From Trueperaceae bacterium (lineage in GTDB: Bacteria; Deinococcota; Deinococci; Deinococcales; Trueperaceae): DNA of 54,571 nt. The DNA lies in the NCBI GenBank assembly GCA_035703635.1, contig DASSXV010000027.1, positions 1 to 54,571 on the forward strand, read 5' to 3'. The first letter of the stretch is position 1, and each line of letters opens with the position of its first letter. The notes under the pieces were generated by a model. The model was not told the DNA's origin and searched no databases. It saw only the letters and a list, made by a program, of their open reading frames with translations. Position numbers and translations under genes: made by a program. This document shows positions 1 through 54,571 of the stretch, one piece after another.

Positions 1-1343
1 CGCCCGAATAGGGCGTCCGACATGAGCACTACATCCACGTCGGCCGCCACGACGTGCGTTAGCACCGAAGCCAAGTCCTCGGTGTAGTAGTAGGTATCGA
101 ACTCCGAATCGCGTGGATACACCTGGTGAAACACGAGGATCAACCAGGTACGCTCCTTAGCCGCCCGGTCGATCAATGCGTTCAAGACGGCTGGAGTGTC
201 GGTCGGCACGACGCTCACCGCGCGTATGCGGTACGGGTCGGCGGGAGGCCACGTCTCCATCCCGTGACTGCGGATGATGGTGCGGCCAGCGGCGAAGTAC
301 TCTCTGACCAGCGCAATCGATGCCTTGTCGAAGCCGCCGTACGGGTAGGCGATCACCTCGGACCCGCGTTGGAACCCTTGGTCCAATAGCCACGTCTTGA
401 CCCCGGCCAGCTCGGCGACTAGGTCGTCGGCCTCCAAGGTGTCGAAGCCGCCGTTCTCGAGGGGTGTGACGTGGTGGGCCATCACTTCCCAACCCGCGAA
501 ACGCTCAGCGACCCTAAGTTGATCAACGGTCATGAAGCTCGGCTGTCCGACGAGGTCGACGATGACGGCGATGCTGGCCTGCAGGCCTAGGCGTTGGGCG
601 AGGGGCAGCGCGAAATCGAAGACGCCGTCGCGGGCGTCGTCGAACACGAGGGAGACTTTCCCGCGCTGGGGCAGCGCGACTGCCTCAAGCGAGTCGAACC
701 AGACGGTCACGGCCCCCGTGCCGTTGTCCTTGATGCTCAACTGCACGTCTGTGACGTTCCTAAGGTCGATGCTGGGGGGAGCATCCGCCACCGTCAAACC
801 TAGACCGGCGGTGATGGTGAACCAACTGTCCTCGTCCCCGTAGGTGTTCGCCGAGTTCAGGCCGCCAACGAGGACCGGGAAGGAGTCGTAGGTCTCGTAG
901 CCGTCGCCGCTCAGGTAGAGCGTGAGGTAATCGAGGTGCGCCAACCCTTTGACTTTCAGGTTCAGCCTCACGAACTGTTGGCTGAGGTCGAGCGGGGCAA
1001 GGCCGCTCGCTCGGAGGTTCACCTGCTGAGCGTCGCCGTCGGTCGAAACCCTGAGGGACCTCGTCCCGATGAGCGCCTGTTCTAGGTCAGGCTCGACGCT
1101 GCCTGCGGTCGACTGCTTTGCGAAGCGTGTGTCCGACTGGAACAGGTCGATGGGCACTCCTGGGCCAGCCACCTGAGCTATGGCGGTGGGCCTAAGGTCA
1201 TGGCGGTAGGCGGTGCCGTCATCGGCGGCCGCCACGGCCGCCAGCATGATGCCCGCCACAGTAGCTACGAACGCTAGGGCGCGGCGCGCCGTAGTGGGAA
1301 ACTTTGAGGTGCTGGTGCGCAGCACTCGAATGCTTGTCTGCAT
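1..1343 (-). CDS. Secreted polysaccharide deacetylase (NodB/CE4 family) with N-terminal beta-rich domain; 3' end runs off the window
   Basis: Absent from the ORF track because there is no stop in the window. Manual translation from ATG 1343 gives MQTSIRV...ALAFVATVAGIMLAAVAAADDG (signal peptide), then SLVFDDARDG, WEVMAHH, IAYPYGG and LILVFHQV, which match CE4 motifs. Confidence 0.85.
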   Translation of the reverse strand, partial: MQTSIRVLRTSTSKFPTTARRALAFVATVAGIMLAAVAAADDGTAYRHDLRPTAIAQVAGPGVPIDLFQSDTRFAKQSTAGSVEPDLEQALIGTRSLRVSTDGDAQQVNLRASGLAPLDLSQQFVRLNLKVKGLAHLDYLTLYLSGDGYETYDSFPVLVGGLNSANTYGDEDSWFTITAGLGLTVADAPPSIDLRNVTDVQLSIKDNGTGAVTVWFDSLEAVALPQRGKVSLVFDDARDGVFDFALPLAQRLGLQASIAVIVDLVGQPSFMTVDQLRVAERFAGWEVMAHHVTPLENGGFDTLEADDLVAELAGVKTWLLDQGFQRGSEVIAYPYGGFDKASIALVREYFAAGRTIIRSHGMETWPPADPYRIRAVSVVPTDTPAVLNALIDRAAKERTWLILVFHQVYPRDSEFDTYYYTEDLASVLTHVVAADVDVVLMSDALFG

Positions 1344-1390
1344 GCGGGCATTATCACCGTAGGTTGCAACAAGCTCAACACCGCTATGCT

Positions 1391-2185
1391 TCAGCGCCGC
1401 CAACGGTAAGGCGTCGTCGTGCTTACCTTGAGGAGCCCAGAGCGTTCCAGAATCGGCCGCGAGTACTCCGTGGAGTCGCTGTTGATCAGCGTCTTGCCAA
1501 GCGCAAGCGCGGACCTGGCACGCGCTGCGGTCAGTGCGCGGTAGATGCCCAGCCCGCGCCACCGCTCATGCGTGGCGCCACCCCAGATTCCGGCGAAGCT
1601 CGTTCCTGGCACGGGCTCTAGCCGCCCGGCCGTGACGACTTTCCCGCCGTGCTCAGCCACCCACAACTCAACGCCGTTATGGAGTGAGAGCCGATGCAGC
1701 ATGTCTTCGGCGATCACCTCAGGGTCGGGGTCGCCGAACACCTCCGCTTGCAGCGTAGTCATGGCGAGTACGTCTGTGGCGGTGGTGACGCGGCGCAACG
1801 TCACGCCTTCCGGCAGCGGCACCTCTACGGCTAACTTCTCTGCTTCGCCAACCATGATCGCTTCAGGCTCCCCAGGGACGAAGCCGCTCTCGATGAGCAC
1901 CTCGTGCAGCCTGGGCGCGAGGTCGTGGCCGCGGGCCTTCCACTCGACGCGGTTGACGTCGCGGGCGGCCATGAAATGAGCGAGGGCCTCTTGTACTAGT
2001 TGCCGAAGCGCGTGCTCGCTCGCTGCGCCAAGGTCGCGATAGGTGATGAACCCGAAGCCGCGCTGGAAGTTGGCGAGGTGGAGAGGGCCGAGTCGAGTAA
2101 CGGCAAGCGCGCCAAGGGTTTCGGGGGCGCCGCGCAGTTGTTCGTCGTACGCGGCGCGCAGCCGCGCGGCCTCGCCGGTCGTCAT
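1391..2185 (-). CDS. GNAT family N-acetyltransferase
   Basis: C-terminal acetyl-CoA motif (GGATHERWRGLGIYRAL...SRPILERSG). ATG 2185 overlaps the upstream stop (TGATG). Confidence 0.85.
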   Translation of the reverse strand: MTTGEAARLRAAYDEQLRGAPETLGALAVTRLGPLHLANFQRGFGFITYRDLGAASEHALRQLVQEALAHFMAARDVNRVEWKARGHDLAPRLHEVLIESGFVPGEPEAIMVGEAEKLAVEVPLPEGVTLRRVTTATDVLAMTTLQAEVFGDPDPEVIAEDMLHRLSLHNGVELWVAEHGGKVVTAGRLEPVPGTSFAGIWGGATHERWRGLGIYRALTAARARSALALGKTLINSDSTEYSRPILERSGLLKVSTTTPYRWRR

Positions 2186-2877
2186 CAAGCCTTGCTTCCA
2201 GACGTCAGCGTCGCAAAAACGCAACTGCCCTGACCTTCCGCCATGCACGAGGTTAAGTGGACGCTCTTGCCAAGAAGCAGCGAGAGGAGCCGCTCGTCGA
2301 AGCGGCAGACGGCGCGGGTTTCCTGCGCCACGTGGTGGTAGACGCAGTTTATCGCCGCGAGTGACTCGCCGTCTTGCGCGACGGCGGCCTTGTAGCCTAG
2401 TTGGTTCATGATCTCGACGACGGCGGTAGTGCGCTCCCGCGCCTCGAGCCTCTCCAGCGCCGGGAGCCAGTTCGCGGCTAGTCCCTCCGCCATCTTCATG
2501 AGCACGTCTTCCGCGGCTTCTTCCCCAACGCGCTGGCGGATGGCGCGGAGCATGGTCAGCGACAGGAGGTCGTAGCGCCTTGGGAACGCTTCCATGCCGT
2601 ACTCCGTTAGGCCGTAAGTGCGACTGGGGCGTCTGCCGCTTGGGCGCAGGCCGTTCTGCGCCACTAGCCCATCGCGCTCGAGTGCCGTGACTTGTTGGCG
2701 CACGGTGTTGCGGGCCACGTTCAAGCGGTCGGCCAGCTCGTCGAGTGTGAGGCCGTCTGGCTTAACACCCAGTAGTTCGTCGAGTAGCGCTTGGCGCGTC
2801 GTCGGCGGTGCACCCAAGGCATCGTCGCCCCGGGGGGTGCCCCCGAGCGCGCTTTTGGGTACCGGTCCCTGCGACAT
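2185..2877 (-). CDS. ArsR/SufR-like winged-HTH regulator with Cys-rich C-terminal sensor domain
   Basis: HTH (LTLDELADRLNVARNTVRQQVTALERDG), GRRPSRTYGLT wing, C-terminal NC-x12-C...C-x7-C. Start set at ATG 2877 (GGAGG upstream); the track's MFHVKQ extension is translated parS. Confidence 0.8.
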   Translation of the reverse strand: MSQGPVPKSALGGTPRGDDALGAPPTTRQALLDELLGVKPDGLTLDELADRLNVARNTVRQQVTALERDGLVAQNGLRPSGRRPSRTYGLTEYGMEAFPRRYDLLSLTMLRAIRQRVGEEAAEDVLMKMAEGLAANWLPALERLEARERTTAVVEIMNQLGYKAAVAQDGESLAAINCVYHHVAQETRAVCRFDERLLSLLLGKSVHLTSCMAEGQGSCVFATLTSGSKA

Positions 2878-2896
2878 GTTCTTCCTCCAGCCTGAT

Positions 2897-2912
2897 TGTT
2901 TCACGTGAAACA
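2897..2912. promoter_or_regulatory. parS: parS centromere-like site (ParB/Spo0J binding)
   Basis: TGTTTCACGTGAAACA is an exact match to the canonical 16-bp parS; it extends to a 22-bp perfect palindrome at 2894-2915. Confidence 0.9.
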
Positions 2913-2959
2913 ATCGCTGACTCTGCGGTGGCAGGGTCTAATCACAGTCTAGCTTCAAC

Positions 2960-2984
2960 AATGACACAAATGACCTGTGTTATT
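2960..2984. promoter_or_regulatory. Candidate operator (imperfect inverted repeat) in the divergent promoter
   Basis: AATGACACA-N7-TGTGTTATT, 8 of 9 positions complementary, AT-rich, between the regulator and the secreted-protein gene. Confidence 0.45.
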
Positions 2985-3066
2985 ACCACCAAGGGTGTAG
3001 CCTCTTCTGGTAAGGGCGCCCCCGAACGAGAGCGCCCTCCGCGAAAGCGGAAAGGAGCCTCAGTCA

Positions 3067-3543
3067 ATGAAGCACTTCCTACGGAATCTGTCAGCAGCTC
3101 CCCTCCTACGGCGATCGGCTGGCGTGGCCGCCACCTTGGCGCTCCTCGCCCTGCCGATGGCCAGCGCGCAGACGGCGGACCTCACGAAGTCGCCGCCTCC
3201 CGCCCCTTACGTTGGCGTCGATACCATCCTCCCACTGCCAGCCTTCATCCCGGGTGCTGGCGCGCTGTTCATCGATCCGGCCGTTGCGCCCAACGGTCCT
3301 TGGCTCGTGTACGGCAAGGACGGCGGCCTGGTCGAGGTCCTCTTCATGATCCCCGTCAGCCAATTGGATAAGGCCGCCAACTGGAGCGACCTAGCCACTG
3401 GCCTGCTAGCCCAGACTGGCATGACCGTTGACCACGTCGACATCACGTACAACGGCGGCCACCCGGGCATGGCGGAACCGCACTATCACATCCGCTTGGT
3501 CCTGGTTGACGCCGCAACCGACAAGGCGCAGCTCAACCCGTAA
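3067..3543 (+). CDS. Secreted TTHB210-like protein
   Basis: Signal peptide ending ASA-Q. FIPGAGALFIDP...GPWLVY...LFMIP...DHVDI...GHPGMAEPHYHIRLVLV resembles Thermus thermophilus TTHB210 as I recall it. AAGGAG RBS. Confidence 0.75.
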   Translation: MKHFLRNLSAAPLLRRSAGVAATLALLALPMASAQTADLTKSPPPAPYVGVDTILPLPAFIPGAGALFIDPAVAPNGPWLVYGKDGGLVEVLFMIPVSQLDKAANWSDLATGLLAQTGMTVDHVDITYNGGHPGMAEPHYHIRLVLVDAATDKAQLNP

Positions 3544-3561
3544 CTTAGTCACCAGGAAGCA

Positions 3562-3603
3562 ACGGCATCGGCACCGCCAAGACGTAGGCGGTGCCGCTGC
3601 CGT
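3562..3603. terminator. GC-rich hairpin between convergent genes
   Basis: ACGGCA-T-CGGCACCGCC / AAGACGTA loop / GGCGGTGCCG-C-TGCCGT; no clear U-tract. Confidence 0.55.
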
Positions 3604-3620
3604 AATGGGAGGCTCAGCCC

Positions 3621-5669
3621 TTAAGGAACCAACGCGACCACGATGTTCACGACGTTGCCGGGGTCGGGCGCGAACACCCCGAACCCTACGTCGATAGTCT
3701 GGATGCCGTACCACTCGCCCGGCTCGCCGAGGACGCCGTTGCCGTTGTCGTCACTACCGACCTCGATTCTCAGTGGGCCAGGAGCGGCGTACAGCAGGGT
3801 GAAGATGCCGTCGGCGTCGAGCATCGCGTCTGGGTAACCGGGGACGCGGAGGATGAGATCGGTGACGGGAACGGGCGGCGGTGGCGGGCTGCCGATGAGC
3901 GCGTCGTACGCCCCCGCCGGGTTGATGAAGCCGTAACCGTACTGCGAGTCGCGCCCTACCGCACCGCGGTCGCTGGCACTATCCTGGATGGCGGCGGCTA
4001 CTTGGGCGGCCGATGCGGTTGGCATGGCGCTGCGCAGCATGGCGATTACGCCAGCGACGGCCGGGGCGGCCATGCTGGTGCCAGTCTCAGGGCCGTAATC
4101 GGGGATCGCGCCGGGGAACGTGACGACGGTGCTTAGCACTCCCTCGGTGAGAGAGCCGCCCGGCGCTGCGATGAACAGCTGCGGCCCAACGTTGCTGTAG
4201 CAGGAGTGCGTCCCGTCTGGATCGGTGGCGGCAACCGCGAGCACCGTCGGATAGGCGGCGGGGTAGTTGACTGGCCGCGGCGCCGGCGGGCACTTGCCGT
4301 TGTCGACGGTGTTGCCGGCCGCCGCCACTAGGCTGATGCCAAGATCGGCTGCCGCAGCGAGCGCATCGCCTACGCCGCTACCGAAGTCACTTGCACCGCC
4401 AAGGCTCATGTTGATGACCTCTGCCCGCGGAGCGCCGTTGTTCGTGACGTACTGGATGGCGTTGATGAGCGTCGAGGTGTTCATGGCACAGTCTGCGAGC
4501 CGCGCGTCGCCAAGGTTCACGAGCAAGAGCTTCGCGTAAGGCGCCACGCCAGCTACGCCCTCGCCGTTGTTGGTCACGGCAGCTGCGATGCCCGCGACGT
4601 GCGTTCCGTGCGTTGCGCAGGCCGCAACCGGCGCCTGGATCGGACCGCCAAGGACGGCGTCGTACGTGCCGACCACGTTGGCGAACAGGTCGGGATGGTG
4701 GGGCATGAAGCCCTGATCGAGCACCGCGATGGTCACGCCACCGCCCCCAGCTACACCCCACAACGGCTCTACGCCAAGCTGGTCGAGGTTCCACTGCTGA
4801 GACCGTAAGGGGTCGTTGCTCGCCGGCTCGAGGAGGCGTGGGAAGTCGACGTAACGCACGCCCGGCGTTGCGCGCAGTGCAGCGGCTGCCGCCTCCGCGC
4901 TGCCGGTCGGCACGGTAACTAGGGTGAGGTTGGCCTCGTCGAACGGGTCGCTTGTGGTGGCTAGGCCGAGGCTAGTCAACGCTGAGGCCACTTCGAGCTT
5001 CGCGCTCTCGAGCCTGGCCCCTGAGACGCCCTCGATCCCGAGAACGACGCCTCTCGGCTCGAGCCCCACTATGAGCGTGGTGGTCTCCAGCGCCTGGAGC
5101 CGGGGGTCTGGAGTGGACGCGGGGGTAATCGGCGCCTCTCGCGAGCTAACGCCAAGCCCTCCGAGCACGCCGAGCGCGTTCGGACCACCTTCGACCACGC
5201 CGTTCACGTCCGGGTAGGAGAAGGTGAACTCTTCGCTGGTCCGCACGATCTGCTTGCCAGCGGCCGTTGCCGTCAAGCGCAGCCTGAACGTTACGGGCAC
5301 GCGCGGCATGGCAGCGGCGTTCACGATGACCGTGGCCGTGCCGGCGCCGTTGCCGCCGCTTGGGGAGGTGGTGAAGCCGCCACTCAGCGTCGTATCGGTC
5401 GGCAGCACTTCGAGGGTCCATGCGCCAGGCGCGGTCACCTGCACTTGGGCTTGGGTGAAGCCGTGCATGACGCGGTTTGGTGCCGCCAGCGTCACTTCTG
5501 GCGGCGGACCCGACTGGAAGCAGCCAGCTAGCAAAGCGAGGGCGATGATGCCGAGCAGCGCAGGTAAGCGCCGCCCGCGCCGCGGCAGCACGCTCGAGGG
5601 CCGCGTGCGCCTAGCGGTCACGCCAGTAGTCGGATTAGCGTCCCTTTTCATGGTCGGTGCTCCGTTCAC
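3621..5669 (-). CDS. S8 (subtilisin-like) serine protease, probable lipoprotein
   Basis: Lipobox LLAGC; catalytic motifs VAVLD-like (IAVLDQG), HGTHVAG, GTSMAAP; oxyanion AAGN. Start may be ATG 5651. Confidence 0.92.
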   Translation of the reverse strand: MNGAPTMKRDANPTTGVTARRTRPSSVLPRRGRRLPALLGIIALALLAGCFQSGPPPEVTLAAPNRVMHGFTQAQVQVTAPGAWTLEVLPTDTTLSGGFTTSPSGGNGAGTATVIVNAAAMPRVPVTFRLRLTATAAGKQIVRTSEEFTFSYPDVNGVVEGGPNALGVLGGLGVSSREAPITPASTPDPRLQALETTTLIVGLEPRGVVLGIEGVSGARLESAKLEVASALTSLGLATTSDPFDEANLTLVTVPTGSAEAAAAALRATPGVRYVDFPRLLEPASNDPLRSQQWNLDQLGVEPLWGVAGGGGVTIAVLDQGFMPHHPDLFANVVGTYDAVLGGPIQAPVAACATHGTHVAGIAAAVTNNGEGVAGVAPYAKLLLVNLGDARLADCAMNTSTLINAIQYVTNNGAPRAEVINMSLGGASDFGSGVGDALAAAADLGISLVAAAGNTVDNGKCPPAPRPVNYPAAYPTVLAVAATDPDGTHSCYSNVGPQLFIAAPGGSLTEGVLSTVVTFPGAIPDYGPETGTSMAAPAVAGVIAMLRSAMPTASAAQVAAAIQDSASDRGAVGRDSQYGYGFINPAGAYDALIGSPPPPPVPVTDLILRVPGYPDAMLDADGIFTLLYAAPGPLRIEVGSDDNGNGVLGEPGEWYGIQTIDVGFGVFAPDPGNVVNIVVALVP

Positions 5670-5767
5670 GCCGTACCCACGTGCCGCGAAGTGCCTGGGG
5701 TGCGGCGGTTTGAACCGTGATATCGCACCTGCCGGCGTTCACCGTGACAGGTAGATGAACTCAGTCT

Positions 5768-7438
5768 TCACCTTTCGGTGGTCGAGCGTCCGCGCAACTC
5801 CCCTAGGTGAGCGAGTAGCCCAGTCGTGGACGCGTCATGCGCGCCCGGAGCCGCCGTTCCGGCCTTCACCTCGCCGAGGAGCCGCGTCGCGAGTTCCTTG
5901 CCGAGCTCGACGCCCATCTGATCGAACGAGTTGACGTCCCACACCACGCCCTGCGTGAAGATGGCGTGCTCGTAAAGCGCGATCAGGTTACCCAGCGCAT
6001 GTGGGGTGAGTTGCGGCATGAGGATCGAGGTGGTCGGACGGTTGCCGGGGAACGACTTGGCGGCCGTCAGCAACTCGAGCCGCTCGGCCGGTGCGCCCTG
6101 CTCCTCGAGCAGCGCGCGCGTTTCGGCCGGGCTGCGGCCGAGCATGAGGGCCTCGGTCTGGGCGAGGTAGTTGGCGAGGAGGATGTCGTGGTGTTCCGTG
6201 AGGTGGTGCCACGGGCGTGCCGGGGCGATGAAGTCCGCGGGAATCAGCTTCGTGCCCTGATGGAGTAGTTGGTAGTAAGCGTGCTGGCCGTCCGTGCCAG
6301 GGGAACCCCAGATGACGGCGCCTGTCTGCCAACTGACTGGCCCGCCCGCTAAGTCGACGTCCTTGCCGTTCGACTCCATGAACGCCTGCTGCAAGTAACT
6401 AGGGAGGTAACGCAGCGACTCGTCGTACGGCAGCACGGCCGAGCTCTGTGCGCCGAAGAAGTTGCCGTACCAGACGCCTAGCATGCCCATTAGCAGCGGG
6501 GCGTTGTGCGCCGGCTCGGCCTCGTAGAAGTGCCGGTCCATCTCGTAGGCGCCTTCGAGGAGCTCGACGAAGCGCTCATACCCGACGGCCAAGGCGATGG
6601 AAAGGCCGATGGCCGACCACAGCGAGTAGCGACCGCCGACCCAATCCCAGAACGCGAACACGTTGTCTGGCGCGATGCCGAACTCCGCCACCTTGGGGAG
6701 GTTCGTCGAGACGGCCACGAAGTGCTTCGCGACCGCCTCCTCGCTCTTCAGGTGCTCGACGAGCCAGCGCCGCGCCGTGTGCGCGTTCGTCATAGTCTCC
6801 TGCGTCGTGAACGTCTTGGAGGAGATGATGAACATGGTCGATTCCGGGCGCAGTCCGGCCAGCACGTTGGTCATCGCGGCGCCATCGATGTTCGAGACGA
6901 AGTGCGCGTCTAGCGCGTCCGTCATGTACGGCCGCAGCGCCGTTACGACCATCTGCGGCCCGAGGTGCGAACCGCCGATGCCGACGTTGACTACGTCTGT
7001 GATGCGCTCGCCCGTGTGACCGCGCCACTCGCCTTGCCGAACGGCGGAGGAGAAGCGCTGCATCTGCGCCAGCACGGCATCGACTTCCGGCATCACGTCC
7101 TTGCCGTCCACGTACATGGGGGCGTCGCTGCGGTTGCGCAGCGCCACATGCAAGACGGGCCGATTCTCGGTCGTGTTTATGCGTTCGCCTGCGAACATGG
7201 CGCGCTTACGCTCCGAGACGCCGCTCGCCTCCGCTAGGGCGGTCAGCAACTCGACGGTCTCGTCCGTGATCCGGTTCTTGCTCAAGTCGATGAACAGCTC
7301 GCCTGCCTGCAGGGAGAGGCGCTCGAAGCGTTGAGGGTCACCCGCGAACAGGTCCTTGAGTTGAACTCTCTCGAGCAGGCGCTGGTGGTGGCGCAACGCT
7401 TCCCAGGCGTCGCTGCTCCGTTCGGGATGACCTGCCAT
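5768..7438 (-). CDS. pgi: Glucose-6-phosphate isomerase
   Basis: [36 protein letters not shown] motifs. Confidence 0.97.
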
Positions 7439-7441
7439 GAG

Positions 7442-8500
<1,059 letters not shown>

Positions 8501-8523
8501 CCGCCCAGGTTAGCCCGTACCCG

Positions 8524-9015
8524 TCAGGCGTCGGCGCTCAAGCGCCCAGCGGCCGCGGCCGCCTTACCGCCCGTCTGGCTGCGCGGCGGGTCGATGAGGT
8601 GCGACAGCCGCACGCCGGAGAGAACCTCACGAATCGCGATGGACGCGTTGACCCAGGCGACGTTGAGGCGGCAGAAGCCCTTGCGCTCTTGGGTGGCGCA
8701 GCGGGTCTTCGTCTGGCAGGTGTCAACGACGAGGGGGCCTGACATGGTCTCGACGACGTCGAGCAAGGAGACGTCCTCTGGGTCGATCAGGAGGGTTACC
8801 CCGCCATTGCGTCCCTGGCGGTTCTCAACGTACTCGGCCTGCGCTAGCCGCCGCAGGACCTTCGCGAGGAAGGCGGGGGGCATCTTGAGGTCGAGTGCGA
8901 TCTTGGCGGCCGCCGCGCCGGGGTGCTCCGCAGCGTAGATGAGCGCATGGATCGCGTAGCTCTCCTCCTTGCGGAGGACGGTGCGGTACGGGGAATCTGC
9001 AATTGGGTCGGCCAC
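8524..9015 (-). CDS. nsrR: Rrf2-family regulator, NsrR-like
   Basis: EESYAIHAL, PPAFLAKVL, GRNGGV and three Cys (C-x5-C-x8-C); divergent from nirK. Start at GTG 9015 is supported by TACCGT 6 nt upstream. The symbol is inferred from context and recalled similarity to Thermus NsrR. Confidence 0.75.
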   Translation of the reverse strand: MADPIADSPYRTVLRKEESYAIHALIYAAEHPGAAAAKIALDLKMPPAFLAKVLRRLAQAEYVENRQGRNGGVTLLIDPEDVSLLDVVETMSGPLVVDTCQTKTRCATQERKGFCRLNVAWVNASIAIREVLSGVRLSHLIDPPRSQTGGKAAAAAGRLSADA

Positions 9016-9233
9016 GACATAACGGTAGCAGGAAACAAGGACTCCTGCATCCAGGTAAACAGCGGGCACACACGCGCCGTCTAGGATGGAGGTTAATCGG
9101 CTAACCTGAGCCAGCCGATTAGGACATCTGTCCTTGGTGTCTTCCACCAGCCAGAGCTAACTTGGAGTCACACATCCGGGTTTGGTGGTGACCCTCGCCA
9201 CCGAAACGAGAACGGATCCAGAAGGAGCTAACA

Positions 9234-10403
9234 ATGCGAGACAAGCGAGGAAACGTACCCCTAGGAGCCATATACGCCATCGCTGCAGTCATAGTCGCGC
9301 TCGCAGTCGGCGTCGCACTCTTCGGCAGCCGGGTAGTGGCCGCCACGAGCCCAAACACGGCCGCAAGCCACGCCCACGACTTGACCATCAACCAACCCGA
9401 TTTCGCGCCAACTGTCCTCACCGACCCGGAGGACCTCCTCCCAGTCGAAGAACTACCGGTAGTCAAGGGCGTCCTGGGCTACGCACCTAACGTCGCGCCG
9501 CCGGTTGACCGCGACTTCCGCGCCCACGTCGAGGTCGAACTCGAAACGACTGAGGAAGTGCTGCGCCTTGCGGACGGCGTCGAATACCGCTTCTGGACCT
9601 TCGGCGGTTCCGTCCCAGGACCCATGATCCGCGTTCGCCACGGCGACTACGTCACCTTCACGCTGCAGAACCACCCGACTAGCCTCATGCCGCACAACAT
9701 CGACCTGCACGCCGTAACCGGCCAGGGCGGCGGCGCAGAGGCCACCCTCATCTCCCCTGGGCAGCAGGCGACCTTCTCCTTCACGGCCCTCCACCCCGGC
9801 GTGTACATCTACCACTGCGCCACCGCGCCGGTCGGCATGCACATCGCCAACGGCATGTACGGCCTCATCGTCGTCGAGCCGAAGGGCGGCTACGAACCCG
9901 TCGACAAGGAGTTCTACGTCGTACAGGGCGACTTCTACACCAAGGGTGACTTCGGGGAGCGCGGCCTCCAGGACTTCGACATGCAGCGCGCCATCGACGA
10001 AGACGCCGCCTACGTAGTGTTCAACGGCTCCGTCGGCTCACTGGTCGGCGAGAACGCCCTCTTCGCAGACGTCGGCGACAAGGTCCGCATCTTCTTCGGC
10101 AACGGCGGCCCGAACCTCACGAGCTCCTTCCACGTCATCGGCGAGATCTTCGACACCGTCAACGTAGAAGGCGGGCGCCTCATCAACCACGACGTGCAGA
10201 CCACCAGCGTGCCGGCAGGCGGGGCCGTGATGGTCGAGTTCGGAGTCAACGTCCCCGGCACCTACAACCTCGTAGACCACGCCATCTTCAGGGCGTTCAA
10301 CAAGGGCGCGGTAGGTCAGCTGGTAGTAGTCGGCGAGAAGGACCCAGCGGTCTTCACCGAACGCACCGACATCCGCCCGTACAACCCCGCGGCCGACCAG
10401 TAA
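9234..10403 (+). CDS. nirK: Copper-containing nitrite reductase (AniA-like) with N-terminal membrane/signal segment
   Basis: PHNIDLHAVTG, YHCATAPVGMHIANGMYG, SSFHVIGEIFD and LVDHAIFRA supply the type 1 and type 2 Cu ligands. AAGGAG RBS. Confidence 0.95.
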   Translation: MRDKRGNVPLGAIYAIAAVIVALAVGVALFGSRVVAATSPNTAASHAHDLTINQPDFAPTVLTDPEDLLPVEELPVVKGVLGYAPNVAPPVDRDFRAHVEVELETTEEVLRLADGVEYRFWTFGGSVPGPMIRVRHGDYVTFTLQNHPTSLMPHNIDLHAVTGQGGGAEATLISPGQQATFSFTALHPGVYIYHCATAPVGMHIANGMYGLIVVEPKGGYEPVDKEFYVVQGDFYTKGDFGERGLQDFDMQRAIDEDAAYVVFNGSVGSLVGENALFADVGDKVRIFFGNGGPNLTSSFHVIGEIFDTVNVEGGRLINHDVQTTSVPAGGAVMVEFGVNVPGTYNLVDHAIFRAFNKGAVGQLVVVGEKDPAVFTERTDIRPYNPAADQ

Positions 10404-10414
10404 CCGCAAGTTAG

Positions 10415-10447
10415 GGCGCGGCGCCTCCCGCAAGTGGGCGCCGCGCC
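10415..10447 (+). terminator. Intercistronic hairpin after nirK (mRNA stabiliser or attenuator)
   Basis: GGCGCGGCGCC / 11-nt loop / GGCGCCGCGCC; no U-tract. Confidence 0.55.
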
Positions 10448-10472
10448 AGCCTAAGGAAGGAGGCAGCCAAGC

Positions 10473-11246
10473 ATGACCACTCGCACCCGCAGAACCGCGC
10501 TCAGCTTGATCGTCGCGCTAGTTGCCCTGTGGCTGTGCGGCGCCGCGACGGCGGCCACCATGGTTGCCCTGCAAGGCGGTGAGGTCGAGCTCCTCTTCCC
10601 CATCGAGGGCGAGGAGAACACCGTAGTAGCCCCCTTCAGCATCGACATCGTGCCCGTCTCCAACGCTGACTTCCTCGCCTTCTTAGGGACGCACCCCGAG
10701 TGGCAGCGCTCCAAAGTCCCGGAGGTGTTCGCCGGACAGGGTTACCTGCGCGCCTGGCCAGCCGACCTCGACCTCGGCGAGCTCGACCCCTACGCGCCAG
10801 TCACGGACGTCTCCTGGTTCGCCGCGGCCGCCTACTGTGAGGCGCGCGGCGGGCGCCTACCGACCGAAGCTGAGTGGGAGTTCGTGGCCAACGCCGGGTT
10901 CAACGCACCGCGCGGCCGCGACGAGGTCGGCTACAACGAACGCGTCCTCACCCTGACCGCCAACCGCCGCCCCAACCCAGGCCCCGTCGGGCAGGGCGAA
11001 GCCAACTACTACGGCGTCAAGGACATGCACGGACTCGTGTGGGAGTGGGTCTTCGACATCGGCTCGAGCTTCAATACGGGCGACAGCCGCAGCGACGGCG
11101 ACCGCCGCCTCCAACTCGTGTGCGGCGGCGGTAGCGCGGGCGCGGTCGACAAGAGCGACTACGCCGCCTTCCTCCGCTACGCCTTCAGGAGCGGGCTAGA
11201 CGGTGACTACTCCAGCAGCGGCCTAGGCTTCCGCTGCGCCGGCTAA
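10473..11246 (+). CDS. FGE-sulfatase-fold protein, NirV-like, exported
   Basis: PVTDVSWFAAAAYC, RLPTEAEWE, DMHGLVWEW, GLGFRC; signal peptide; directly downstream of nirK. Confidence 0.85.
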   Translation: MTTRTRRTALSLIVALVALWLCGAATAATMVALQGGEVELLFPIEGEENTVVAPFSIDIVPVSNADFLAFLGTHPEWQRSKVPEVFAGQGYLRAWPADLDLGELDPYAPVTDVSWFAAAAYCEARGGRLPTEAEWEFVANAGFNAPRGRDEVGYNERVLTLTANRRPNPGPVGQGEANYYGVKDMHGLVWEWVFDIGSSFNTGDSRSDGDRRLQLVCGGGSAGAVDKSDYAAFLRYAFRSGLDGDYSSSGLGFRCAG

Positions 11247-11256
11247 GGAGGACCAA

Positions 11257-12033
11257 GTGACGACCAAGGTGAAGTTCGCCACGGTTTACAAGGAGATCCT
11301 GACGATGTCGGTCACGCTGCTCCTGGCGTTCCTGCTGGCAGCTTGCGGTGAGCGCGAACCCGCTGCGGTCGCGCCGAGCCCGCAGCCGGCGGCGGCGCAC
11401 GCCGAGCACGCGGCCGCGGTGGATCACGCCGAGCACGCCGTCGTCGAGCACGCGGTCGCTGACCACGCCGTCGCCGACCATGCGGTCGTGGACCACGACG
11501 CCCACGCCGACCATCCCGAAACCCTCGCGGCCGCCGAGATGCCAGGCAGCTCGCTCTTCCACCTGACCGGGGCCTTCACGGCCCAGGACGGGACGGAGTT
11601 CCGCCTCGCCGAACTGTCAGGCAACCCGACTGTGGTGGTGATGTTCTACGGCGACTGCACGACCGCCTGCCCGCTGCTGGTGAAGTCGGCCCAGGACATC
11701 GAGGCCGCGCTCAGCCCGGAGGTGGCCGCCCGTACGCAGTTCCTGATGGTGTCGTTCGACACCGCTCGCGACACTCCAGACAAGCTGCGCGCCTACGGTG
11801 ACGAGAAGGGCCTCGACAAGGACCGCTGGCATTGGCTGATCGGCAGCCCGCTCCTCACGCGCCAGCTCGCTACCCTGCTCGGGGTGCAGTTCCGCGATGC
11901 TGGCAACGGCGTGTTCGCGCACAGCAACATCGTGACGGTCCTAGATTCTGCCGGTGTTCCAGCCGCGCGGCTCGAGGGCCTCGGGGTGGCGCTAGACCCG
12001 GCGCTGGCGGCGATCACGGCCGCCGTCGACTGA
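11257..12033 (+). CDS. SCO1/SenC copper chaperone, lipoprotein with His-rich N-terminal extension
   Basis: Lipobox LAAC; CTTAC (CxxxC) plus distal His in FAHSN; SFDTARDTP. Confidence 0.9.
   Translation: MTTKVKFATVYKEILTMSVTLLLAFLLAACGEREPAAVAPSPQPAAAHAEHAAAVDHAEHAVVEHAVADHAVADHAVVDHDAHADHPETLAAAEMPGSSLFHLTGAFTAQDGTEFRLAELSGNPTVVVMFYGDCTTACPLLVKSAQDIEAALSPEVAARTQFLMVSFDTARDTPDKLRAYGDEKGLDKDRWHWLIGSPLLTRQLATLLGVQFRDAGNGVFAHSNIVTVLDSAGVPAARLEGLGVALDPALAAITAAVD
11431..11505 (+). repeat. Degenerate 15-bp coding tandem repeat (about 5 units; [E/D]HAV[V/A])
   Basis: gagcacgccgtcgtc / gagcacgcggtcgct / gaccacgccgtcgcc / gaccatgcggtcgtg / gaccacgacgcccac. Confidence 0.8.
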
Positions 12034-12056
12034 GGCTAATGGCGCGCTTCGCCCTA

Positions 12057-12980
12057 TCACTCCGCCCCTAGACTCCTAAGCGCAAGCCGCACGTTGTCAG
12101 CGTGGTCGGCTAGCGCCGCTCGCGCGCGCTCGGCGCTCACGTCTGCCTTGGCTGCCACGATGGCGCAGCGGATGTTTCCCCCGCACGCCTCCAGCGCAGT
12201 AGATGCCGCCGCCTCGTCCACCTGGGCGCCTTGCGCCACGATCTTCACGGCCCTCACGCGCAACTTGGCGTTGACGGGGCGCATGCCGACCATGAGGTTC
12301 TCGTAAGCGCCGCCTAGACGAACGAGCGCCGTGGTCGAGAGCGCGTTGAGCGCTACTTTCTGCGCCGTGCCGGCTGCAAGGCGCGTGCTGCCAGCAAGGA
12401 CTTCAGGTCCCGTCTCCAACAGCACGCCGACCTCGCCTGCGGTGAGGAGCGGGGTGTCAGGGTTGTTGGCGATGCCCACGGTGAAGGCGCCCAAAGCGCG
12501 CGCGCGCCGCACTGCCGCTACGGTGTATGGCGTGGCGCCGCTGGCCGCCACGCCGACAAGTGCGTCTAGCGCGCCGACGCCGATGGCCGCTACGTCCTCT
12601 GCCGCAGCGAGCACGTCGTCCTCGGCGCCTTCTTGTGCGCGGCTCTGCGCCGTACTGCCGCCAGCTAGGAGGGTGGTGGCGTGATCGAAGCCGAAGGTAG
12701 GGGCGAGCTCCGCTGCGTCTTGCAGTCCGAGCCGGCCGGACGTTCCAGCGCCAGCGTAGATGAGGCGGCCGCCCCGCCGCAGGCGCTCCTCGACCCCGGC
12801 GACCGCGCGCTCGAGTTCAGGTAGCGCGCGCTCGACGGCGTCGACGGCGCGGCGGTTCGAAGCGGTGATGGCCCTGAGGATGTCGGCGGCCGGCCAAGCA
12901 TCGAGGCCAGAGTAGTCGGCGGCGGCGGCCTCGGTGGCAGCGTGGGCGTCTAGAGCTATGGGCCGCGCCGCATCGCTCAT
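12057..12980 (-). CDS. murQ: N-acetylmuramic acid 6-phosphate etherase
   Basis: GAGTSGRLG, EGAED, AASGATPY, GPEVLAGSTRLAAGTAQK. ATG 12980 overlaps the upstream stop (ATGA). Confidence 0.93.
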   Translation of the reverse strand: MSDAARPIALDAHAATEAAAADYSGLDAWPAADILRAITASNRRAVDAVERALPELERAVAGVEERLRRGGRLIYAGAGTSGRLGLQDAAELAPTFGFDHATTLLAGGSTAQSRAQEGAEDDVLAAAEDVAAIGVGALDALVGVAASGATPYTVAAVRRARALGAFTVGIANNPDTPLLTAGEVGVLLETGPEVLAGSTRLAAGTAQKVALNALSTTALVRLGGAYENLMVGMRPVNAKLRVRAVKIVAQGAQVDEAAASTALEACGGNIRCAIVAAKADVSAERARAALADHADNVRLALRSLGAE

Positions 12981-13984
12981 AACTCCCCCTCCGTGCGCTG
13001 GTACGTGCGCCACACCCGGGCTCCAAGCTTGCCGTAGAAGGTCGTTAGCGTCGTCCAGTTGATCAGCAAGTCGGTGGCGCCGCGCTCCTGTAGCCACTGC
13101 GCGCCCGCGCGCACGATGGCCAACCCAAGGCCGGCGCCGCGCACCTCGCCTGAGACCCCTAGCGGCCCCATGCCGGCAACGCGCACGGGGCCGACGTCGC
13201 TGGTTAGCGCGCTGCGCCAGTAGAGGCTGGGACCAAGGAAAGCCTCCTCACCCTGGAAGACTGCGCAGAACCCGTAGGCTTCTGCCGAGTCTCCGGCGGC
13301 GGTGTCGGCCTCCCTCGCTATGGTTAGGACCGTGCTGCCGGCCGCGATGTAAGCCTCCAGCTCGTGGGTCCAGCGGCCAGGGAAGGTGCGGGCAACGAAG
13401 CGCATGGCGCCGTCCGGGTCGTCGCTTCGTACCCGCCAACCGGGCGCGAGAGGCGCTGGCGGCAGCGGGCGGCGCAGGTCGATGTGGAGGTCGTGCTCCG
13501 CCGCCGTGAAACGCGCACCCGCGCGGCGAGCTAGCAGCCACAGCGCGGCTGAGGACTCTTGCGGCGGCCCAGGAAGGAGGTGGTTGGCGTCGCTACCCAA
13601 CTTGAAGCGCGTGGCGCCCGCGGCGCGCAGCCGCGCCAACAACTCGGCGAGTAGGCGCGTGCCGATCCCCCTGCCCTGCCGGGTCGCGGCGACGGCCAGT
13701 AGCGTCACCCACCCGACGTCCTGCGGTTGCCACGCCGCCGTCGGCAGGCGGCCGTAAGCCACGCCAACCAGCTCGTCCGCCTCGAAGGCGCCGATGAGCA
13801 GGTCAGGCTGATGGTGAAGCGCGAGGCGCTCGCGCCAGACGCGCTCCTCAAGCGGGTACAGCGTCACCTGGCCCCAGGCGGAGGCCCATAGCGCTGGCAC
13901 CGTGGCCGCCTCGGCTGGCGTTAGCTCGCGGATGGTCGCGGCGGTAGGCCGAGCGCTGGTTGAGTTGGCGTGCTGTTCGGTCAC
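12977..13984 (-). CDS. Tandem-GNAT acetyltransferase (GlmA/Ngs1-like, putative amino-sugar N-acetyltransferase)
   Basis: Two acetyl-CoA motifs (RQGRGIG and GPLGV...RGAGLG), plus LGSDANHLLPGPP and INWTTLTTFYGKLG; coupled between gntR and murQ. Confidence 0.75.
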   Translation of the reverse strand: MTEQHANSTSARPTAATIRELTPAEAATVPALWASAWGQVTLYPLEERVWRERLALHHQPDLLIGAFEADELVGVAYGRLPTAAWQPQDVGWVTLLAVAATRQGRGIGTRLLAELLARLRAAGATRFKLGSDANHLLPGPPQESSAALWLLARRAGARFTAAEHDLHIDLRRPLPPAPLAPGWRVRSDDPDGAMRFVARTFPGRWTHELEAYIAAGSTVLTIAREADTAAGDSAEAYGFCAVFQGEEAFLGPSLYWRSALTSDVGPVRVAGMGPLGVSGEVRGAGLGLAIVRAGAQWLQERGATDLLINWTTLTTFYGKLGARVWRTYQRTEGEL

Positions 13985-14727
13985 TGCGCCCTCAAATCAA
14001 GCGCCATGCGGTAGCGGTCGCCGCGGTATGCGCTGCGCACGTACTCGAACGGGCGCTCGTCGGTTCCGTAAGTCGTGCGTTCCAGGGCAAGCACCGGCAC
14101 GCCCTGGCCGATGCCGAGGGTAGCGGCCTCGCTGCGCGTCGGTGGGCGAGCGCCGATGGTTTGGCGCGCACGCACCGGCCGGATGCCGAACTGCAGCTCG
14201 AGGGTCCGGTACAGCGAACCCGTGCGCTCCAGCTCGGTGGTAGAGAGCGTGATGAGCTGCGTAGGCAGGTGCGCTTCCTGCAGCGCAAGCGGCTCGCCGT
14301 CTGCCGTACGCAGGCGGGTTACGCGCAAGACCATGGCGCCAGGCTGCAGCTCGAGCGCGGCGCTCGTGGGCTCGTCCGCCACGACGCGCTCGACCCGCAC
14401 GATGCGCGCGCCTGCTTTGAGGCCCAAGTTGCGGGCCTCCTCAGTGAAGCCGAGCACGCGGTCGATGATCTGCTCGAGCGGCTGTCCCTTCACGTACGTG
14501 CCTGAACCCTGGCGCTGCTCGACACGGCCAGCTTTCGAGAGCTCCTCGAACGCGCGCCTCACCGTCATGCGAGACAACCCAAGCCCGATGGCTAGGCCGC
14601 GTTCAGATGGCAGCGCGCTACCAGGGCTCATGTGGCCAAGCTCGATGGCGCGAACCAGCTGATCCTTCAGCTGCAGGTACGCGGGTGTTGGCAGCGCTTT
14701 GTCGATCCGGATCTCGCTGAGCCTCAT
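13981..14727 (-). CDS. GntR/HutC-family regulator with UTRA domain (NagR/DasR-like)
   Basis: PAYLQLK, LPSERGLA...SRMTVRRA, QGSGTYV; UTRA segment SLYRTLE...YRGDRY. Confidence 0.9.
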   Translation of the reverse strand: MRLSEIRIDKALPTPAYLQLKDQLVRAIELGHMSPGSALPSERGLAIGLGLSRMTVRRAFEELSKAGRVEQRQGSGTYVKGQPLEQIIDRVLGFTEEARNLGLKAGARIVRVERVVADEPTSAALELQPGAMVLRVTRLRTADGEPLALQEAHLPTQLITLSTTELERTGSLYRTLELQFGIRPVRARQTIGARPPTRSEAATLGIGQGVPVLALERTTYGTDERPFEYVRSAYRGDRYRMALDLRAQ

Positions 14728-14791
14728 GACTTGCCGTGGTCCCTTCCAGTAGCGCGGGGGCGCCCGAACGGGTGAGTGAATTGCCTTGGAG

Positions 14792-14809
14792 CGTACCACT
14801 GCTATACCA
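14792..14809. promoter_or_regulatory. Candidate GntR operator, copy 1
   Basis: CGTACCACTGCTATACCA, 16/18 identical to 44452-44469. Confidence 0.6.
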
Positions 14810-14970
14810 TCAGTCAACCTCCGCGGTTCTCGTTAGCGTCTATGGTGACGCTGCGGGGCAAGAGTGGCTGCTCCCTGACTACTGATCGGCGCCCGGGCAG
14901 CGCTTCAGTGGTCTCTAAGTGGCCTATCTTGGAGGTAGTACTTCTGGCTCGTAGGAACAAGGAGGCATGA

Positions 14971-16737
14971 ATGCCACGCAAGACGTTCACCACGCTTCTT
15001 CTCGCCCTGACACTCGTCGCGGGCGGAGCCGCGTTCGCGCAACCGAAGGTAGTCGACTACCCCGGCCTCGGCATGACGCCAGGCAACGTGGGCGGCACCA
15101 TCACCCTCGGTCTCGCAGACTCGCCGCCCACTTTCCTCTACTACGCCCAGATCGACAACAACACCCAGACCCTGACGGGAGTCGTGTTCGACTCGCTCGT
15201 CGAGTTCAACCTCGAGACCTACGCCATCGAGCCTGGCCTCGCCGCCAGCTGGGACGTCAGCCCGGACGGCACCGTGTACACCTTCCACCTGCGTCAGGGC
15301 GTCACCTGGCACGACGGCACGCCGTTCACCGCGGCGGACGTCATCTTCACGTACACGCAGATCATCGCCAACCCGGAGGCGCGCGCCGGCGACGCCGCCG
15401 CGTTCGTGTTCACGGTTGACGGCGAACAGCGCCCCGTCACGTTCGACGCCCCAGACGACGCCACCGTCGTCATGACGCTCCCGGCGCCAGCGGCGGCGTT
15501 CCTGCTGCAGCAGCGCTTCCCGATCATGCCGAAGCACAAGCTCGTCAAGTTCTCGGTCGAGGGCGGCGCAGCGCAGGCAGACATCAACAACGGCTGGGCG
15601 ACGGACACCCCCTTGTCCGAGATCGTCGGCACCGGGCCATTCATGTACGACACCTACGTGGCTGGCCAGAAGGTTGGCCTCGTGCGCAACCCGAACTACT
15701 GGAAGGTAGACGCGGCCGGCACTAGCCTCCCGTACGCCGAGCGCCTCGATTACCTCGTCGTGCGTGGCAACGAAGCGCAAGCTGCGCAGTTCCTCGCAGG
15801 CAACCTCGCCACGCTGAACATCTCTGGCGCCCAGTTCCCAGACTTCAAGAGCCGCGAAGTTGCCGGTGCGGACTTCCGCGTCGTCACCAGCCCCGCCCTC
15901 TTCGGCTCGCCGCCCCATATCGCCTTCAACTTCGACGACTCGCAGTTCGCAGCCGAGTTCTCCAACGTGGCCTTCCGTCGCGCCATGGAGCAGGCCGTGG
16001 ACCGCCAGCGCATCATCGACGACGTCTACAACGGGCTCGCCGAGATCCCAGGCACCCCAACGGCGCCAGCAGACGGCACCTTCTACGAGGACACGAAGAG
16101 CCTCATGTTGCCGTTCGACCTGACCGCCGCCGCCGCCGCCCTTGACGCTCTCGGCATCAAGGACACCAACAATAACGGCGTGCGCAACGTGCCCTCCGGC
16201 GCCGAACTCGAGTTCTCACTCACCTACAACTCCGACTCGAGCACCTTCACGGACATGGCCACCATCTTGCAGAATGACTTCGCCAAGATCGGCGTCAAGG
16301 CCAACCTCGTCGGCGTGCAGGGCTCTGCCCTGCTCTCCACTGGCCTCGCAGGCGACTACCAGGCCATCATCATCGCGTTAGGCAACCAGCCCGACCCGGA
16401 ACTCCGCAAGCCGATCTGGCAGCCTGGCGGCTCGCTCTACTACTGGCACCGCTCCACGCAACCAGCAGTGCCGGGCGGCCCAGCCAACTTCGCGGCCATG
16501 GCCGATTGGGAGAAGCGCATCTACGACATATTCGACCAGGGCACTACCCTCGTCGACCGCGACGCGCGCATAGCTCTCTACAAGGAATGGCAGCGCATCA
16601 ACGCCGAGATGGTGCCCGTCATCATGATCGCCAAGCCGGCCAACATCGCCGCCGTGCACGCCAGCATCGGCAATTACGTCTACAACCTGGGTGTCATCCC
16701 CGGGTACAACCCCGTCCCGCTCTACTTCGTCGAATAA
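14971..16737 (+). CDS. ABC transporter substrate-binding protein (family 5, OppA/DppA-like)
   Basis: Signal peptide (AFA-Q); LAASWDVSPDG, LRQGVTWHDG, GTGPF, RNPNYWK. Confidence 0.92.
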   Translation: MPRKTFTTLLLALTLVAGGAAFAQPKVVDYPGLGMTPGNVGGTITLGLADSPPTFLYYAQIDNNTQTLTGVVFDSLVEFNLETYAIEPGLAASWDVSPDGTVYTFHLRQGVTWHDGTPFTAADVIFTYTQIIANPEARAGDAAAFVFTVDGEQRPVTFDAPDDATVVMTLPAPAAAFLLQQRFPIMPKHKLVKFSVEGGAAQADINNGWATDTPLSEIVGTGPFMYDTYVAGQKVGLVRNPNYWKVDAAGTSLPYAERLDYLVVRGNEAQAAQFLAGNLATLNISGAQFPDFKSREVAGADFRVVTSPALFGSPPHIAFNFDDSQFAAEFSNVAFRRAMEQAVDRQRIIDDVYNGLAEIPGTPTAPADGTFYEDTKSLMLPFDLTAAAAALDALGIKDTNNNGVRNVPSGAELEFSLTYNSDSSTFTDMATILQNDFAKIGVKANLVGVQGSALLSTGLAGDYQAIIIALGNQPDPELRKPIWQPGGSLYYWHRSTQPAVPGGPANFAAMADWEKRIYDIFDQGTTLVDRDARIALYKEWQRINAEMVPVIMIAKPANIAAVHASIGNYVYNLGVIPGYNPVPLYFVE

Positions 16738-16757
16738 CGACTGGCTAACCAACACCA

Positions 16758-16791
16758 AGCCGGGCCGACTACTAAGCCAGTCGGCCCGGCT
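16758..16791 (+). terminator. 13-bp perfect intercistronic hairpin after the SBP gene
   Basis: AGCCGGGCCGACT / ACTAAGCC / AGTCGGCCCGGCT, at the usual position of SBP-mRNA stabilising hairpins. Confidence 0.65.
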
Positions 16792-16813
16792 CATCTAGAG
16801 TGGAGACCAGCTT

Positions 16814-17785
16814 ATGTTCGCCTACCTGATCAGACGCGTGCTGATCATGCTCCCGACGATCCTCCTGGTGTCTGTCGTCTGCTTCATCGTCATCCAAGCG
16901 GCGCCCGGTTCGTTCACGGACCGCTACCTGGAGGACCCGCGCATGGGGCCAGAGGCCGTCGTGCGCATCAACGCGCAACTCGGCCTCGACAAGCCCCTCG
17001 CGCAGCAGTACCTCCGCTGGGTCAGCGGCATCGTCACGCGCCTCGACTTCGGTTACAGCTTCTTCGCGAACCGCCCAGTCTCGACCGTCATCGGCGAGCG
17101 GCTCTTCTGGACCGTCGTCGTGGCGGGCATAACCATGCTCTTCTCGTGGCTGGTGGCCGTTCCGCTCGGTATCTTCACGGCGCTGCGGCGCAATGGGTTC
17201 ACGGACGCCGTCGCCAGCTTCATCGGCTACGTCGGCCTCGCCGTTCCCGACTTCCTTATCGCACTCCTGCTCATCGCCCTCGTGCTGCAAACGGGCGGCA
17301 CGCAAGTCGGTGGGTTGTTCAGCCCCAAGTACATCGGCGCGCCATGGAGTTGGGACAAGTTCCTCGACTTCCTCAACCACATGTGGATCCCAATCCTCGC
17401 CATCGGCACCACCGGCGTGGCTTCCGTCATGCGGCAGATGCGCGCGAACCTACTGGACGTCCTCAACGCCGATTACGTGCGCACCGCGCGCTCGAAGGGC
17501 CTCCCGGAGCGCCGCGTCATCAACCGCCACGCAGTGCGCACCGCCATCAACCCCCTTATCTCCATGCTCGGCCTCAGCCTCCCGGAACTCATAAACGGCA
17601 CCATCATCGCGAGTATCGTCCTCAACCTGCCGACCATCGGTCCGCTCCTGTACGACTCGCTCCTCGCGAAAGACCAGTACGTCGCTATGTCGCTCCTCCT
17701 CCTCGCCAGCGCGCTGCTCATGGTCGGCAACCTCCTCGCCGACCTGGCTCTCGCGTGGGTCGATCCGCGGATCCGCTATGACTGA
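16814..17785 (+). CDS. ABC transporter permease (OppB/DppB-like)
   Basis: DFGYSF, DYVRTARSKG EAA-type loop, VDPRIR C-terminus. Confidence 0.92.
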   Translation: MFAYLIRRVLIMLPTILLVSVVCFIVIQAAPGSFTDRYLEDPRMGPEAVVRINAQLGLDKPLAQQYLRWVSGIVTRLDFGYSFFANRPVSTVIGERLFWTVVVAGITMLFSWLVAVPLGIFTALRRNGFTDAVASFIGYVGLAVPDFLIALLLIALVLQTGGTQVGGLFSPKYIGAPWSWDKFLDFLNHMWIPILAIGTTGVASVMRQMRANLLDVLNADYVRTARSKGLPERRVINRHAVRTAINPLISMLGLSLPELINGTIIASIVLNLPTIGPLLYDSLLAKDQYVAMSLLLLASALLMVGNLLADLALAWVDPRIRYD

Positions 17786-18887
17786 CGCCCAGGCGGCCGC
17801 GCCGGCAGCGGTCAAGACCGAGTTCGGGCCCAGCCAGCGCGTCCTCGCGTGGCGGCGCTTCACGCGCTCGCGCACTGGCGTCATTGGCGCCGTCATCCTC
17901 GTGCTCCTCTACCTGACGGCGGCAACGGCGGAGTTCCTCGCCCCGTACGAGGTCACCACGCAGCACCGCGCCGTCTACCAGCCGCCGCAACCCATCAGGG
18001 TGTGGCACGAGGGGCGGTTGACGTGGCCGTTCACGTACGCCATGCAGCAAGAGCGCGACCCCGTTACTTTCCGGCGCATCTTCGCCCCAAACTTGGAGGA
18101 ACCGCTACCACTGCGCCTGTTCGTCAAGGGAGAGAAGTACACCTTCTTGGGGCTCTTCGCCACCGACCGTCACCTCTTCGGCGCCGTCGGCGGCGACTAC
18201 TACCCGCTCGGCACGGACCGCTTCGGGCGCGACCTCTTCTCACGCATGCTCGTCGGGTCCCAAGTCTCGCTCACGGTGGGGCTCATCGGGATAATCATCT
18301 CGTTCGGAATCGGCATCCTCGTCGGTGGCCTGAGCGGTTACTACGGCGGCTGGGTCGATCAGGTGCTGCAACGCCTCGTCGAGGTGCTGCTCAGCTTCCC
18401 GCGTATACCCATCCTGCTAGCCTTGGCGACCGTCATCCCCACTACCTGGCCGTCTACTTACGTCTACCTTGGCATCGTCGTCGTGCTCGCCTCCATCGGC
18501 TGGGCCGGGCTCGCGCGGGTGGTGCGCGGGCAGGTGTTGGCCGTGCGCGAGACGGAGTTCGTGACGGCGGCAAGGGCGCTCGGCGTGCGCGACCTCACCA
18601 TCGTCATCAAGCACGTCGTGCCGAACCTCGCCTCCTACCTCGTCGTGGCCGCCACCCTCGCGCTGCCCGGTTACATCCTGGGCGAGAGCGCGCTGTCGTT
18701 CCTCGGCCTCGGCGTCAAGGAGCCCATGACGTCGTGGGGCCTGCTCCTCAAGGACGCGCAGAACTTCGAGTCGCTGCGGCTATACCCCTGGCTGTTGGCG
18801 CCAGGCGCCCTCATCGTCATCTCGGTGCTGGCGTTCAACTTCGTTGGCGACGCCCTGCGGGACGCCGCCGACGTGAGATCGAGGTGA
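17778..18887 (+). CDS. ABC transporter permease (OppC/DppC-like)
   Basis: LGTDRFGRDLFSR, EFVTAARALG, ESALSFLGLG, FVGDALRDA. Confidence 0.92.
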   Translation: MTDAQAAAPAAVKTEFGPSQRVLAWRRFTRSRTGVIGAVILVLLYLTAATAEFLAPYEVTTQHRAVYQPPQPIRVWHEGRLTWPFTYAMQQERDPVTFRRIFAPNLEEPLPLRLFVKGEKYTFLGLFATDRHLFGAVGGDYYPLGTDRFGRDLFSRMLVGSQVSLTVGLIGIIISFGIGILVGGLSGYYGGWVDQVLQRLVEVLLSFPRIPILLALATVIPTTWPSTYVYLGIVVVLASIGWAGLARVVRGQVLAVRETEFVTAARALGVRDLTIVIKHVVPNLASYLVVAATLALPGYILGESALSFLGLGVKEPMTSWGLLLKDAQNFESLRLYPWLLAPGALIVISVLAFNFVGDALRDAADVRSR

Positions 18888-18891
18888 CCAA

Positions 18892-20421
18892 GTGAACAAG
18901 CTGCCGCTGATGATCGACCTGTCCGCGCCCGCCCTCACCACGGCCGAGCGCGAGTTCCTCGCAGAGGGGCGCGTGGCAGGCATCTGCCTGTTCGGGCGCA
19001 ACGTTATCGACCGCTATCAGCTCGCGGACTACCTGGCAGAGGTGCAGCAGGTGGCTGGCGGCGACCTGATCGTGGCCGTCGATCAGGAGGGCGGTGGTGT
19101 GCTGCGGCTGCTCGACGTGCCTTTCCCACCCCCGGCCATGGCGCTCGGCGCCGCAGACGACGTGGCGTTGACCGAGGCGGTCGCCGCCGCCACCGGCCGA
19201 GCGTTGGCGGCCGTTGGCATCAACCTCGACTTCGCGCCCGTCGCAGACGTCAACTCCAACCCACTCAACCCCGTGATCGCCGACCGGTCGTTCGGTGCGG
19301 ACCCGGCCCTCGTCGCCCGCCACGTCGCCGCCTTCGTGCGCGGCCTGCAGTCAGCCGGGGTGGGCGCCACCCTCAAGCACTTCCCTGGGCACGGAGACAC
19401 GAACCTCGACTCTCACCTCGCGCTGCCCGTAGTGGACCGCTCGCTAACTGAACTGCGGGCAACCGAGTTCGTGCCCTTCCGCGCTGGCATAGCTGCTGGC
19501 GCCGCCGCCGTCATGAGCGCCCACATCGTGCTCCCAAGCCTCGACCCTGACCTGCCTGCCACCCTCTCGCGCCGCGCGATGTACGGGCTGCTGAGGAACG
19601 AGCTCAGCTTCGACGGACTAAGCGTCACGGACGCCCTCGACATGCAAGCCATAGCCCAGCGCTACGACGCCGGCCGCGCCAGCGTCATGGCGTTGGCCGC
19701 GGGGGTCGACCTGCCCCTCACGCTCGGACCGATCGAGCAGCACCGGGCGACCGTCACAGCGATCGAGGCGGCCGTGGCATCCGGCACGCTAGGCAGAGGC
19801 GAGGTGGCCGTCGCCAGTGGGCGCATCGCTGCCTTCGTCAGCGCCTACCCAGCTAGTCCGAGTGGCGGCAACCTGGGCCCCGTCGAGGTCGCCGACCGCG
19901 CCACCATGGCCACCGCGACGAAGCGCGGGCTCGTCAGCATCGGCGCCTTGCCGCGCTTGCGGCCAGGTGACCGGGTAGCGTTGCTCGCTATGTCGGCCGT
20001 GCGCGCCAACGCCGCCAGCCAACTGAGCGCCAGGCCTGCGGACGCCCTCGTCGACGAGCTAACGCGCCGGGGCGCGCAGGTGCTACGCCACGACCTCCTC
20101 TGGGGCGAGGCGAACGACCCAACGCCGTGGCTAGGTGGGCTCGGCCTCGTGCCAGACGCCGTCATCTACGTCTCGACGAGCCGCACCCGCGTGGCGCCAG
20201 GCGAAGTGACCGCCGCACGCGCGGCGGCCGCGTGGGCGCGCCACGCGGGCGCAGCGTTCGGTCACGTTGCGCTCTGGAACCCGTACTCGACCGAACTCGT
20301 GCCTGGCCCTGCCCTGCTGGCATTCGGGTACCGCGGGACCGCCGCTGCCGCTGTAACCGACGTCCTCTTCGGTGAGGCTGCCACCGGCACGTTGCCCGTA
20401 CCGCTCCGGCCTGCGTCCTAG
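18892..20421 (+). CDS. nagZ: GH3 beta-N-acetylglucosaminidase, cytoplasmic, two-domain
   Basis: DQEGG, KHFPGHGDTNLDSH (NagZ His/Asp dyad), TDALDM nucleophile; no signal peptide. Confidence 0.9.
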   Translation: MNKLPLMIDLSAPALTTAEREFLAEGRVAGICLFGRNVIDRYQLADYLAEVQQVAGGDLIVAVDQEGGGVLRLLDVPFPPPAMALGAADDVALTEAVAAATGRALAAVGINLDFAPVADVNSNPLNPVIADRSFGADPALVARHVAAFVRGLQSAGVGATLKHFPGHGDTNLDSHLALPVVDRSLTELRATEFVPFRAGIAAGAAAVMSAHIVLPSLDPDLPATLSRRAMYGLLRNELSFDGLSVTDALDMQAIAQRYDAGRASVMALAAGVDLPLTLGPIEQHRATVTAIEAAVASGTLGRGEVAVASGRIAAFVSAYPASPSGGNLGPVEVADRATMATATKRGLVSIGALPRLRPGDRVALLAMSAVRANAASQLSARPADALVDELTRRGAQVLRHDLLWGEANDPTPWLGGLGLVPDAVIYVSTSRTRVAPGEVTAARAAAAWARHAGAAFGHVALWNPYSTELVPGPALLAFGYRGTAAAAVTDVLFGEAATGTLPVPLRPAS

Positions 20422-20534
20422 CGCACCGTGCTTCCCGAAGTCGCCCGGGAACCGCGCCTCTATTGACCCACTTGGCCGGGGCCTAGCCTCTCCCTCGGGC
20501 ATGCCTGACCAAGGCGCCCGGAAAGGGAGTGGCC

Positions 20535-21269
20535 ATGTCTGGGACTTGGCATTTGCGGCTGGTGTACGTGGTGGTGGTCTTTGCGGCGCTCATCGCACAG
20601 AGCAACGCGCAGCAGTACGTGAAGGACGCCCAGTTGGAGTACCAGCGCTCGCGGCTGATCGCCTACCGCATGGAGCGAGAGGCGCAGGGCCTGCTGGGTG
20701 GCGCTCTGCCAGTGGGCGAGTACTCGTGGACCATGGACTTGAGGTGCGTGACTCCTGAAGCGTGCGCCGTGGCGTTCGGGGCCCAGCTCCTGCCTGACGG
20801 GCAGGAAAGCTTCACCTTCGTGGCGCGCCTGCGGAGCGACGGTACGCGCATGCGCTACAGCGGCGCTTCCGTCGCCCGCGGCGCGGGGCGGGTGTCTCAG
20901 GACTTCGGTTGTGGCGTCCAGAGTAGCGACATCCAGGCCTCCCACATTCCAGTCGCTCCACCCGACCCGAACGCTGGCGCGGCAGGCGTGTGCATGTCGG
21001 AGGAGAGCGGAGAGGCGTTCATACGCGCCGTTCCCACCCACCCTCTGGCGGCTCTCGCGACGAAGCCCCTGCTATGGGTGAAACCAGAGGCGCCGAACCT
21101 CCTGGGGGCCAGCGGCGAAGCGTTCGTGGCCTGCCGGTGTGGGGCAGCCGTCGGCCTGGCTACGCCGACCATCGCGGCGCCAGACACCGTCTACGCGGAC
21201 TTCTACTCAGCTAGCGGCCAGCTCCCCGCCGGGGTGCTGCTGACGGTCAGTCTGGTGAAAGTGCAGTGA
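20535..21269 (+). CDS. Hypothetical exported Cys-containing protein
   Basis: Long ORF filling the gap; GGGAG RBS; hydrophobic N-terminus ending SNA-Q; six Cys; no family recognised. Confidence 0.6.
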   Translation: MSGTWHLRLVYVVVVFAALIAQSNAQQYVKDAQLEYQRSRLIAYRMEREAQGLLGGALPVGEYSWTMDLRCVTPEACAVAFGAQLLPDGQESFTFVARLRSDGTRMRYSGASVARGAGRVSQDFGCGVQSSDIQASHIPVAPPDPNAGAAGVCMSEESGEAFIRAVPTHPLAALATKPLLWVKPEAPNLLGASGEAFVACRCGAAVGLATPTIAAPDTVYADFYSASGQLPAGVLLTVSLVKVQ

Positions 21270-21481
21270 GGGCTCGCTGGCGCTGCCCCTTTGCTCTTGG
21301 GCAACGGTGACGGTTCCGCCTAGTGCGGGGCGCGCCGAGCCGCTAAACTGCCGCCGATAACTACGCTCAAGGGTGGTTCGGCGAGGGATGAGCCACCGCG
21401 GCGATGGTCGCCCCGCGAACGGGGAGTTCGCGTGCCGTGCATGGGCCAGCGCCTCGCCGCCACCCGACAGTGGAGGGCGCT

Positions 21482-23869
21482 ATGTCGGTCACGACCGTCA
21501 GCGGCCGCGCCAGAAGGGCGCATGGCCATGGCAATGAACACGGGGCGGGCCTAGGATCCGCAAGCAGGTTCGGGCGCCAGGGTCGCCTCACTCTGGCGGC
21601 AGCCGCGGCGGTGCTGCTTGGGGCGGCTGCATTTACTGCGTACCGTTTGACGCTGCCCACCGACGGCTGGGCCCTCAGGGGTAGCGTGGTGGCCCCCTCG
21701 TTCGGCAGCGACCTGCTACGCAGCGGCTCTGGCTTGCAGCCTGGCGATGTGCTGGTGGCCGTCGACGGCGTGCCCTACGTGGAGTTGGTTGGGAACGCAG
21801 TCGACGGCAATGCCTCTTCTCTCGACTATCGAGTGGGCGCCGTCACCACCTACACCGTGCTGCGCGACGGTGAACCGGTGGAGGTGCAAGTGCCGCTGGA
21901 GGGCTGGTCGCGTGCAGGGGTGCTGCGCGCGGCTTGGCTGACGCTCTCGAATACGCCGGTCGGTGGCCCGTACCGCTGGTTGACGTGGCTGCTCGCCGCG
22001 TACCTGTTCGCTCGCCGACCTAGGAACCTCGCCGTCGGGCTCCTCTTCATGCTGGAGTCGCTCACGGCCTCCATGGCCATAACTGCGCTAGTTGCGCCCG
22101 TGACCGTCGCCGATACCCTCTCGCCGGTCGTCTTCTACGCAGCACGGGTGTGGGGAGAACTGCTCGCCTGGCTCGTGCTGCCCCCGCTCGCACTTCACTT
22201 CCTGCTCGCGTTTCCGGACGCCAGACCCATAGCCAGAGGGGTGCTGCCGCTGATCTACGGTGCCCCATGGCTGGTGTTCGCACTTGTCTGGACGACGGGC
22301 ATGGCGGTGCTCGTACCCCTTTCGGGGGCGGCATACAGCGTGGCGAACATCGTGGCTGCGCTGGTGCTGGTGGCAAGGCATGGGAATGGCGCGGAGCGCG
22401 CGAGCGTGCGGTGGTTGGCTTTCGGCTTTGGCCTTAGCGGCGTATTCTCGCTGCTGTTCTGGGCAGGCCTCGCCGCACCCCTACTGCAGGGCATGGGCGT
22501 CCCGAGCGCCTTGTTCGAACACTGCGTCTGCGAACTCCTGTACGTCGCTTGCATCGCCATCGCGCTCTTGCGTCACCAACTGTTCGACATCGACGTCATC
22601 ATCCGCCGGACACTCGTCTTCCTTGGGCTCACCCTTGGCGTGATCGGCGTCTACGTTGTGCTGGTGAGCGGGGGCGGGCGGCTGGTCGGCGGTGGCGCAG
22701 ACGTGCCGCTCTCTCTCGCGGCCGCTGGCGTGCTGGCGCTGGCGTTCGATCCGTTGCGGGCGCGGTTGCAGCGCCTGGTGAACCGCCTGGTCTATGGTTA
22801 CCGCGACGAGCCGTACGTCGTGTTGCGCGATCTGGGCCGCTGGCTCGAGTCGCCCTCAGGGCCTAGCTCGGCGTTGCAGACGGCAGCTCGAGCGATAGGT
22901 GAGGCGCTGCGGCTGCCCCACGTGGCGGTGGAGGTGAACGGCACCACGCTCGCCTCGCACGGTGTGGCTGGAGCAACGTTTGAGCGGTTCGAGATGCTGC
23001 AATCCGGAGAACGACTCGGCGCCCTGGTGGTGTCGCCTCGCCGGGGGGAGGAGCGGCTGCCAGCAGTGGACAGCGGGCTCCTGCGCGTCCTCGCTGGCCA
23101 GGTGGCGCGGACCGTGCATGCGCTCTTGTTGCAGGCCGAGCTAGAGCGCTCTCGCCTTGCCAGCCTCAACGCACGCGAGGAGACCCGCAGGCGCCTCGGC
23201 AGCGACCTGCATGACGACGTCGGCAGCCGCTTGATTGACCTCGTGCGGCAGGCCGAGCGTGTCGGGCTGCAGATCGACGGAGATCCGGCCGGATCGAAGA
23301 GGTCACTTGAACATCTTGTGACCGACGTCAAGGTGCTTGCGTCGCGCGTCCGGACGCTCGCCCATCAGCTTCATCCGCCCGAGCTGGCGCTCCTAGGGTT
23401 GGTCGGCGCTGTCAGGGAGCGCCTCACCGCGCTTGGCGCCCGCCACGGGCTGCGGGTTCACCTTGAGGCTGACAACCTCGGGGAGTTACCAGCTGCGGTG
23501 GAACTGGGCGTCTACTCGATCGTCCAGGAGGCACTTACCAACGTGGTGAAGCATGCCGAGGCCACCGGCTGCAGCGTGCGCCTCAGCATGAGCGTGCCAG
23601 GCGGGCCTTCCGGCTACCCGCAGACTGCCCCCGACGCCGCCTCAGGCAGCTCTGCGCTCCTCGCCACCCCCAGCTTGAGTGGCGAGGTGAGCGACGACGG
23701 CGTGGGGCCGGGCCAGCACGAGGCCGCGGCGGGCCTTGGCATCGCCTCCATGCTCGCCCGGGTGCGCGAGCTTGGCGGCACCCTCAGCGTCGGCCGGGCG
23801 CCGGGCGGTGGCACCTTCGTTAGGTTCGCGGTGCCGCTACCGCTTCCGCCAGCGCGGGTGCCGGAATGA
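21482..23869 (+). CDS. Membrane sensor histidine kinase (PDZ-like, multi-TM, GAF-like, HisKA_3/HATPase)
   Basis: GLQPGDVLVAVDG (PDZ-like), DLHDDVG H-box, QEALTNVVKHA N-box, DDGVG, GLGIASM. GGAGG before ATG 21482. Confidence 0.9.
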   Translation: MSVTTVSGRARRAHGHGNEHGAGLGSASRFGRQGRLTLAAAAAVLLGAAAFTAYRLTLPTDGWALRGSVVAPSFGSDLLRSGSGLQPGDVLVAVDGVPYVELVGNAVDGNASSLDYRVGAVTTYTVLRDGEPVEVQVPLEGWSRAGVLRAAWLTLSNTPVGGPYRWLTWLLAAYLFARRPRNLAVGLLFMLESLTASMAITALVAPVTVADTLSPVVFYAARVWGELLAWLVLPPLALHFLLAFPDARPIARGVLPLIYGAPWLVFALVWTTGMAVLVPLSGAAYSVANIVAALVLVARHGNGAERASVRWLAFGFGLSGVFSLLFWAGLAAPLLQGMGVPSALFEHCVCELLYVACIAIALLRHQLFDIDVIIRRTLVFLGLTLGVIGVYVVLVSGGGRLVGGGADVPLSLAAAGVLALAFDPLRARLQRLVNRLVYGYRDEPYVVLRDLGRWLESPSGPSSALQTAARAIGEALRLPHVAVEVNGTTLASHGVAGATFERFEMLQSGERLGALVVSPRRGEERLPAVDSGLLRVLAGQVARTVHALLLQAELERSRLASLNAREETRRRLGSDLHDDVGSRLIDLVRQAERVGLQIDGDPAGSKRSLEHLVTDVKVLASRVRTLAHQLHPPELALLGLVGAVRERLTALGARHGLRVHLEADNLGELPAAVELGVYSIVQEALTNVVKHAEATGCSVRLSMSVPGGPSGYPQTAPDAASGSSALLATPSLSGEVSDDGVGPGQHEAAAGLGIASMLARVRELGGTLSVGRAPGGGTFVRFAVPLPLPPARVPE

Positions 23870-24537
23870 GCGAGAACATCAGGGTCCTCATCGCCGACGA
23901 CCAGGCCATCACGCGCAGCGGCCTGAAGGCGTTGCTGGCCGCCGCTGGCGGCATCGACATCGTGGGGGAGGCGAAGGACGGCGCAGAATGCCTCGCTCTC
24001 ACGGAGGAGACGCAGCCAGACGTAGTGCTCATGGACCTACGCATGCCCGTTCTCAACGGTATCGAGGCGACCCGCCGCATCCACCGCTCTCAGCCGCACG
24101 TAGGCATCCTGGTGCTCACGGTCTTCGCGGATGACACCTCGGTGTTCCCCGCCATCCGCGCCGGGGCGCGCGGTTACCTGCTCAAGGACGCTGCGGCCGA
24201 GGAACTGCGTCAGGCGGTGGAGACCGTCGCCCGCGGCGGCGCTATCTTCAGCCCTGGCATCGCCAGTACGGTAATGCACTACCTGAGCGTCAGCTCGCGC
24301 CCCGAGCCCGGCCCCGATTTCGAGGGGCTCACGGGCCGCGAGCGCGCCGTGCTCGAAGCGTTGGCCGAGGGGCTGACGAACGCCGAGATCGCTGAGCGCA
24401 TGGGGATAAGTAGCAAGACGGTAAGCAACAACGTGTCCAACATCTTGTCCAAGCTGCAGGCCGTAGACAGGGCGCGGCTGATGCTCATGGCCCTAGAGGC
24501 TGGCATGGGCAGGCGCGGCGACCGCAGTGGGGGCTGA
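23866..24537 (+). CDS. NarL/LuxR-family response regulator
   Basis: IADD, VLMDLRMP, GYLLKD, LuxR HTH (LTGRE...ISSKTV); ATGA overlap with the kinase. Confidence 0.95.
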   Translation: MSENIRVLIADDQAITRSGLKALLAAAGGIDIVGEAKDGAECLALTEETQPDVVLMDLRMPVLNGIEATRRIHRSQPHVGILVLTVFADDTSVFPAIRAGARGYLLKDAAAEELRQAVETVARGGAIFSPGIASTVMHYLSVSSRPEPGPDFEGLTGRERAVLEALAEGLTNAEIAERMGISSKTVSNNVSNILSKLQAVDRARLMLMALEAGMGRRGDRSGG

Positions 24538-24574
24538 AGTCGCTACGCCCCGCGGGTGCCTCGGTGTTGGGGTC

Positions 24575-25216
24575 CTATCCGGCCCGCACGTAACGCAAGT
24601 GCGTGGCGTCGGGCCCAGCGAGCACGGAACCGATCCTAAAGCGCGGTCCGGGCCCACTCAACCCTTCGAACAGGCGCCGCCCGCCGTTGAACAAGACCGG
24701 CGCCAGGGCGATCTCGAGCTCGTCGACGACGCCCATGTTCAGGTACTGCTGGATGACGTTCGCCCCACCAGAGATACGTACGTCGCGGTCGCCTGCGGCC
24801 TCGCGTGCCAGCTCTAGGGCGCGCCGCGGACCGTCGTTGACGAAGTAGAAGGTCGTGCCGCCCGGGCGCGCCCACGGTTCGCGCTTCTCGTGTGTCAGGA
24901 CGTAGACGGGCGTGTGGAACGGCGCTTCCTCGGGCCAGCTGCGTTCGCCTTGCTCGAACATGCGCTTGCCCATGACGCTGGCTCCGGAGCGCTCGAACGT
25001 CTCGCGGATCTCGTCGTTTACGGGGCCGGTCTCCCCGCCGGGTCCGAACTGGAGGTTCTCACGGAAGTACTGGCTGTTCAGCAGCCAGGTCATCAGCGCG
25101 CCCCAGTTGGCGCCCCAGTTCTTGTACTCGGGAGTCTCCCAGTGCTCGAGCGTCATGCCTTCAGGCGCCAGGTAGCCGTCGAGACTGAGCGCGATGTTCA
25201 CGAAGACTTTGGACAT
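24575..25216 (-). CDS. Dihydrofolate reductase-like (RibD C-terminal) protein
   Basis: SLDGYLA, VMGKRMF, ISGGANVIQQ, APVLFNGG. Confidence 0.88.
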   Translation of the reverse strand: MSKVFVNIALSLDGYLAPEGMTLEHWETPEYKNWGANWGALMTWLLNSQYFRENLQFGPGGETGPVNDEIRETFERSGASVMGKRMFEQGERSWPEEAPFHTPVYVLTHEKREPWARPGGTTFYFVNDGPRRALELAREAAGDRDVRISGGANVIQQYLNMGVVDELEIALAPVLFNGGRRLFEGLSGPGPRFRIGSVLAGPDATHLRYVRAG

Positions 25217-25261
25217 TGCCCCTCCGGTTGCTAGCTCGTCCTCCTAGGGCGCGAGCGGGCC

Positions 25262-27304
25262 TCACGAGCCCAGCTTAGTGCGCCTAAGCGTCATGGCGTT
25301 GATGGCGACCACCACGGTCGAGGCGCTCATCAGAACGGCGCCAGCCGCGGGGGAGAGCACGAAGCCAACCCCGACGAGCACGCCGGCGGCAAGCGGCAGC
25401 GCGATGGCGTTGTAGCCCGTCGCCCAGGCTAGGTTCTGCATCATCTTGCGGTAGGTCGCGCGCGAGAGCCGCAGGGCGGCGAGGACGTCGAGCGGGTCGT
25501 TCTCGACCAACACCAGGTCGGCGGATTCGATGGCGACGTTGGTGCCAGCGCCGATGGCGACGCCGAGGTCGGCAGCCAGTAGGGCGGGGGCGTCGTTGAT
25601 GCCGTCGCCAACGAAGGCGGTCGGCGCGCCCCGCTGCAGTTCACGCACTTTCTCCGCCTTCTCGCCTGGCAGCACGCGCGCGTAGTAACGCTCGATGCCG
25701 AGTTCGCTTGCCACCGTGCGCGCCACGGCCTCGGCGTCGCCCGTGATCATCACGGCCTCGACGCCGATCTTCTTGAGGGCGCGGATGGTGTCTGTGGCGC
25801 TCTGGCGCACGCGGTCGGCGAGCGCGATCAGGGCGATGGCGCGCTTCTCATCCATAAGCGCGATGACGCTCTCGCCCCGCGCCTCAGCCTCCTCGAGTCC
25901 GCGCCGCAAACCAGGCGCGAACTCCAGGCCCTGTTCCTCGATCCACTCTGGTCGGCCGACGGTGTAGCGGGCGCCGCCCACGCGGCCGCTTACGCCCTTG
26001 CCTGCCGCCACCTCGAACTCCTCGACTGGGGGAAGCCGTAGGTTGCGTCCTTGCGCGACCTCGACGACTGCTTGGGCGAGGGGGTGCTCGCTGCGCGCCT
26101 CGAGCGCGGCCGCCAACCGCAGCGCGTCGACTTCTGCCGTCTGGTCGGTGTAGGTCGCGCGGACGCCGAACTTGCCCTCGGTGAGGGTGCCGGTCTTGTC
26201 GAACGCGACGGTGCCGATGTCGCGGGCGCGCTCGAAGGCCTCGCGGTTACGCACCAGGATGCCGTTCTTCGCGCTCATGCCGGTGGCGTTGACGATCACG
26301 AGCGGGATGGCCAATCCGAGGGCGTGCGGGCACGCGGTGATCAGGACCGTGACCGTGCGGGTGATGGCCTGCTGCATATCGCCGGTTGCGACCAGCCACG
26401 CCACGAACGTGACGACGCCAGCGCCGACCGCGATGTAGAAGAGCCAGCCAGCGGCGCGGTCAGCGAGGTTCTGGAAGCGGCTGCGGGACGATCGCGCTTC
26501 GGCCACCAGGCGCTGGATCTGCGAGAGGGTCGTCTCGCCGCCAACGCGTGAGACCTCGACCGTCAACGCGCCTTCGCCGTTGACGGCGCCAGCCACCACC
26601 TCGCTACCTTCCACCTTGGGCACGGGCTGCGACTCGCCGGTGAGGAACGACTCGTTCACGCTGCTGCGGCCCTCTGTGATCACGCCATCGGCAGGGAGTT
26701 GCTCGCCTGGCCGCACAAGGATGCTGTCGCCGTGGCGGAGGTCGGAGACCTGCACTTCCGCCAGCTGGCCGTCGGTGACGCGGTGGGCGGTGGTTGGGAC
26801 GAGCGCCGCGAGGTGCTCGAGTGCCTTGGAGGCGCCCTGCACGCTGGCCATCTCCAGCCAATGCCCGAGGAGCATTATGACGATGAGGGTGGCGAGCTCC
26901 CAGAAGAACGGCATGCCTGGAGCGCCGAAGGCGACGGCCATGCTGTAGACGTAAGCCACGCTGATGGCCAGGCTGATCAGGGTCATCATGCCCGGCTGGC
27001 GGTCGGCAAGCTCGTGACGGGCGCCCTGCAGGAAGACCAGGCCACCGTAGACGAACAGGATGGTGCCGAGCACGGGATTGACCCACGCGGAGCCTGGGAA
27101 GCTGACGGCCTGGTAACCGAACCACGTTTGGAACTGTTGGCTGAAGTACAGGATCGGGATGGTCAGGGCCAGCGAGAGCCAGAAGCGGTCGCGGAACATC
27201 TCGGGGGAGTGCCCGGCGTGCTTGTCGTGCCCGGCGTGCGCGTCGTGGCCCTGGTGGCCACCGCCGTGGTCATGGTGCTCGTGGGCGTGTTCTGCTGGCG
27301 TCAT
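25262..27304 (-). CDS. copB: Copper-translocating P1B-3 ATPase (CopB-type)
   Basis: His-rich N-terminus, [28 protein letters not shown] and MSAS motifs. Confidence 0.9.
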
Positions 27305-27308
27305 GCCA

Positions 27309-28547
27309 TCACCTCGTGGCGACGGCCGTCACGTTCTGCCTCAAGGCTAACGTCAGCGCCACGGCGGTGACGACCATGCTTATCGCGACTGCCGGCAGGA
27401 GCACCTGGTTACCCAAGACGTCCATCGCCCAACCGACGCTGGCTGGCGCCAAGATGGACGCGCCCGAGCCGAACAAGTAGTACATGCCAGTGTAGAAGCC
27501 AACGCGGTCGTCTCCGCCGCGGTTGACGACTAGCGGGTAGGCGGGCACCAGCACGAGCGCCCAGGAAGCGCCGCCCAACCCGAGCCAGATGGCGAGATTG
27601 GCGGGCGAGGCAACGAAGCTGGCGATGACGAGCCACAGGGCGAGTAGTAGTGCGCCGACGCGCATGGTGTTCATCTCACCCAAGCGCCGGGCAAGGCGCG
27701 CGGCCGGCAGTGCCATCACCACGAAGCCCGCGATGGTCACGCCCATGATCAGCCCGGCCCTTCCGCCCGTCAGCCCGAACTGTTCGGTTGCGAACGTGCT
27801 GAACTGCGCCTCGAGCGCCGAGTAGCCGAAGAACGCGAAGAACACGGCCGTCAGGATGAGCAGGATGCCGCCGGTGCGTTCACCTAGCAGGGCGCCAGCG
27901 TCGCGCAGGAGTGTGCCGATGAGCGGCGCATCGTCCTGGATGACGCCCTCCTCGACGTGATCAGGGTGAGGGGTGGTGGCCGCCCGCACTGCGAACAGCG
28001 CCGCCAGCGTCACGGCGCCCGCGACGGCGAACGGGAACCACATGGCCACGTCTGACAACGGCGCCAGGATGAGCAGGCCTAGTGCGCCACCTATGGCGCC
28101 GAGCATGGTGAGGACGGCGTTCGCGTGAGGCCGGCCGCTTGGAGCTACGTGGTCTGGCATCAGCGCGGCCAGCGGGGCGCGGAAGGCGGTCATGGCGAGG
28201 AGGAACAAGATATCGACCGCCATGAGCGTCCAGAACGCCGCCTTGGCGAACGGCAGCGCGGCGAAGAGGAGCGCCGCGAGGGGCATGCTCACCACGAGGA
28301 AAGGCAGGCGCCTGCCGAGCCGACCGTCGATCCGGTCTGACCACGCCCCGATGATGGGTACCAGGATCAGGCCTAGGACGTTGTCTATGCCCATGATGGC
28401 GCCGCGCATACCGCTCGAACTCACGAAGTCGCGCAGGAGGAGCGGCATGAAGATGTTGTAGAGCCCCCAGGTTATGGCGAGGCTGGCGGCGCCGACGCCA
28501 AGGCCGAGGAGCTGCCAACCGTTGAGCCCTAAGTACCTTCGGTTCAT
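27309..28547 (-). CDS. MFS transporter, SLC45/GPH-like sugar symporter
   Basis: About 12 hydrophobic segments; GAWSDR...GRRLPF, ALMPD. ATG 28547 overlaps the mrpG stop. Confidence 0.82.
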   Translation of the reverse strand: MNRRYLGLNGWQLLGLGVGAASLAITWGLYNIFMPLLLRDFVSSSGMRGAIMGIDNVLGLILVPIIGAWSDRIDGRLGRRLPFLVVSMPLAALLFAALPFAKAAFWTLMAVDILFLLAMTAFRAPLAALMPDHVAPSGRPHANAVLTMLGAIGGALGLLILAPLSDVAMWFPFAVAGAVTLAALFAVRAATTPHPDHVEEGVIQDDAPLIGTLLRDAGALLGERTGGILLILTAVFFAFFGYSALEAQFSTFATEQFGLTGGRAGLIMGVTIAGFVVMALPAARLARRLGEMNTMRVGALLLALWLVIASFVASPANLAIWLGLGGASWALVLVPAYPLVVNRGGDDRVGFYTGMYYLFGSGASILAPASVGWAMDVLGNQVLLPAVAISMVVTAVALTLALRQNVTAVATR

Positions 28548-28990
28548 GTGCTTGCTTCGTGAGGCGGCTCGTCGTCGACCGTGTGACGCGCGGCTTCCGC
28601 CCTGGCGGCCGCCAACTCGCTTGCCTTGCGCTGCCATTCGGCGTCCTCGCTACCTGGAACCGGTTGGCCAGCCAACGCCTTGGAGTGATCGCGCGACAGG
28701 GCGGCGCGGGCGAGGAGCATGCTGGCTACGGGGTTGACGAGCGGGATGAAGATCATGGGCAGCAGCGCTTTGAGCAGCAGGCGCCCCTCGACGAGCGAGA
28801 AGTAGAGCACGCACGCCGCGAGGATGCTGGTCGCGCCGAGCGTGGCAGCCAGTGTGGCTGGGTGCACGCGCTCGTAGAACGACCTGAACCGCAGCATGCC
28901 GAACGCGCCGACGAGCGCCAAGCTGGCCCCGAAGATGGCGAGCAGGACGACGATGATGGCGGCCCACACGGGCATGTCTGGAGCGATCAC
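28544..28990 (-). CDS. mrpG: Mrp/Pha cation:H+ antiporter subunit G
   Basis: GMLRFRSFYERVHPAT; operon position. Confidence 0.88.
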   Translation of the reverse strand: MIAPDMPVWAAIIVVLLAIFGASLALVGAFGMLRFRSFYERVHPATLAATLGATSILAACVLYFSLVEGRLLLKALLPMIFIPLVNPVASMLLARAALSRDHSKALAGQPVPGSEDAEWQRKASELAAARAEAARHTVDDEPPHEAST

Positions 28991-29271
28991 TCGATCACCT
29001 CGCCGCGCATGAGGAACTTGGCTAGCGCCGAGCTGCTCGTGAACCCTAGGAGGGTCATGACGATGGCGGCCTCGAGGTAGCCGGGGTCCGCGACGCGCAT
29101 GCCGAAGACGACGATCTGCAGGGCGGCGTTCAGGTACACGGCGTCGAAAGCGAGCACGCGGTCTTGCGCGCGCGGCCCCTTGACGAGGCGCGCCGCAGCC
29201 AGCACGAACGCCACCGCCAGCACGGCGTGCACCGCGAGGAGGCCCCAGTGCAGCACCGCCGAGCCCGTCAT
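28987..29271 (-). CDS. mrpF: Mrp/Pha antiporter subunit F
   Basis: GPRAQDRVLAFD...AKFLMRGEVIE; true start ATG 29271 overlaps the mrpE stop. Confidence 0.9.
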   Translation of the reverse strand: MTGSAVLHWGLLAVHAVLAVAFVLAAARLVKGPRAQDRVLAFDAVYLNAALQIVVFGMRVADPGYLEAAIVMTLLGFTSSSALAKFLMRGEVIE

Positions 29272-29771
29272 TCGAACACCGCGAGCAGGCGGCGCTCGTA
29301 CCGTTCCTTGATGGTGGAGATCCAGTACTCGTTGTCGACGAGGTCTAGGACGTGGATGGTGACGACGTGCGTGCGCGCGTCGTATGCCGCCCAGAACGTG
29401 CCTGGGGTGGCGGTGATTATCGTCGCGAGGGCAGCGAGGGCGTGCGGGCTGCGGATGTCGAGCGGGATGTTGACGAAGCCGGAGTGGAAGTCCTTGCGGC
29501 GGCGGTTGAGCGTCAACGCCACGAGCGCGAAGTTGGAACGCACGACGTCGTACGTGGCCACGAAGAAGAGCCCGACGGCCGTCAGTGGGCGCTTGAAGTT
29601 CGGCGGCGTCTGGTCGAGCGCTTGCATGGTGCGCGAGAGAAGCAGGCCGAGCACCAACCCGGTCGCCACGTCGAGTGGCGCGAGCGACTCCTGCAGCAGC
29701 AGCCACAAGAGGGCGAGGAACACCGCAAGGATCGGGTGGGGAATCAAGCGCCGCAGCACGTTAATGCTCAC
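29268..29771 (-). CDS. mrpE: Mrp/Pha antiporter subunit E
   Basis: DVVRSN, ITATPGT, HVLD, IKERYERRL. Confidence 0.9.
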   Translation of the reverse strand: MSINVLRRLIPHPILAVFLALLWLLLQESLAPLDVATGLVLGLLLSRTMQALDQTPPNFKRPLTAVGLFFVATYDVVRSNFALVALTLNRRRKDFHSGFVNIPLDIRSPHALAALATIITATPGTFWAAYDARTHVVTIHVLDLVDNEYWISTIKERYERRLLAVFE

Positions 29772-31404
29772 CCTCTGGGGTGGCGGGCGCCTCCGGGTTT
29801 GGCAGCACGCTGCTGAGGTACTGGACGGGGCTCCGTAGGCCGGCGCCGGTGGCGGCCGTGTAACGCATGATCGGCTGCGCGAACGCCGTCAACGCCACGA
29901 GGAGCACGAGCAAGAGGGCAACAGGCAGTGCCTCGAACGGGCGCACGGCCGTTGGGGTGGTGTCCGCCCCGGCCCAGAACTGCTTGACGCCATGGCGCGT
30001 GAGCGCGATGAGCGCGGCGAAACCTGACGCCACGATCACCCCCAGCACCCACCAAGCGAGGGCGCCTGGCGCGTTGGCGTAGCCGTTCGCGCCGCTCGTG
30101 ATCACTGCGCTGAGCATGGCGAACTTGGCCACGAAGCCCGAGAGTGGCGGCAGTCCAGTGAGCTGAATGGCGATGAGGAAGAACGCGGTGCTCAACAGTG
30201 TGGTCGTCAGCGGCAGGGTTACGCCGCGCTCGACGCCCTCGAACTCGCTGGCCAACGCCGTCTCGAAGTCGTCTGAGAACACGGGCCCAACGGCAGCGGG
30301 CGCCTCGGCGTGACCGCGGCTAACGAGCTCGCACAGTAGGAACAGCACCCCGATGCCGAGTGTCGAGCCGACGAGGTAGTAGAGGGCGCCGGATATCACC
30401 GCGACGTCGCCGCTAGCGATGACGGCGAGTAGCGTGCCTGACGAGACCAGCGTGAGGTAGCCGGCGGCTCGCGGCAGCTCTGTGCTGGCGATGACGCCGA
30501 AGCTGCCGTAGATGACGGTCGCCAACCCGAGGTAGAGGAGCCAGGAACTGCCGTAGAACTCTAGCGCCTGCCCGGCGGGCCACAGGAGAGTGGCGAGGCG
30601 CAGTATCACGTAGACGCCGACTTTGGTCATGACGGCGAAGATGGCCGCGACGGGTGCTGCGGCGGCCGAGTATGTAGTTGGCAGCCAGAACGAGAGCGGC
30701 CACGCGCCGGACTTCACGAAGAAAGCAACGCCCAACAGCCCGAGACCCGCCTTGAGCAGGCTGAGGTCCGCCGGGCCGAGCAGCGTGGCCTGCACGGCGA
30801 TGTCGGCCATGTTGAGGGTGCCGAGGAGCGCGTAGACGACGGCGATGCCTACGAGGAACGCGAGCGAGCCGGTCAGGTTGATGGCGACGTAGTGCAGGCC
30901 GGCCTTGACGCGCCGCTTGCCAGAGCCGTGCAGCAGCAAGCCGTAAGACGCCGCGAGTAGCACCTCGAAGAACACGTAGAGGTTGAACAGGTCCCCCGTC
31001 AGGAAGGCGCCGGATAACCCCATGAGTAGTAGGAGGTAGAGCGTGTGGAAACGTGGGCCAAGGGTAGCCCAGCGGCCGAGCGCGTACGCCATCGCGGTGG
31101 CGCCAAGCACGTTGGTGACCAACACCATCAGCACGCTGAGGCGGTCGGCGACGAGCACGATGCCGAACGGCGCACCCCAATCGCCGAGCCGGTAGACGAC
31201 TACCTCAGAGGTGAGGGGGTCGTTGACGGTGAGCAGCAGTGAGGTGGCGGCCGCCACTGACGCGGCGGCGGCGAGGATGCTGATGATGCCCTTCGCCCGG
31301 CGCTGGCGTTCGTGCAGCAACAACATGGTGGCGCCAGCCACTAGCGGCAGCAGGATGGGCAGGATGGTCAGGTGTTGCCCGAGGCTCTCAAGCAGGCCGG
31401 TCAC
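29761..31404 (-). CDS. mrpD: Mrp/Pha antiporter subunit D
   Basis: TGDLFNLYVFFEV, WLPTTY, MTKVGVY, GLPPLSGFVAK. Confidence 0.92.
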   Translation of the reverse strand: MTGLLESLGQHLTILPILLPLVAGATMLLLHERQRRAKGIISILAAAASVAAATSLLLTVNDPLTSEVVVYRLGDWGAPFGIVLVADRLSVLMVLVTNVLGATAMAYALGRWATLGPRFHTLYLLLLMGLSGAFLTGDLFNLYVFFEVLLAASYGLLLHGSGKRRVKAGLHYVAINLTGSLAFLVGIAVVYALLGTLNMADIAVQATLLGPADLSLLKAGLGLLGVAFFVKSGAWPLSFWLPTTYSAAAAPVAAIFAVMTKVGVYVILRLATLLWPAGQALEFYGSSWLLYLGLATVIYGSFGVIASTELPRAAGYLTLVSSGTLLAVIASGDVAVISGALYYLVGSTLGIGVLFLLCELVSRGHAEAPAAVGPVFSDDFETALASEFEGVERGVTLPLTTTLLSTAFFLIAIQLTGLPPLSGFVAKFAMLSAVITSGANGYANAPGALAWWVLGVIVASGFAALIALTRHGVKQFWAGADTTPTAVRPFEALPVALLLVLLVALTAFAQPIMRYTAATGAGLRSPVQYLSSVLPNPEAPATPEGEH

Positions 31405-31739
31405 GGTGGTGCCTCCTCGCCGTCGACGTGGTCGGTGCCGGTCAGGCCGCGCGCGGCCAAAAGGATCACGAGGAAGAGGGCCGTCATGGAGAAGCTGATG
31501 ACGATGGACGTGAGCACTAACGACTGCGGGAGCGGGTCGGCGAACTTGCTTACGTCTGCGCCCTCCGCGAGCACGGGGGCGCCGCCGATAACGAGACTGC
31601 CCATGCTAAGGATGAACAAGTTGACGGCGTAAGTCAGCAACGACATCCCGATGATCACCTGGAACGTGCGCGGGCGGAGAACGAGGTAGACGCCTGCTGC
31701 CGTTAGCACGCCGATGCCCAGGGCAAGTACGACTTCCAT
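31401..31739 (-). CDS. mrpC: Mrp/Pha antiporter subunit C
   Basis: DPLPQSLVLTSIVI. Confidence 0.92.
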   Translation of the reverse strand: MEVVLALGIGVLTAAGVYLVLRPRTFQVIIGMSLLTYAVNLFILSMGSLVIGGAPVLAEGADVSKFADPLPQSLVLTSIVISFSMTALFLVILLAARGLTGTDHVDGEEAPP

Positions 31740-34729
31740 CAGCCGACCCCTTCGGCGTCGGCGCCGGGCTTCGCTGCTGGCGCGTCGCTCGTTGCGCCCG
31801 CGAGCTCCTCGGCGGTTGGCGCTTGGCGGGCGCTGCGGATGGACTGGTGGGCTAAGGCGATGAGCATGAGGATGGTGGCGCCGATGACGAGGGCGAACAC
31901 GCCGAGGTCGAAGAGCGCAGCTGAGGCTAGCGGCACGCTGCCGAGCACCGGAAGCTCGACCGTTTCATGCGCCGAGGTCAGGAACGGCCTGCCGAAGAAC
32001 CAGGAGCCGGCGCCGGTGGCGACGGCCAGTAGAAGGCCAAGGCCGATCCAACGCAGCGGCAGGACGCGGAGACGCTCCTCGACCCAGCGCGTGCCGCGCG
32101 CCATGTACTGCAAGATGAACGCGATGGCCATGGTGATCCCCGCCGCGAAGCCGCCCCCAGGATGGTCGTGGCCGCGCAAGAACAAGTGCAGAGCGAAGAG
32201 CGTGACGATGGGGAAGAGCAAGTGCATGACGATGCGCGGCACGAACAGGTAATCGGTTGCCGTGTCGCCGACGCTGCGCCCGCTCAGGGCCTCGTCGTAT
32301 GCGTCCTGCCGCTGCTGCTGCCTCGTGCTGCCCACGACTTCGCGCGCGGGCCTGAAGCGCCTTAGCAGCGCGAACACCGTGAGGGCGACGATGCCGAGCA
32401 CGGTTATCTCGCCCAAGGTGTCGAAGCCGCGGAAGTCGACGAGGATGACGTTGACGATGTTGTGCCCGCCGCCGCCGCTTAACGCGTTGGTGACGAAGAA
32501 CTCCGAGATGCCGCTCACGTTCGGGCGCGTCATGGCGGCCAGCGCGAGGACGGCCATGCCAGCGCCTGCAACTAGCGCGAGCGCCAGGTCGCGGCCGCGC
32601 CTCAAGTTGGCGCGGGTGCGCACGGCGCGGTCCGTTACGGATAGCGCCGAGCGCCGCGGGAGCCAGCGCAGGCCGAGGAGGAGCAGGACGGTCGTCACGA
32701 TCTCGACGAGGAGCTGCGTCACCGCCAGGTCTGGCGCCGACAGCCACACGAACGTGGCGCACACGACCAACCCCGCGGCGCTCGTGAAGATGAGGGAGGC
32801 AACACGGTGGAACTTCGCCAGGTAGGCGGCTCCAACCGCGAAGACGACGCCGAACAGCCACAGTACGAGGAACGACCAGGAGACCGGCGTCAGCGGCGAG
32901 GGTCCGAGCGTGAGGGGCGAGCCTTGCCTCGTGATGGCCTGGTAAACGAACGGCGCTGCGCCAGCCGCCGCGGCAGCGGTTACGACGAGGAAGAGTTGCG
33001 GCTGCAGCCTGACGGTGCCGAAGAAGCGCACGATGGCGGCGGAGGCGAGCTCGAGCGAGGCCATGACGTCGTTGAAGGTGCGGCGGCCGCGCACGCGCCC
33101 GGCCCACGGGCGGTCGGTGCTGGTGCGGTTGGCGAGGCGGTGGTAGAGCGCTATGTAGAGGCCGAAGCCAAGCGCCATCGCGACGAGTGAGAGGAGGAAC
33201 GCGGGCGTGAAGCCGTGCCACAGCTCGAGCTGGACGTTCGGCGTTTCTGCGCCCAGCACGGCCAACGCGCCGGACTTCAGCATCGGGCCGACGGAGGCGG
33301 CCGGGATGATGCCGACGACGAGGCAGATGGCGACGAGCAACTCGACGGGCAGGCGCATCCAGGAGACTGGTTCGTGCGGTTTGCGCGGCAGGTCGGTGGC
33401 TTCCGGCCCGAAGAAGACCTGGTGGATGAACCTCACGGAGTAGAGGACGCCGAAGGCGCTGCCGAGGGTGGCAAGGAGCGGCAGGAGCCGGTCGAGCAGC
33501 GAGCCAGTGTGGAACTCGAACGTCTCGCTGAGGAACATCTCCTTGGAGATGAAGCCGTTGAGGAGCGGCACCCCGGCCATCGCCGCGGCGGCCACTATCG
33601 CGAGCGTGCCCGTCAGCGGCATGTGTTTGAAGAGGCCGCTGAGGCGCCTGACGTCGCGGGTGCCGGTCTCGTGGTCGATGATGCCAGCGGCCATGAACAG
33701 CGAGGCCTTGAAGGTGGCGTGGTTGAGGGTGTGGAAGATGGCCGCCACGGCCGCGGCCGGCGTCGAGAGCCCAAGTAGCAGGGTGATGAGCCCTAAGTGG
33801 CTGATGGTCGAGTAAGCCAATATGCCCTTGAGGTCGTTCTGGAACACCGCTACCGCGCCGCCGAGGAGGAAGGTGATGAGGCCGGCGAGGCTGACGGTGT
33901 AGTACCAACCGTCGTGGCCGGAAAGGACGGGCCACAGGCGGATCATGAGGTAGATGCCGGCTTTCACCATGGTGGCGGAGTGCAAGTAGGCCGAGACTGG
34001 GGTTGGGGCCGCCATGGCGTGGGGCAGCCAGAACTGCAGCGGGAACTGGGCGCTCTTCGCGAACGCCCCTGCCAGCACGCACAGGATCGCTGGCGTTAGC
34101 AGGGGGCTGGCCGTGAGCGCGTCGCGGCTGGCCAGCACCGTGCTCAGCTCGAAGCTGCCGACGATGTGGCCGATGATGATGGCGCCGATGAGCAGCAGGA
34201 AACCGCCGAAGCCCGTGACGGTAAGGGCCATGCGGGCGCCGTCGCGCGCGTTCTCGTTGTGGTGCCAGTAACCGATGAGCAGGAAAGAGAGCAGGCTCGT
34301 CAGCTCCCAGAAGATGACGAGCTGGATCAGGTTCCCAGACAACACGAGGCCGAGCATGGCCCCCATGAACGCTAGCAAGTAGGAGAAGAAGCGCGGCACG
34401 GGGTCATCCGCCGCCATGTAGTAGCGCGCGTAGAGCACGACCAGGGCGCCGATGCCTGCCACGAGCAGAACGAACAGCCAACTCAGGCCGTCCAGCCGCC
34501 AGGTGAGCCGCAGCCCGATGTCCGGCAGCCACGCCCAGCTTCCCTCGATGACCTTGCCGTCCGTAACGCCGCGGTAAAGCCACGCCGCGATGCCAACACC
34601 GGCCAAGGCCGTGGCGCCTGCAAGCCCGGCCGCCGCGTTGCGCGCATCGCGTGGCAACAGGAGCACTACTCCACTGACGAGGAACGGCAGCAGCGCTAGC
34701 GCGGGGACGAGTGTCGTTTCTAAATCCAT
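31739..34729 (-). CDS. mrpA: Mrp/Pha antiporter subunit A fused to B (group 2)
   Basis: FWELTS, KSAQFP, APTPVSAYLHSATMVKAG, DFRGFDTLGE, and MrpB-like GHDHPGGGF in one 996-aa chain. Confidence 0.93.
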   Translation of the reverse strand: MDLETTLVPALALLPFLVSGVVLLLPRDARNAAAGLAGATALAGVGIAAWLYRGVTDGKVIEGSWAWLPDIGLRLTWRLDGLSWLFVLLVAGIGALVVLYARYYMAADDPVPRFFSYLLAFMGAMLGLVLSGNLIQLVIFWELTSLLSFLLIGYWHHNENARDGARMALTVTGFGGFLLLIGAIIIGHIVGSFELSTVLASRDALTASPLLTPAILCVLAGAFAKSAQFPLQFWLPHAMAAPTPVSAYLHSATMVKAGIYLMIRLWPVLSGHDGWYYTVSLAGLITFLLGGAVAVFQNDLKGILAYSTISHLGLITLLLGLSTPAAAVAAIFHTLNHATFKASLFMAAGIIDHETGTRDVRRLSGLFKHMPLTGTLAIVAAAAMAGVPLLNGFISKEMFLSETFEFHTGSLLDRLLPLLATLGSAFGVLYSVRFIHQVFFGPEATDLPRKPHEPVSWMRLPVELLVAICLVVGIIPAASVGPMLKSGALAVLGAETPNVQLELWHGFTPAFLLSLVAMALGFGLYIALYHRLANRTSTDRPWAGRVRGRRTFNDVMASLELASAAIVRFFGTVRLQPQLFLVVTAAAAAGAAPFVYQAITRQGSPLTLGPSPLTPVSWSFLVLWLFGVVFAVGAAYLAKFHRVASLIFTSAAGLVVCATFVWLSAPDLAVTQLLVEIVTTVLLLLGLRWLPRRSALSVTDRAVRTRANLRRGRDLALALVAGAGMAVLALAAMTRPNVSGISEFFVTNALSGGGGHNIVNVILVDFRGFDTLGEITVLGIVALTVFALLRRFRPAREVVGSTRQQQRQDAYDEALSGRSVGDTATDYLFVPRIVMHLLFPIVTLFALHLFLRGHDHPGGGFAAGITMAIAFILQYMARGTRWVEERLRVLPLRWIGLGLLLAVATGAGSWFFGRPFLTSAHETVELPVLGSVPLASAALFDLGVFALVIGATILMLIALAHQSIRSARQAPTAEELAGATSDAPAAKPGADAEGVG

Positions 34730-34844
34730 CAGATCTGGTCGATCAGGGGCCCTGAGCAGGCGTTGCGACGCTCCATTCTAAAGTGCGCTGCCCGGCATCA
34801 TGTAACGAGTCTCGTGGCGAGGGAGGGTGGTATGTGTGAGCGCC

Positions 34845-36335
34845 ATGTTCTCGCCCGCGAAAGAGTTGCTCGCCACGCTCTCCGACCTGGCTGAAACCAC
34901 GAGGACCACCGCTTGCGCGCCTGGCCTCGGCCTCAGCGTCTTCACGGCTGACGACGTGTTGTTGGAGCGAGGTTTCGGCGCTCGCGACCGCGAGGCTGGC
35001 CTGCCTGTTACCCCAGAGACGATCTTCGGGGTGGCTAGCATCACGAAGTCGTTCACTGCGCTGACTACCCTGACGCTGCAGGAGCGTGACGAGTTGCGCT
35101 TGGCGGACGGCGTGCGGCGCTACTTCGACTTCGGGCCGCTCTGGGCCGAGGGTGCGGTGCCGCGCGTGGAGCACTTCCTCAGCCACTCGAGCGGCCTGCC
35201 GCCTACGCCGAGCATGACCTGGCTGCGTTACGCCAGCCAGGTCGACGACCACGTGGCGGCTCGGCCGACGTTGGAGGAAGCGAAACTCACGCTAGTACCG
35301 GGCGTCATGGGCATGCAGCCCGGCCGCTTGACTTTGGCAAGGCTTGACGCCGCAGCTAAAGCGCTTGAGGACGAGGAGGCGCGTCTGCGCCTGACGGCCT
35401 TGGCCGCTGACGTCGCGGACTTCGAGGGCCTAGCTGCTTGGTTGGGCGAGAACGCTGCGCCCCTCGCCGAACCTGGTGAACTGTACTCGTACAGCAACGA
35501 TGCTTTCTGCTTGGTCGGCGGGATGATAGGGCGTGTGACGGGCGGCGCGTTCGCCGACGCTGTTGCGCGCGAGGTGCTCGCGCCGCTCGGCATGCGCCGC
35601 TCGGGCTTCGACACCGCCAGCGTCATGGCGGATGCCGATCACTCCACGCTTTACACGCGCGACGCGGAGGGCGCCGTGCTGCGCTCCCCGGCTTGGCAAA
35701 CGACGGGCGTCATGCAGGGCGGCGGCATGCTCAAGAGCACGCTGGCTGACCTGCGCACTTACGTGCGCCACCTCATGCGCGGCGGTCCTCACGTGCGCGC
35801 CATGACGGAGGCGCGCGTGACTAGCGCACCAGGCGCGGCTTACGGCCTCGGACTGGCGATCATCGAGGATTATCACGGTCTGCGAGTCGTGAAGCATGGC
35901 GGCAGCTTGAAGGGCGTGTCCAGCGCCATCGGCTTCGTTCCCGAACTCGGGGTGGGCGTCGTGGTGCTCTGCAACCTAGACGGTGTGCCAGCCGAGCAGC
36001 TACTCATGCGCGTGGTGAACGCCTGCGCTGGCTTGCCGCTTACTGCCGCGGTTTACGACCCCGAGCCGATCACGCCCGCGTTGAGCGACGTGAAGGCGGT
36101 TCTCGGTGATTACCTCTCCGGCGAGCCGTACGGTCGCCTGCGCCTCTACTTGGGAGCGGCCGGTGACTTGCGCGCCGGGGTCGGCTGGCCGGAGGTGGAC
36201 GTGCCCGCGTTCTTCGCTGGCCGCGACGAGGTGGCGCTGGCCTACCCGGACAGCAGGACGGCGGTCACCTTGTTGCGAGACGGTCACGGCGCGGTGTGGG
36301 GCGCGCGATCTGGGCGCGTGATGCTGCGGTTGTAG
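34845..36335 (+). CDS. Beta-lactamase-family serine hydrolase (S12-like)
   Basis: ASITKSF (SxxK), LSHSSGL, YSYSN (YxN), KHGG; start uncertain. Confidence 0.85.
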   Translation: MFSPAKELLATLSDLAETTRTTACAPGLGLSVFTADDVLLERGFGARDREAGLPVTPETIFGVASITKSFTALTTLTLQERDELRLADGVRRYFDFGPLWAEGAVPRVEHFLSHSSGLPPTPSMTWLRYASQVDDHVAARPTLEEAKLTLVPGVMGMQPGRLTLARLDAAAKALEDEEARLRLTALAADVADFEGLAAWLGENAAPLAEPGELYSYSNDAFCLVGGMIGRVTGGAFADAVAREVLAPLGMRRSGFDTASVMADADHSTLYTRDAEGAVLRSPAWQTTGVMQGGGMLKSTLADLRTYVRHLMRGGPHVRAMTEARVTSAPGAAYGLGLAIIEDYHGLRVVKHGGSLKGVSSAIGFVPELGVGVVVLCNLDGVPAEQLLMRVVNACAGLPLTAAVYDPEPITPALSDVKAVLGDYLSGEPYGRLRLYLGAAGDLRAGVGWPEVDVPAFFAGRDEVALAYPDSRTAVTLLRDGHGAVWGARSGRVMLRL

Positions 36336-36352
36336 ACGAGGGCAGAGCTCGG

Positions 36353-36952
36353 CTACGGCTCCGCTGGCGCGTTGCTGGTCGGCTGGGGCTGGTCGAAATG
36401 GGTTTGCGGCGACGAGAGTTCCGCCGCCATGTCATCCAAGAACCGGATCACGACCTCGCGCTCGGCGGGGGTGAGGCGGGCGGCGGCGAGGAAGCGCCGC
36501 GCGTGCTGGCGCCCGACGGTGTTGGTGGCCGCCTCGCGCGTGGCTGGCGTGATGCTGATGGAGAGGGCGCGGCGGTCGCTCGGGTGCGGCGCACGGGTTA
36601 CGTGTCCGGAGCGTTCCAGGCGGTCGAGGAGCTTGGTGGTCGAGGCCGTAGTAATACCCAAGTGTGCAGCGATGCCGCCTGCGGTGGCGATGACGCCTTG
36701 GTTGGCGCACACAATCAGGTAGTGCAGCGCGCGCATGTCGGTGTCGTTGAGCTTCATGTACTTGAGCGACGCCTCCGACAGCTGGCGCTCCGCGTCACGG
36801 AGCTTGCCGAGGGCGATCATGACGCGGTTGATCTGCTCGACGTCTAGACCGGCCAACCCGCTGCGGTCGATCAGGCGGCCTTCCGGGTCGTTGGCGTCGA
36901 GGCGGTAGATGTCAGGTTGGGAGGCAAGCTGCGACTTCTCGACCTCACCCAT
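36353..36952 (-). CDS. MarR-family transcriptional regulator
   Basis: DMRALHYL, ASTTKLLDRLERSGHVTR...DRRAL; TACTAT 6 nt upstream of ATG 36952. Confidence 0.9.
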   Translation of the reverse strand: MGEVEKSQLASQPDIYRLDANDPEGRLIDRSGLAGLDVEQINRVMIALGKLRDAERQLSEASLKYMKLNDTDMRALHYLIVCANQGVIATAGGIAAHLGITTASTTKLLDRLERSGHVTRAPHPSDRRALSISITPATREAATNTVGRQHARRFLAAARLTPAEREVVIRFLDDMAAELSSPQTHFDQPQPTSNAPAEP

Positions 36953-37087
36953 GCCGTCATAGTACGCCACACGTTCGTCATGCTAGGCTGGCTGCTAGCC
37001 AAGCTAGTGATAGTCTGGCCGAGAGATGGGCGACCGTAATGCGACCCCGCGCCGGGCCGTGCGCTTGCCGCCCGGGAGGCAGCCGAC

Positions 37088-39352
37088 ATGTCAAGCAAGC
37101 GCAGCGAAACCAACGCACAAGCTCCTGTAAACAAGGGCCAGCCTTCAGCCAACAACCGCGCACGCCACTGGCTTAGGACGTTGCTGCCGGCCTTGTTGGT
37201 GCTGGCCTGGCTGGTGGCCGCCGGCATCGGGGGGCCGTACTTCGGTCGCGTTGGCGAGGTCTCTTCGAACGACCAGACGAGCTACCTCCCCGACTCCGCT
37301 GACGCCACCAAGGTCCAGAAGCTCCTCGGCGCCTTCAACGGCGCGAGCGAGCTGCCTGCCGTCATAGTGTTCGTCGGGCAGTCGGAGCTTAGCGCCGAGC
37401 AGCGCGGCGTGGTCGAGGCGGCGTTGGAGTCGCTCCGAGAGGTGGAGGGCGTCGGCGCCGTGTCGCCAGCGATCCCGTCGCAGGACGGCATGGCGCTGCA
37501 GGCGTTCGCCGCGCTGCGCTCGGGCGACGGTGTATCAGACTCCGTGGAGCTGCTGACCGCCAAGCTGGCAGCGGCCGTGCCGCCTGGCATCCAGGCCTAC
37601 GTCACGGGGCCAGCCGGGTTCATAGCCGACCTAGTGAAAGGCTTCGCTGGCATCGACGGGCTCCTGCTAGTCGTGGCGCTCGTGGCGGTGTTCGTCATCC
37701 TCATCCTCGTCTACCGCTCGTTTCTGCTGCCCGTTGCCGTGTTGCTCACCAGCCTGTCGGCCCTCACTGTGGCGCTGCTCACCGTGTGGTGGCTGGCCAA
37801 AACTGGTGTCCTGCTGCTGAGCGGCCAGACGCAGGGCATCTTGTTCATCCTCGTGATCGGGGCCGCCACCGACTACTCGCTGCTCTACGTGTCGCGCTAC
37901 CGCGAGGCGCTGCGCGTGGAGCAAGACCGCTGGGCTGCAAGCCGGCGCGCCCTCCGAGGTGCGTTCGAGCCCATCGTCGCGTCGGGTTCCACCGTGATCG
38001 CTGGCTTGATGTGCTTGCTCCTCAGCGACCTGCGCTCGAACAGCACGCTTGGGCCCGTGGCTTCCGTTGGCATCGTGTTCGCCATGCTGGCGGCGCTCAC
38101 GCTGCTGCCTTCCCTGCTGTTCGCGTTCGGACGCAACGCCTTCTGGCCCCGGCGCCCCAAGTACGAACCGGAGGTGGTGGCGGCCGAGCACGGCCTGGCG
38201 CTCCACGGCGGTTGGCGCTGGCTAGCGCGCTTGATCGAGACGCGGCCGCGCCAGATCTGGCTGCTGACTACTGCTGTGCTGGCGCTCCTCGCCCTGGCCG
38301 CCACGCAGTTGAAAGCTGATGGGGTGCCGCAGTCCGACTTGGTGCTCGGCGCCTCGCAGGCCCGTGCTGGTCAGGTAGCCCTCGGCAAGCATTTCCCTGG
38401 AGGCTCGGGCAGTCCCGTGATGGTAGTCGTGCCCGAGGCGCGCCTGCAGCCCGCCGCCGACGTGCTCCTCGGCCACGCTGGCATTACGGGGGTGAGCGTC
38501 AAGACCGCGGCCTCGCTGAGCGGCACGGCGCCCGTGAGCGCCGCCGGCGTTTCCGCCTTCGGTCCACCGGGAACCCCGGCCCCCGCCCCGACCGTGGTGG
38601 ACGGCCAGGTGCTCCTCCAGGGCACGCTAGACAGCGCCGCCGACTCGGACGCCGCCGCCCTCACCGTCCGCGACCTGCGCCGCGAACTGACCGCGGTTAC
38701 TGGTGCGCTGGTGGGCGGCGTGACCGCCACCGCCATCGACACCAACGACGCCTCGATCCACGACCGCAACCTGATCATCCCGGTCGTGCTGGCAGTGATC
38801 CTCGTGATCCTCATGCTGCTGCTGCGCGCCGTGGTGGCGCCGGTGCTGCTCATGCTCAGCACCATGCTCTCGTTCCTTAGCGCGCTTGGTGTGGCGGCGC
38901 TCGTGTTCAACGGCGTCTTCCACTTCCCTGGCGCAGACCCGGCCGTGCCGCTTTACGGCTTCGTGTTCCTCGTCGCCCTCGGTATCGACTACAACATCTT
39001 CCTCATGACGCGCGTGCGTGAGGAGGCGTTACAGCACGGCACCCGCGAGGGCATCGTCAGGGGCCTCGCGGTCACTGGCGGGGTCATCACTTCGGCGGGT
39101 CTCGTGCTGGCGGCCACCTTCGCTGCGCTCGGCGTGATCCCGATCTTGTTCCTCGCGCAGATAGCCTTCATCGTGGCGTTCGGCGTGCTGCTCGACACCT
39201 TCGTCGTGCGCTCCCTGCTCGTGCCGGCGCTTACCTACGATATCGGGCGCGCGATCTGGTGGCCGTCGAAACTGGCGGCCACGTCCAGCGCCGCCGCGCC
39301 GGCGTCCACGGCGGCTCAGAAAGAACTGGAGGGCCGTGCCGGGCGAGACTAG
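37088..39352 (+). CDS. MMPL-family (RND superfamily) transporter
   Basis: VTGPAG, GAATDYSLL, ALGIDYNIFL, GGVITSAG, LDTFVVRSLLVPAL; two repeated halves. Confidence 0.92.
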   Translation: MSSKRSETNAQAPVNKGQPSANNRARHWLRTLLPALLVLAWLVAAGIGGPYFGRVGEVSSNDQTSYLPDSADATKVQKLLGAFNGASELPAVIVFVGQSELSAEQRGVVEAALESLREVEGVGAVSPAIPSQDGMALQAFAALRSGDGVSDSVELLTAKLAAAVPPGIQAYVTGPAGFIADLVKGFAGIDGLLLVVALVAVFVILILVYRSFLLPVAVLLTSLSALTVALLTVWWLAKTGVLLLSGQTQGILFILVIGAATDYSLLYVSRYREALRVEQDRWAASRRALRGAFEPIVASGSTVIAGLMCLLLSDLRSNSTLGPVASVGIVFAMLAALTLLPSLLFAFGRNAFWPRRPKYEPEVVAAEHGLALHGGWRWLARLIETRPRQIWLLTTAVLALLALAATQLKADGVPQSDLVLGASQARAGQVALGKHFPGGSGSPVMVVVPEARLQPAADVLLGHAGITGVSVKTAASLSGTAPVSAAGVSAFGPPGTPAPAPTVVDGQVLLQGTLDSAADSDAAALTVRDLRRELTAVTGALVGGVTATAIDTNDASIHDRNLIIPVVLAVILVILMLLLRAVVAPVLLMLSTMLSFLSALGVAALVFNGVFHFPGADPAVPLYGFVFLVALGIDYNIFLMTRVREEALQHGTREGIVRGLAVTGGVITSAGLVLAATFAALGVIPILFLAQIAFIVAFGVLLDTFVVRSLLVPALTYDIGRAIWWPSKLAATSSAAAPASTAAQKELEGRAGRD

Positions 39353-39417
39353 GAACCCCTAGGCTCAGCCCGACACCGCCGGAGCCGTCTACGGGCGGAG
39401 CGCTGGAGCAGCCGAAC

Positions 39418-40152
39418 TCACTCGAACAAGCTGTCGTCGATGGCTTCGTTGACGACGACCGACTCGAAGAGCGTGTGACTGACCTTGTTCCAGGTGCCGT
39501 CCTCGAGCATGTAGCTTGTCATGTTGGCGCCCGTCAGCATGCTGCTCGTGACGGGAGTGTCGTAGACCATCACCATCTCGCTGCCTTCCGACACCATGTG
39601 CAGGCCAGCCAGCGCGCTCCCTTGAAACACGTACTGGATGGTGGTCGCCGTGTCCGAACCGGGGAATGTCGTGGTGTAGGTGACCTGGTCGCCCTGGAGC
39701 ACGCCGTAGTCGACGGGGCCGTCGAAGGTCGCGGTGTCGCCGTCGCGCAAGGCAACGGAGGTTGGCTCGTCGAAGACGGCCTCGAGCTGTTCGGCCGTTC
39801 CCGGAGGCACCGGCAATGCGAACGGCATGCCTGCCATGGTCATGGTGACCTTGCCGTCTTTCAGCACCATGCGGCTGGAGAGGCCCTCGCCTAGCTCGTT
39901 CTCGACCACCATGCGGCGGTTGTCGTAGTCGATAATGGTGCGGCCGCGCACCTCTTGTGGGTCGGCGCCCGCGACGTAGATGGTGGTCACCGTCGACTGG
40001 TCGACGGAGTGCACCGCTTGGCCGCTTGCGCCAGCAAGGAGCCCGTCGAGCAGCGCCTGGGCGCGGGGGTCGATCTGCGCCGCGGCTAGTGAGAGCACGG
40101 ACGCCATGGCGAGGGTAACGATGCTAACGCGTAGTACGCCTAACTTGATCAT
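39418..40152 (-). CDS. Hypothetical exported beta-rich protein
   Basis: Signal peptide (AAA-Q); TACACT 6 nt upstream of ATG 40152; C-terminal VNEAIDDSLFE recalls LolA-like folds. Confidence 0.65.
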   Translation of the reverse strand: MIKLGVLRVSIVTLAMASVLSLAAAQIDPRAQALLDGLLAGASGQAVHSVDQSTVTTIYVAGADPQEVRGRTIIDYDNRRMVVENELGEGLSSRMVLKDGKVTMTMAGMPFALPVPPGTAEQLEAVFDEPTSVALRDGDTATFDGPVDYGVLQGDQVTYTTTFPGSDTATTIQYVFQGSALAGLHMVSEGSEMVMVYDTPVTSSMLTGANMTSYMLEDGTWNKVSHTLFESVVVNEAIDDSLFE

Positions 40153-40262
40153 GGCCCAAGTGTAGGGGCTGGCGGGGCGGCTCACGTTAGAGCGCCCAAG
40201 CCCAAACTTTAATGTGAGGCGCTTCACTTTTCGCGTGCCGCCTGCGTAAGGAGGTCTCGGAG

Positions 40263-40937
40263 TCACTCGGCCATCAGCAGCTTGAACGCTGCGTCATTAG
40301 ACACGACCCGTGCCACCGTGAAGCTCCCCTCGACCGCCAAGGCGTCGTCTGGGTTGTGCACCACGTCGTAATCGGTCTGGTAACTGAGAGCGCCGCTGAA
40401 CGTGCCGCTAACTGCAAGGGTGACGTCGTCGACTACGGTTACCTCGAGCAGCTCGAAGACGCGTTCCGTGAACGCGTAGTAGTCGTCGTAACTGCTGCCA
40501 CGCGGATAGAACTTGAGTTCGACGTCCGCCTCCTCGAGGAGCTCCAATGTCTCGGGGTCGAGGGCGAACTGAAGCATGAACGAGCCGATGTCGCTGCGTT
40601 CGGGATGGTGGGTGCGCGTGCTGAGGGTTACGTACAGGGTAGGGGGCGTAAGCACCGTGGTACCCAGCTTCATCTCGTCTACATGCATGAAACTGGCCGA
40701 GTGTTGCGTGGTGCCAGCGATGGCTTCGAGGATGGCGCGCACGCGCTCGTCCTCCTCCCCGTCTGCAACGTCTGCCGGCACCTCGGTGGCGTAGGTGTAT
40801 GCGTGGAAGGCGCCTTCCCCGATGATGGCGTCGACGGCGCCCGTCTCGAAGGTAGGGTGCTGGGCGGCCGCTATGCCGACGAGCAGGCAGAGAGCCGTGA
40901 GCACGGCGGTGCCGAGGTTGCGCGACGAAGTGAACAT
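40263..40937 (-). CDS. Hypothetical exported acidic protein
   Basis: Signal peptide (AAA-Q); Asp/Glu-rich; no family recognised. Confidence 0.65.
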   Translation of the reverse strand: MFTSSRNLGTAVLTALCLLVGIAAAQHPTFETGAVDAIIGEGAFHAYTYATEVPADVADGEEDERVRAILEAIAGTTQHSASFMHVDEMKLGTTVLTPPTLYVTLSTRTHHPERSDIGSFMLQFALDPETLELLEEADVELKFYPRGSSYDDYYAFTERVFELLEVTVVDDVTLAVSGTFSGALSYQTDYDVVHNPDDALAVEGSFTVARVVSNDAAFKLLMAE

Positions 40938-41061
40938 GGTGGTGGGCCTTTCTTGCTGGGAAAATTGTTCGCGTGAACTACATGCATTATCGGTCAGTTG
41001 CATGTGTCCGTGCCGCAAGAGTTGTCACTCGGGTTCAGTCTTGCGCCGCTCCAAGTTGCGC

Positions 41062-41901
41062 TTAGGCGTCTCGCAACGTCGGGTCGAGCAAGTCGCGCAG
41101 GCCGTCTCCGAAGAGGTTGAAGCCGAACGACGCCAGCAAGATGGCCGCGCCAGAAAACACCGACACCCACGGCGATAGCAGCATGGTGCCGCGGCTCTCG
41201 GAGAGCATGAGGCCCAACGACGGCGTCGGCGGTTGGGTGCCAAGCCCGAGGAAGCTGAGGGACGCCTCTACGAGGATCGCCGTTGAGAGCGACAGCGTCA
41301 CCTGCACGAGGATGGGCGCCATGACGTTGGGCGCAACGTGCTTGCCGAGGACGCGGCCCGCCCCGCCGCCTAGTGCTCGAGCCGCCGCGACGTAGTCCCA
41401 ACTCAGCACCGTGAGAGCCGGCCCCCGCGCTAGGCGCGCGAAAACCGGGGTGTAGACGAGTCCGATCGCTAACCCCGTGTTGAAGGCGCCTGGCCCGAGC
41501 ACGGCCAGCACCCCGATGGCGAGCAAGATGATCGGGAAGGCGAGCAGTACGTCCATGACGCGCATGATGATGCGGTCGCGCCAGCCGCCCCAGAACGCGG
41601 CGAGCAGTCCGAGCGTCCCGCCGACGATGGTGGCGATGCCAACCGCGCCAAGGCTGACGAGCACGCTGGTGCGGTAGCCGTACAGGATCCTCGAGAGGGT
41701 GTCGCGCCCGAAGTTGTCCGTGCCGAGGAGGTGCTTGACGCTCGGTCCCTGGAAACGCTCGCGGATGGCTTGCGCGAGGGGGTCGTACGGCGCCAGCCAC
41801 GGGCCCGTAAGAGCCGCGAGCACGACGATGGCGGCGATGACGAAGCCGATGAAGCCAACGCGGTTGCGCCACAGGCGGGTGAAGAAGCGCCGCACGCTCA
41901 T
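41062..41901 (-). CDS. ABC transporter permease (DppC-like)
   Basis: LGTDNFGRD, DYVAAARALG, EASLSFLGLG, GDGLRDLLDP. Confidence 0.92.
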   Translation of the reverse strand: MSVRRFFTRLWRNRVGFIGFVIAAIVVLAALTGPWLAPYDPLAQAIRERFQGPSVKHLLGTDNFGRDTLSRILYGYRTSVLVSLGAVGIATIVGGTLGLLAAFWGGWRDRIIMRVMDVLLAFPIILLAIGVLAVLGPGAFNTGLAIGLVYTPVFARLARGPALTVLSWDYVAAARALGGGAGRVLGKHVAPNVMAPILVQVTLSLSTAILVEASLSFLGLGTQPPTPSLGLMLSESRGTMLLSPWVSVFSGAAILLASFGFNLFGDGLRDLLDPTLRDA

Positions 41902-42848
41902 GAGTACTCCACGCGCGGGTCGATCCAGGCGTAAGCGAGGTCGACGAGCAGGTTGACGACGACGAAGACGGCCGTGACGATCAGGACTACCCCCTGCAGG
42001 AGCGGGTAGTTGCGTTCGTTGATGGCGCCGAGCATGAGGCGGCCGATGCCGGGGATGGCGAACACCTGCTCGATGACGACGACCCCTGAGAGGAGGTAGC
42101 CGAGCTGCACGCCAACCACGGTGATGACGGGGATCATGGCGTTACGCAACGCGTGCTTGTAGAAGAGGCCGCGCTCGCCGACGCCCTTGGCGCGAGCGGT
42201 GCGTACGTAATCGGAAGATAGGACCTCGAGGAGGCCGGAGCGCAAGATGCGGGTCAGGCCGGCCACCATCGGCAAGCTCACGGCAACGGTCGGGAGCGCC
42301 ACGCGCGCCAGGTTGCCGAGCGGGTCGGTGGTGAACGGCACGTAGCCGATAGCCGGCCACCACGGCAGGTAGAGGCTGAAGAAATAGAGGAACAGCACGC
42401 CGACCCAGAAGGACGGCAGGGTGAGGCCGATGATGGTGAGGACCCTCACGAGCACGTCCCCGCTAGTGCCTCTCGCCCGCGCGGCGAGGACGCCGAGCGG
42501 GAACGAGAGGACGATAGCGAGGACGAGCGCGAGGAACGTGATCTCGAAGGTGGCGGGCAGCCGCGCGGTTATCTCCTGCAGGACGGGGGTGCCGGTCCAG
42601 ATGCTCGTGCCGAGGTCGCCTCGCAGCGCCGCCTTCAGCCAGTTCCAGTACTGCTCGTACACGGGGAGGTCGAGGCCGATCTGGCGCCGCAACGCCTCCA
42701 CGCGGTCGGGCGTGATGTCGGTGTTGGCGCCAAGCATGATGGCGACGGCGTCACCGGGTATGAACCGCACCATCGCGAACACTAGCAGCGACACTCCGAA
42801 GAGCACGACCACCAGGTCGAGTAGGCGCCTTACGAGGTACTGGAACAA
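41898..42848 (-). CDS. ABC transporter permease (DppB-like)
   Basis: GDLGTS, DYVRTARAKG, EQVFAIPG, IDPRV; TTG start. Confidence 0.92.
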   Translation of the reverse strand: MFQYLVRRLLDLVVVLFGVSLLVFAMVRFIPGDAVAIMLGANTDITPDRVEALRRQIGLDLPVYEQYWNWLKAALRGDLGTSIWTGTPVLQEITARLPATFEITFLALVLAIVLSFPLGVLAARARGTSGDVLVRVLTIIGLTLPSFWVGVLFLYFFSLYLPWWPAIGYVPFTTDPLGNLARVALPTVAVSLPMVAGLTRILRSGLLEVLSSDYVRTARAKGVGERGLFYKHALRNAMIPVITVVGVQLGYLLSGVVVIEQVFAIPGIGRLMLGAINERNYPLLQGVVLIVTAVFVVVNLLVDLAYAWIDPRVEYS

Positions 42849-42859
42849 GGCTCAGGGTT

Positions 42860-44359
42860 TCAGTGCAGTTCGACCTCGCGCAGGTAGCGCAGGCCGCGAG
42901 TCGGGAGTTGCTTGAAGCCCGTGACCTGGTCGGATACGGCGCTGAAGAGCGTGCCGTACGCCACGTGAGCGATGGGGCCGTTGCATGCGAGGCGCTTCTG
43001 CAGGTGGTCGTAGATGTTGACGCGCTCGGTGCGGTCGGTGGTGGTGCGGCCGAGTTGCAGGAGCTCGTCGACGGCGGGGTCGGAGAACTTGTAGACGTTG
43101 GTGGAGCCGCCCGTCACGAAGGTGCGGTAGAGGTAGCCGTCCGGATCGGTGGCGCCGCCGTTGAGGCTCACGAAGGTGTCGAAGTCGGAGTTGCGCCACG
43201 CCTGCACGAACGCGCCGAACTCGGCGACGTTGATGGCGAGGCGGACGCCGACCTCTGCTAGTTGCGCTTGCAGGACCTGGGCCGCGTCCGACACGACCTG
43301 GATGGTGCCGAACGTGAGGAGGCCGGCGTCGAAGCCGTTCGGGTAACCGGCCTTGGCGAGGAGTTCGCGCGCCTTGTCCGGGTTGCTGGCGTAGCAAGGG
43401 AAGTTGGAGACGGGGGTCGCCCACTGGACGAGGCCTGGGCTAAGGGGCCCGCCCTCGACGGCGTTACCGAAGTAGACGGCGTCGATCAGTTCCTCGCGGT
43501 CGATGGCGTAGTTGATGGCCTCGCGCACTAGCGGGTCGTTGAATGGCGCGCGGCTGACGTTGAAGCCGAGCAGGGTGTATGCGAGGTCCTGGACGCCCAT
43601 GAGCGTCACGCCCCGTGCGCCCTTCAGGGTCTCGGCGGTGGCCGGGTCGACGTCGGGGATGATGTGGTACGTGCCGTTGCGCATGCCGGCCGCGCGCGTC
43701 GACGCCTCGGGCACCACGTTGTAGCGCAGCTCGGCGACCTTCGGTTCGCCCGGGCGGTAGTAGTCGGGGTTGGCGACGAGCAGGACGTAGGTGTCAGGGA
43801 CGATCTCTTTGAGCATGAACGGCCCGGTGCCGACGGCGACCTGCTGCAGGCTTCCGCCGTTGGCTTCGACGACCTCTCGCGGGACGACCGTCAAGTTGGT
43901 GAGGTTCGCTAGGAACGGCGCGAACGCCACCTTGAGGGTGAAGGTCACCTCTAGTGGGCCGCTAGCCACGACGGAGTCGACTTCGGTGAAGCGGCTGGCC
44001 TGCGGTGAGCCCGTGTCCGGGTTCATGATGCGGTCGTACGAGTAGACGACGTCGTCCGCCGTCATGAGGCGGCCGTTGTGGAACTTGACGCCGTCACGCA
44101 ACTGGAACACGTAGGTGAGGCCGTCTGGCGAGACGGTCCAGCTCGTCGCGAGGGCGGGGTCGAGGCCGAGGTCCGCGTTGGCCTCCAGCAGGCCGTCGTA
44201 AACCTGGCCGATGACGGCGAAGGAGGAGAAGGCCGTGACGATGTGCGGGTCGAGGCCGACCGGCGCCTGATCGACGGCCAGCTCGACGCGGCCTTGTTGA
44301 GCGAAGGCGATGCCGAGTAGTGCGGCGAACGCGATGAGGAGGAGTTTCGTTCTGCTCAT
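42860..44359 (-). CDS. ABC transporter substrate-binding protein (family 5)
   Basis: Signal peptide (AFA-Q); LATSWTVSPDG, LRDGVKFHNG, GTGPF; GGAAGGA RBS. Confidence 0.92.
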   Translation of the reverse strand: MSRTKLLLIAFAALLGIAFAQQGRVELAVDQAPVGLDPHIVTAFSSFAVIGQVYDGLLEANADLGLDPALATSWTVSPDGLTYVFQLRDGVKFHNGRLMTADDVVYSYDRIMNPDTGSPQASRFTEVDSVVASGPLEVTFTLKVAFAPFLANLTNLTVVPREVVEANGGSLQQVAVGTGPFMLKEIVPDTYVLLVANPDYYRPGEPKVAELRYNVVPEASTRAAGMRNGTYHIIPDVDPATAETLKGARGVTLMGVQDLAYTLLGFNVSRAPFNDPLVREAINYAIDREELIDAVYFGNAVEGGPLSPGLVQWATPVSNFPCYASNPDKARELLAKAGYPNGFDAGLLTFGTIQVVSDAAQVLQAQLAEVGVRLAINVAEFGAFVQAWRNSDFDTFVSLNGGATDPDGYLYRTFVTGGSTNVYKFSDPAVDELLQLGRTTTDRTERVNIYDHLQKRLACNGPIAHVAYGTLFSAVSDQVTGFKQLPTRGLRYLREVELH

Positions 44360-44451
44360 GTGCGAATCCTTCCTTGGGCGCTCGCGGGCTCTCCCCGGAA
44401 GCCTATGACTGCGCCCTGGTGGGGGCGCGCGCCGTTGTAGTTTCTCTGTAC

Positions 44452-44469
44452 CGTACCATTGCTAGACCA
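44452..44469. promoter_or_regulatory. Candidate GntR operator, copy 2
   Basis: CGTACCATTGCTAGACCA; its right part continues CTAGACCAGT, matching the right half of the DasR/NagR dre consensus. Confidence 0.6.
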
Positions 44470-44496
44470 GTAATGCATGGGGTGATAGCCTGCCGC

Positions 44497-45591
44497 ATGC
44501 CAGCAAGCTCGACTGATGACGCGTTCGCACCCGAGGCGCAGGCCGCGGCCCGCGCCGTGGCCGCAGCCACCCCTCTGCTCGAGGCGGCGGTCGCCGCGCG
44601 CGTAACGCCCGGCGCCGTGCTGCAGGTGGCGGGGCCAGCCGGGGCGGGTGCCGTGGTGGCCGTAGGCGCAGAGGGTTACGGGGGTGCCGCCGTGGAGCCG
44701 GGCACCGCGTACGACCTCGCGTCCCTCACCAAGGTCACGGCCTGCCTACCGGCCCTGCTCCACTTGATAGACAACGGCGCCGTGCGCTACAGCGACCGCG
44801 TCGACCGCTTCTTCAGTAACGCAGGCTGGATGCAGGAGCCGTCCCTCGGCGGCGTGACCGTGGCCGACCTCGTCCTCCACCGTTCCGGCCTGGCCGCTTG
44901 GCGTCCGCTCTTCGCTACGGTGCGTGGTCGCGAGATGGTGCTCGCCAACGTGCTGCAGTCGAGTCTGTGCGAAGAGAGGGGCTTGAACGTCTACTCCGAT
45001 CTCGGCGTCATCGTGCTCACGGCCATCATCGAACGCGCGGCAGGCATGCGCCTCGACGACTTCGTGTGCACGCACGTCTACGCGCCGCTTGGCATGAACG
45101 CAACGCGCTTCGGCCCGCTCGGCGAGGGCGCTGGCGTAGCCGCCACCGAGGATGACGGCCTGCGCGGCCTGCTCGTTGGCCGCGTGCACGACGAGAACGC
45201 GGACGCCATGGAGGGCGTCTCCGGTCACGCGGGCCTGTTCGGCACGGCGGCAGACCTCACGAGTTACGGGCAGGCGTGGCTGCGTTTCTCCGGACCGTTC
45301 TCTAGTCCGGAGACCATGCGCTACGCCGTGACCGACTTGTCTGACGGCGAGGGGGTGCGGCGCGGCGTCCTCTGGCGCCTCGCGGCCGAAGGGTGGCCGT
45401 TCGGTGGCGGCTTCACGCCAAGCGCCTTCGGGCACACGGGTTTCACTGGCACGAGCATCGTGATCGACCCCGAGCTGGGTTGCGTCGCGACGCTGCTGAC
45501 TAACCGGGTGCACCCACGGCGCGGGTCGGCGGACGGCATCGTGCGCCTGCGGCGGGCCGTGCACGTAGCGGTCGCGGAAGCCTTCGCGTGA
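44497..45591 (+). CDS. Beta-lactamase-family serine hydrolase (possible AmiE-like muropeptide amidase)
   Basis: DLASLTKV, YSDLG, GRVHDENA, SGHAGLF, FGHTGFTG, LTNRVHP; coupled to anmK. Confidence 0.85.
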   Translation: MPASSTDDAFAPEAQAAARAVAAATPLLEAAVAARVTPGAVLQVAGPAGAGAVVAVGAEGYGGAAVEPGTAYDLASLTKVTACLPALLHLIDNGAVRYSDRVDRFFSNAGWMQEPSLGGVTVADLVLHRSGLAAWRPLFATVRGREMVLANVLQSSLCEERGLNVYSDLGVIVLTAIIERAAGMRLDDFVCTHVYAPLGMNATRFGPLGEGAGVAATEDDGLRGLLVGRVHDENADAMEGVSGHAGLFGTAADLTSYGQAWLRFSGPFSSPETMRYAVTDLSDGEGVRRGVLWRLAAEGWPFGGGFTPSAFGHTGFTGTSIVIDPELGCVATLLTNRVHPRRGSADGIVRLRRAVHVAVAEAFA

Positions 45592-46751
45592 GCGGCCTCC
45601 ACGACCTGCCGGCCGCGACGGTGCTTGGCCTCATGTCTGGCACCTCGCTTGACGGGGTAGACACGGTCACCGTCCGCCTCGAGCGCGTTGCGGGCCGCTT
45701 CGCCTGGCGCGTGCTCGGGCGCTCGGTTCACGACTATCCAGCCGAACTCTCGAGGCGCCTGCACCTCGCGCTCAAGCCGGCTACCTCTGACGTCCTTCTC
45801 CTTACGGAGTTGCACCAGGAGGTCGGGCAGTTCTACGCCGAGGTGGTGGCCGCGGCGCAGGCCGAGCACGCTCTCGACCTCGTTGCCTTGTCCGGGCAGA
45901 CCGTCTATCACATTCCCCGTGCAGACGAAGCGCGCGGCTGGCGCGTCAAGAGCACCTTGCAGTTGGGTGAGGCCACCGTCGTCACCGAGCGCTGCAAGGT
46001 GGCGACCGTCTCCGACTTCCGCCAGTCCGACCTAGCTGCCGGTGGCCAAGGCGCGCCGCTCGTTAGCTTCCCGGACTCGCAGCTCTATGCCGCGCCAGGT
46101 GTGGCGCGCGTGGTGGTCAACCTCGGCGGCATCGCGAACGTGACCTACCTGCCAGCCAACGGCGACCCGAACGGCGTTATCGCCTTCGACACCGGGCCGA
46201 GCAACTGCCTGATGGACGAGGCCATGACGAGGTTCGCCGGGCGGCCATACGACGCTGGCGGCCAGGTGGCGCTCTCGGGCGTCGTCGACGAGGGGGCCCT
46301 TGGGCTTCTACTTGCAGAACCGTACCTGCAGCTCTCGCCACCCAAGACGACTGGGCGCGAGCTCTTCTACCTCGACGCCGCGCTCGAGCGCGGTTGGTCC
46401 GGAGCGGCGCCCGCGCTGCCGACCCTCATGGCGACCCTCGCCGCGTACAGCGTGCGGAGCCTCGTGGCGGCGGTGGAGGCGGAACTGCGGCCACTCGGCA
46501 TAGATGAGGTGCTCGTGGCTGGCGGCGGCGCGCGCAACCCCGCCCTGTTGGGGGGACTGGCGCGGGAGCTAGGTGTTCCGGTGCGTTCCTTCGCGGAACT
46601 CGGGTATGACGACAAGGATCGCGAGACCCTCGCGATGGCCGTCATGGGCTACCTGGCGGTGCATGGCGAACCTAATGTTTTGCCGTCTGCGACGGGCGCG
46701 CGGTGGCCGGTGGTGGCTGGCAAGGTGGCTCGGCCGTGGAGCGGGCGCTAG
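45588..46751 (+). CDS. anmK: Anhydro-N-acetylmuramic acid kinase
   Basis: GLMSGTSLDGVD, GQTVYH, GGQGAPLV, NLGGIAN, DTGPSN, PPKTTGRE, GGGARN. Confidence 0.94.
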   Translation: MSGLHDLPAATVLGLMSGTSLDGVDTVTVRLERVAGRFAWRVLGRSVHDYPAELSRRLHLALKPATSDVLLLTELHQEVGQFYAEVVAAAQAEHALDLVALSGQTVYHIPRADEARGWRVKSTLQLGEATVVTERCKVATVSDFRQSDLAAGGQGAPLVSFPDSQLYAAPGVARVVVNLGGIANVTYLPANGDPNGVIAFDTGPSNCLMDEAMTRFAGRPYDAGGQVALSGVVDEGALGLLLAEPYLQLSPPKTTGRELFYLDAALERGWSGAAPALPTLMATLAAYSVRSLVAAVEAELRPLGIDEVLVAGGGARNPALLGGLARELGVPVRSFAELGYDDKDRETLAMAVMGYLAVHGEPNVLPSATGARWPVVAGKVARPWSGR

Positions 46752-47000
46752 CGCGCCGGTCCAATCGTTGTACCAGGTCAAACAAGTACGACGGTAACTG
46801 TCGCAAGGGCATGTGAGTATGTCTCCAACCGCGCGGATGAGTCAGTGTTCGGGGGAACCGACGAGACCGCGCGGCTCTTTCTTTCAGGGCTCCACCATGG
46901 TCTCAACCACCGAAGACAACCGCTGACGGTCGTTGGCGGCTACCCTAGGGCAGGCGGCGGCGCTTGTCAGTGCGCCAGGGGCGCCGGTTTGAGAGATGAC

Positions 47001-48638
47001 ATGAGCGATAGCGGCCAGCACACACTGTTCGTAACCATCCGCCCGACGGCGGAAGTGACCATCAAGGCGCGCACGACCCGCGCTACTTTCATGCGCAAGC
47101 TGCGGCTCGCCGCCAAGGACGCCCTGCAGCGCTCCGGTTTCGAGGCGCGCGTGTTCGTGCGCGGCAACCGCGTGATGGCGCAGATCGGCGCGGGCCCCGC
47201 CGCCGGCGGGGCGGACGGCGTACCGGACCAGGACCTCGCCACGCGGACGCTCGCGCGCGTGTTCGGCATCGGCACCTTCTCGTTCGTCGAGGACGAGACC
47301 GCGCCTGACCTCGAGTCCATGGTGGCGCTTGGCCGCGAGCTCTACGCTGACCGCGTGCAGGGGAAGACCTACGCCGTGCGCTGCAAGCGCATGGGGCGCC
47401 ACGGCTTCAGCTCGATGGACGTCGAGCGCAAGCTGGGCGCCGCCCTCAACCCCGGCGCCAAGGTCGACCTCAAGCACCCTGAGGTCACCGTGGAGATCGA
47501 GGTTGACGAGCGCCGCGCCCTCTTCCTTAGCCAACGCCACAAGGGTGCGGGCGGCCTACCCCTTGGCACCGCAGGACACGCCCTTGCGCTCCTCTCCGGC
47601 GGCTTCGACTCGATCGTGGCGGCGTGGTCGCTCATGCGCCGCGGCGTGGAGGTCGACTTCGTGCACTTCCGGCTGGGCGACCTCGAATCGGAGCGGCTGG
47701 CGTTGCGCGTCGCCAAGCTCCTGTCGGACACCTGGGGCGCCGGTTCGCGGCCCGAAGCTCACGTCATAGACCTCAGACCGGCGATGGGCGAGCTACGCGG
47801 CAACCTCGAGTCGAACTTGTGGCAGGTCGGCCTGAAGCGCCTGATGGTGAAGGCGGCCGACGCCGTGGCGGACGCCCTCGAGGAGTACGCGGTCACGGGC
47901 CCTGGTCCTGGCGAGGGCGCCCCTCGCGAACGCGGCAGGCGCGTGTCACGGCGGCGCGTCGACGCGCTCGTGACCGGCGAGGCCATCGGTCAAGTGTCGT
48001 CGCAGACGCTCTCGAACCTGCGCGCCATCGACGCTGCCGCGCGGCGACCGGTGCTGCGGCCTCTCGTGGCGTACGACAAGTCGGAGATCATCGCGTTAGC
48101 CGAGCGCATCGGTACCGCCGAACTCTCTGCGAAGGCCGTCGAGGAGTGCAACATCACGCCCGTGCGCCCAGCGACTTCGAGCCGCGCTGCGCACCTCGAG
48201 CGGCAAGAGCAGGGCATGGACGACGCCGCGCTGGCCGCCGCCATCGCGCCGGTGGCGCTAGGCGTGTCTCGGATACCGCTGCGCGCCATGCGGGAGGGTG
48301 AAGGCGTGCTCGTTGCCCCAGCGGCTGGCGCGGGCGACGGCCTCAGGGTGAACGCGCTGCCAGCCGGCGCCGTGCTCCTCGACTGCCGCGACGCCGCCAT
48401 GCGCACGTGGGCACCGGACTGGCCGGAGGTCATGGCGCCACCATCTGACCTGGGGAACGTTGGGGCGCTGGACGCCGAGAGGGTTTACGTGGCGTTCTGT
48501 CCGTTCGGGCAGCGCAGCAGCTACGTGGCGGAGCGCCTGCGTGAGGCGGGGCTGCGCGCTTTCAGCTTCGTTGGCGGTGAGGGTGGCCTGCGGCAGTACC
48601 TGGCCGCGACCGACCGCGGTGAGGCCGCGCCGGCGTAG
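47001..48638 (+). CDS. thiI: tRNA 4-thiouridine sulfurtransferase with C-terminal rhodanese domain
   Basis: THUMP domain, GGLPLGT, PP-loop SGGFDS, TGEAIGQVSSQT, LRPL, rhodanese FCPFGQRS. Confidence 0.9.
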   Translation: MSDSGQHTLFVTIRPTAEVTIKARTTRATFMRKLRLAAKDALQRSGFEARVFVRGNRVMAQIGAGPAAGGADGVPDQDLATRTLARVFGIGTFSFVEDETAPDLESMVALGRELYADRVQGKTYAVRCKRMGRHGFSSMDVERKLGAALNPGAKVDLKHPEVTVEIEVDERRALFLSQRHKGAGGLPLGTAGHALALLSGGFDSIVAAWSLMRRGVEVDFVHFRLGDLESERLALRVAKLLSDTWGAGSRPEAHVIDLRPAMGELRGNLESNLWQVGLKRLMVKAADAVADALEEYAVTGPGPGEGAPRERGRRVSRRRVDALVTGEAIGQVSSQTLSNLRAIDAAARRPVLRPLVAYDKSEIIALAERIGTAELSAKAVEECNITPVRPATSSRAAHLERQEQGMDDAALAAAIAPVALGVSRIPLRAMREGEGVLVAPAAGAGDGLRVNALPAGAVLLDCRDAAMRTWAPDWPEVMAPPSDLGNVGALDAERVYVAFCPFGQRSSYVAERLREAGLRAFSFVGGEGGLRQYLAATDRGEAAPA

Positions 48639-48640
48639 CC

Positions 48641-49549
48641 CTACTCCTTGGCGCGCGCCAGTTCGGCGGCCGCCTCCACCGGCTCGCGCGTGGTGACGCT
48701 GAAGTGCGTTCCTGACGGCAGGGCCGCGGCCAGGGCCGACGTCAGCGGGGCGCCGCAGCGGGCCACGCCGCCTGCCAACACGACCGGCAGGACCACCCCG
48801 AGCCGGCCGCTGACGACGCGCGCTAGGCGCGCTAGTTCCGCACCGGCTGCGGCGAGCACGGCGGCGGCGTCGGCGTCGCCGCGCGCGGCGGCAAGCGCCA
48901 CGAGCGGAGTGAGGGCGGCCACGCGCGCCCTACCTCCCGCGTAGACCTCGCGACGGACGGTGGCCCAATCGTTACCCCCGAGAGCAGCGTAGATGCCGTT
49001 GGCTAACGCGCCGCCTGGCGGGGCGCCCTGCTCATCTGCGCGGCGCAGCACGCGCTTGAGGGCCTCGCGCCCGATCCAGTAACCGCCGCCGCCATCGTCG
49101 ATGAGGTAACCGTGGCCGCCCACGCGCACGGCTTGGCCGTTTCTTGCTAGGTGGAAGCCGATGCTGCCGGTTCCGGCGTAGATCAGTATGCCAGCGCCCG
49201 GCTGGAAGGCCGCGAGGTAGGCGGTGTGAACGTCAGGCATGACGCGTACGGCCGCAGGCGGCAGTGCGAGGCTGGTGGCGATGGTGGAGGCAAGCAACTC
49301 GGCGTCAGGCGAGTCCGGCTCGAGCCCCGTGATTCCCGCCACGACCCTCTGTGGCCTTGGGCCGATCGCGGCGGCGCGGCTAGCGAGCTCCTCCAGTCGT
49401 TGCAGGGCGGCGCTGCGCTCTTCTGTGCGGAGTTGGATGGCGGAGAGCGGGCCGCCCGCGCCACGCGCCAGTTCGGTGCCCGCTTCATCGACCAACAGCC
49501 ACCTGGTGCTCGAGCCGCCGGCATCTATGCCCAGGAACGCGTCAGCCAC
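48641..49549 (-). CDS. BadF/BadG-family amino-sugar kinase (GlcNAc/MurNAc kinase-like)
   Basis: GIDAGGSST, YAGTGS, VGGHGYLIDDGGGGYWIGR, LAGGV. Confidence 0.85.
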   Translation of the reverse strand: MADAFLGIDAGGSSTRWLLVDEAGTELARGAGGPLSAIQLRTEERSAALQRLEELASRAAAIGPRPQRVVAGITGLEPDSPDAELLASTIATSLALPPAAVRVMPDVHTAYLAAFQPGAGILIYAGTGSIGFHLARNGQAVRVGGHGYLIDDGGGGYWIGREALKRVLRRADEQGAPPGGALANGIYAALGGNDWATVRREVYAGGRARVAALTPLVALAAARGDADAAAVLAAAGAELARLARVVSGRLGVVLPVVLAGGVARCGAPLTSALAAALPSGTHFSVTTREPVEAAAELARAKE

Positions 49550-50438
49550 GCATGACAGAGCTCGCTAACTCACTGAGTTTAGTGGCCTCGTTGGCTGGCA
49601 TGGAGTCGGTGACATGCAGCCAGACGGGAAGAAGGTCATCGCCTTCTGCGGCGAAGGGCAGCGGCGTGAGGGCGAGCCAACCGGCGGCGGCCTCAGCTTG
49701 CAGTTCAGAGCGCAACACCACGCCAACGCCCGCACCCGCCAGCACGCCCGCCCGGACCGCGCTTGGGCTCGGCATGGCCGTTTGCTGGACGGCTGCGAGG
49801 CCTGCGCGCCGTAGGAGCAGCCGCGCACGCTCGCCTACGACGCTCGGCGCCGCCGGCATTAGCCACCGCGCGCTAGCGAGCGCAGCTTCATTGGCGCCCT
49901 CACCCACGCGCAGTGCGCTGGCGCTCGGGTGCGTTGCCAGCATGAGTTGCTCGTCGCCTAAGCGGATAGTGTGCAGGCCGGGTTCACCGCCTGCTGGTGC
50001 CAGTAAGGTGATGGCGGCTGGCAGTTCGCCGTGCCTCACGGCGTCAAGCAGGTCTTGCGAGTGCGCCTCCACTAGCTCGAGGTCGGCTTGTGCGCTGCTG
50101 CTCAAGCGGCCGCCGAGAACCGCCACGAGGTGGGGGCTAACGCCGCAGCGCCAGGTGGCGCTGGCGTTGCGCTGCGGATCGAGGCCTAGGGACGCCTCGC
50201 GGAGCGCGGCGCGCACGTTGCGGGCGGCGCCAAGCAGCGCGGTGCCCGCCGCCGTTAGGCGCGTGCCCCCGGCCGTGCGCTGCGTTAGGGGCTCCTGCGA
50301 GAGTTGCTGCAGTGCGGCCAACCTACGACTAACGGAGGACTGCCCAACGCCGAGTTGGACGGCGGCGGCGCTCTCGTTGCCAGCCTCGGCCACGGCGAGG
50401 AGTGTGAGCAGCTGCTCGGCGTCCGGTAGTTGTGGCAT
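49542..50438 (-). CDS. LysR-family transcriptional regulator
   Basis: AAAVQLGVGQSSVSRRLAAL...RLTAAG HTH; about 298 aa; CATAAT 6 nt upstream of ATG 50438. Confidence 0.85.
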   Translation of the reverse strand: MPQLPDAEQLLTLLAVAEAGNESAAAVQLGVGQSSVSRRLAALQQLSQEPLTQRTAGGTRLTAAGTALLGAARNVRAALREASLGLDPQRNASATWRCGVSPHLVAVLGGRLSSSAQADLELVEAHSQDLLDAVRHGELPAAITLLAPAGGEPGLHTIRLGDEQLMLATHPSASALRVGEGANEAALASARWLMPAAPSVVGERARLLLRRAGLAAVQQTAMPSPSAVRAGVLAGAGVGVVLRSELQAEAAAGWLALTPLPFAAEGDDLLPVWLHVTDSMPANEATKLSELASSVMRG

Positions 50439-50446
50439 GGCCACAT

Positions 50447-50463
50447 TATGCACTTGACGCATA
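50447..50463. promoter_or_regulatory. LysR-type T-N11-A binding box
   Basis: TATGC-N7-GCATA perfect inverted repeat overlapping the lysR -10 element. Confidence 0.65.
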
Positions 50464-50599
50464 GCGAGCCATATGGGTGGGTGCCTAGCTCCACTAGGCG
50501 AGCGCCTAGCTCTGAGACACTCCCGCACGGAATAGGCATTAACCTGCAGTAACCCCGGCAGCCGCCAAGGTGGCAGCCGCACCGCGAGAGGGGGTACGC

Positions 50600-52039
50600 G
50601 TGTACTTCAAGCATTTCTACGACCAGGGACTAGCGCAAGGCAGCTTCATGGTCGGTTGCCAGGCCAAGGGCGAGGCGGTCGTCGTCGATCCTCGGCGCGA
50701 CGTTCAGGTCTACCTGGACTGCGCCGTGGCGGAGGCCCTACGGATCGTGGCCGTAACGGACACTCACATCCACGCCGACTACCTGTCTGGCGCCCGTGAA
50801 CTCGCGCATGCTGCCGGCGCACGGCTCTACTTGTCAGACGAGGGCGGCCCGGAGTGGCAGTACGCCTACGAGCACGTTGGCCTCAAGCACGGCAGCATCA
50901 TCAAGGTCGGCAACGTCGAACTCAAGGCGCTGCACACGCCCGGCCACACGCCGGAGCACATGTCGTTCCTCGTCACAGACACGGCGCGCACCACCTTGCC
51001 ATCCCACCTCCTCAGTGGGGACTTCGTGTTCGTTGGTGACGTCGGGCGCCCAGACCTCCTAGACGCCGTCGCTGGCGGCGAGGACACGCGCTTCATCGGC
51101 GCGCGCCAGCTCTTCGCCAGCTTGCGCGACGAGTTCCTCACCCTGCCAGATCACGTTCAGGTATGGCCGGGGCACGGCGCTGGCAGCGCCTGCGGCAAGG
51201 CGCTCGGCGCGGTGGCAAGCACGACGGTCGGCTACGAACGGCTTACCGCCTGGTGGGCCGACTACCTCGCGGCTGGTGACGAGGCCAGCTTCACCGTCGC
51301 CCTCCTGGAAGGGCAGCCGGCAGCCCCTACCTACTTCGGCCGCATGAAGCGCGTCAATCGCGACGGCCCCGCGCTGCTAGCTGACCGCGCTCCGCTGCGC
51401 GAGTTCTCGGCGGAGGAGTTGCGCGGCCGCGTCAACCGCGACCTCGTGTTGCTCGACACCCGCTCGGTGCGCGATCAGTGGGCGGCCTCTGTGCCGGGCG
51501 CGCTAGCTGTGCCTGGCGGCAACTCGTTCGCCACCTACGCCGCCTGGGTCATCGATCCAGACAGCGAGAGGCGCCCGCTAGTAGTGGTCGCGGCCAACGG
51601 CGAGCACGCCGCCAGCCTGCGCGACCGCCTCAGCTACACGGGCATCGATGACGTCGTCGGGTACGTCACGTCCCTCACCGGCCTCGACCTGCAGCCCCTG
51701 CCGCTGGTAACGCCGAGCGAACTCGCGGCACTGCGGGGCGGCGCACGCGCGGGCGTAGAGGTGCTTGACGTGCGTGAGGCAAGCGAGCACCTGGCTGGCC
51801 ACATCCCAGGCGCACGGCAGTTGGCCGCCAGCCGCCTCCTCGCCAACAGCCACGAACTCCCGCGCGGCGGCACGCTCGTCATGCACTGCCAGGGCGGCGG
51901 GCGCTCCGCGGTGGTGGCAAGCGCACTGCGGAACCGCGGCTTCGCCAATATCGTTGAGCTGGCTGGCAGTTACGACGGTTGGAGCAGCTATTTGGCCTCA
52001 GAATCCGCCAACAACCCAGCGAGAGTGGAGCCGAAGTGA
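50600..52039 (+). CDS. Persulfide dioxygenase (MBL fold)-rhodanese fusion, CstB-like
   Basis: THIHADY, HTPGHTPEH, GDVGRPDL, WPGHGAGSACGK, and two rhodanese-like domains, the last with HCQGGGRS. Confidence 0.88.
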   Translation: MYFKHFYDQGLAQGSFMVGCQAKGEAVVVDPRRDVQVYLDCAVAEALRIVAVTDTHIHADYLSGARELAHAAGARLYLSDEGGPEWQYAYEHVGLKHGSIIKVGNVELKALHTPGHTPEHMSFLVTDTARTTLPSHLLSGDFVFVGDVGRPDLLDAVAGGEDTRFIGARQLFASLRDEFLTLPDHVQVWPGHGAGSACGKALGAVASTTVGYERLTAWWADYLAAGDEASFTVALLEGQPAAPTYFGRMKRVNRDGPALLADRAPLREFSAEELRGRVNRDLVLLDTRSVRDQWAASVPGALAVPGGNSFATYAAWVIDPDSERRPLVVVAANGEHAASLRDRLSYTGIDDVVGYVTSLTGLDLQPLPLVTPSELAALRGGARAGVEVLDVREASEHLAGHIPGARQLAASRLLANSHELPRGGTLVMHCQGGGRSAVVASALRNRGFANIVELAGSYDGWSSYLASESANNPARVEPK

Positions 52040-53058
52040 CGGACTCTGGCGCTAACAACCCCTCCGAACCGCAACCTAACGGCAACGCTACTAACCAAGC
52101 GCAGGGCGCCGCCTCAAGCCCGCAAAGCGGACAGAACGGCGAGGGGCATGACCGCCATGGCCGTCGCGAGCACGGGCGGGGCTGGTGGCCGTTCGCCCTC
52201 ATCGTCGTCGGGCTGCTCTTCCTCGCAGGCAACGTTGGCTTCACCTTCGACCCGCTCTGGAACTTCATTGGCAACGTCTGGGAGTTCTGGCCGGTAGCGC
52301 TCATCGCGGTTGGGGCCGACATGCTCACGCGCGGCAAGTACCGCCTCGCCATCGTGTCGGTCGCCATCGGGGTCGTGGTCGTGCTGGCGCTGTCAGGCGG
52401 CCTGTCCGCTGGAGTCGGGCAAACACTCGACGTGAAGCAAGCGCTCGGCGGCGCCACGAGCGCACGGTTGGAACTCGACCTAACCACCAACGCCCTCAAC
52501 CTGACGGCCGCGGCGAGCAGCACCGATGTCGTGTGGGGCACCATCACGGGCGGTCGCAGCGAGCGGCTAACGCAAGACGCGTCGCGTCGCGGAAACCTAG
52601 TAGCCGTGACCCTAAGGGCCAGGCAACGTGGTTGGCCGATCGCCTTCGGTAGCGCTAAAGGCGGGGGTCCGTGGGAGCTGCAGATGAACGAGAACCTGGC
52701 GACCGACCTCGTGATCGACGGTGGCGTCGGCGCCATCGACCTCGACCTTTGGAACGCCAACCTCACCGGCCTCGCTATCGACGCTGGGGTTGGCGCGTTG
52801 ACCATCACCCTCCCAGCTTCGGGCGGCTTCACTGGCGAGATCGACGGTGGAGTTGGCAAGCTCACCGTTAACGTCCCAAGCGACCTCGCCATCGTCATCA
52901 ACCTAGATACCGGCGTCGGGAACATCAACTTCGACAGCGGCTTCCAGAAGAACGGCTCTGACTACAGCAGCCCGGCCGCGGCCGCTGGGCAGCGGGTGGC
53001 GGCGCGCTTGAACATCGACGCTGGAGTCGGAAGCGTCAACGTGAGGTCCGTCAAGTGA
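52036..53058 (+). CDS. LiaF/LiaI-like membrane protein with C-terminal beta-repeat domain
   Basis: LIVVGLLFL...FWPVALIAVG TM motif; repeated IDxGVG units; GTGA overlaps on both sides. Confidence 0.7.
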   Translation: MTDSGANNPSEPQPNGNATNQAQGAASSPQSGQNGEGHDRHGRREHGRGWWPFALIVVGLLFLAGNVGFTFDPLWNFIGNVWEFWPVALIAVGADMLTRGKYRLAIVSVAIGVVVVLALSGGLSAGVGQTLDVKQALGGATSARLELDLTTNALNLTAAASSTDVVWGTITGGRSERLTQDASRRGNLVAVTLRARQRGWPIAFGSAKGGGPWELQMNENLATDLVIDGGVGAIDLDLWNANLTGLAIDAGVGALTITLPASGGFTGEIDGGVGKLTVNVPSDLAIVINLDTGVGNINFDSGFQKNGSDYSSPAAAAGQRVAARLNIDAGVGSVNVRSVK

Positions 53059-54011
53059 CGTCAGCCGAGGTGGGCGAGGGAATAGCTGATGACGGCGTCA
53101 GCGGCACGGTCGGCGCGACGCCATTAGTCGCCTTGCAGCGGCTAGTGCCACCCGGGTCTGGCCGCGTGCTCGTCAAGCTCGAGCAGTTCAACCCGACGGG
53201 CTCTTACAAGGACCGCATGGCCGTCGCCATCATCGCGGCCGCGGAAGCGAGCGGCAGGCTGCAACCAGGCATGACCGTCGTCGAGTGCACCGGGGGTAGC
53301 ACCGGCACCGCGCTGGCTTTCGTGTGCGCCGCCAAAGGCTACCGCTTGAAGGTCGTGTCGTCGGACGCCTTCGCTAGCGAGAAACTGCGCAGCATGCGCG
53401 CGTTCGGGGCGGACCTCGAGCTGATAGCCAGTGACGGCGGCAAGGCCACGCCCGACCTCGTGCCGCGCATGATGGCGCGGGCCGCAGAACTCGCCAAGCA
53501 GCCCGGGCACTTCTGGAGCGATCAGTTCCACAACCCGGACGCCCTCATCGGCTACGAGCCCCTCGGCGACGAGGTCATCGAACAGACGGGCGGCGAGGTA
53601 ACGGCATTCTGCGCCGCCGTTGGCACGGCCGGCATGCTGATGGGCGCCGCTCGCGCCATCCGCCGCCGCGCGCCAAGCTGCAAGGTGGTCGCGCTCGAGC
53701 CAGCCTCATCGCCGATACTTACGGCTGGTCGAGCTGGCGCTCACCGCGTCGAGGGCATATCCGTCGGCATCGTCCCCCCGCTGCTCGACAAGGCGCTTTA
53801 CGACGAGGCGCGTACTGTAGAAGAAGAAGACGCCCGCGCCACGGCACGTGCCCTGGCGCGCGAGGAAGGGCTGCTCGTTGGCCTATCGAGCGGCTTGAAC
53901 GTCTTCGCGGCGCTGCAGTTGGCGCGCGAACTCGGCCCCGACAGCACGGTCGTGACGGTAGCGGTAGACACCGGCCTCAAGTACCTCGCCGGAGACCTGT
54001 TCAGTGACTAA
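53055..54011 (+). CDS. Cysteine synthase-family PLP enzyme (divergent)
   Basis: GATPLV, KLEQFNPTGSYKDR (PLP Lys), QFHNP, EEGLLVGLSSG, DTGLKYL. Confidence 0.88.
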   Translation: MTSAEVGEGIADDGVSGTVGATPLVALQRLVPPGSGRVLVKLEQFNPTGSYKDRMAVAIIAAAEASGRLQPGMTVVECTGGSTGTALAFVCAAKGYRLKVVSSDAFASEKLRSMRAFGADLELIASDGGKATPDLVPRMMARAAELAKQPGHFWSDQFHNPDALIGYEPLGDEVIEQTGGEVTAFCAAVGTAGMLMGAARAIRRRAPSCKVVALEPASSPILTAGRAGAHRVEGISVGIVPPLLDKALYDEARTVEEEDARATARALAREEGLLVGLSSGLNVFAALQLARELGPDSTVVTVAVDTGLKYLAGDLFSD

Positions 54012-54040
54012 CCACCCCAACCGCCCCTAGGAGGAACGGC

Positions 54041-54571
54041 ATGCAGTACAGGTACATCGGTCGCACTGGGGTGAAAGTCTCGAGCATCTGCCTCGGCACC
54101 ATGACGTTCGGCGGCGAAGCCAGCGAGGCCGAGGCCGCCGCCATCTTCGGGCGCAGCCTCGAAGCGGGCGTCAACTTCATCGACACTGCCGACGTGTACA
54201 ACGCCGGCCGTACCGAAGAGATCGTAGGACGACTCATGAAAGGGCGGCGCGACGAGCTGGTGCTCGTAAGCAAGGCGTTCGGCCGCAGCTTCCCCGAACC
54301 CAACTCCGGCGGCTCGTCACGGCGCCACATCGTGCGAGCAGTCGAGGCATCCCTCAAGCGCTTGAACACCGACAGGCTCGACTTGTACCTGCTGCACCAG
54401 TTCGACGCCAACGTCCCACTCGAAGAGACTCTCGGCGCGCTAGACGACCTCGTCAGGCGCGGGCTCGTTCTCTACGTCGGCGCCAGCAACTTCGCCGCTT
54501 GGCAGTACATGAAGGCCATCGGGATCTCGGAGCGCCGCGGGTTGGAGCGCTTCGCGCTGATCCAGCCCATG
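54041..54571 (+). CDS. Aldo/keto reductase, 3' end runs off the window
   Basis: Not in the ORF track. GGAGGA RBS then MQYRYIGRTGVKVSSICLGTMTFG...FIDTADVY...SLKRLNTDRLDLYLLH...YVGASN. Confidence 0.9.
   Translation, partial: MQYRYIGRTGVKVSSICLGTMTFGGEASEAEAAAIFGRSLEAGVNFIDTADVYNAGRTEEIVGRLMKGRRDELVLVSKAFGRSFPEPNSGGSSRRHIVRAVEASLKRLNTDRLDLYLLHQFDANVPLEETLGALDDLVRRGLVLYVGASNFAAWQYMKAIGISERRGLERFALIQPM

Follow-up and report, generated by a model that had tools for sequence, protein, structure and literature searches.

A Trueperaceae genome (Deinococcota; 2.9 Mb, 88 contigs, 97.65% complete) carries, within one stretch of 54,571 nucleotides (the window), two loci in which genes for cell-wall fragment catabolism adjoin genes for ABC importers. 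Do these loci belong to one salvage regulon, and how would the fragments enter and be processed? In our reading, a regulon for peptidoglycan-fragment uptake and catabolism probably extends over three loci, two of which lie in the window.

Gene Content of the Two Loci

We identified the window genes by Pfam and NCBIfam profile searches, which recovered in place every gene named in an earlier sequence-only reading. Locus A comprises the following genes.

12057–12983, minus strand: murQ, MurNAc-6-phosphate etherase (NCBIfam NF003915)
12977–13984, minus strand: two-domain GNAT acetyltransferase (Pfam Acetyltransf_1)
13981–14727, minus strand: HutC-subfamily GntR regulator (GntR and UTRA, Pfam); ORF to 14817, likely start ATG 14727
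14971–16737, plus strand: SBP_A, family-5 periplasmic binding protein (Pfam SBP_bac_5; signal peptide)
16814–17785, plus strand: OppB-type permease of importer A (permease pair: Pfam BPD_transp_1, BPD_transp_1_N, OppC_N)
17778–18887, plus strand: OppC-type permease of importer A (same permease-pair profiles)
18892–20421, plus strand: NagZ, GH3 beta-N-acetylglucosaminidase (NCBIfam NF003740)

The murQ ORF is open to 13097, with a likely start at ATG 12983, and its product scored 328 bits against NF003915 (cut-off 168), the match beginning at ORF residue 52. The GNAT protein matched Acetyltransf_1 at residues 48–132 and, weakly, C-terminal GNAT models at 270–309 (Pfam/NCBIfam); the ESM Atlas returned generic GNAT clusters only. 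NagZ scored 216.7 bits against NF003740 (cut-off 207), carries KHFPGHGDTNLDSH, has no signal peptide and is read as cytoplasmic. The best solved relatives of SBP_A are 5ipw (a putative oligopeptide binder) and then SPH1118 and the alpha-galactoside protein AgpA, with sugar binders among them, and we predict SBP_A to be a receptor for GlcNAc-(anh)MurNAc-type fragments.

Locus B and a kinase gene are arranged as follows.

41062–41901, minus strand: OppC-type permease of importer B (Pfam)
41898–42848, minus strand: OppB-type permease of importer B (Pfam)
42860–44359, minus strand: SBP_B, DppA/GsiB-like family-5 binding protein (Pfam SBP_bac_5)
44473–45591, plus strand: beta-lactamase-fold serine hydrolase (Pfam PF00144; candidate starts 44374/44473/44497)
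45588–46751, plus strand: AnmK, anhydro-MurNAc kinase (Pfam AnmK, 273.6 bits; NCBIfam AnmK models, up to 363 bits)
48641–49549, minus strand: BadF/BcrAD-type sugar kinase (Pfam BcrAD_BadFG)

SBP_B, which has a signal peptide, is closest among solved proteins to 5u4o, HbpA, AgaA, DppA and GsiB, and we predict that it receives anhMurNAc-peptides or some related small fragment. Because these relatives bind peptides, glutathione or opines, the cargo of SBP_B could be free stem peptides and not MurNAc-peptides. In an alignment with DppA it has Gly at the position of the DppA Asp that binds the peptide amino terminus.

The serine hydrolase carries the motifs SLTK, YSD and HTG, and its ORF overlaps the AnmK start. 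It has no signal peptide and is read as cytoplasmic. Against the PBP4B model it scored weakly, at 107.7 bits (cut-off 385), and one weak solved relative was found. Its fold and context suggest an AmiE-like (anh)MurNAc-L-Ala amidase, and it could instead be a carboxypeptidase or aminopeptidase. Three Amidase_3 genes in the genome could provide for peptide removal outside the cell, which counts against the salvage model below. The BadF kinase has as solved relatives the MurNAc/GlcNAc kinase 8zo3 and GlcNAc kinases, and is predicted to be a NagK/MurK-like kinase of GlcNAc and/or MurNAc.

Transporters and Enzymes Encoded Elsewhere in the Genome

It had been noted that the window has no ampG or murP. 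We found no AmpG or PTS transporter in the window or in the whole 97.65%-complete genome, in which TIGR00901 (AmpG) gave 0 matches at E ≤ 0.001 and PF02378 (PTS EIIC) gave 0 matches; therefore there is no MurP or NagE. Of the four genes marked earlier for a genome-wide search, ampG and murP were thus not found, nagA is present in two copies, and nagB may be among three genes of the Glucosamine_iso family, which also includes 6-phosphogluconolactonases. The whole-genome searches also found no AmpD-type Amidase_2, no LdcA and no Mpl above cut-off. Three SLT-domain genes and one MltG gene are present, whose products can make anhydro ends.

Two features went unremarked in the sequence-only reading. 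One is that neither locus A nor locus B contains an ATPase gene; the genome has two OppD/OppF pairs and ∼29 OppB-type permease genes. The other is a third locus, on contig C57, which encodes a family-1 binding protein (SBP_C, with a signal peptide), two permeases and NamZ (no signal peptide).

A Direct-repeat Operator Common to the Loci

The GntR regulator is closest among solved proteins to Bacillus subtilis YvoA/NagR (141 bits) and Streptomyces coelicolor DasR (127 bits), and is the predicted repressor of the regulon. An 18-bp motif had been reported in both divergent intergenic regions. Its copies, CGTACCACTGCTATACCA at 14792–14809 and CGTACCATTGCTAGACCA at 44452–44469, are indeed identical at 16 of 18 positions, a level reached in 1 of 300 mononucleotide shuffles of the two regions, and the motif proved to be part of a direct-repeat operator, TGGTMT-N5-TGGYMY.

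14793–14809, minus strand: operator O1, TGGTATAGCAGTGGTAC, reading towards gntR, at the site of the locus A motif copy
14909–14925, plus strand: operator O2, TGGTCTCTAAGTGGCCT, 46–62 nt upstream of the SBP_A start codon
44453–44469, minus strand: operator O3, TGGTCTAGCAATGGTAC, between SBP_B and the hydrolase gene; exact pattern match

O2, found by footprinting orthologous upstream regions, also matches the pattern exactly. Across the 2.9-Mb genome, TGGTMTNNNNNTGGYMY has only 3 exact matches (O1–O3), all inside the two divergent intergenic regions, and ten first-order Markov genomes gave 0–3 scattered matches each. Upstream of SBP_C, at a distance of 89 nt, is a site that has one mismatch and shares the GTCAAC tail. 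The genome pattern scan found no operator at the BadF kinase, NagA or NagB.

O1 is conserved in orthologous intergenic regions, and many relatives have an O2 equivalent 39–71 nt before SBP_A. Equivalents of O3 precede AmiE-like, AnmK or SBP_B genes in nine loci (L020, L028, L036, L041, L055, L063, L071, L077 and L079). Among related loci totaling 1.26 Mb, 60 of 62 exact matches fell ≤400 nt upstream of SBP_A, GntR, AmiE-like, AnmK or SBP_B genes, the pattern having been derived in part from the same SBP_A upstream regions in which it was counted. Of the two divergent promoters proposed earlier, the divergent gene orientation stands; a consensus scan of both intergenic regions found no sigma-70-like site, and the promoters are putative ones, placed by gene orientation.

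Synteny and Distribution in the Phylum

We examined 80 SBP_A-centred loci, drawn from Trueperaceae, from Deinococcus and from one Armatimonadetes MAG. Of these, 62 carry one or more of MurQ, NagZ, AmiE-like, AnmK, NamZ and BadF; where at least 5 kb flanks SBP_A on both sides, 35 of 41 loci carry at least one wall-salvage gene and 6 carry none. An OppB-type permease follows SBP_A in 76/80 loci and an OppC-type in 68/80; gntR occurs in 56/80, NagZ in 34/80, the GNAT gene in 32/80, and a BadF kinase orthologue lies within the cluster in 12/80. A comparison with relatives had been called for, and several of them (L020, L028, L035, L036, L055 and L091) have the two window loci joined as a single cluster. 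In L036 the cluster holds MurQ, GntR, importer B, the hydrolase, AnmK, importer A, NagZ and BadF, and in L012 importers A and C accompany NagZ, NamZ and BadF. Importer B, the hydrolase and AnmK adjoin GntR, importer C, NamZ and BadF in L093, which L091 and L092 resemble. The importer B permeases accompany SBP_B in L028, L036, L063, L091 and L093.

These arrangements bear on the reading that both Opp/Dpp-type systems are unremarkable importers of peptides or nickel that chance has placed beside wall genes, with a coincidental motif. Some adjacency is expected among so many OppB-type permease genes, NCBIfam peptide and nickel matches occur (all sub-threshold), and the 16/18 match taken alone has the shuffle frequency given above. 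Against this, synteny persists in three families of the phylum, the genome has no exact operator copy outside these loci, relatives conserve the operator, and SBP_B has Gly in place of the DppA Asp. This already disfavoured reading is hardly credible.

Importer A and NagZ might instead take up chitobiose or other GlcNAc oligomers, like the Vibrio chitin-oligosaccharide ABC system, the linkage to MurNAc genes reflecting no more than common amino-sugar catabolism governed by a NagR/DasR-type regulator. The regulator is indeed closest to GlcNAc regulators, the operator half-site resembles the TGGTCT half-site of DasR/NagR, and the sugar binders among the solved relatives of SBP_A include that of the Vibrio chitin-oligosaccharide system, at a lower rank beneath several peptide and heme binders. 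However, SBP_A orthologues have MurNAc-specific neighbours (MurQ in 46/80 loci, AmiE-like in 24/80, AnmK in 16/80 and NamZ in 3/80), and general annotation of the window genes and of the few relatives' gap ORFs scanned showed no chitinase. Nearly all SBP_A-positive genomes also carry AnmK (below), and we regard chitobiose uptake as unlikely.

In 251 Deinococcota genomes, related and hence not independent samples, AmpG was above cut-off in 0/251, AnmK was present in 182 and SBP_A in 140. Both occurred in 137 genomes, SBP_A only in 3, AnmK only in 45 and neither in 66. Since 45 of the 182 AnmK-positive genomes have no SBP_A, SBP_A is not the sole route in the phylum. An SBP_B orthologue is present in 61/251 genomes, with AnmK ≤3 kb away in 38 of the 61, and NamZ in 55/251, within 10 kb of SBP_A, SBP_B or AnmK in 27 of the 55; these neighbour counts are hand tallies. 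The earlier proposal of co-regulated, AmpG- and PTS-independent salvage with cytoplasmic processing is thus supported by three lines of evidence that do not depend on the window: the synteny, the genome-unique and conserved operator, and the co-occurrence of AnmK and SBP_A where AmpG was not found.

A Model for Fragment Salvage

We suggest that the NagR/DasR-like GntR repressor would recognize a direct-repeat operator made of two TGGT[A/C]T hexamers with 11-bp spacing, placed before four window operons (gntR-GNAT-murQ, SBP_A-permeases-nagZ, SBP_B-permeases and hydrolase-anmK) and a fifth, SBP_C-permeases-namZ, on contig C57. Cell-wall fragments would pass from the periplasmic binding proteins through the ABC permeases into the cytoplasm. 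Having no ATPase gene of their own, the permeases presumably borrow ATPases encoded elsewhere, the two OppD/OppF pairs being candidates for the two Opp-type importers. NagZ would then cut off non-reducing GlcNAc and NamZ non-reducing MurNAc, and the serine hydrolase would cleave the stem peptide from (anh)MurNAc, as AmpD does in E. coli. AnmK would convert anhMurNAc to MurNAc-6-P, and the BadF kinase would phosphorylate GlcNAc and perhaps MurNAc. MurQ would yield GlcNAc-6-P, which NagA and NagB, encoded elsewhere, may feed into metabolism or wall synthesis.

The same machinery could have a catabolic role, feeding mainly on the wall debris of other bacteria rather than recycling the cell's own wall. 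With no Mpl above cut-off and no LdcA, the E. coli route of re-ligating stem peptides is closed; the non-anhydro MurNAc products that lysozyme digestion typically leaves are within the reach of NamZ and a MurK-like kinase; NagA and the Glucosamine_iso-family genes (possibly including NagB) allow full catabolism; and the presence of three distinct importers points to a wide range of substrates. Yet products of self-turnover fit AnmK and the genome's own lytic transglycosylases equally well, and re-entry of GlcNAc-6-P into wall synthesis needs no Mpl. Scavenging and recycling are not exclusive, and sequence cannot separate the two. We hold a mainly scavenging role to be a possibility of some weight, short of an even chance.

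Relation to Known Systems

The combination had been thought undescribed in Deinococcota. We found no description in the literature searched, but a published precedent for ABC muropeptide import had been missed: YejBEF-YepA of Agrobacterium tumefaciens (Gilmore and Cava 2022, PMC9790009), in which a peptide-type importer with a family-5 binding protein likewise serves muropeptides, AmpG is absent, and NagZ and other recycling enzymes are kept. YepA is described there as exclusive to Alphaproteobacteria. The permeases here score higher as Opp4B/Opp4C (239 and 279 bits) than as YejB/YejE (146 and 114 bits), the operon lacks an ATPase gene, the importers cluster with the enzymes and share their predicted regulation, no link to AmpD, AmpR or AmpC was seen, and there are three importers rather than one. 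Because YejBEF-YepA is already known, we rate the regulon not as the first case of ABC muropeptide import but as a probable new variant, non-orthologous to YejBEF-YepA.

According to passages of PMC8054146 and PMC5061867, the B. subtilis muropeptide rescue operon, murQ-murR-murP-amiE-nagZ-namZ, similarly clusters MurQ, NagZ, NamZ and an exo-amidase role with an uptake system and a regulator. There, AmiE, NagZ and NamZ are secreted and monosaccharides enter via the PTS transporter MurP, whereas here the three enzymes have no signal peptides, uptake is of ABC type with no PTS, and AnmK joins the set; the regulators differ too, being GntR/HutC-type here and the RpiR-type MurR there. E. coli recycles through AmpG-AmpD-NagZ-AnmK-MurQ, with MppA-Opp for peptides (see PMC13691567 and PMC5061867). 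As in E. coli, cytoplasmic NagZ, AnmK and MurQ would take GlcNAc-anhMurNAc to GlcNAc-6-P with an Opp-type importer involved; in contrast, AmpG, AmpD, LdcA, Mpl and MurP were not found here, and the serine hydrolase stands in AmpD's place.

The NagR (YvoA) and DasR GlcNAc regulons, whose regulators are the closest solved relatives, also control amino-sugar uptake and catabolism. Their operator half-site is TGGTCT and the dre site is palindromic, whereas here the hexamers are repeated in direct orientation at 11-bp spacing and the regulon centres on MurNAc-containing fragments. The regulon would provide for salvage via ABC importers in a bacterial phylum in whose sampled genomes the usual cell-wall fragment permease was not found.

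Gene Content of the Two Loci

The window, contig C55, belongs to a genome of 2.9 Mb in 88 contigs (97.65% complete), and the nearest relatives of the window proteins are encoded in Trueperaceae MAGs. Pfam and NCBIfam scans of the window recovered all of the genes named in the sequence-only reading, which lie in two loci (A and B) and at one separate kinase gene.

Genes of locus A, locus B and the separate kinase
12057-12983 (ORF open to 13097), minus strand: MurQ, locus A
12977-13984, minus strand: two-domain GNAT protein, locus A
13981-14727, minus strand: GntR/UTRA regulator, locus A
14971-16737, plus strand: SBP_A, a family-5 binding protein, locus A, divergent from the gntR side
16814-18887, plus strand: OppB- and OppC-type permeases of importer A (PermB and PermC), locus A
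18892-20421, plus strand: GH3-family NagZ, locus A
41062-44359, minus strand: OppC- and OppB-type permeases and SBP_B, the second family-5 binding protein (importer B), locus B
44473 or 44497 to 45591, plus strand: beta-lactamase-fold serine hydrolase, locus B, divergent
45588-46751, plus strand: AnmK, locus B, its start overlapped by the hydrolase stop codon
48641-49549: BadF-family kinase

NagZ and MurQ (NF003915) exceeded an NCBIfam family cut-off, and AnmK exceeded that of Pfam; AnmK scored under every NCBIfam AnmK cut-off, and MurQ under the TIGR00274 equivalog cut-off. NagZ contains KHFPGHGDTNLDSH, which we take to be the NagZ Asp-His signature. The hydrolase, which shares an operon with AnmK, has the PF00144 fold, also ascribed to AmiE of Bacillus subtilis, and carries the motifs SLTK, YSD and HTG; SxxK, YxD and HTG are the three motifs of penicillin-recognizing serine enzymes. 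The GNAT protein matched only generic GNAT clusters in the ESM Atlas, and our guess is that it might re-acetylate de-N-acetylated sugars or acetylate the amines of released peptides.

A second cytoplasmic beta-lactamase-fold protein (34827-36335, plus strand; 502 amino acids) gave weak matches to D-aminopeptidase and AmpH, and no operator was found near its gene. Its homologues sit between PermC of importer A and NagZ in three loci of related genomes (L016, L025 and L038), so that this protein may process D-amino-acid stem peptides.

A Predicted Direct-repeat Operator Is Shared by the Loci

An 18-bp motif had been reported in both divergent intergenic regions, and this was borne out: the copies at 14792-14809 and 44452-44469 are identical at 16 of 18 positions, a level reached by 1 of 300 shuffles of the two regions. 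When upstream regions were aligned by eye, two conserved elements were seen between gntR and SBP_A (predicted operators O1 and O2), each a direct repeat of TGGT[A/C]T with the copies 11 bp apart. The pattern TGGTMTNNNNNTGGYMY matched the genome at exactly three positions, 14793 (-), 14909 (+) and 44453 (-), the last being predicted operator O3 between SBP_B and the hydrolase; in ten genomes simulated with a first-order Markov model, the count ranged from 0 to 3. Related loci totalling 1.26 Mb contained 62 exact matches, 60 of them within the 400 nt that precede SBP_A, GntR, the hydrolase, AnmK or SBP_B, and the design of the pattern had made no use of the relatives' sites before the hydrolase, AnmK or SBP_B.

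The regulator combines a winged-helix GntR domain with a UTRA effector domain, and its closest solved relatives are NagR/YvoA and DasR, HutC-subfamily GntR proteins of the same domain architecture. The dre-type operator of NagR and DasR is palindromic, whereas the conserved sites here are direct repeats (TGGTMT-N5-TGGYMY). A consensus promoter scan found no sigma-70-like site in either intergenic region; from the orthologues, O2 appears to lie between weak -35 and -10 hexamers. O3 ends 4 nt 5' of the ATG at 44473, the start chosen by the gene callers for the hydrolase (372-amino acid form), so that either the hydrolase transcript is leaderless or the true start is 44497.

Allowing one mismatch in the pattern gave 81 further genome matches that looked chance-like by eye, and only the one on contig C57 was credible from its flanks and genes. 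This site (C57:7275; context ATACCAGTTGCGTCAAC) has extended similarity to O1 and is located 89 nt before the gene for a family-1 sugar-binding protein (SBP_C), followed by two permease genes (importer C) and NamZ (PF07075). The third locus (L089, L090) occupies C57:2912-7291, outside the window. Thus, both loci of the split regulon proposed in the sequence-only reading are real, but its extent was understated, since this operator-like site brings the number of loci to three. In relatives, the order in L012 is importer A, NagZ, importer C, NamZ and BadF, and in L093 it is GntR, importer C, NamZ and BadF, then importer B, hydrolase and AnmK.

The Loci Are Joined in Several Related Genomes

We retrieved 80 loci with an alignment of SBP_A homologues and mapped the window proteins onto them by tblastn; the loci come from Trueperaceae, Deinococcus species, other Deinococcales and one Armatimonadetes MAG. 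PermB was present in 76 of the 80 loci and PermC in 68, followed by GntR (56), MurQ (46), NagZ (34), GNAT (32), the AmiE-like hydrolase (24), AnmK (16) and the BadF kinase (12). At least one wall-salvage enzyme gene was found in 62 of 80 loci. Flanks of 5 kb or more on each side were available for 41 loci, of which 35 had such a gene; the six that did not were L024, L040, L065, L067, L076 and L083.

The hydrolase and AnmK genes lie directly upstream of SBP_A in L020, L028, L035, L036 and L055. L036 carries MurQ, GntR, importer B, hydrolase, AnmK, importer A, NagZ and BadF in a single stretch. Synteny in relatives thus agrees with the proposed association, and because the two loci of the window are joined in L036 and others, their separation seems to be a local break in what is functionally one cluster. 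The intervening genes encode a two-component system, a P-type ATPase, an MFS transporter, an Mrp antiporter, a MarR regulator and an MMPL protein.

Two exported ORFs downstream of importer B (39418-40266 and 40263-41018, minus strand) matched nothing in Pfam, even with the threshold relaxed to E ≤ 5. In the ESM Atlas, the first is similar to LolA-like lipoprotein-sorting proteins, and its homologues occur in the SBP_A loci L010, L016 and L025; we judged both ORFs likelier to be tied to the MMPL gene (37088-39352).

In six loci of Deinococcus-like and family f3 genomes (L057, L060, L078, L084, L091 and L092), a second SBP_A paralogue (46-54% identity) is present in the same operon, which suggests two receptors on one permease pair. 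It adjoins NamZ in L084, L091 and L092.

Distribution in the Phylum and the Rest of the Pathway

One sample of 251 Deinococcota genomes, including that of the window, was used for all phylum searches. No genome of the 251 had an AmpG above the TIGR00901 cut-off, and only two weak MFS matches were seen. Because related genomes are not independent, the following counts describe a pattern and are given without a statistical test: AnmK was found in 182 genomes, an SBP_A orthologue (E ≤ 1e-120, at least 52% identity) in 140, an SBP_B orthologue (E ≤ 1e-110) in 61, NamZ in 55 and Amidase_2 (PF01510) in 53. SBP_A and AnmK occurred together in 137 genomes, SBP_A only in 3, AnmK only in 45 and neither in 66. 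By family code, SBP_A was present in 33 of 69 (f1), 78 of 103 (f2), 23 of 61 (f3), 0 of 12 (f4) and 5 of 5 (f5) genomes. A hand tally of the genomes with SBP_B found AnmK no more than 3 kb away in 38 and 5.5 kb away in one; another 9 had SBP_A at a distance of 5 kb or less, some 10 showed no linkage, and 3 or 4 were left unclassed. NamZ lay within 10 kb of SBP_A, SBP_B or AnmK in 27 of 55 genomes (hand tally of coordinates).

In the genome of the window, the searches for ampG and murP proposed earlier yielded no match to AmpG (TIGR00901) and no PTS EIIC. In those for nagA and nagB, two NagA genes were found, and one of three Glucosamine_iso-family genes may be NagB. The same genome had no match to AmpD-type Amidase_2 (PF01510) or LdcA (PF02016) and no Mpl above cut-off (best TIGR01081 match, 120 bits versus a cut-off of 388.7). 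It encodes three SLT-domain proteins, one MltG and three Amidase_3 proteins. The MFS transporter at 27309-28637 was considered as an AmpG substitute and rejected; it did not match the AmpG model, and its NCBIfam matches, to other MFS families, were all weak.

On inspection by eye, NagZ, the hydrolase and NamZ have no signal peptide, and those of SBP_A and SBP_B end in AFAQ. Processing would therefore be cytoplasmic.

Predicted Ligands of the Binding Proteins

The best solved relative of SBP_A is a putative oligopeptide binder. Its other solved relatives include the sugar binders SPH1118 and AgpA (alpha-galactosides), with the chitin-oligosaccharide-binding CBP of Vibrio lower, as well as peptide, heme and nickel binders. 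The nearest solved relatives of SBP_B bind peptides, glutathione and opines. In SBP_B, a glycine aligns to an Asp of Escherichia coli DppA (8z1y_F) that presumably binds the free amino group of the peptide; as a weak hint, this glycine would fit an N-acylated ligand, e.g. a MurNAc-peptide. A MurNAc/GlcNAc kinase is among the solved relatives of the BadF kinase.

Comparison with Known Salvage Systems

Comparative evidence supports the reading of these loci as AmpG-independent ABC salvage, with ligands and amidase activity predicted. To our knowledge, the ways in which bacteria without AmpG recover cell-wall fragments, or feed on them, are understood for few lineages only. E. coli-type recycling has NagZ, AnmK and MurQ in common with the genome of the window, in which AmpG, AmpD, LdcA and Mpl were not found.

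YejBEF-YepA of Agrobacterium tumefaciens, the one proven ABC route, is a precedent for an Opp/Dpp-type importer that replaces AmpG, and YepA is said by its authors to be exclusive to Alphaproteobacteria (PMC9790009). The present system is similar in its peptide-type ABC importer, its family-5 binding protein and a lineage in which no AmpG was found. However, the NCBIfam scores speak against Yej orthology of the permeases (the YejB and YejE models gave 146 and 114 bits, Opp4B and Opp4C 239 and 279 bits), a YejF-like operon ATPase was not found, and the importers are predicted to be co-regulated with the enzymes.

The B. subtilis rescue operon resembles the present system in its enzyme set, and in both MurQ, NagZ and NamZ are clustered with uptake genes. 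The topology is the opposite: AmiE, NagZ and NamZ of B. subtilis are secreted (PMC8054146), whereas NagZ, the hydrolase and NamZ here have no signal peptides by eye. Transporter and regulator class also differ, with the PTS protein MurP and the RpiR-type MurR in B. subtilis and a GntR regulator with UTRA domain and no PTS EIIC here.

We rate the system, from sequence comparison, as a putative new, non-orthologous form of ABC-mediated peptidoglycan salvage that comprises three loci and is conserved across the phylum. In a full-text literature search, by which most subscription journals were not covered, no account of peptidoglycan recycling in Deinococcota was found, in keeping with the earlier statement that no description of this combination was known there. 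A wider proposal is advanced tentatively, as one that is possible and, taken as a whole, somewhat doubtful. Much of the AmpG-less Deinococcota would use up to three lineage-specific dedicated ABC importers for peptidoglycan fragments: a sugar-type family-5 receptor with NagZ, a DppA-like receptor specialized for anhMurNAc-peptides with AnmK, and a family-1 receptor with NamZ. All processing would be cytoplasmic, including that by a NamZ exo-muramidase, the first to be cytoplasmic, and by a serine amidase of penicillin-binding-protein fold in the role of AmpD, and the whole would be under one NagR-like repressor reading a direct-repeat operator.

The presence of SBP_A in 140 of the 251 sampled genomes points to an ABC-based solution that is independent and widely conserved among Deinococcota. 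Clear candidates for the receptors and for a non-AmpD amidase are at hand, together with a NamZ that is cytoplasmic and an operator that is defined, and the binding proteins would be new scaffolds for the predicted MurNAc-containing ligands.

Importers Appear to Share ATPases

No ATPase gene was found in locus A or B or in the examined gaps of the relatives' loci. The genome of the window has about 29 OppB-type permease genes versus only four oligo_HPY ATPase genes, which form two OppD/OppF pairs on contigs C32 and C16. Most of its Opp-type importers are thus without ATPases of their own, and ATPase sharing appears to be common practice in this genome, with the salvage system as an example. 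PermC of importer A (17778-18887, plus strand; 369 amino acids) is ∼100 residues longer than that of importer B (279 amino acids), the extra segment lying between the OppC_N segment and the transporter core; the alignments of the two ATPase-linked paralogues on C32 and C16 are of comparable length.
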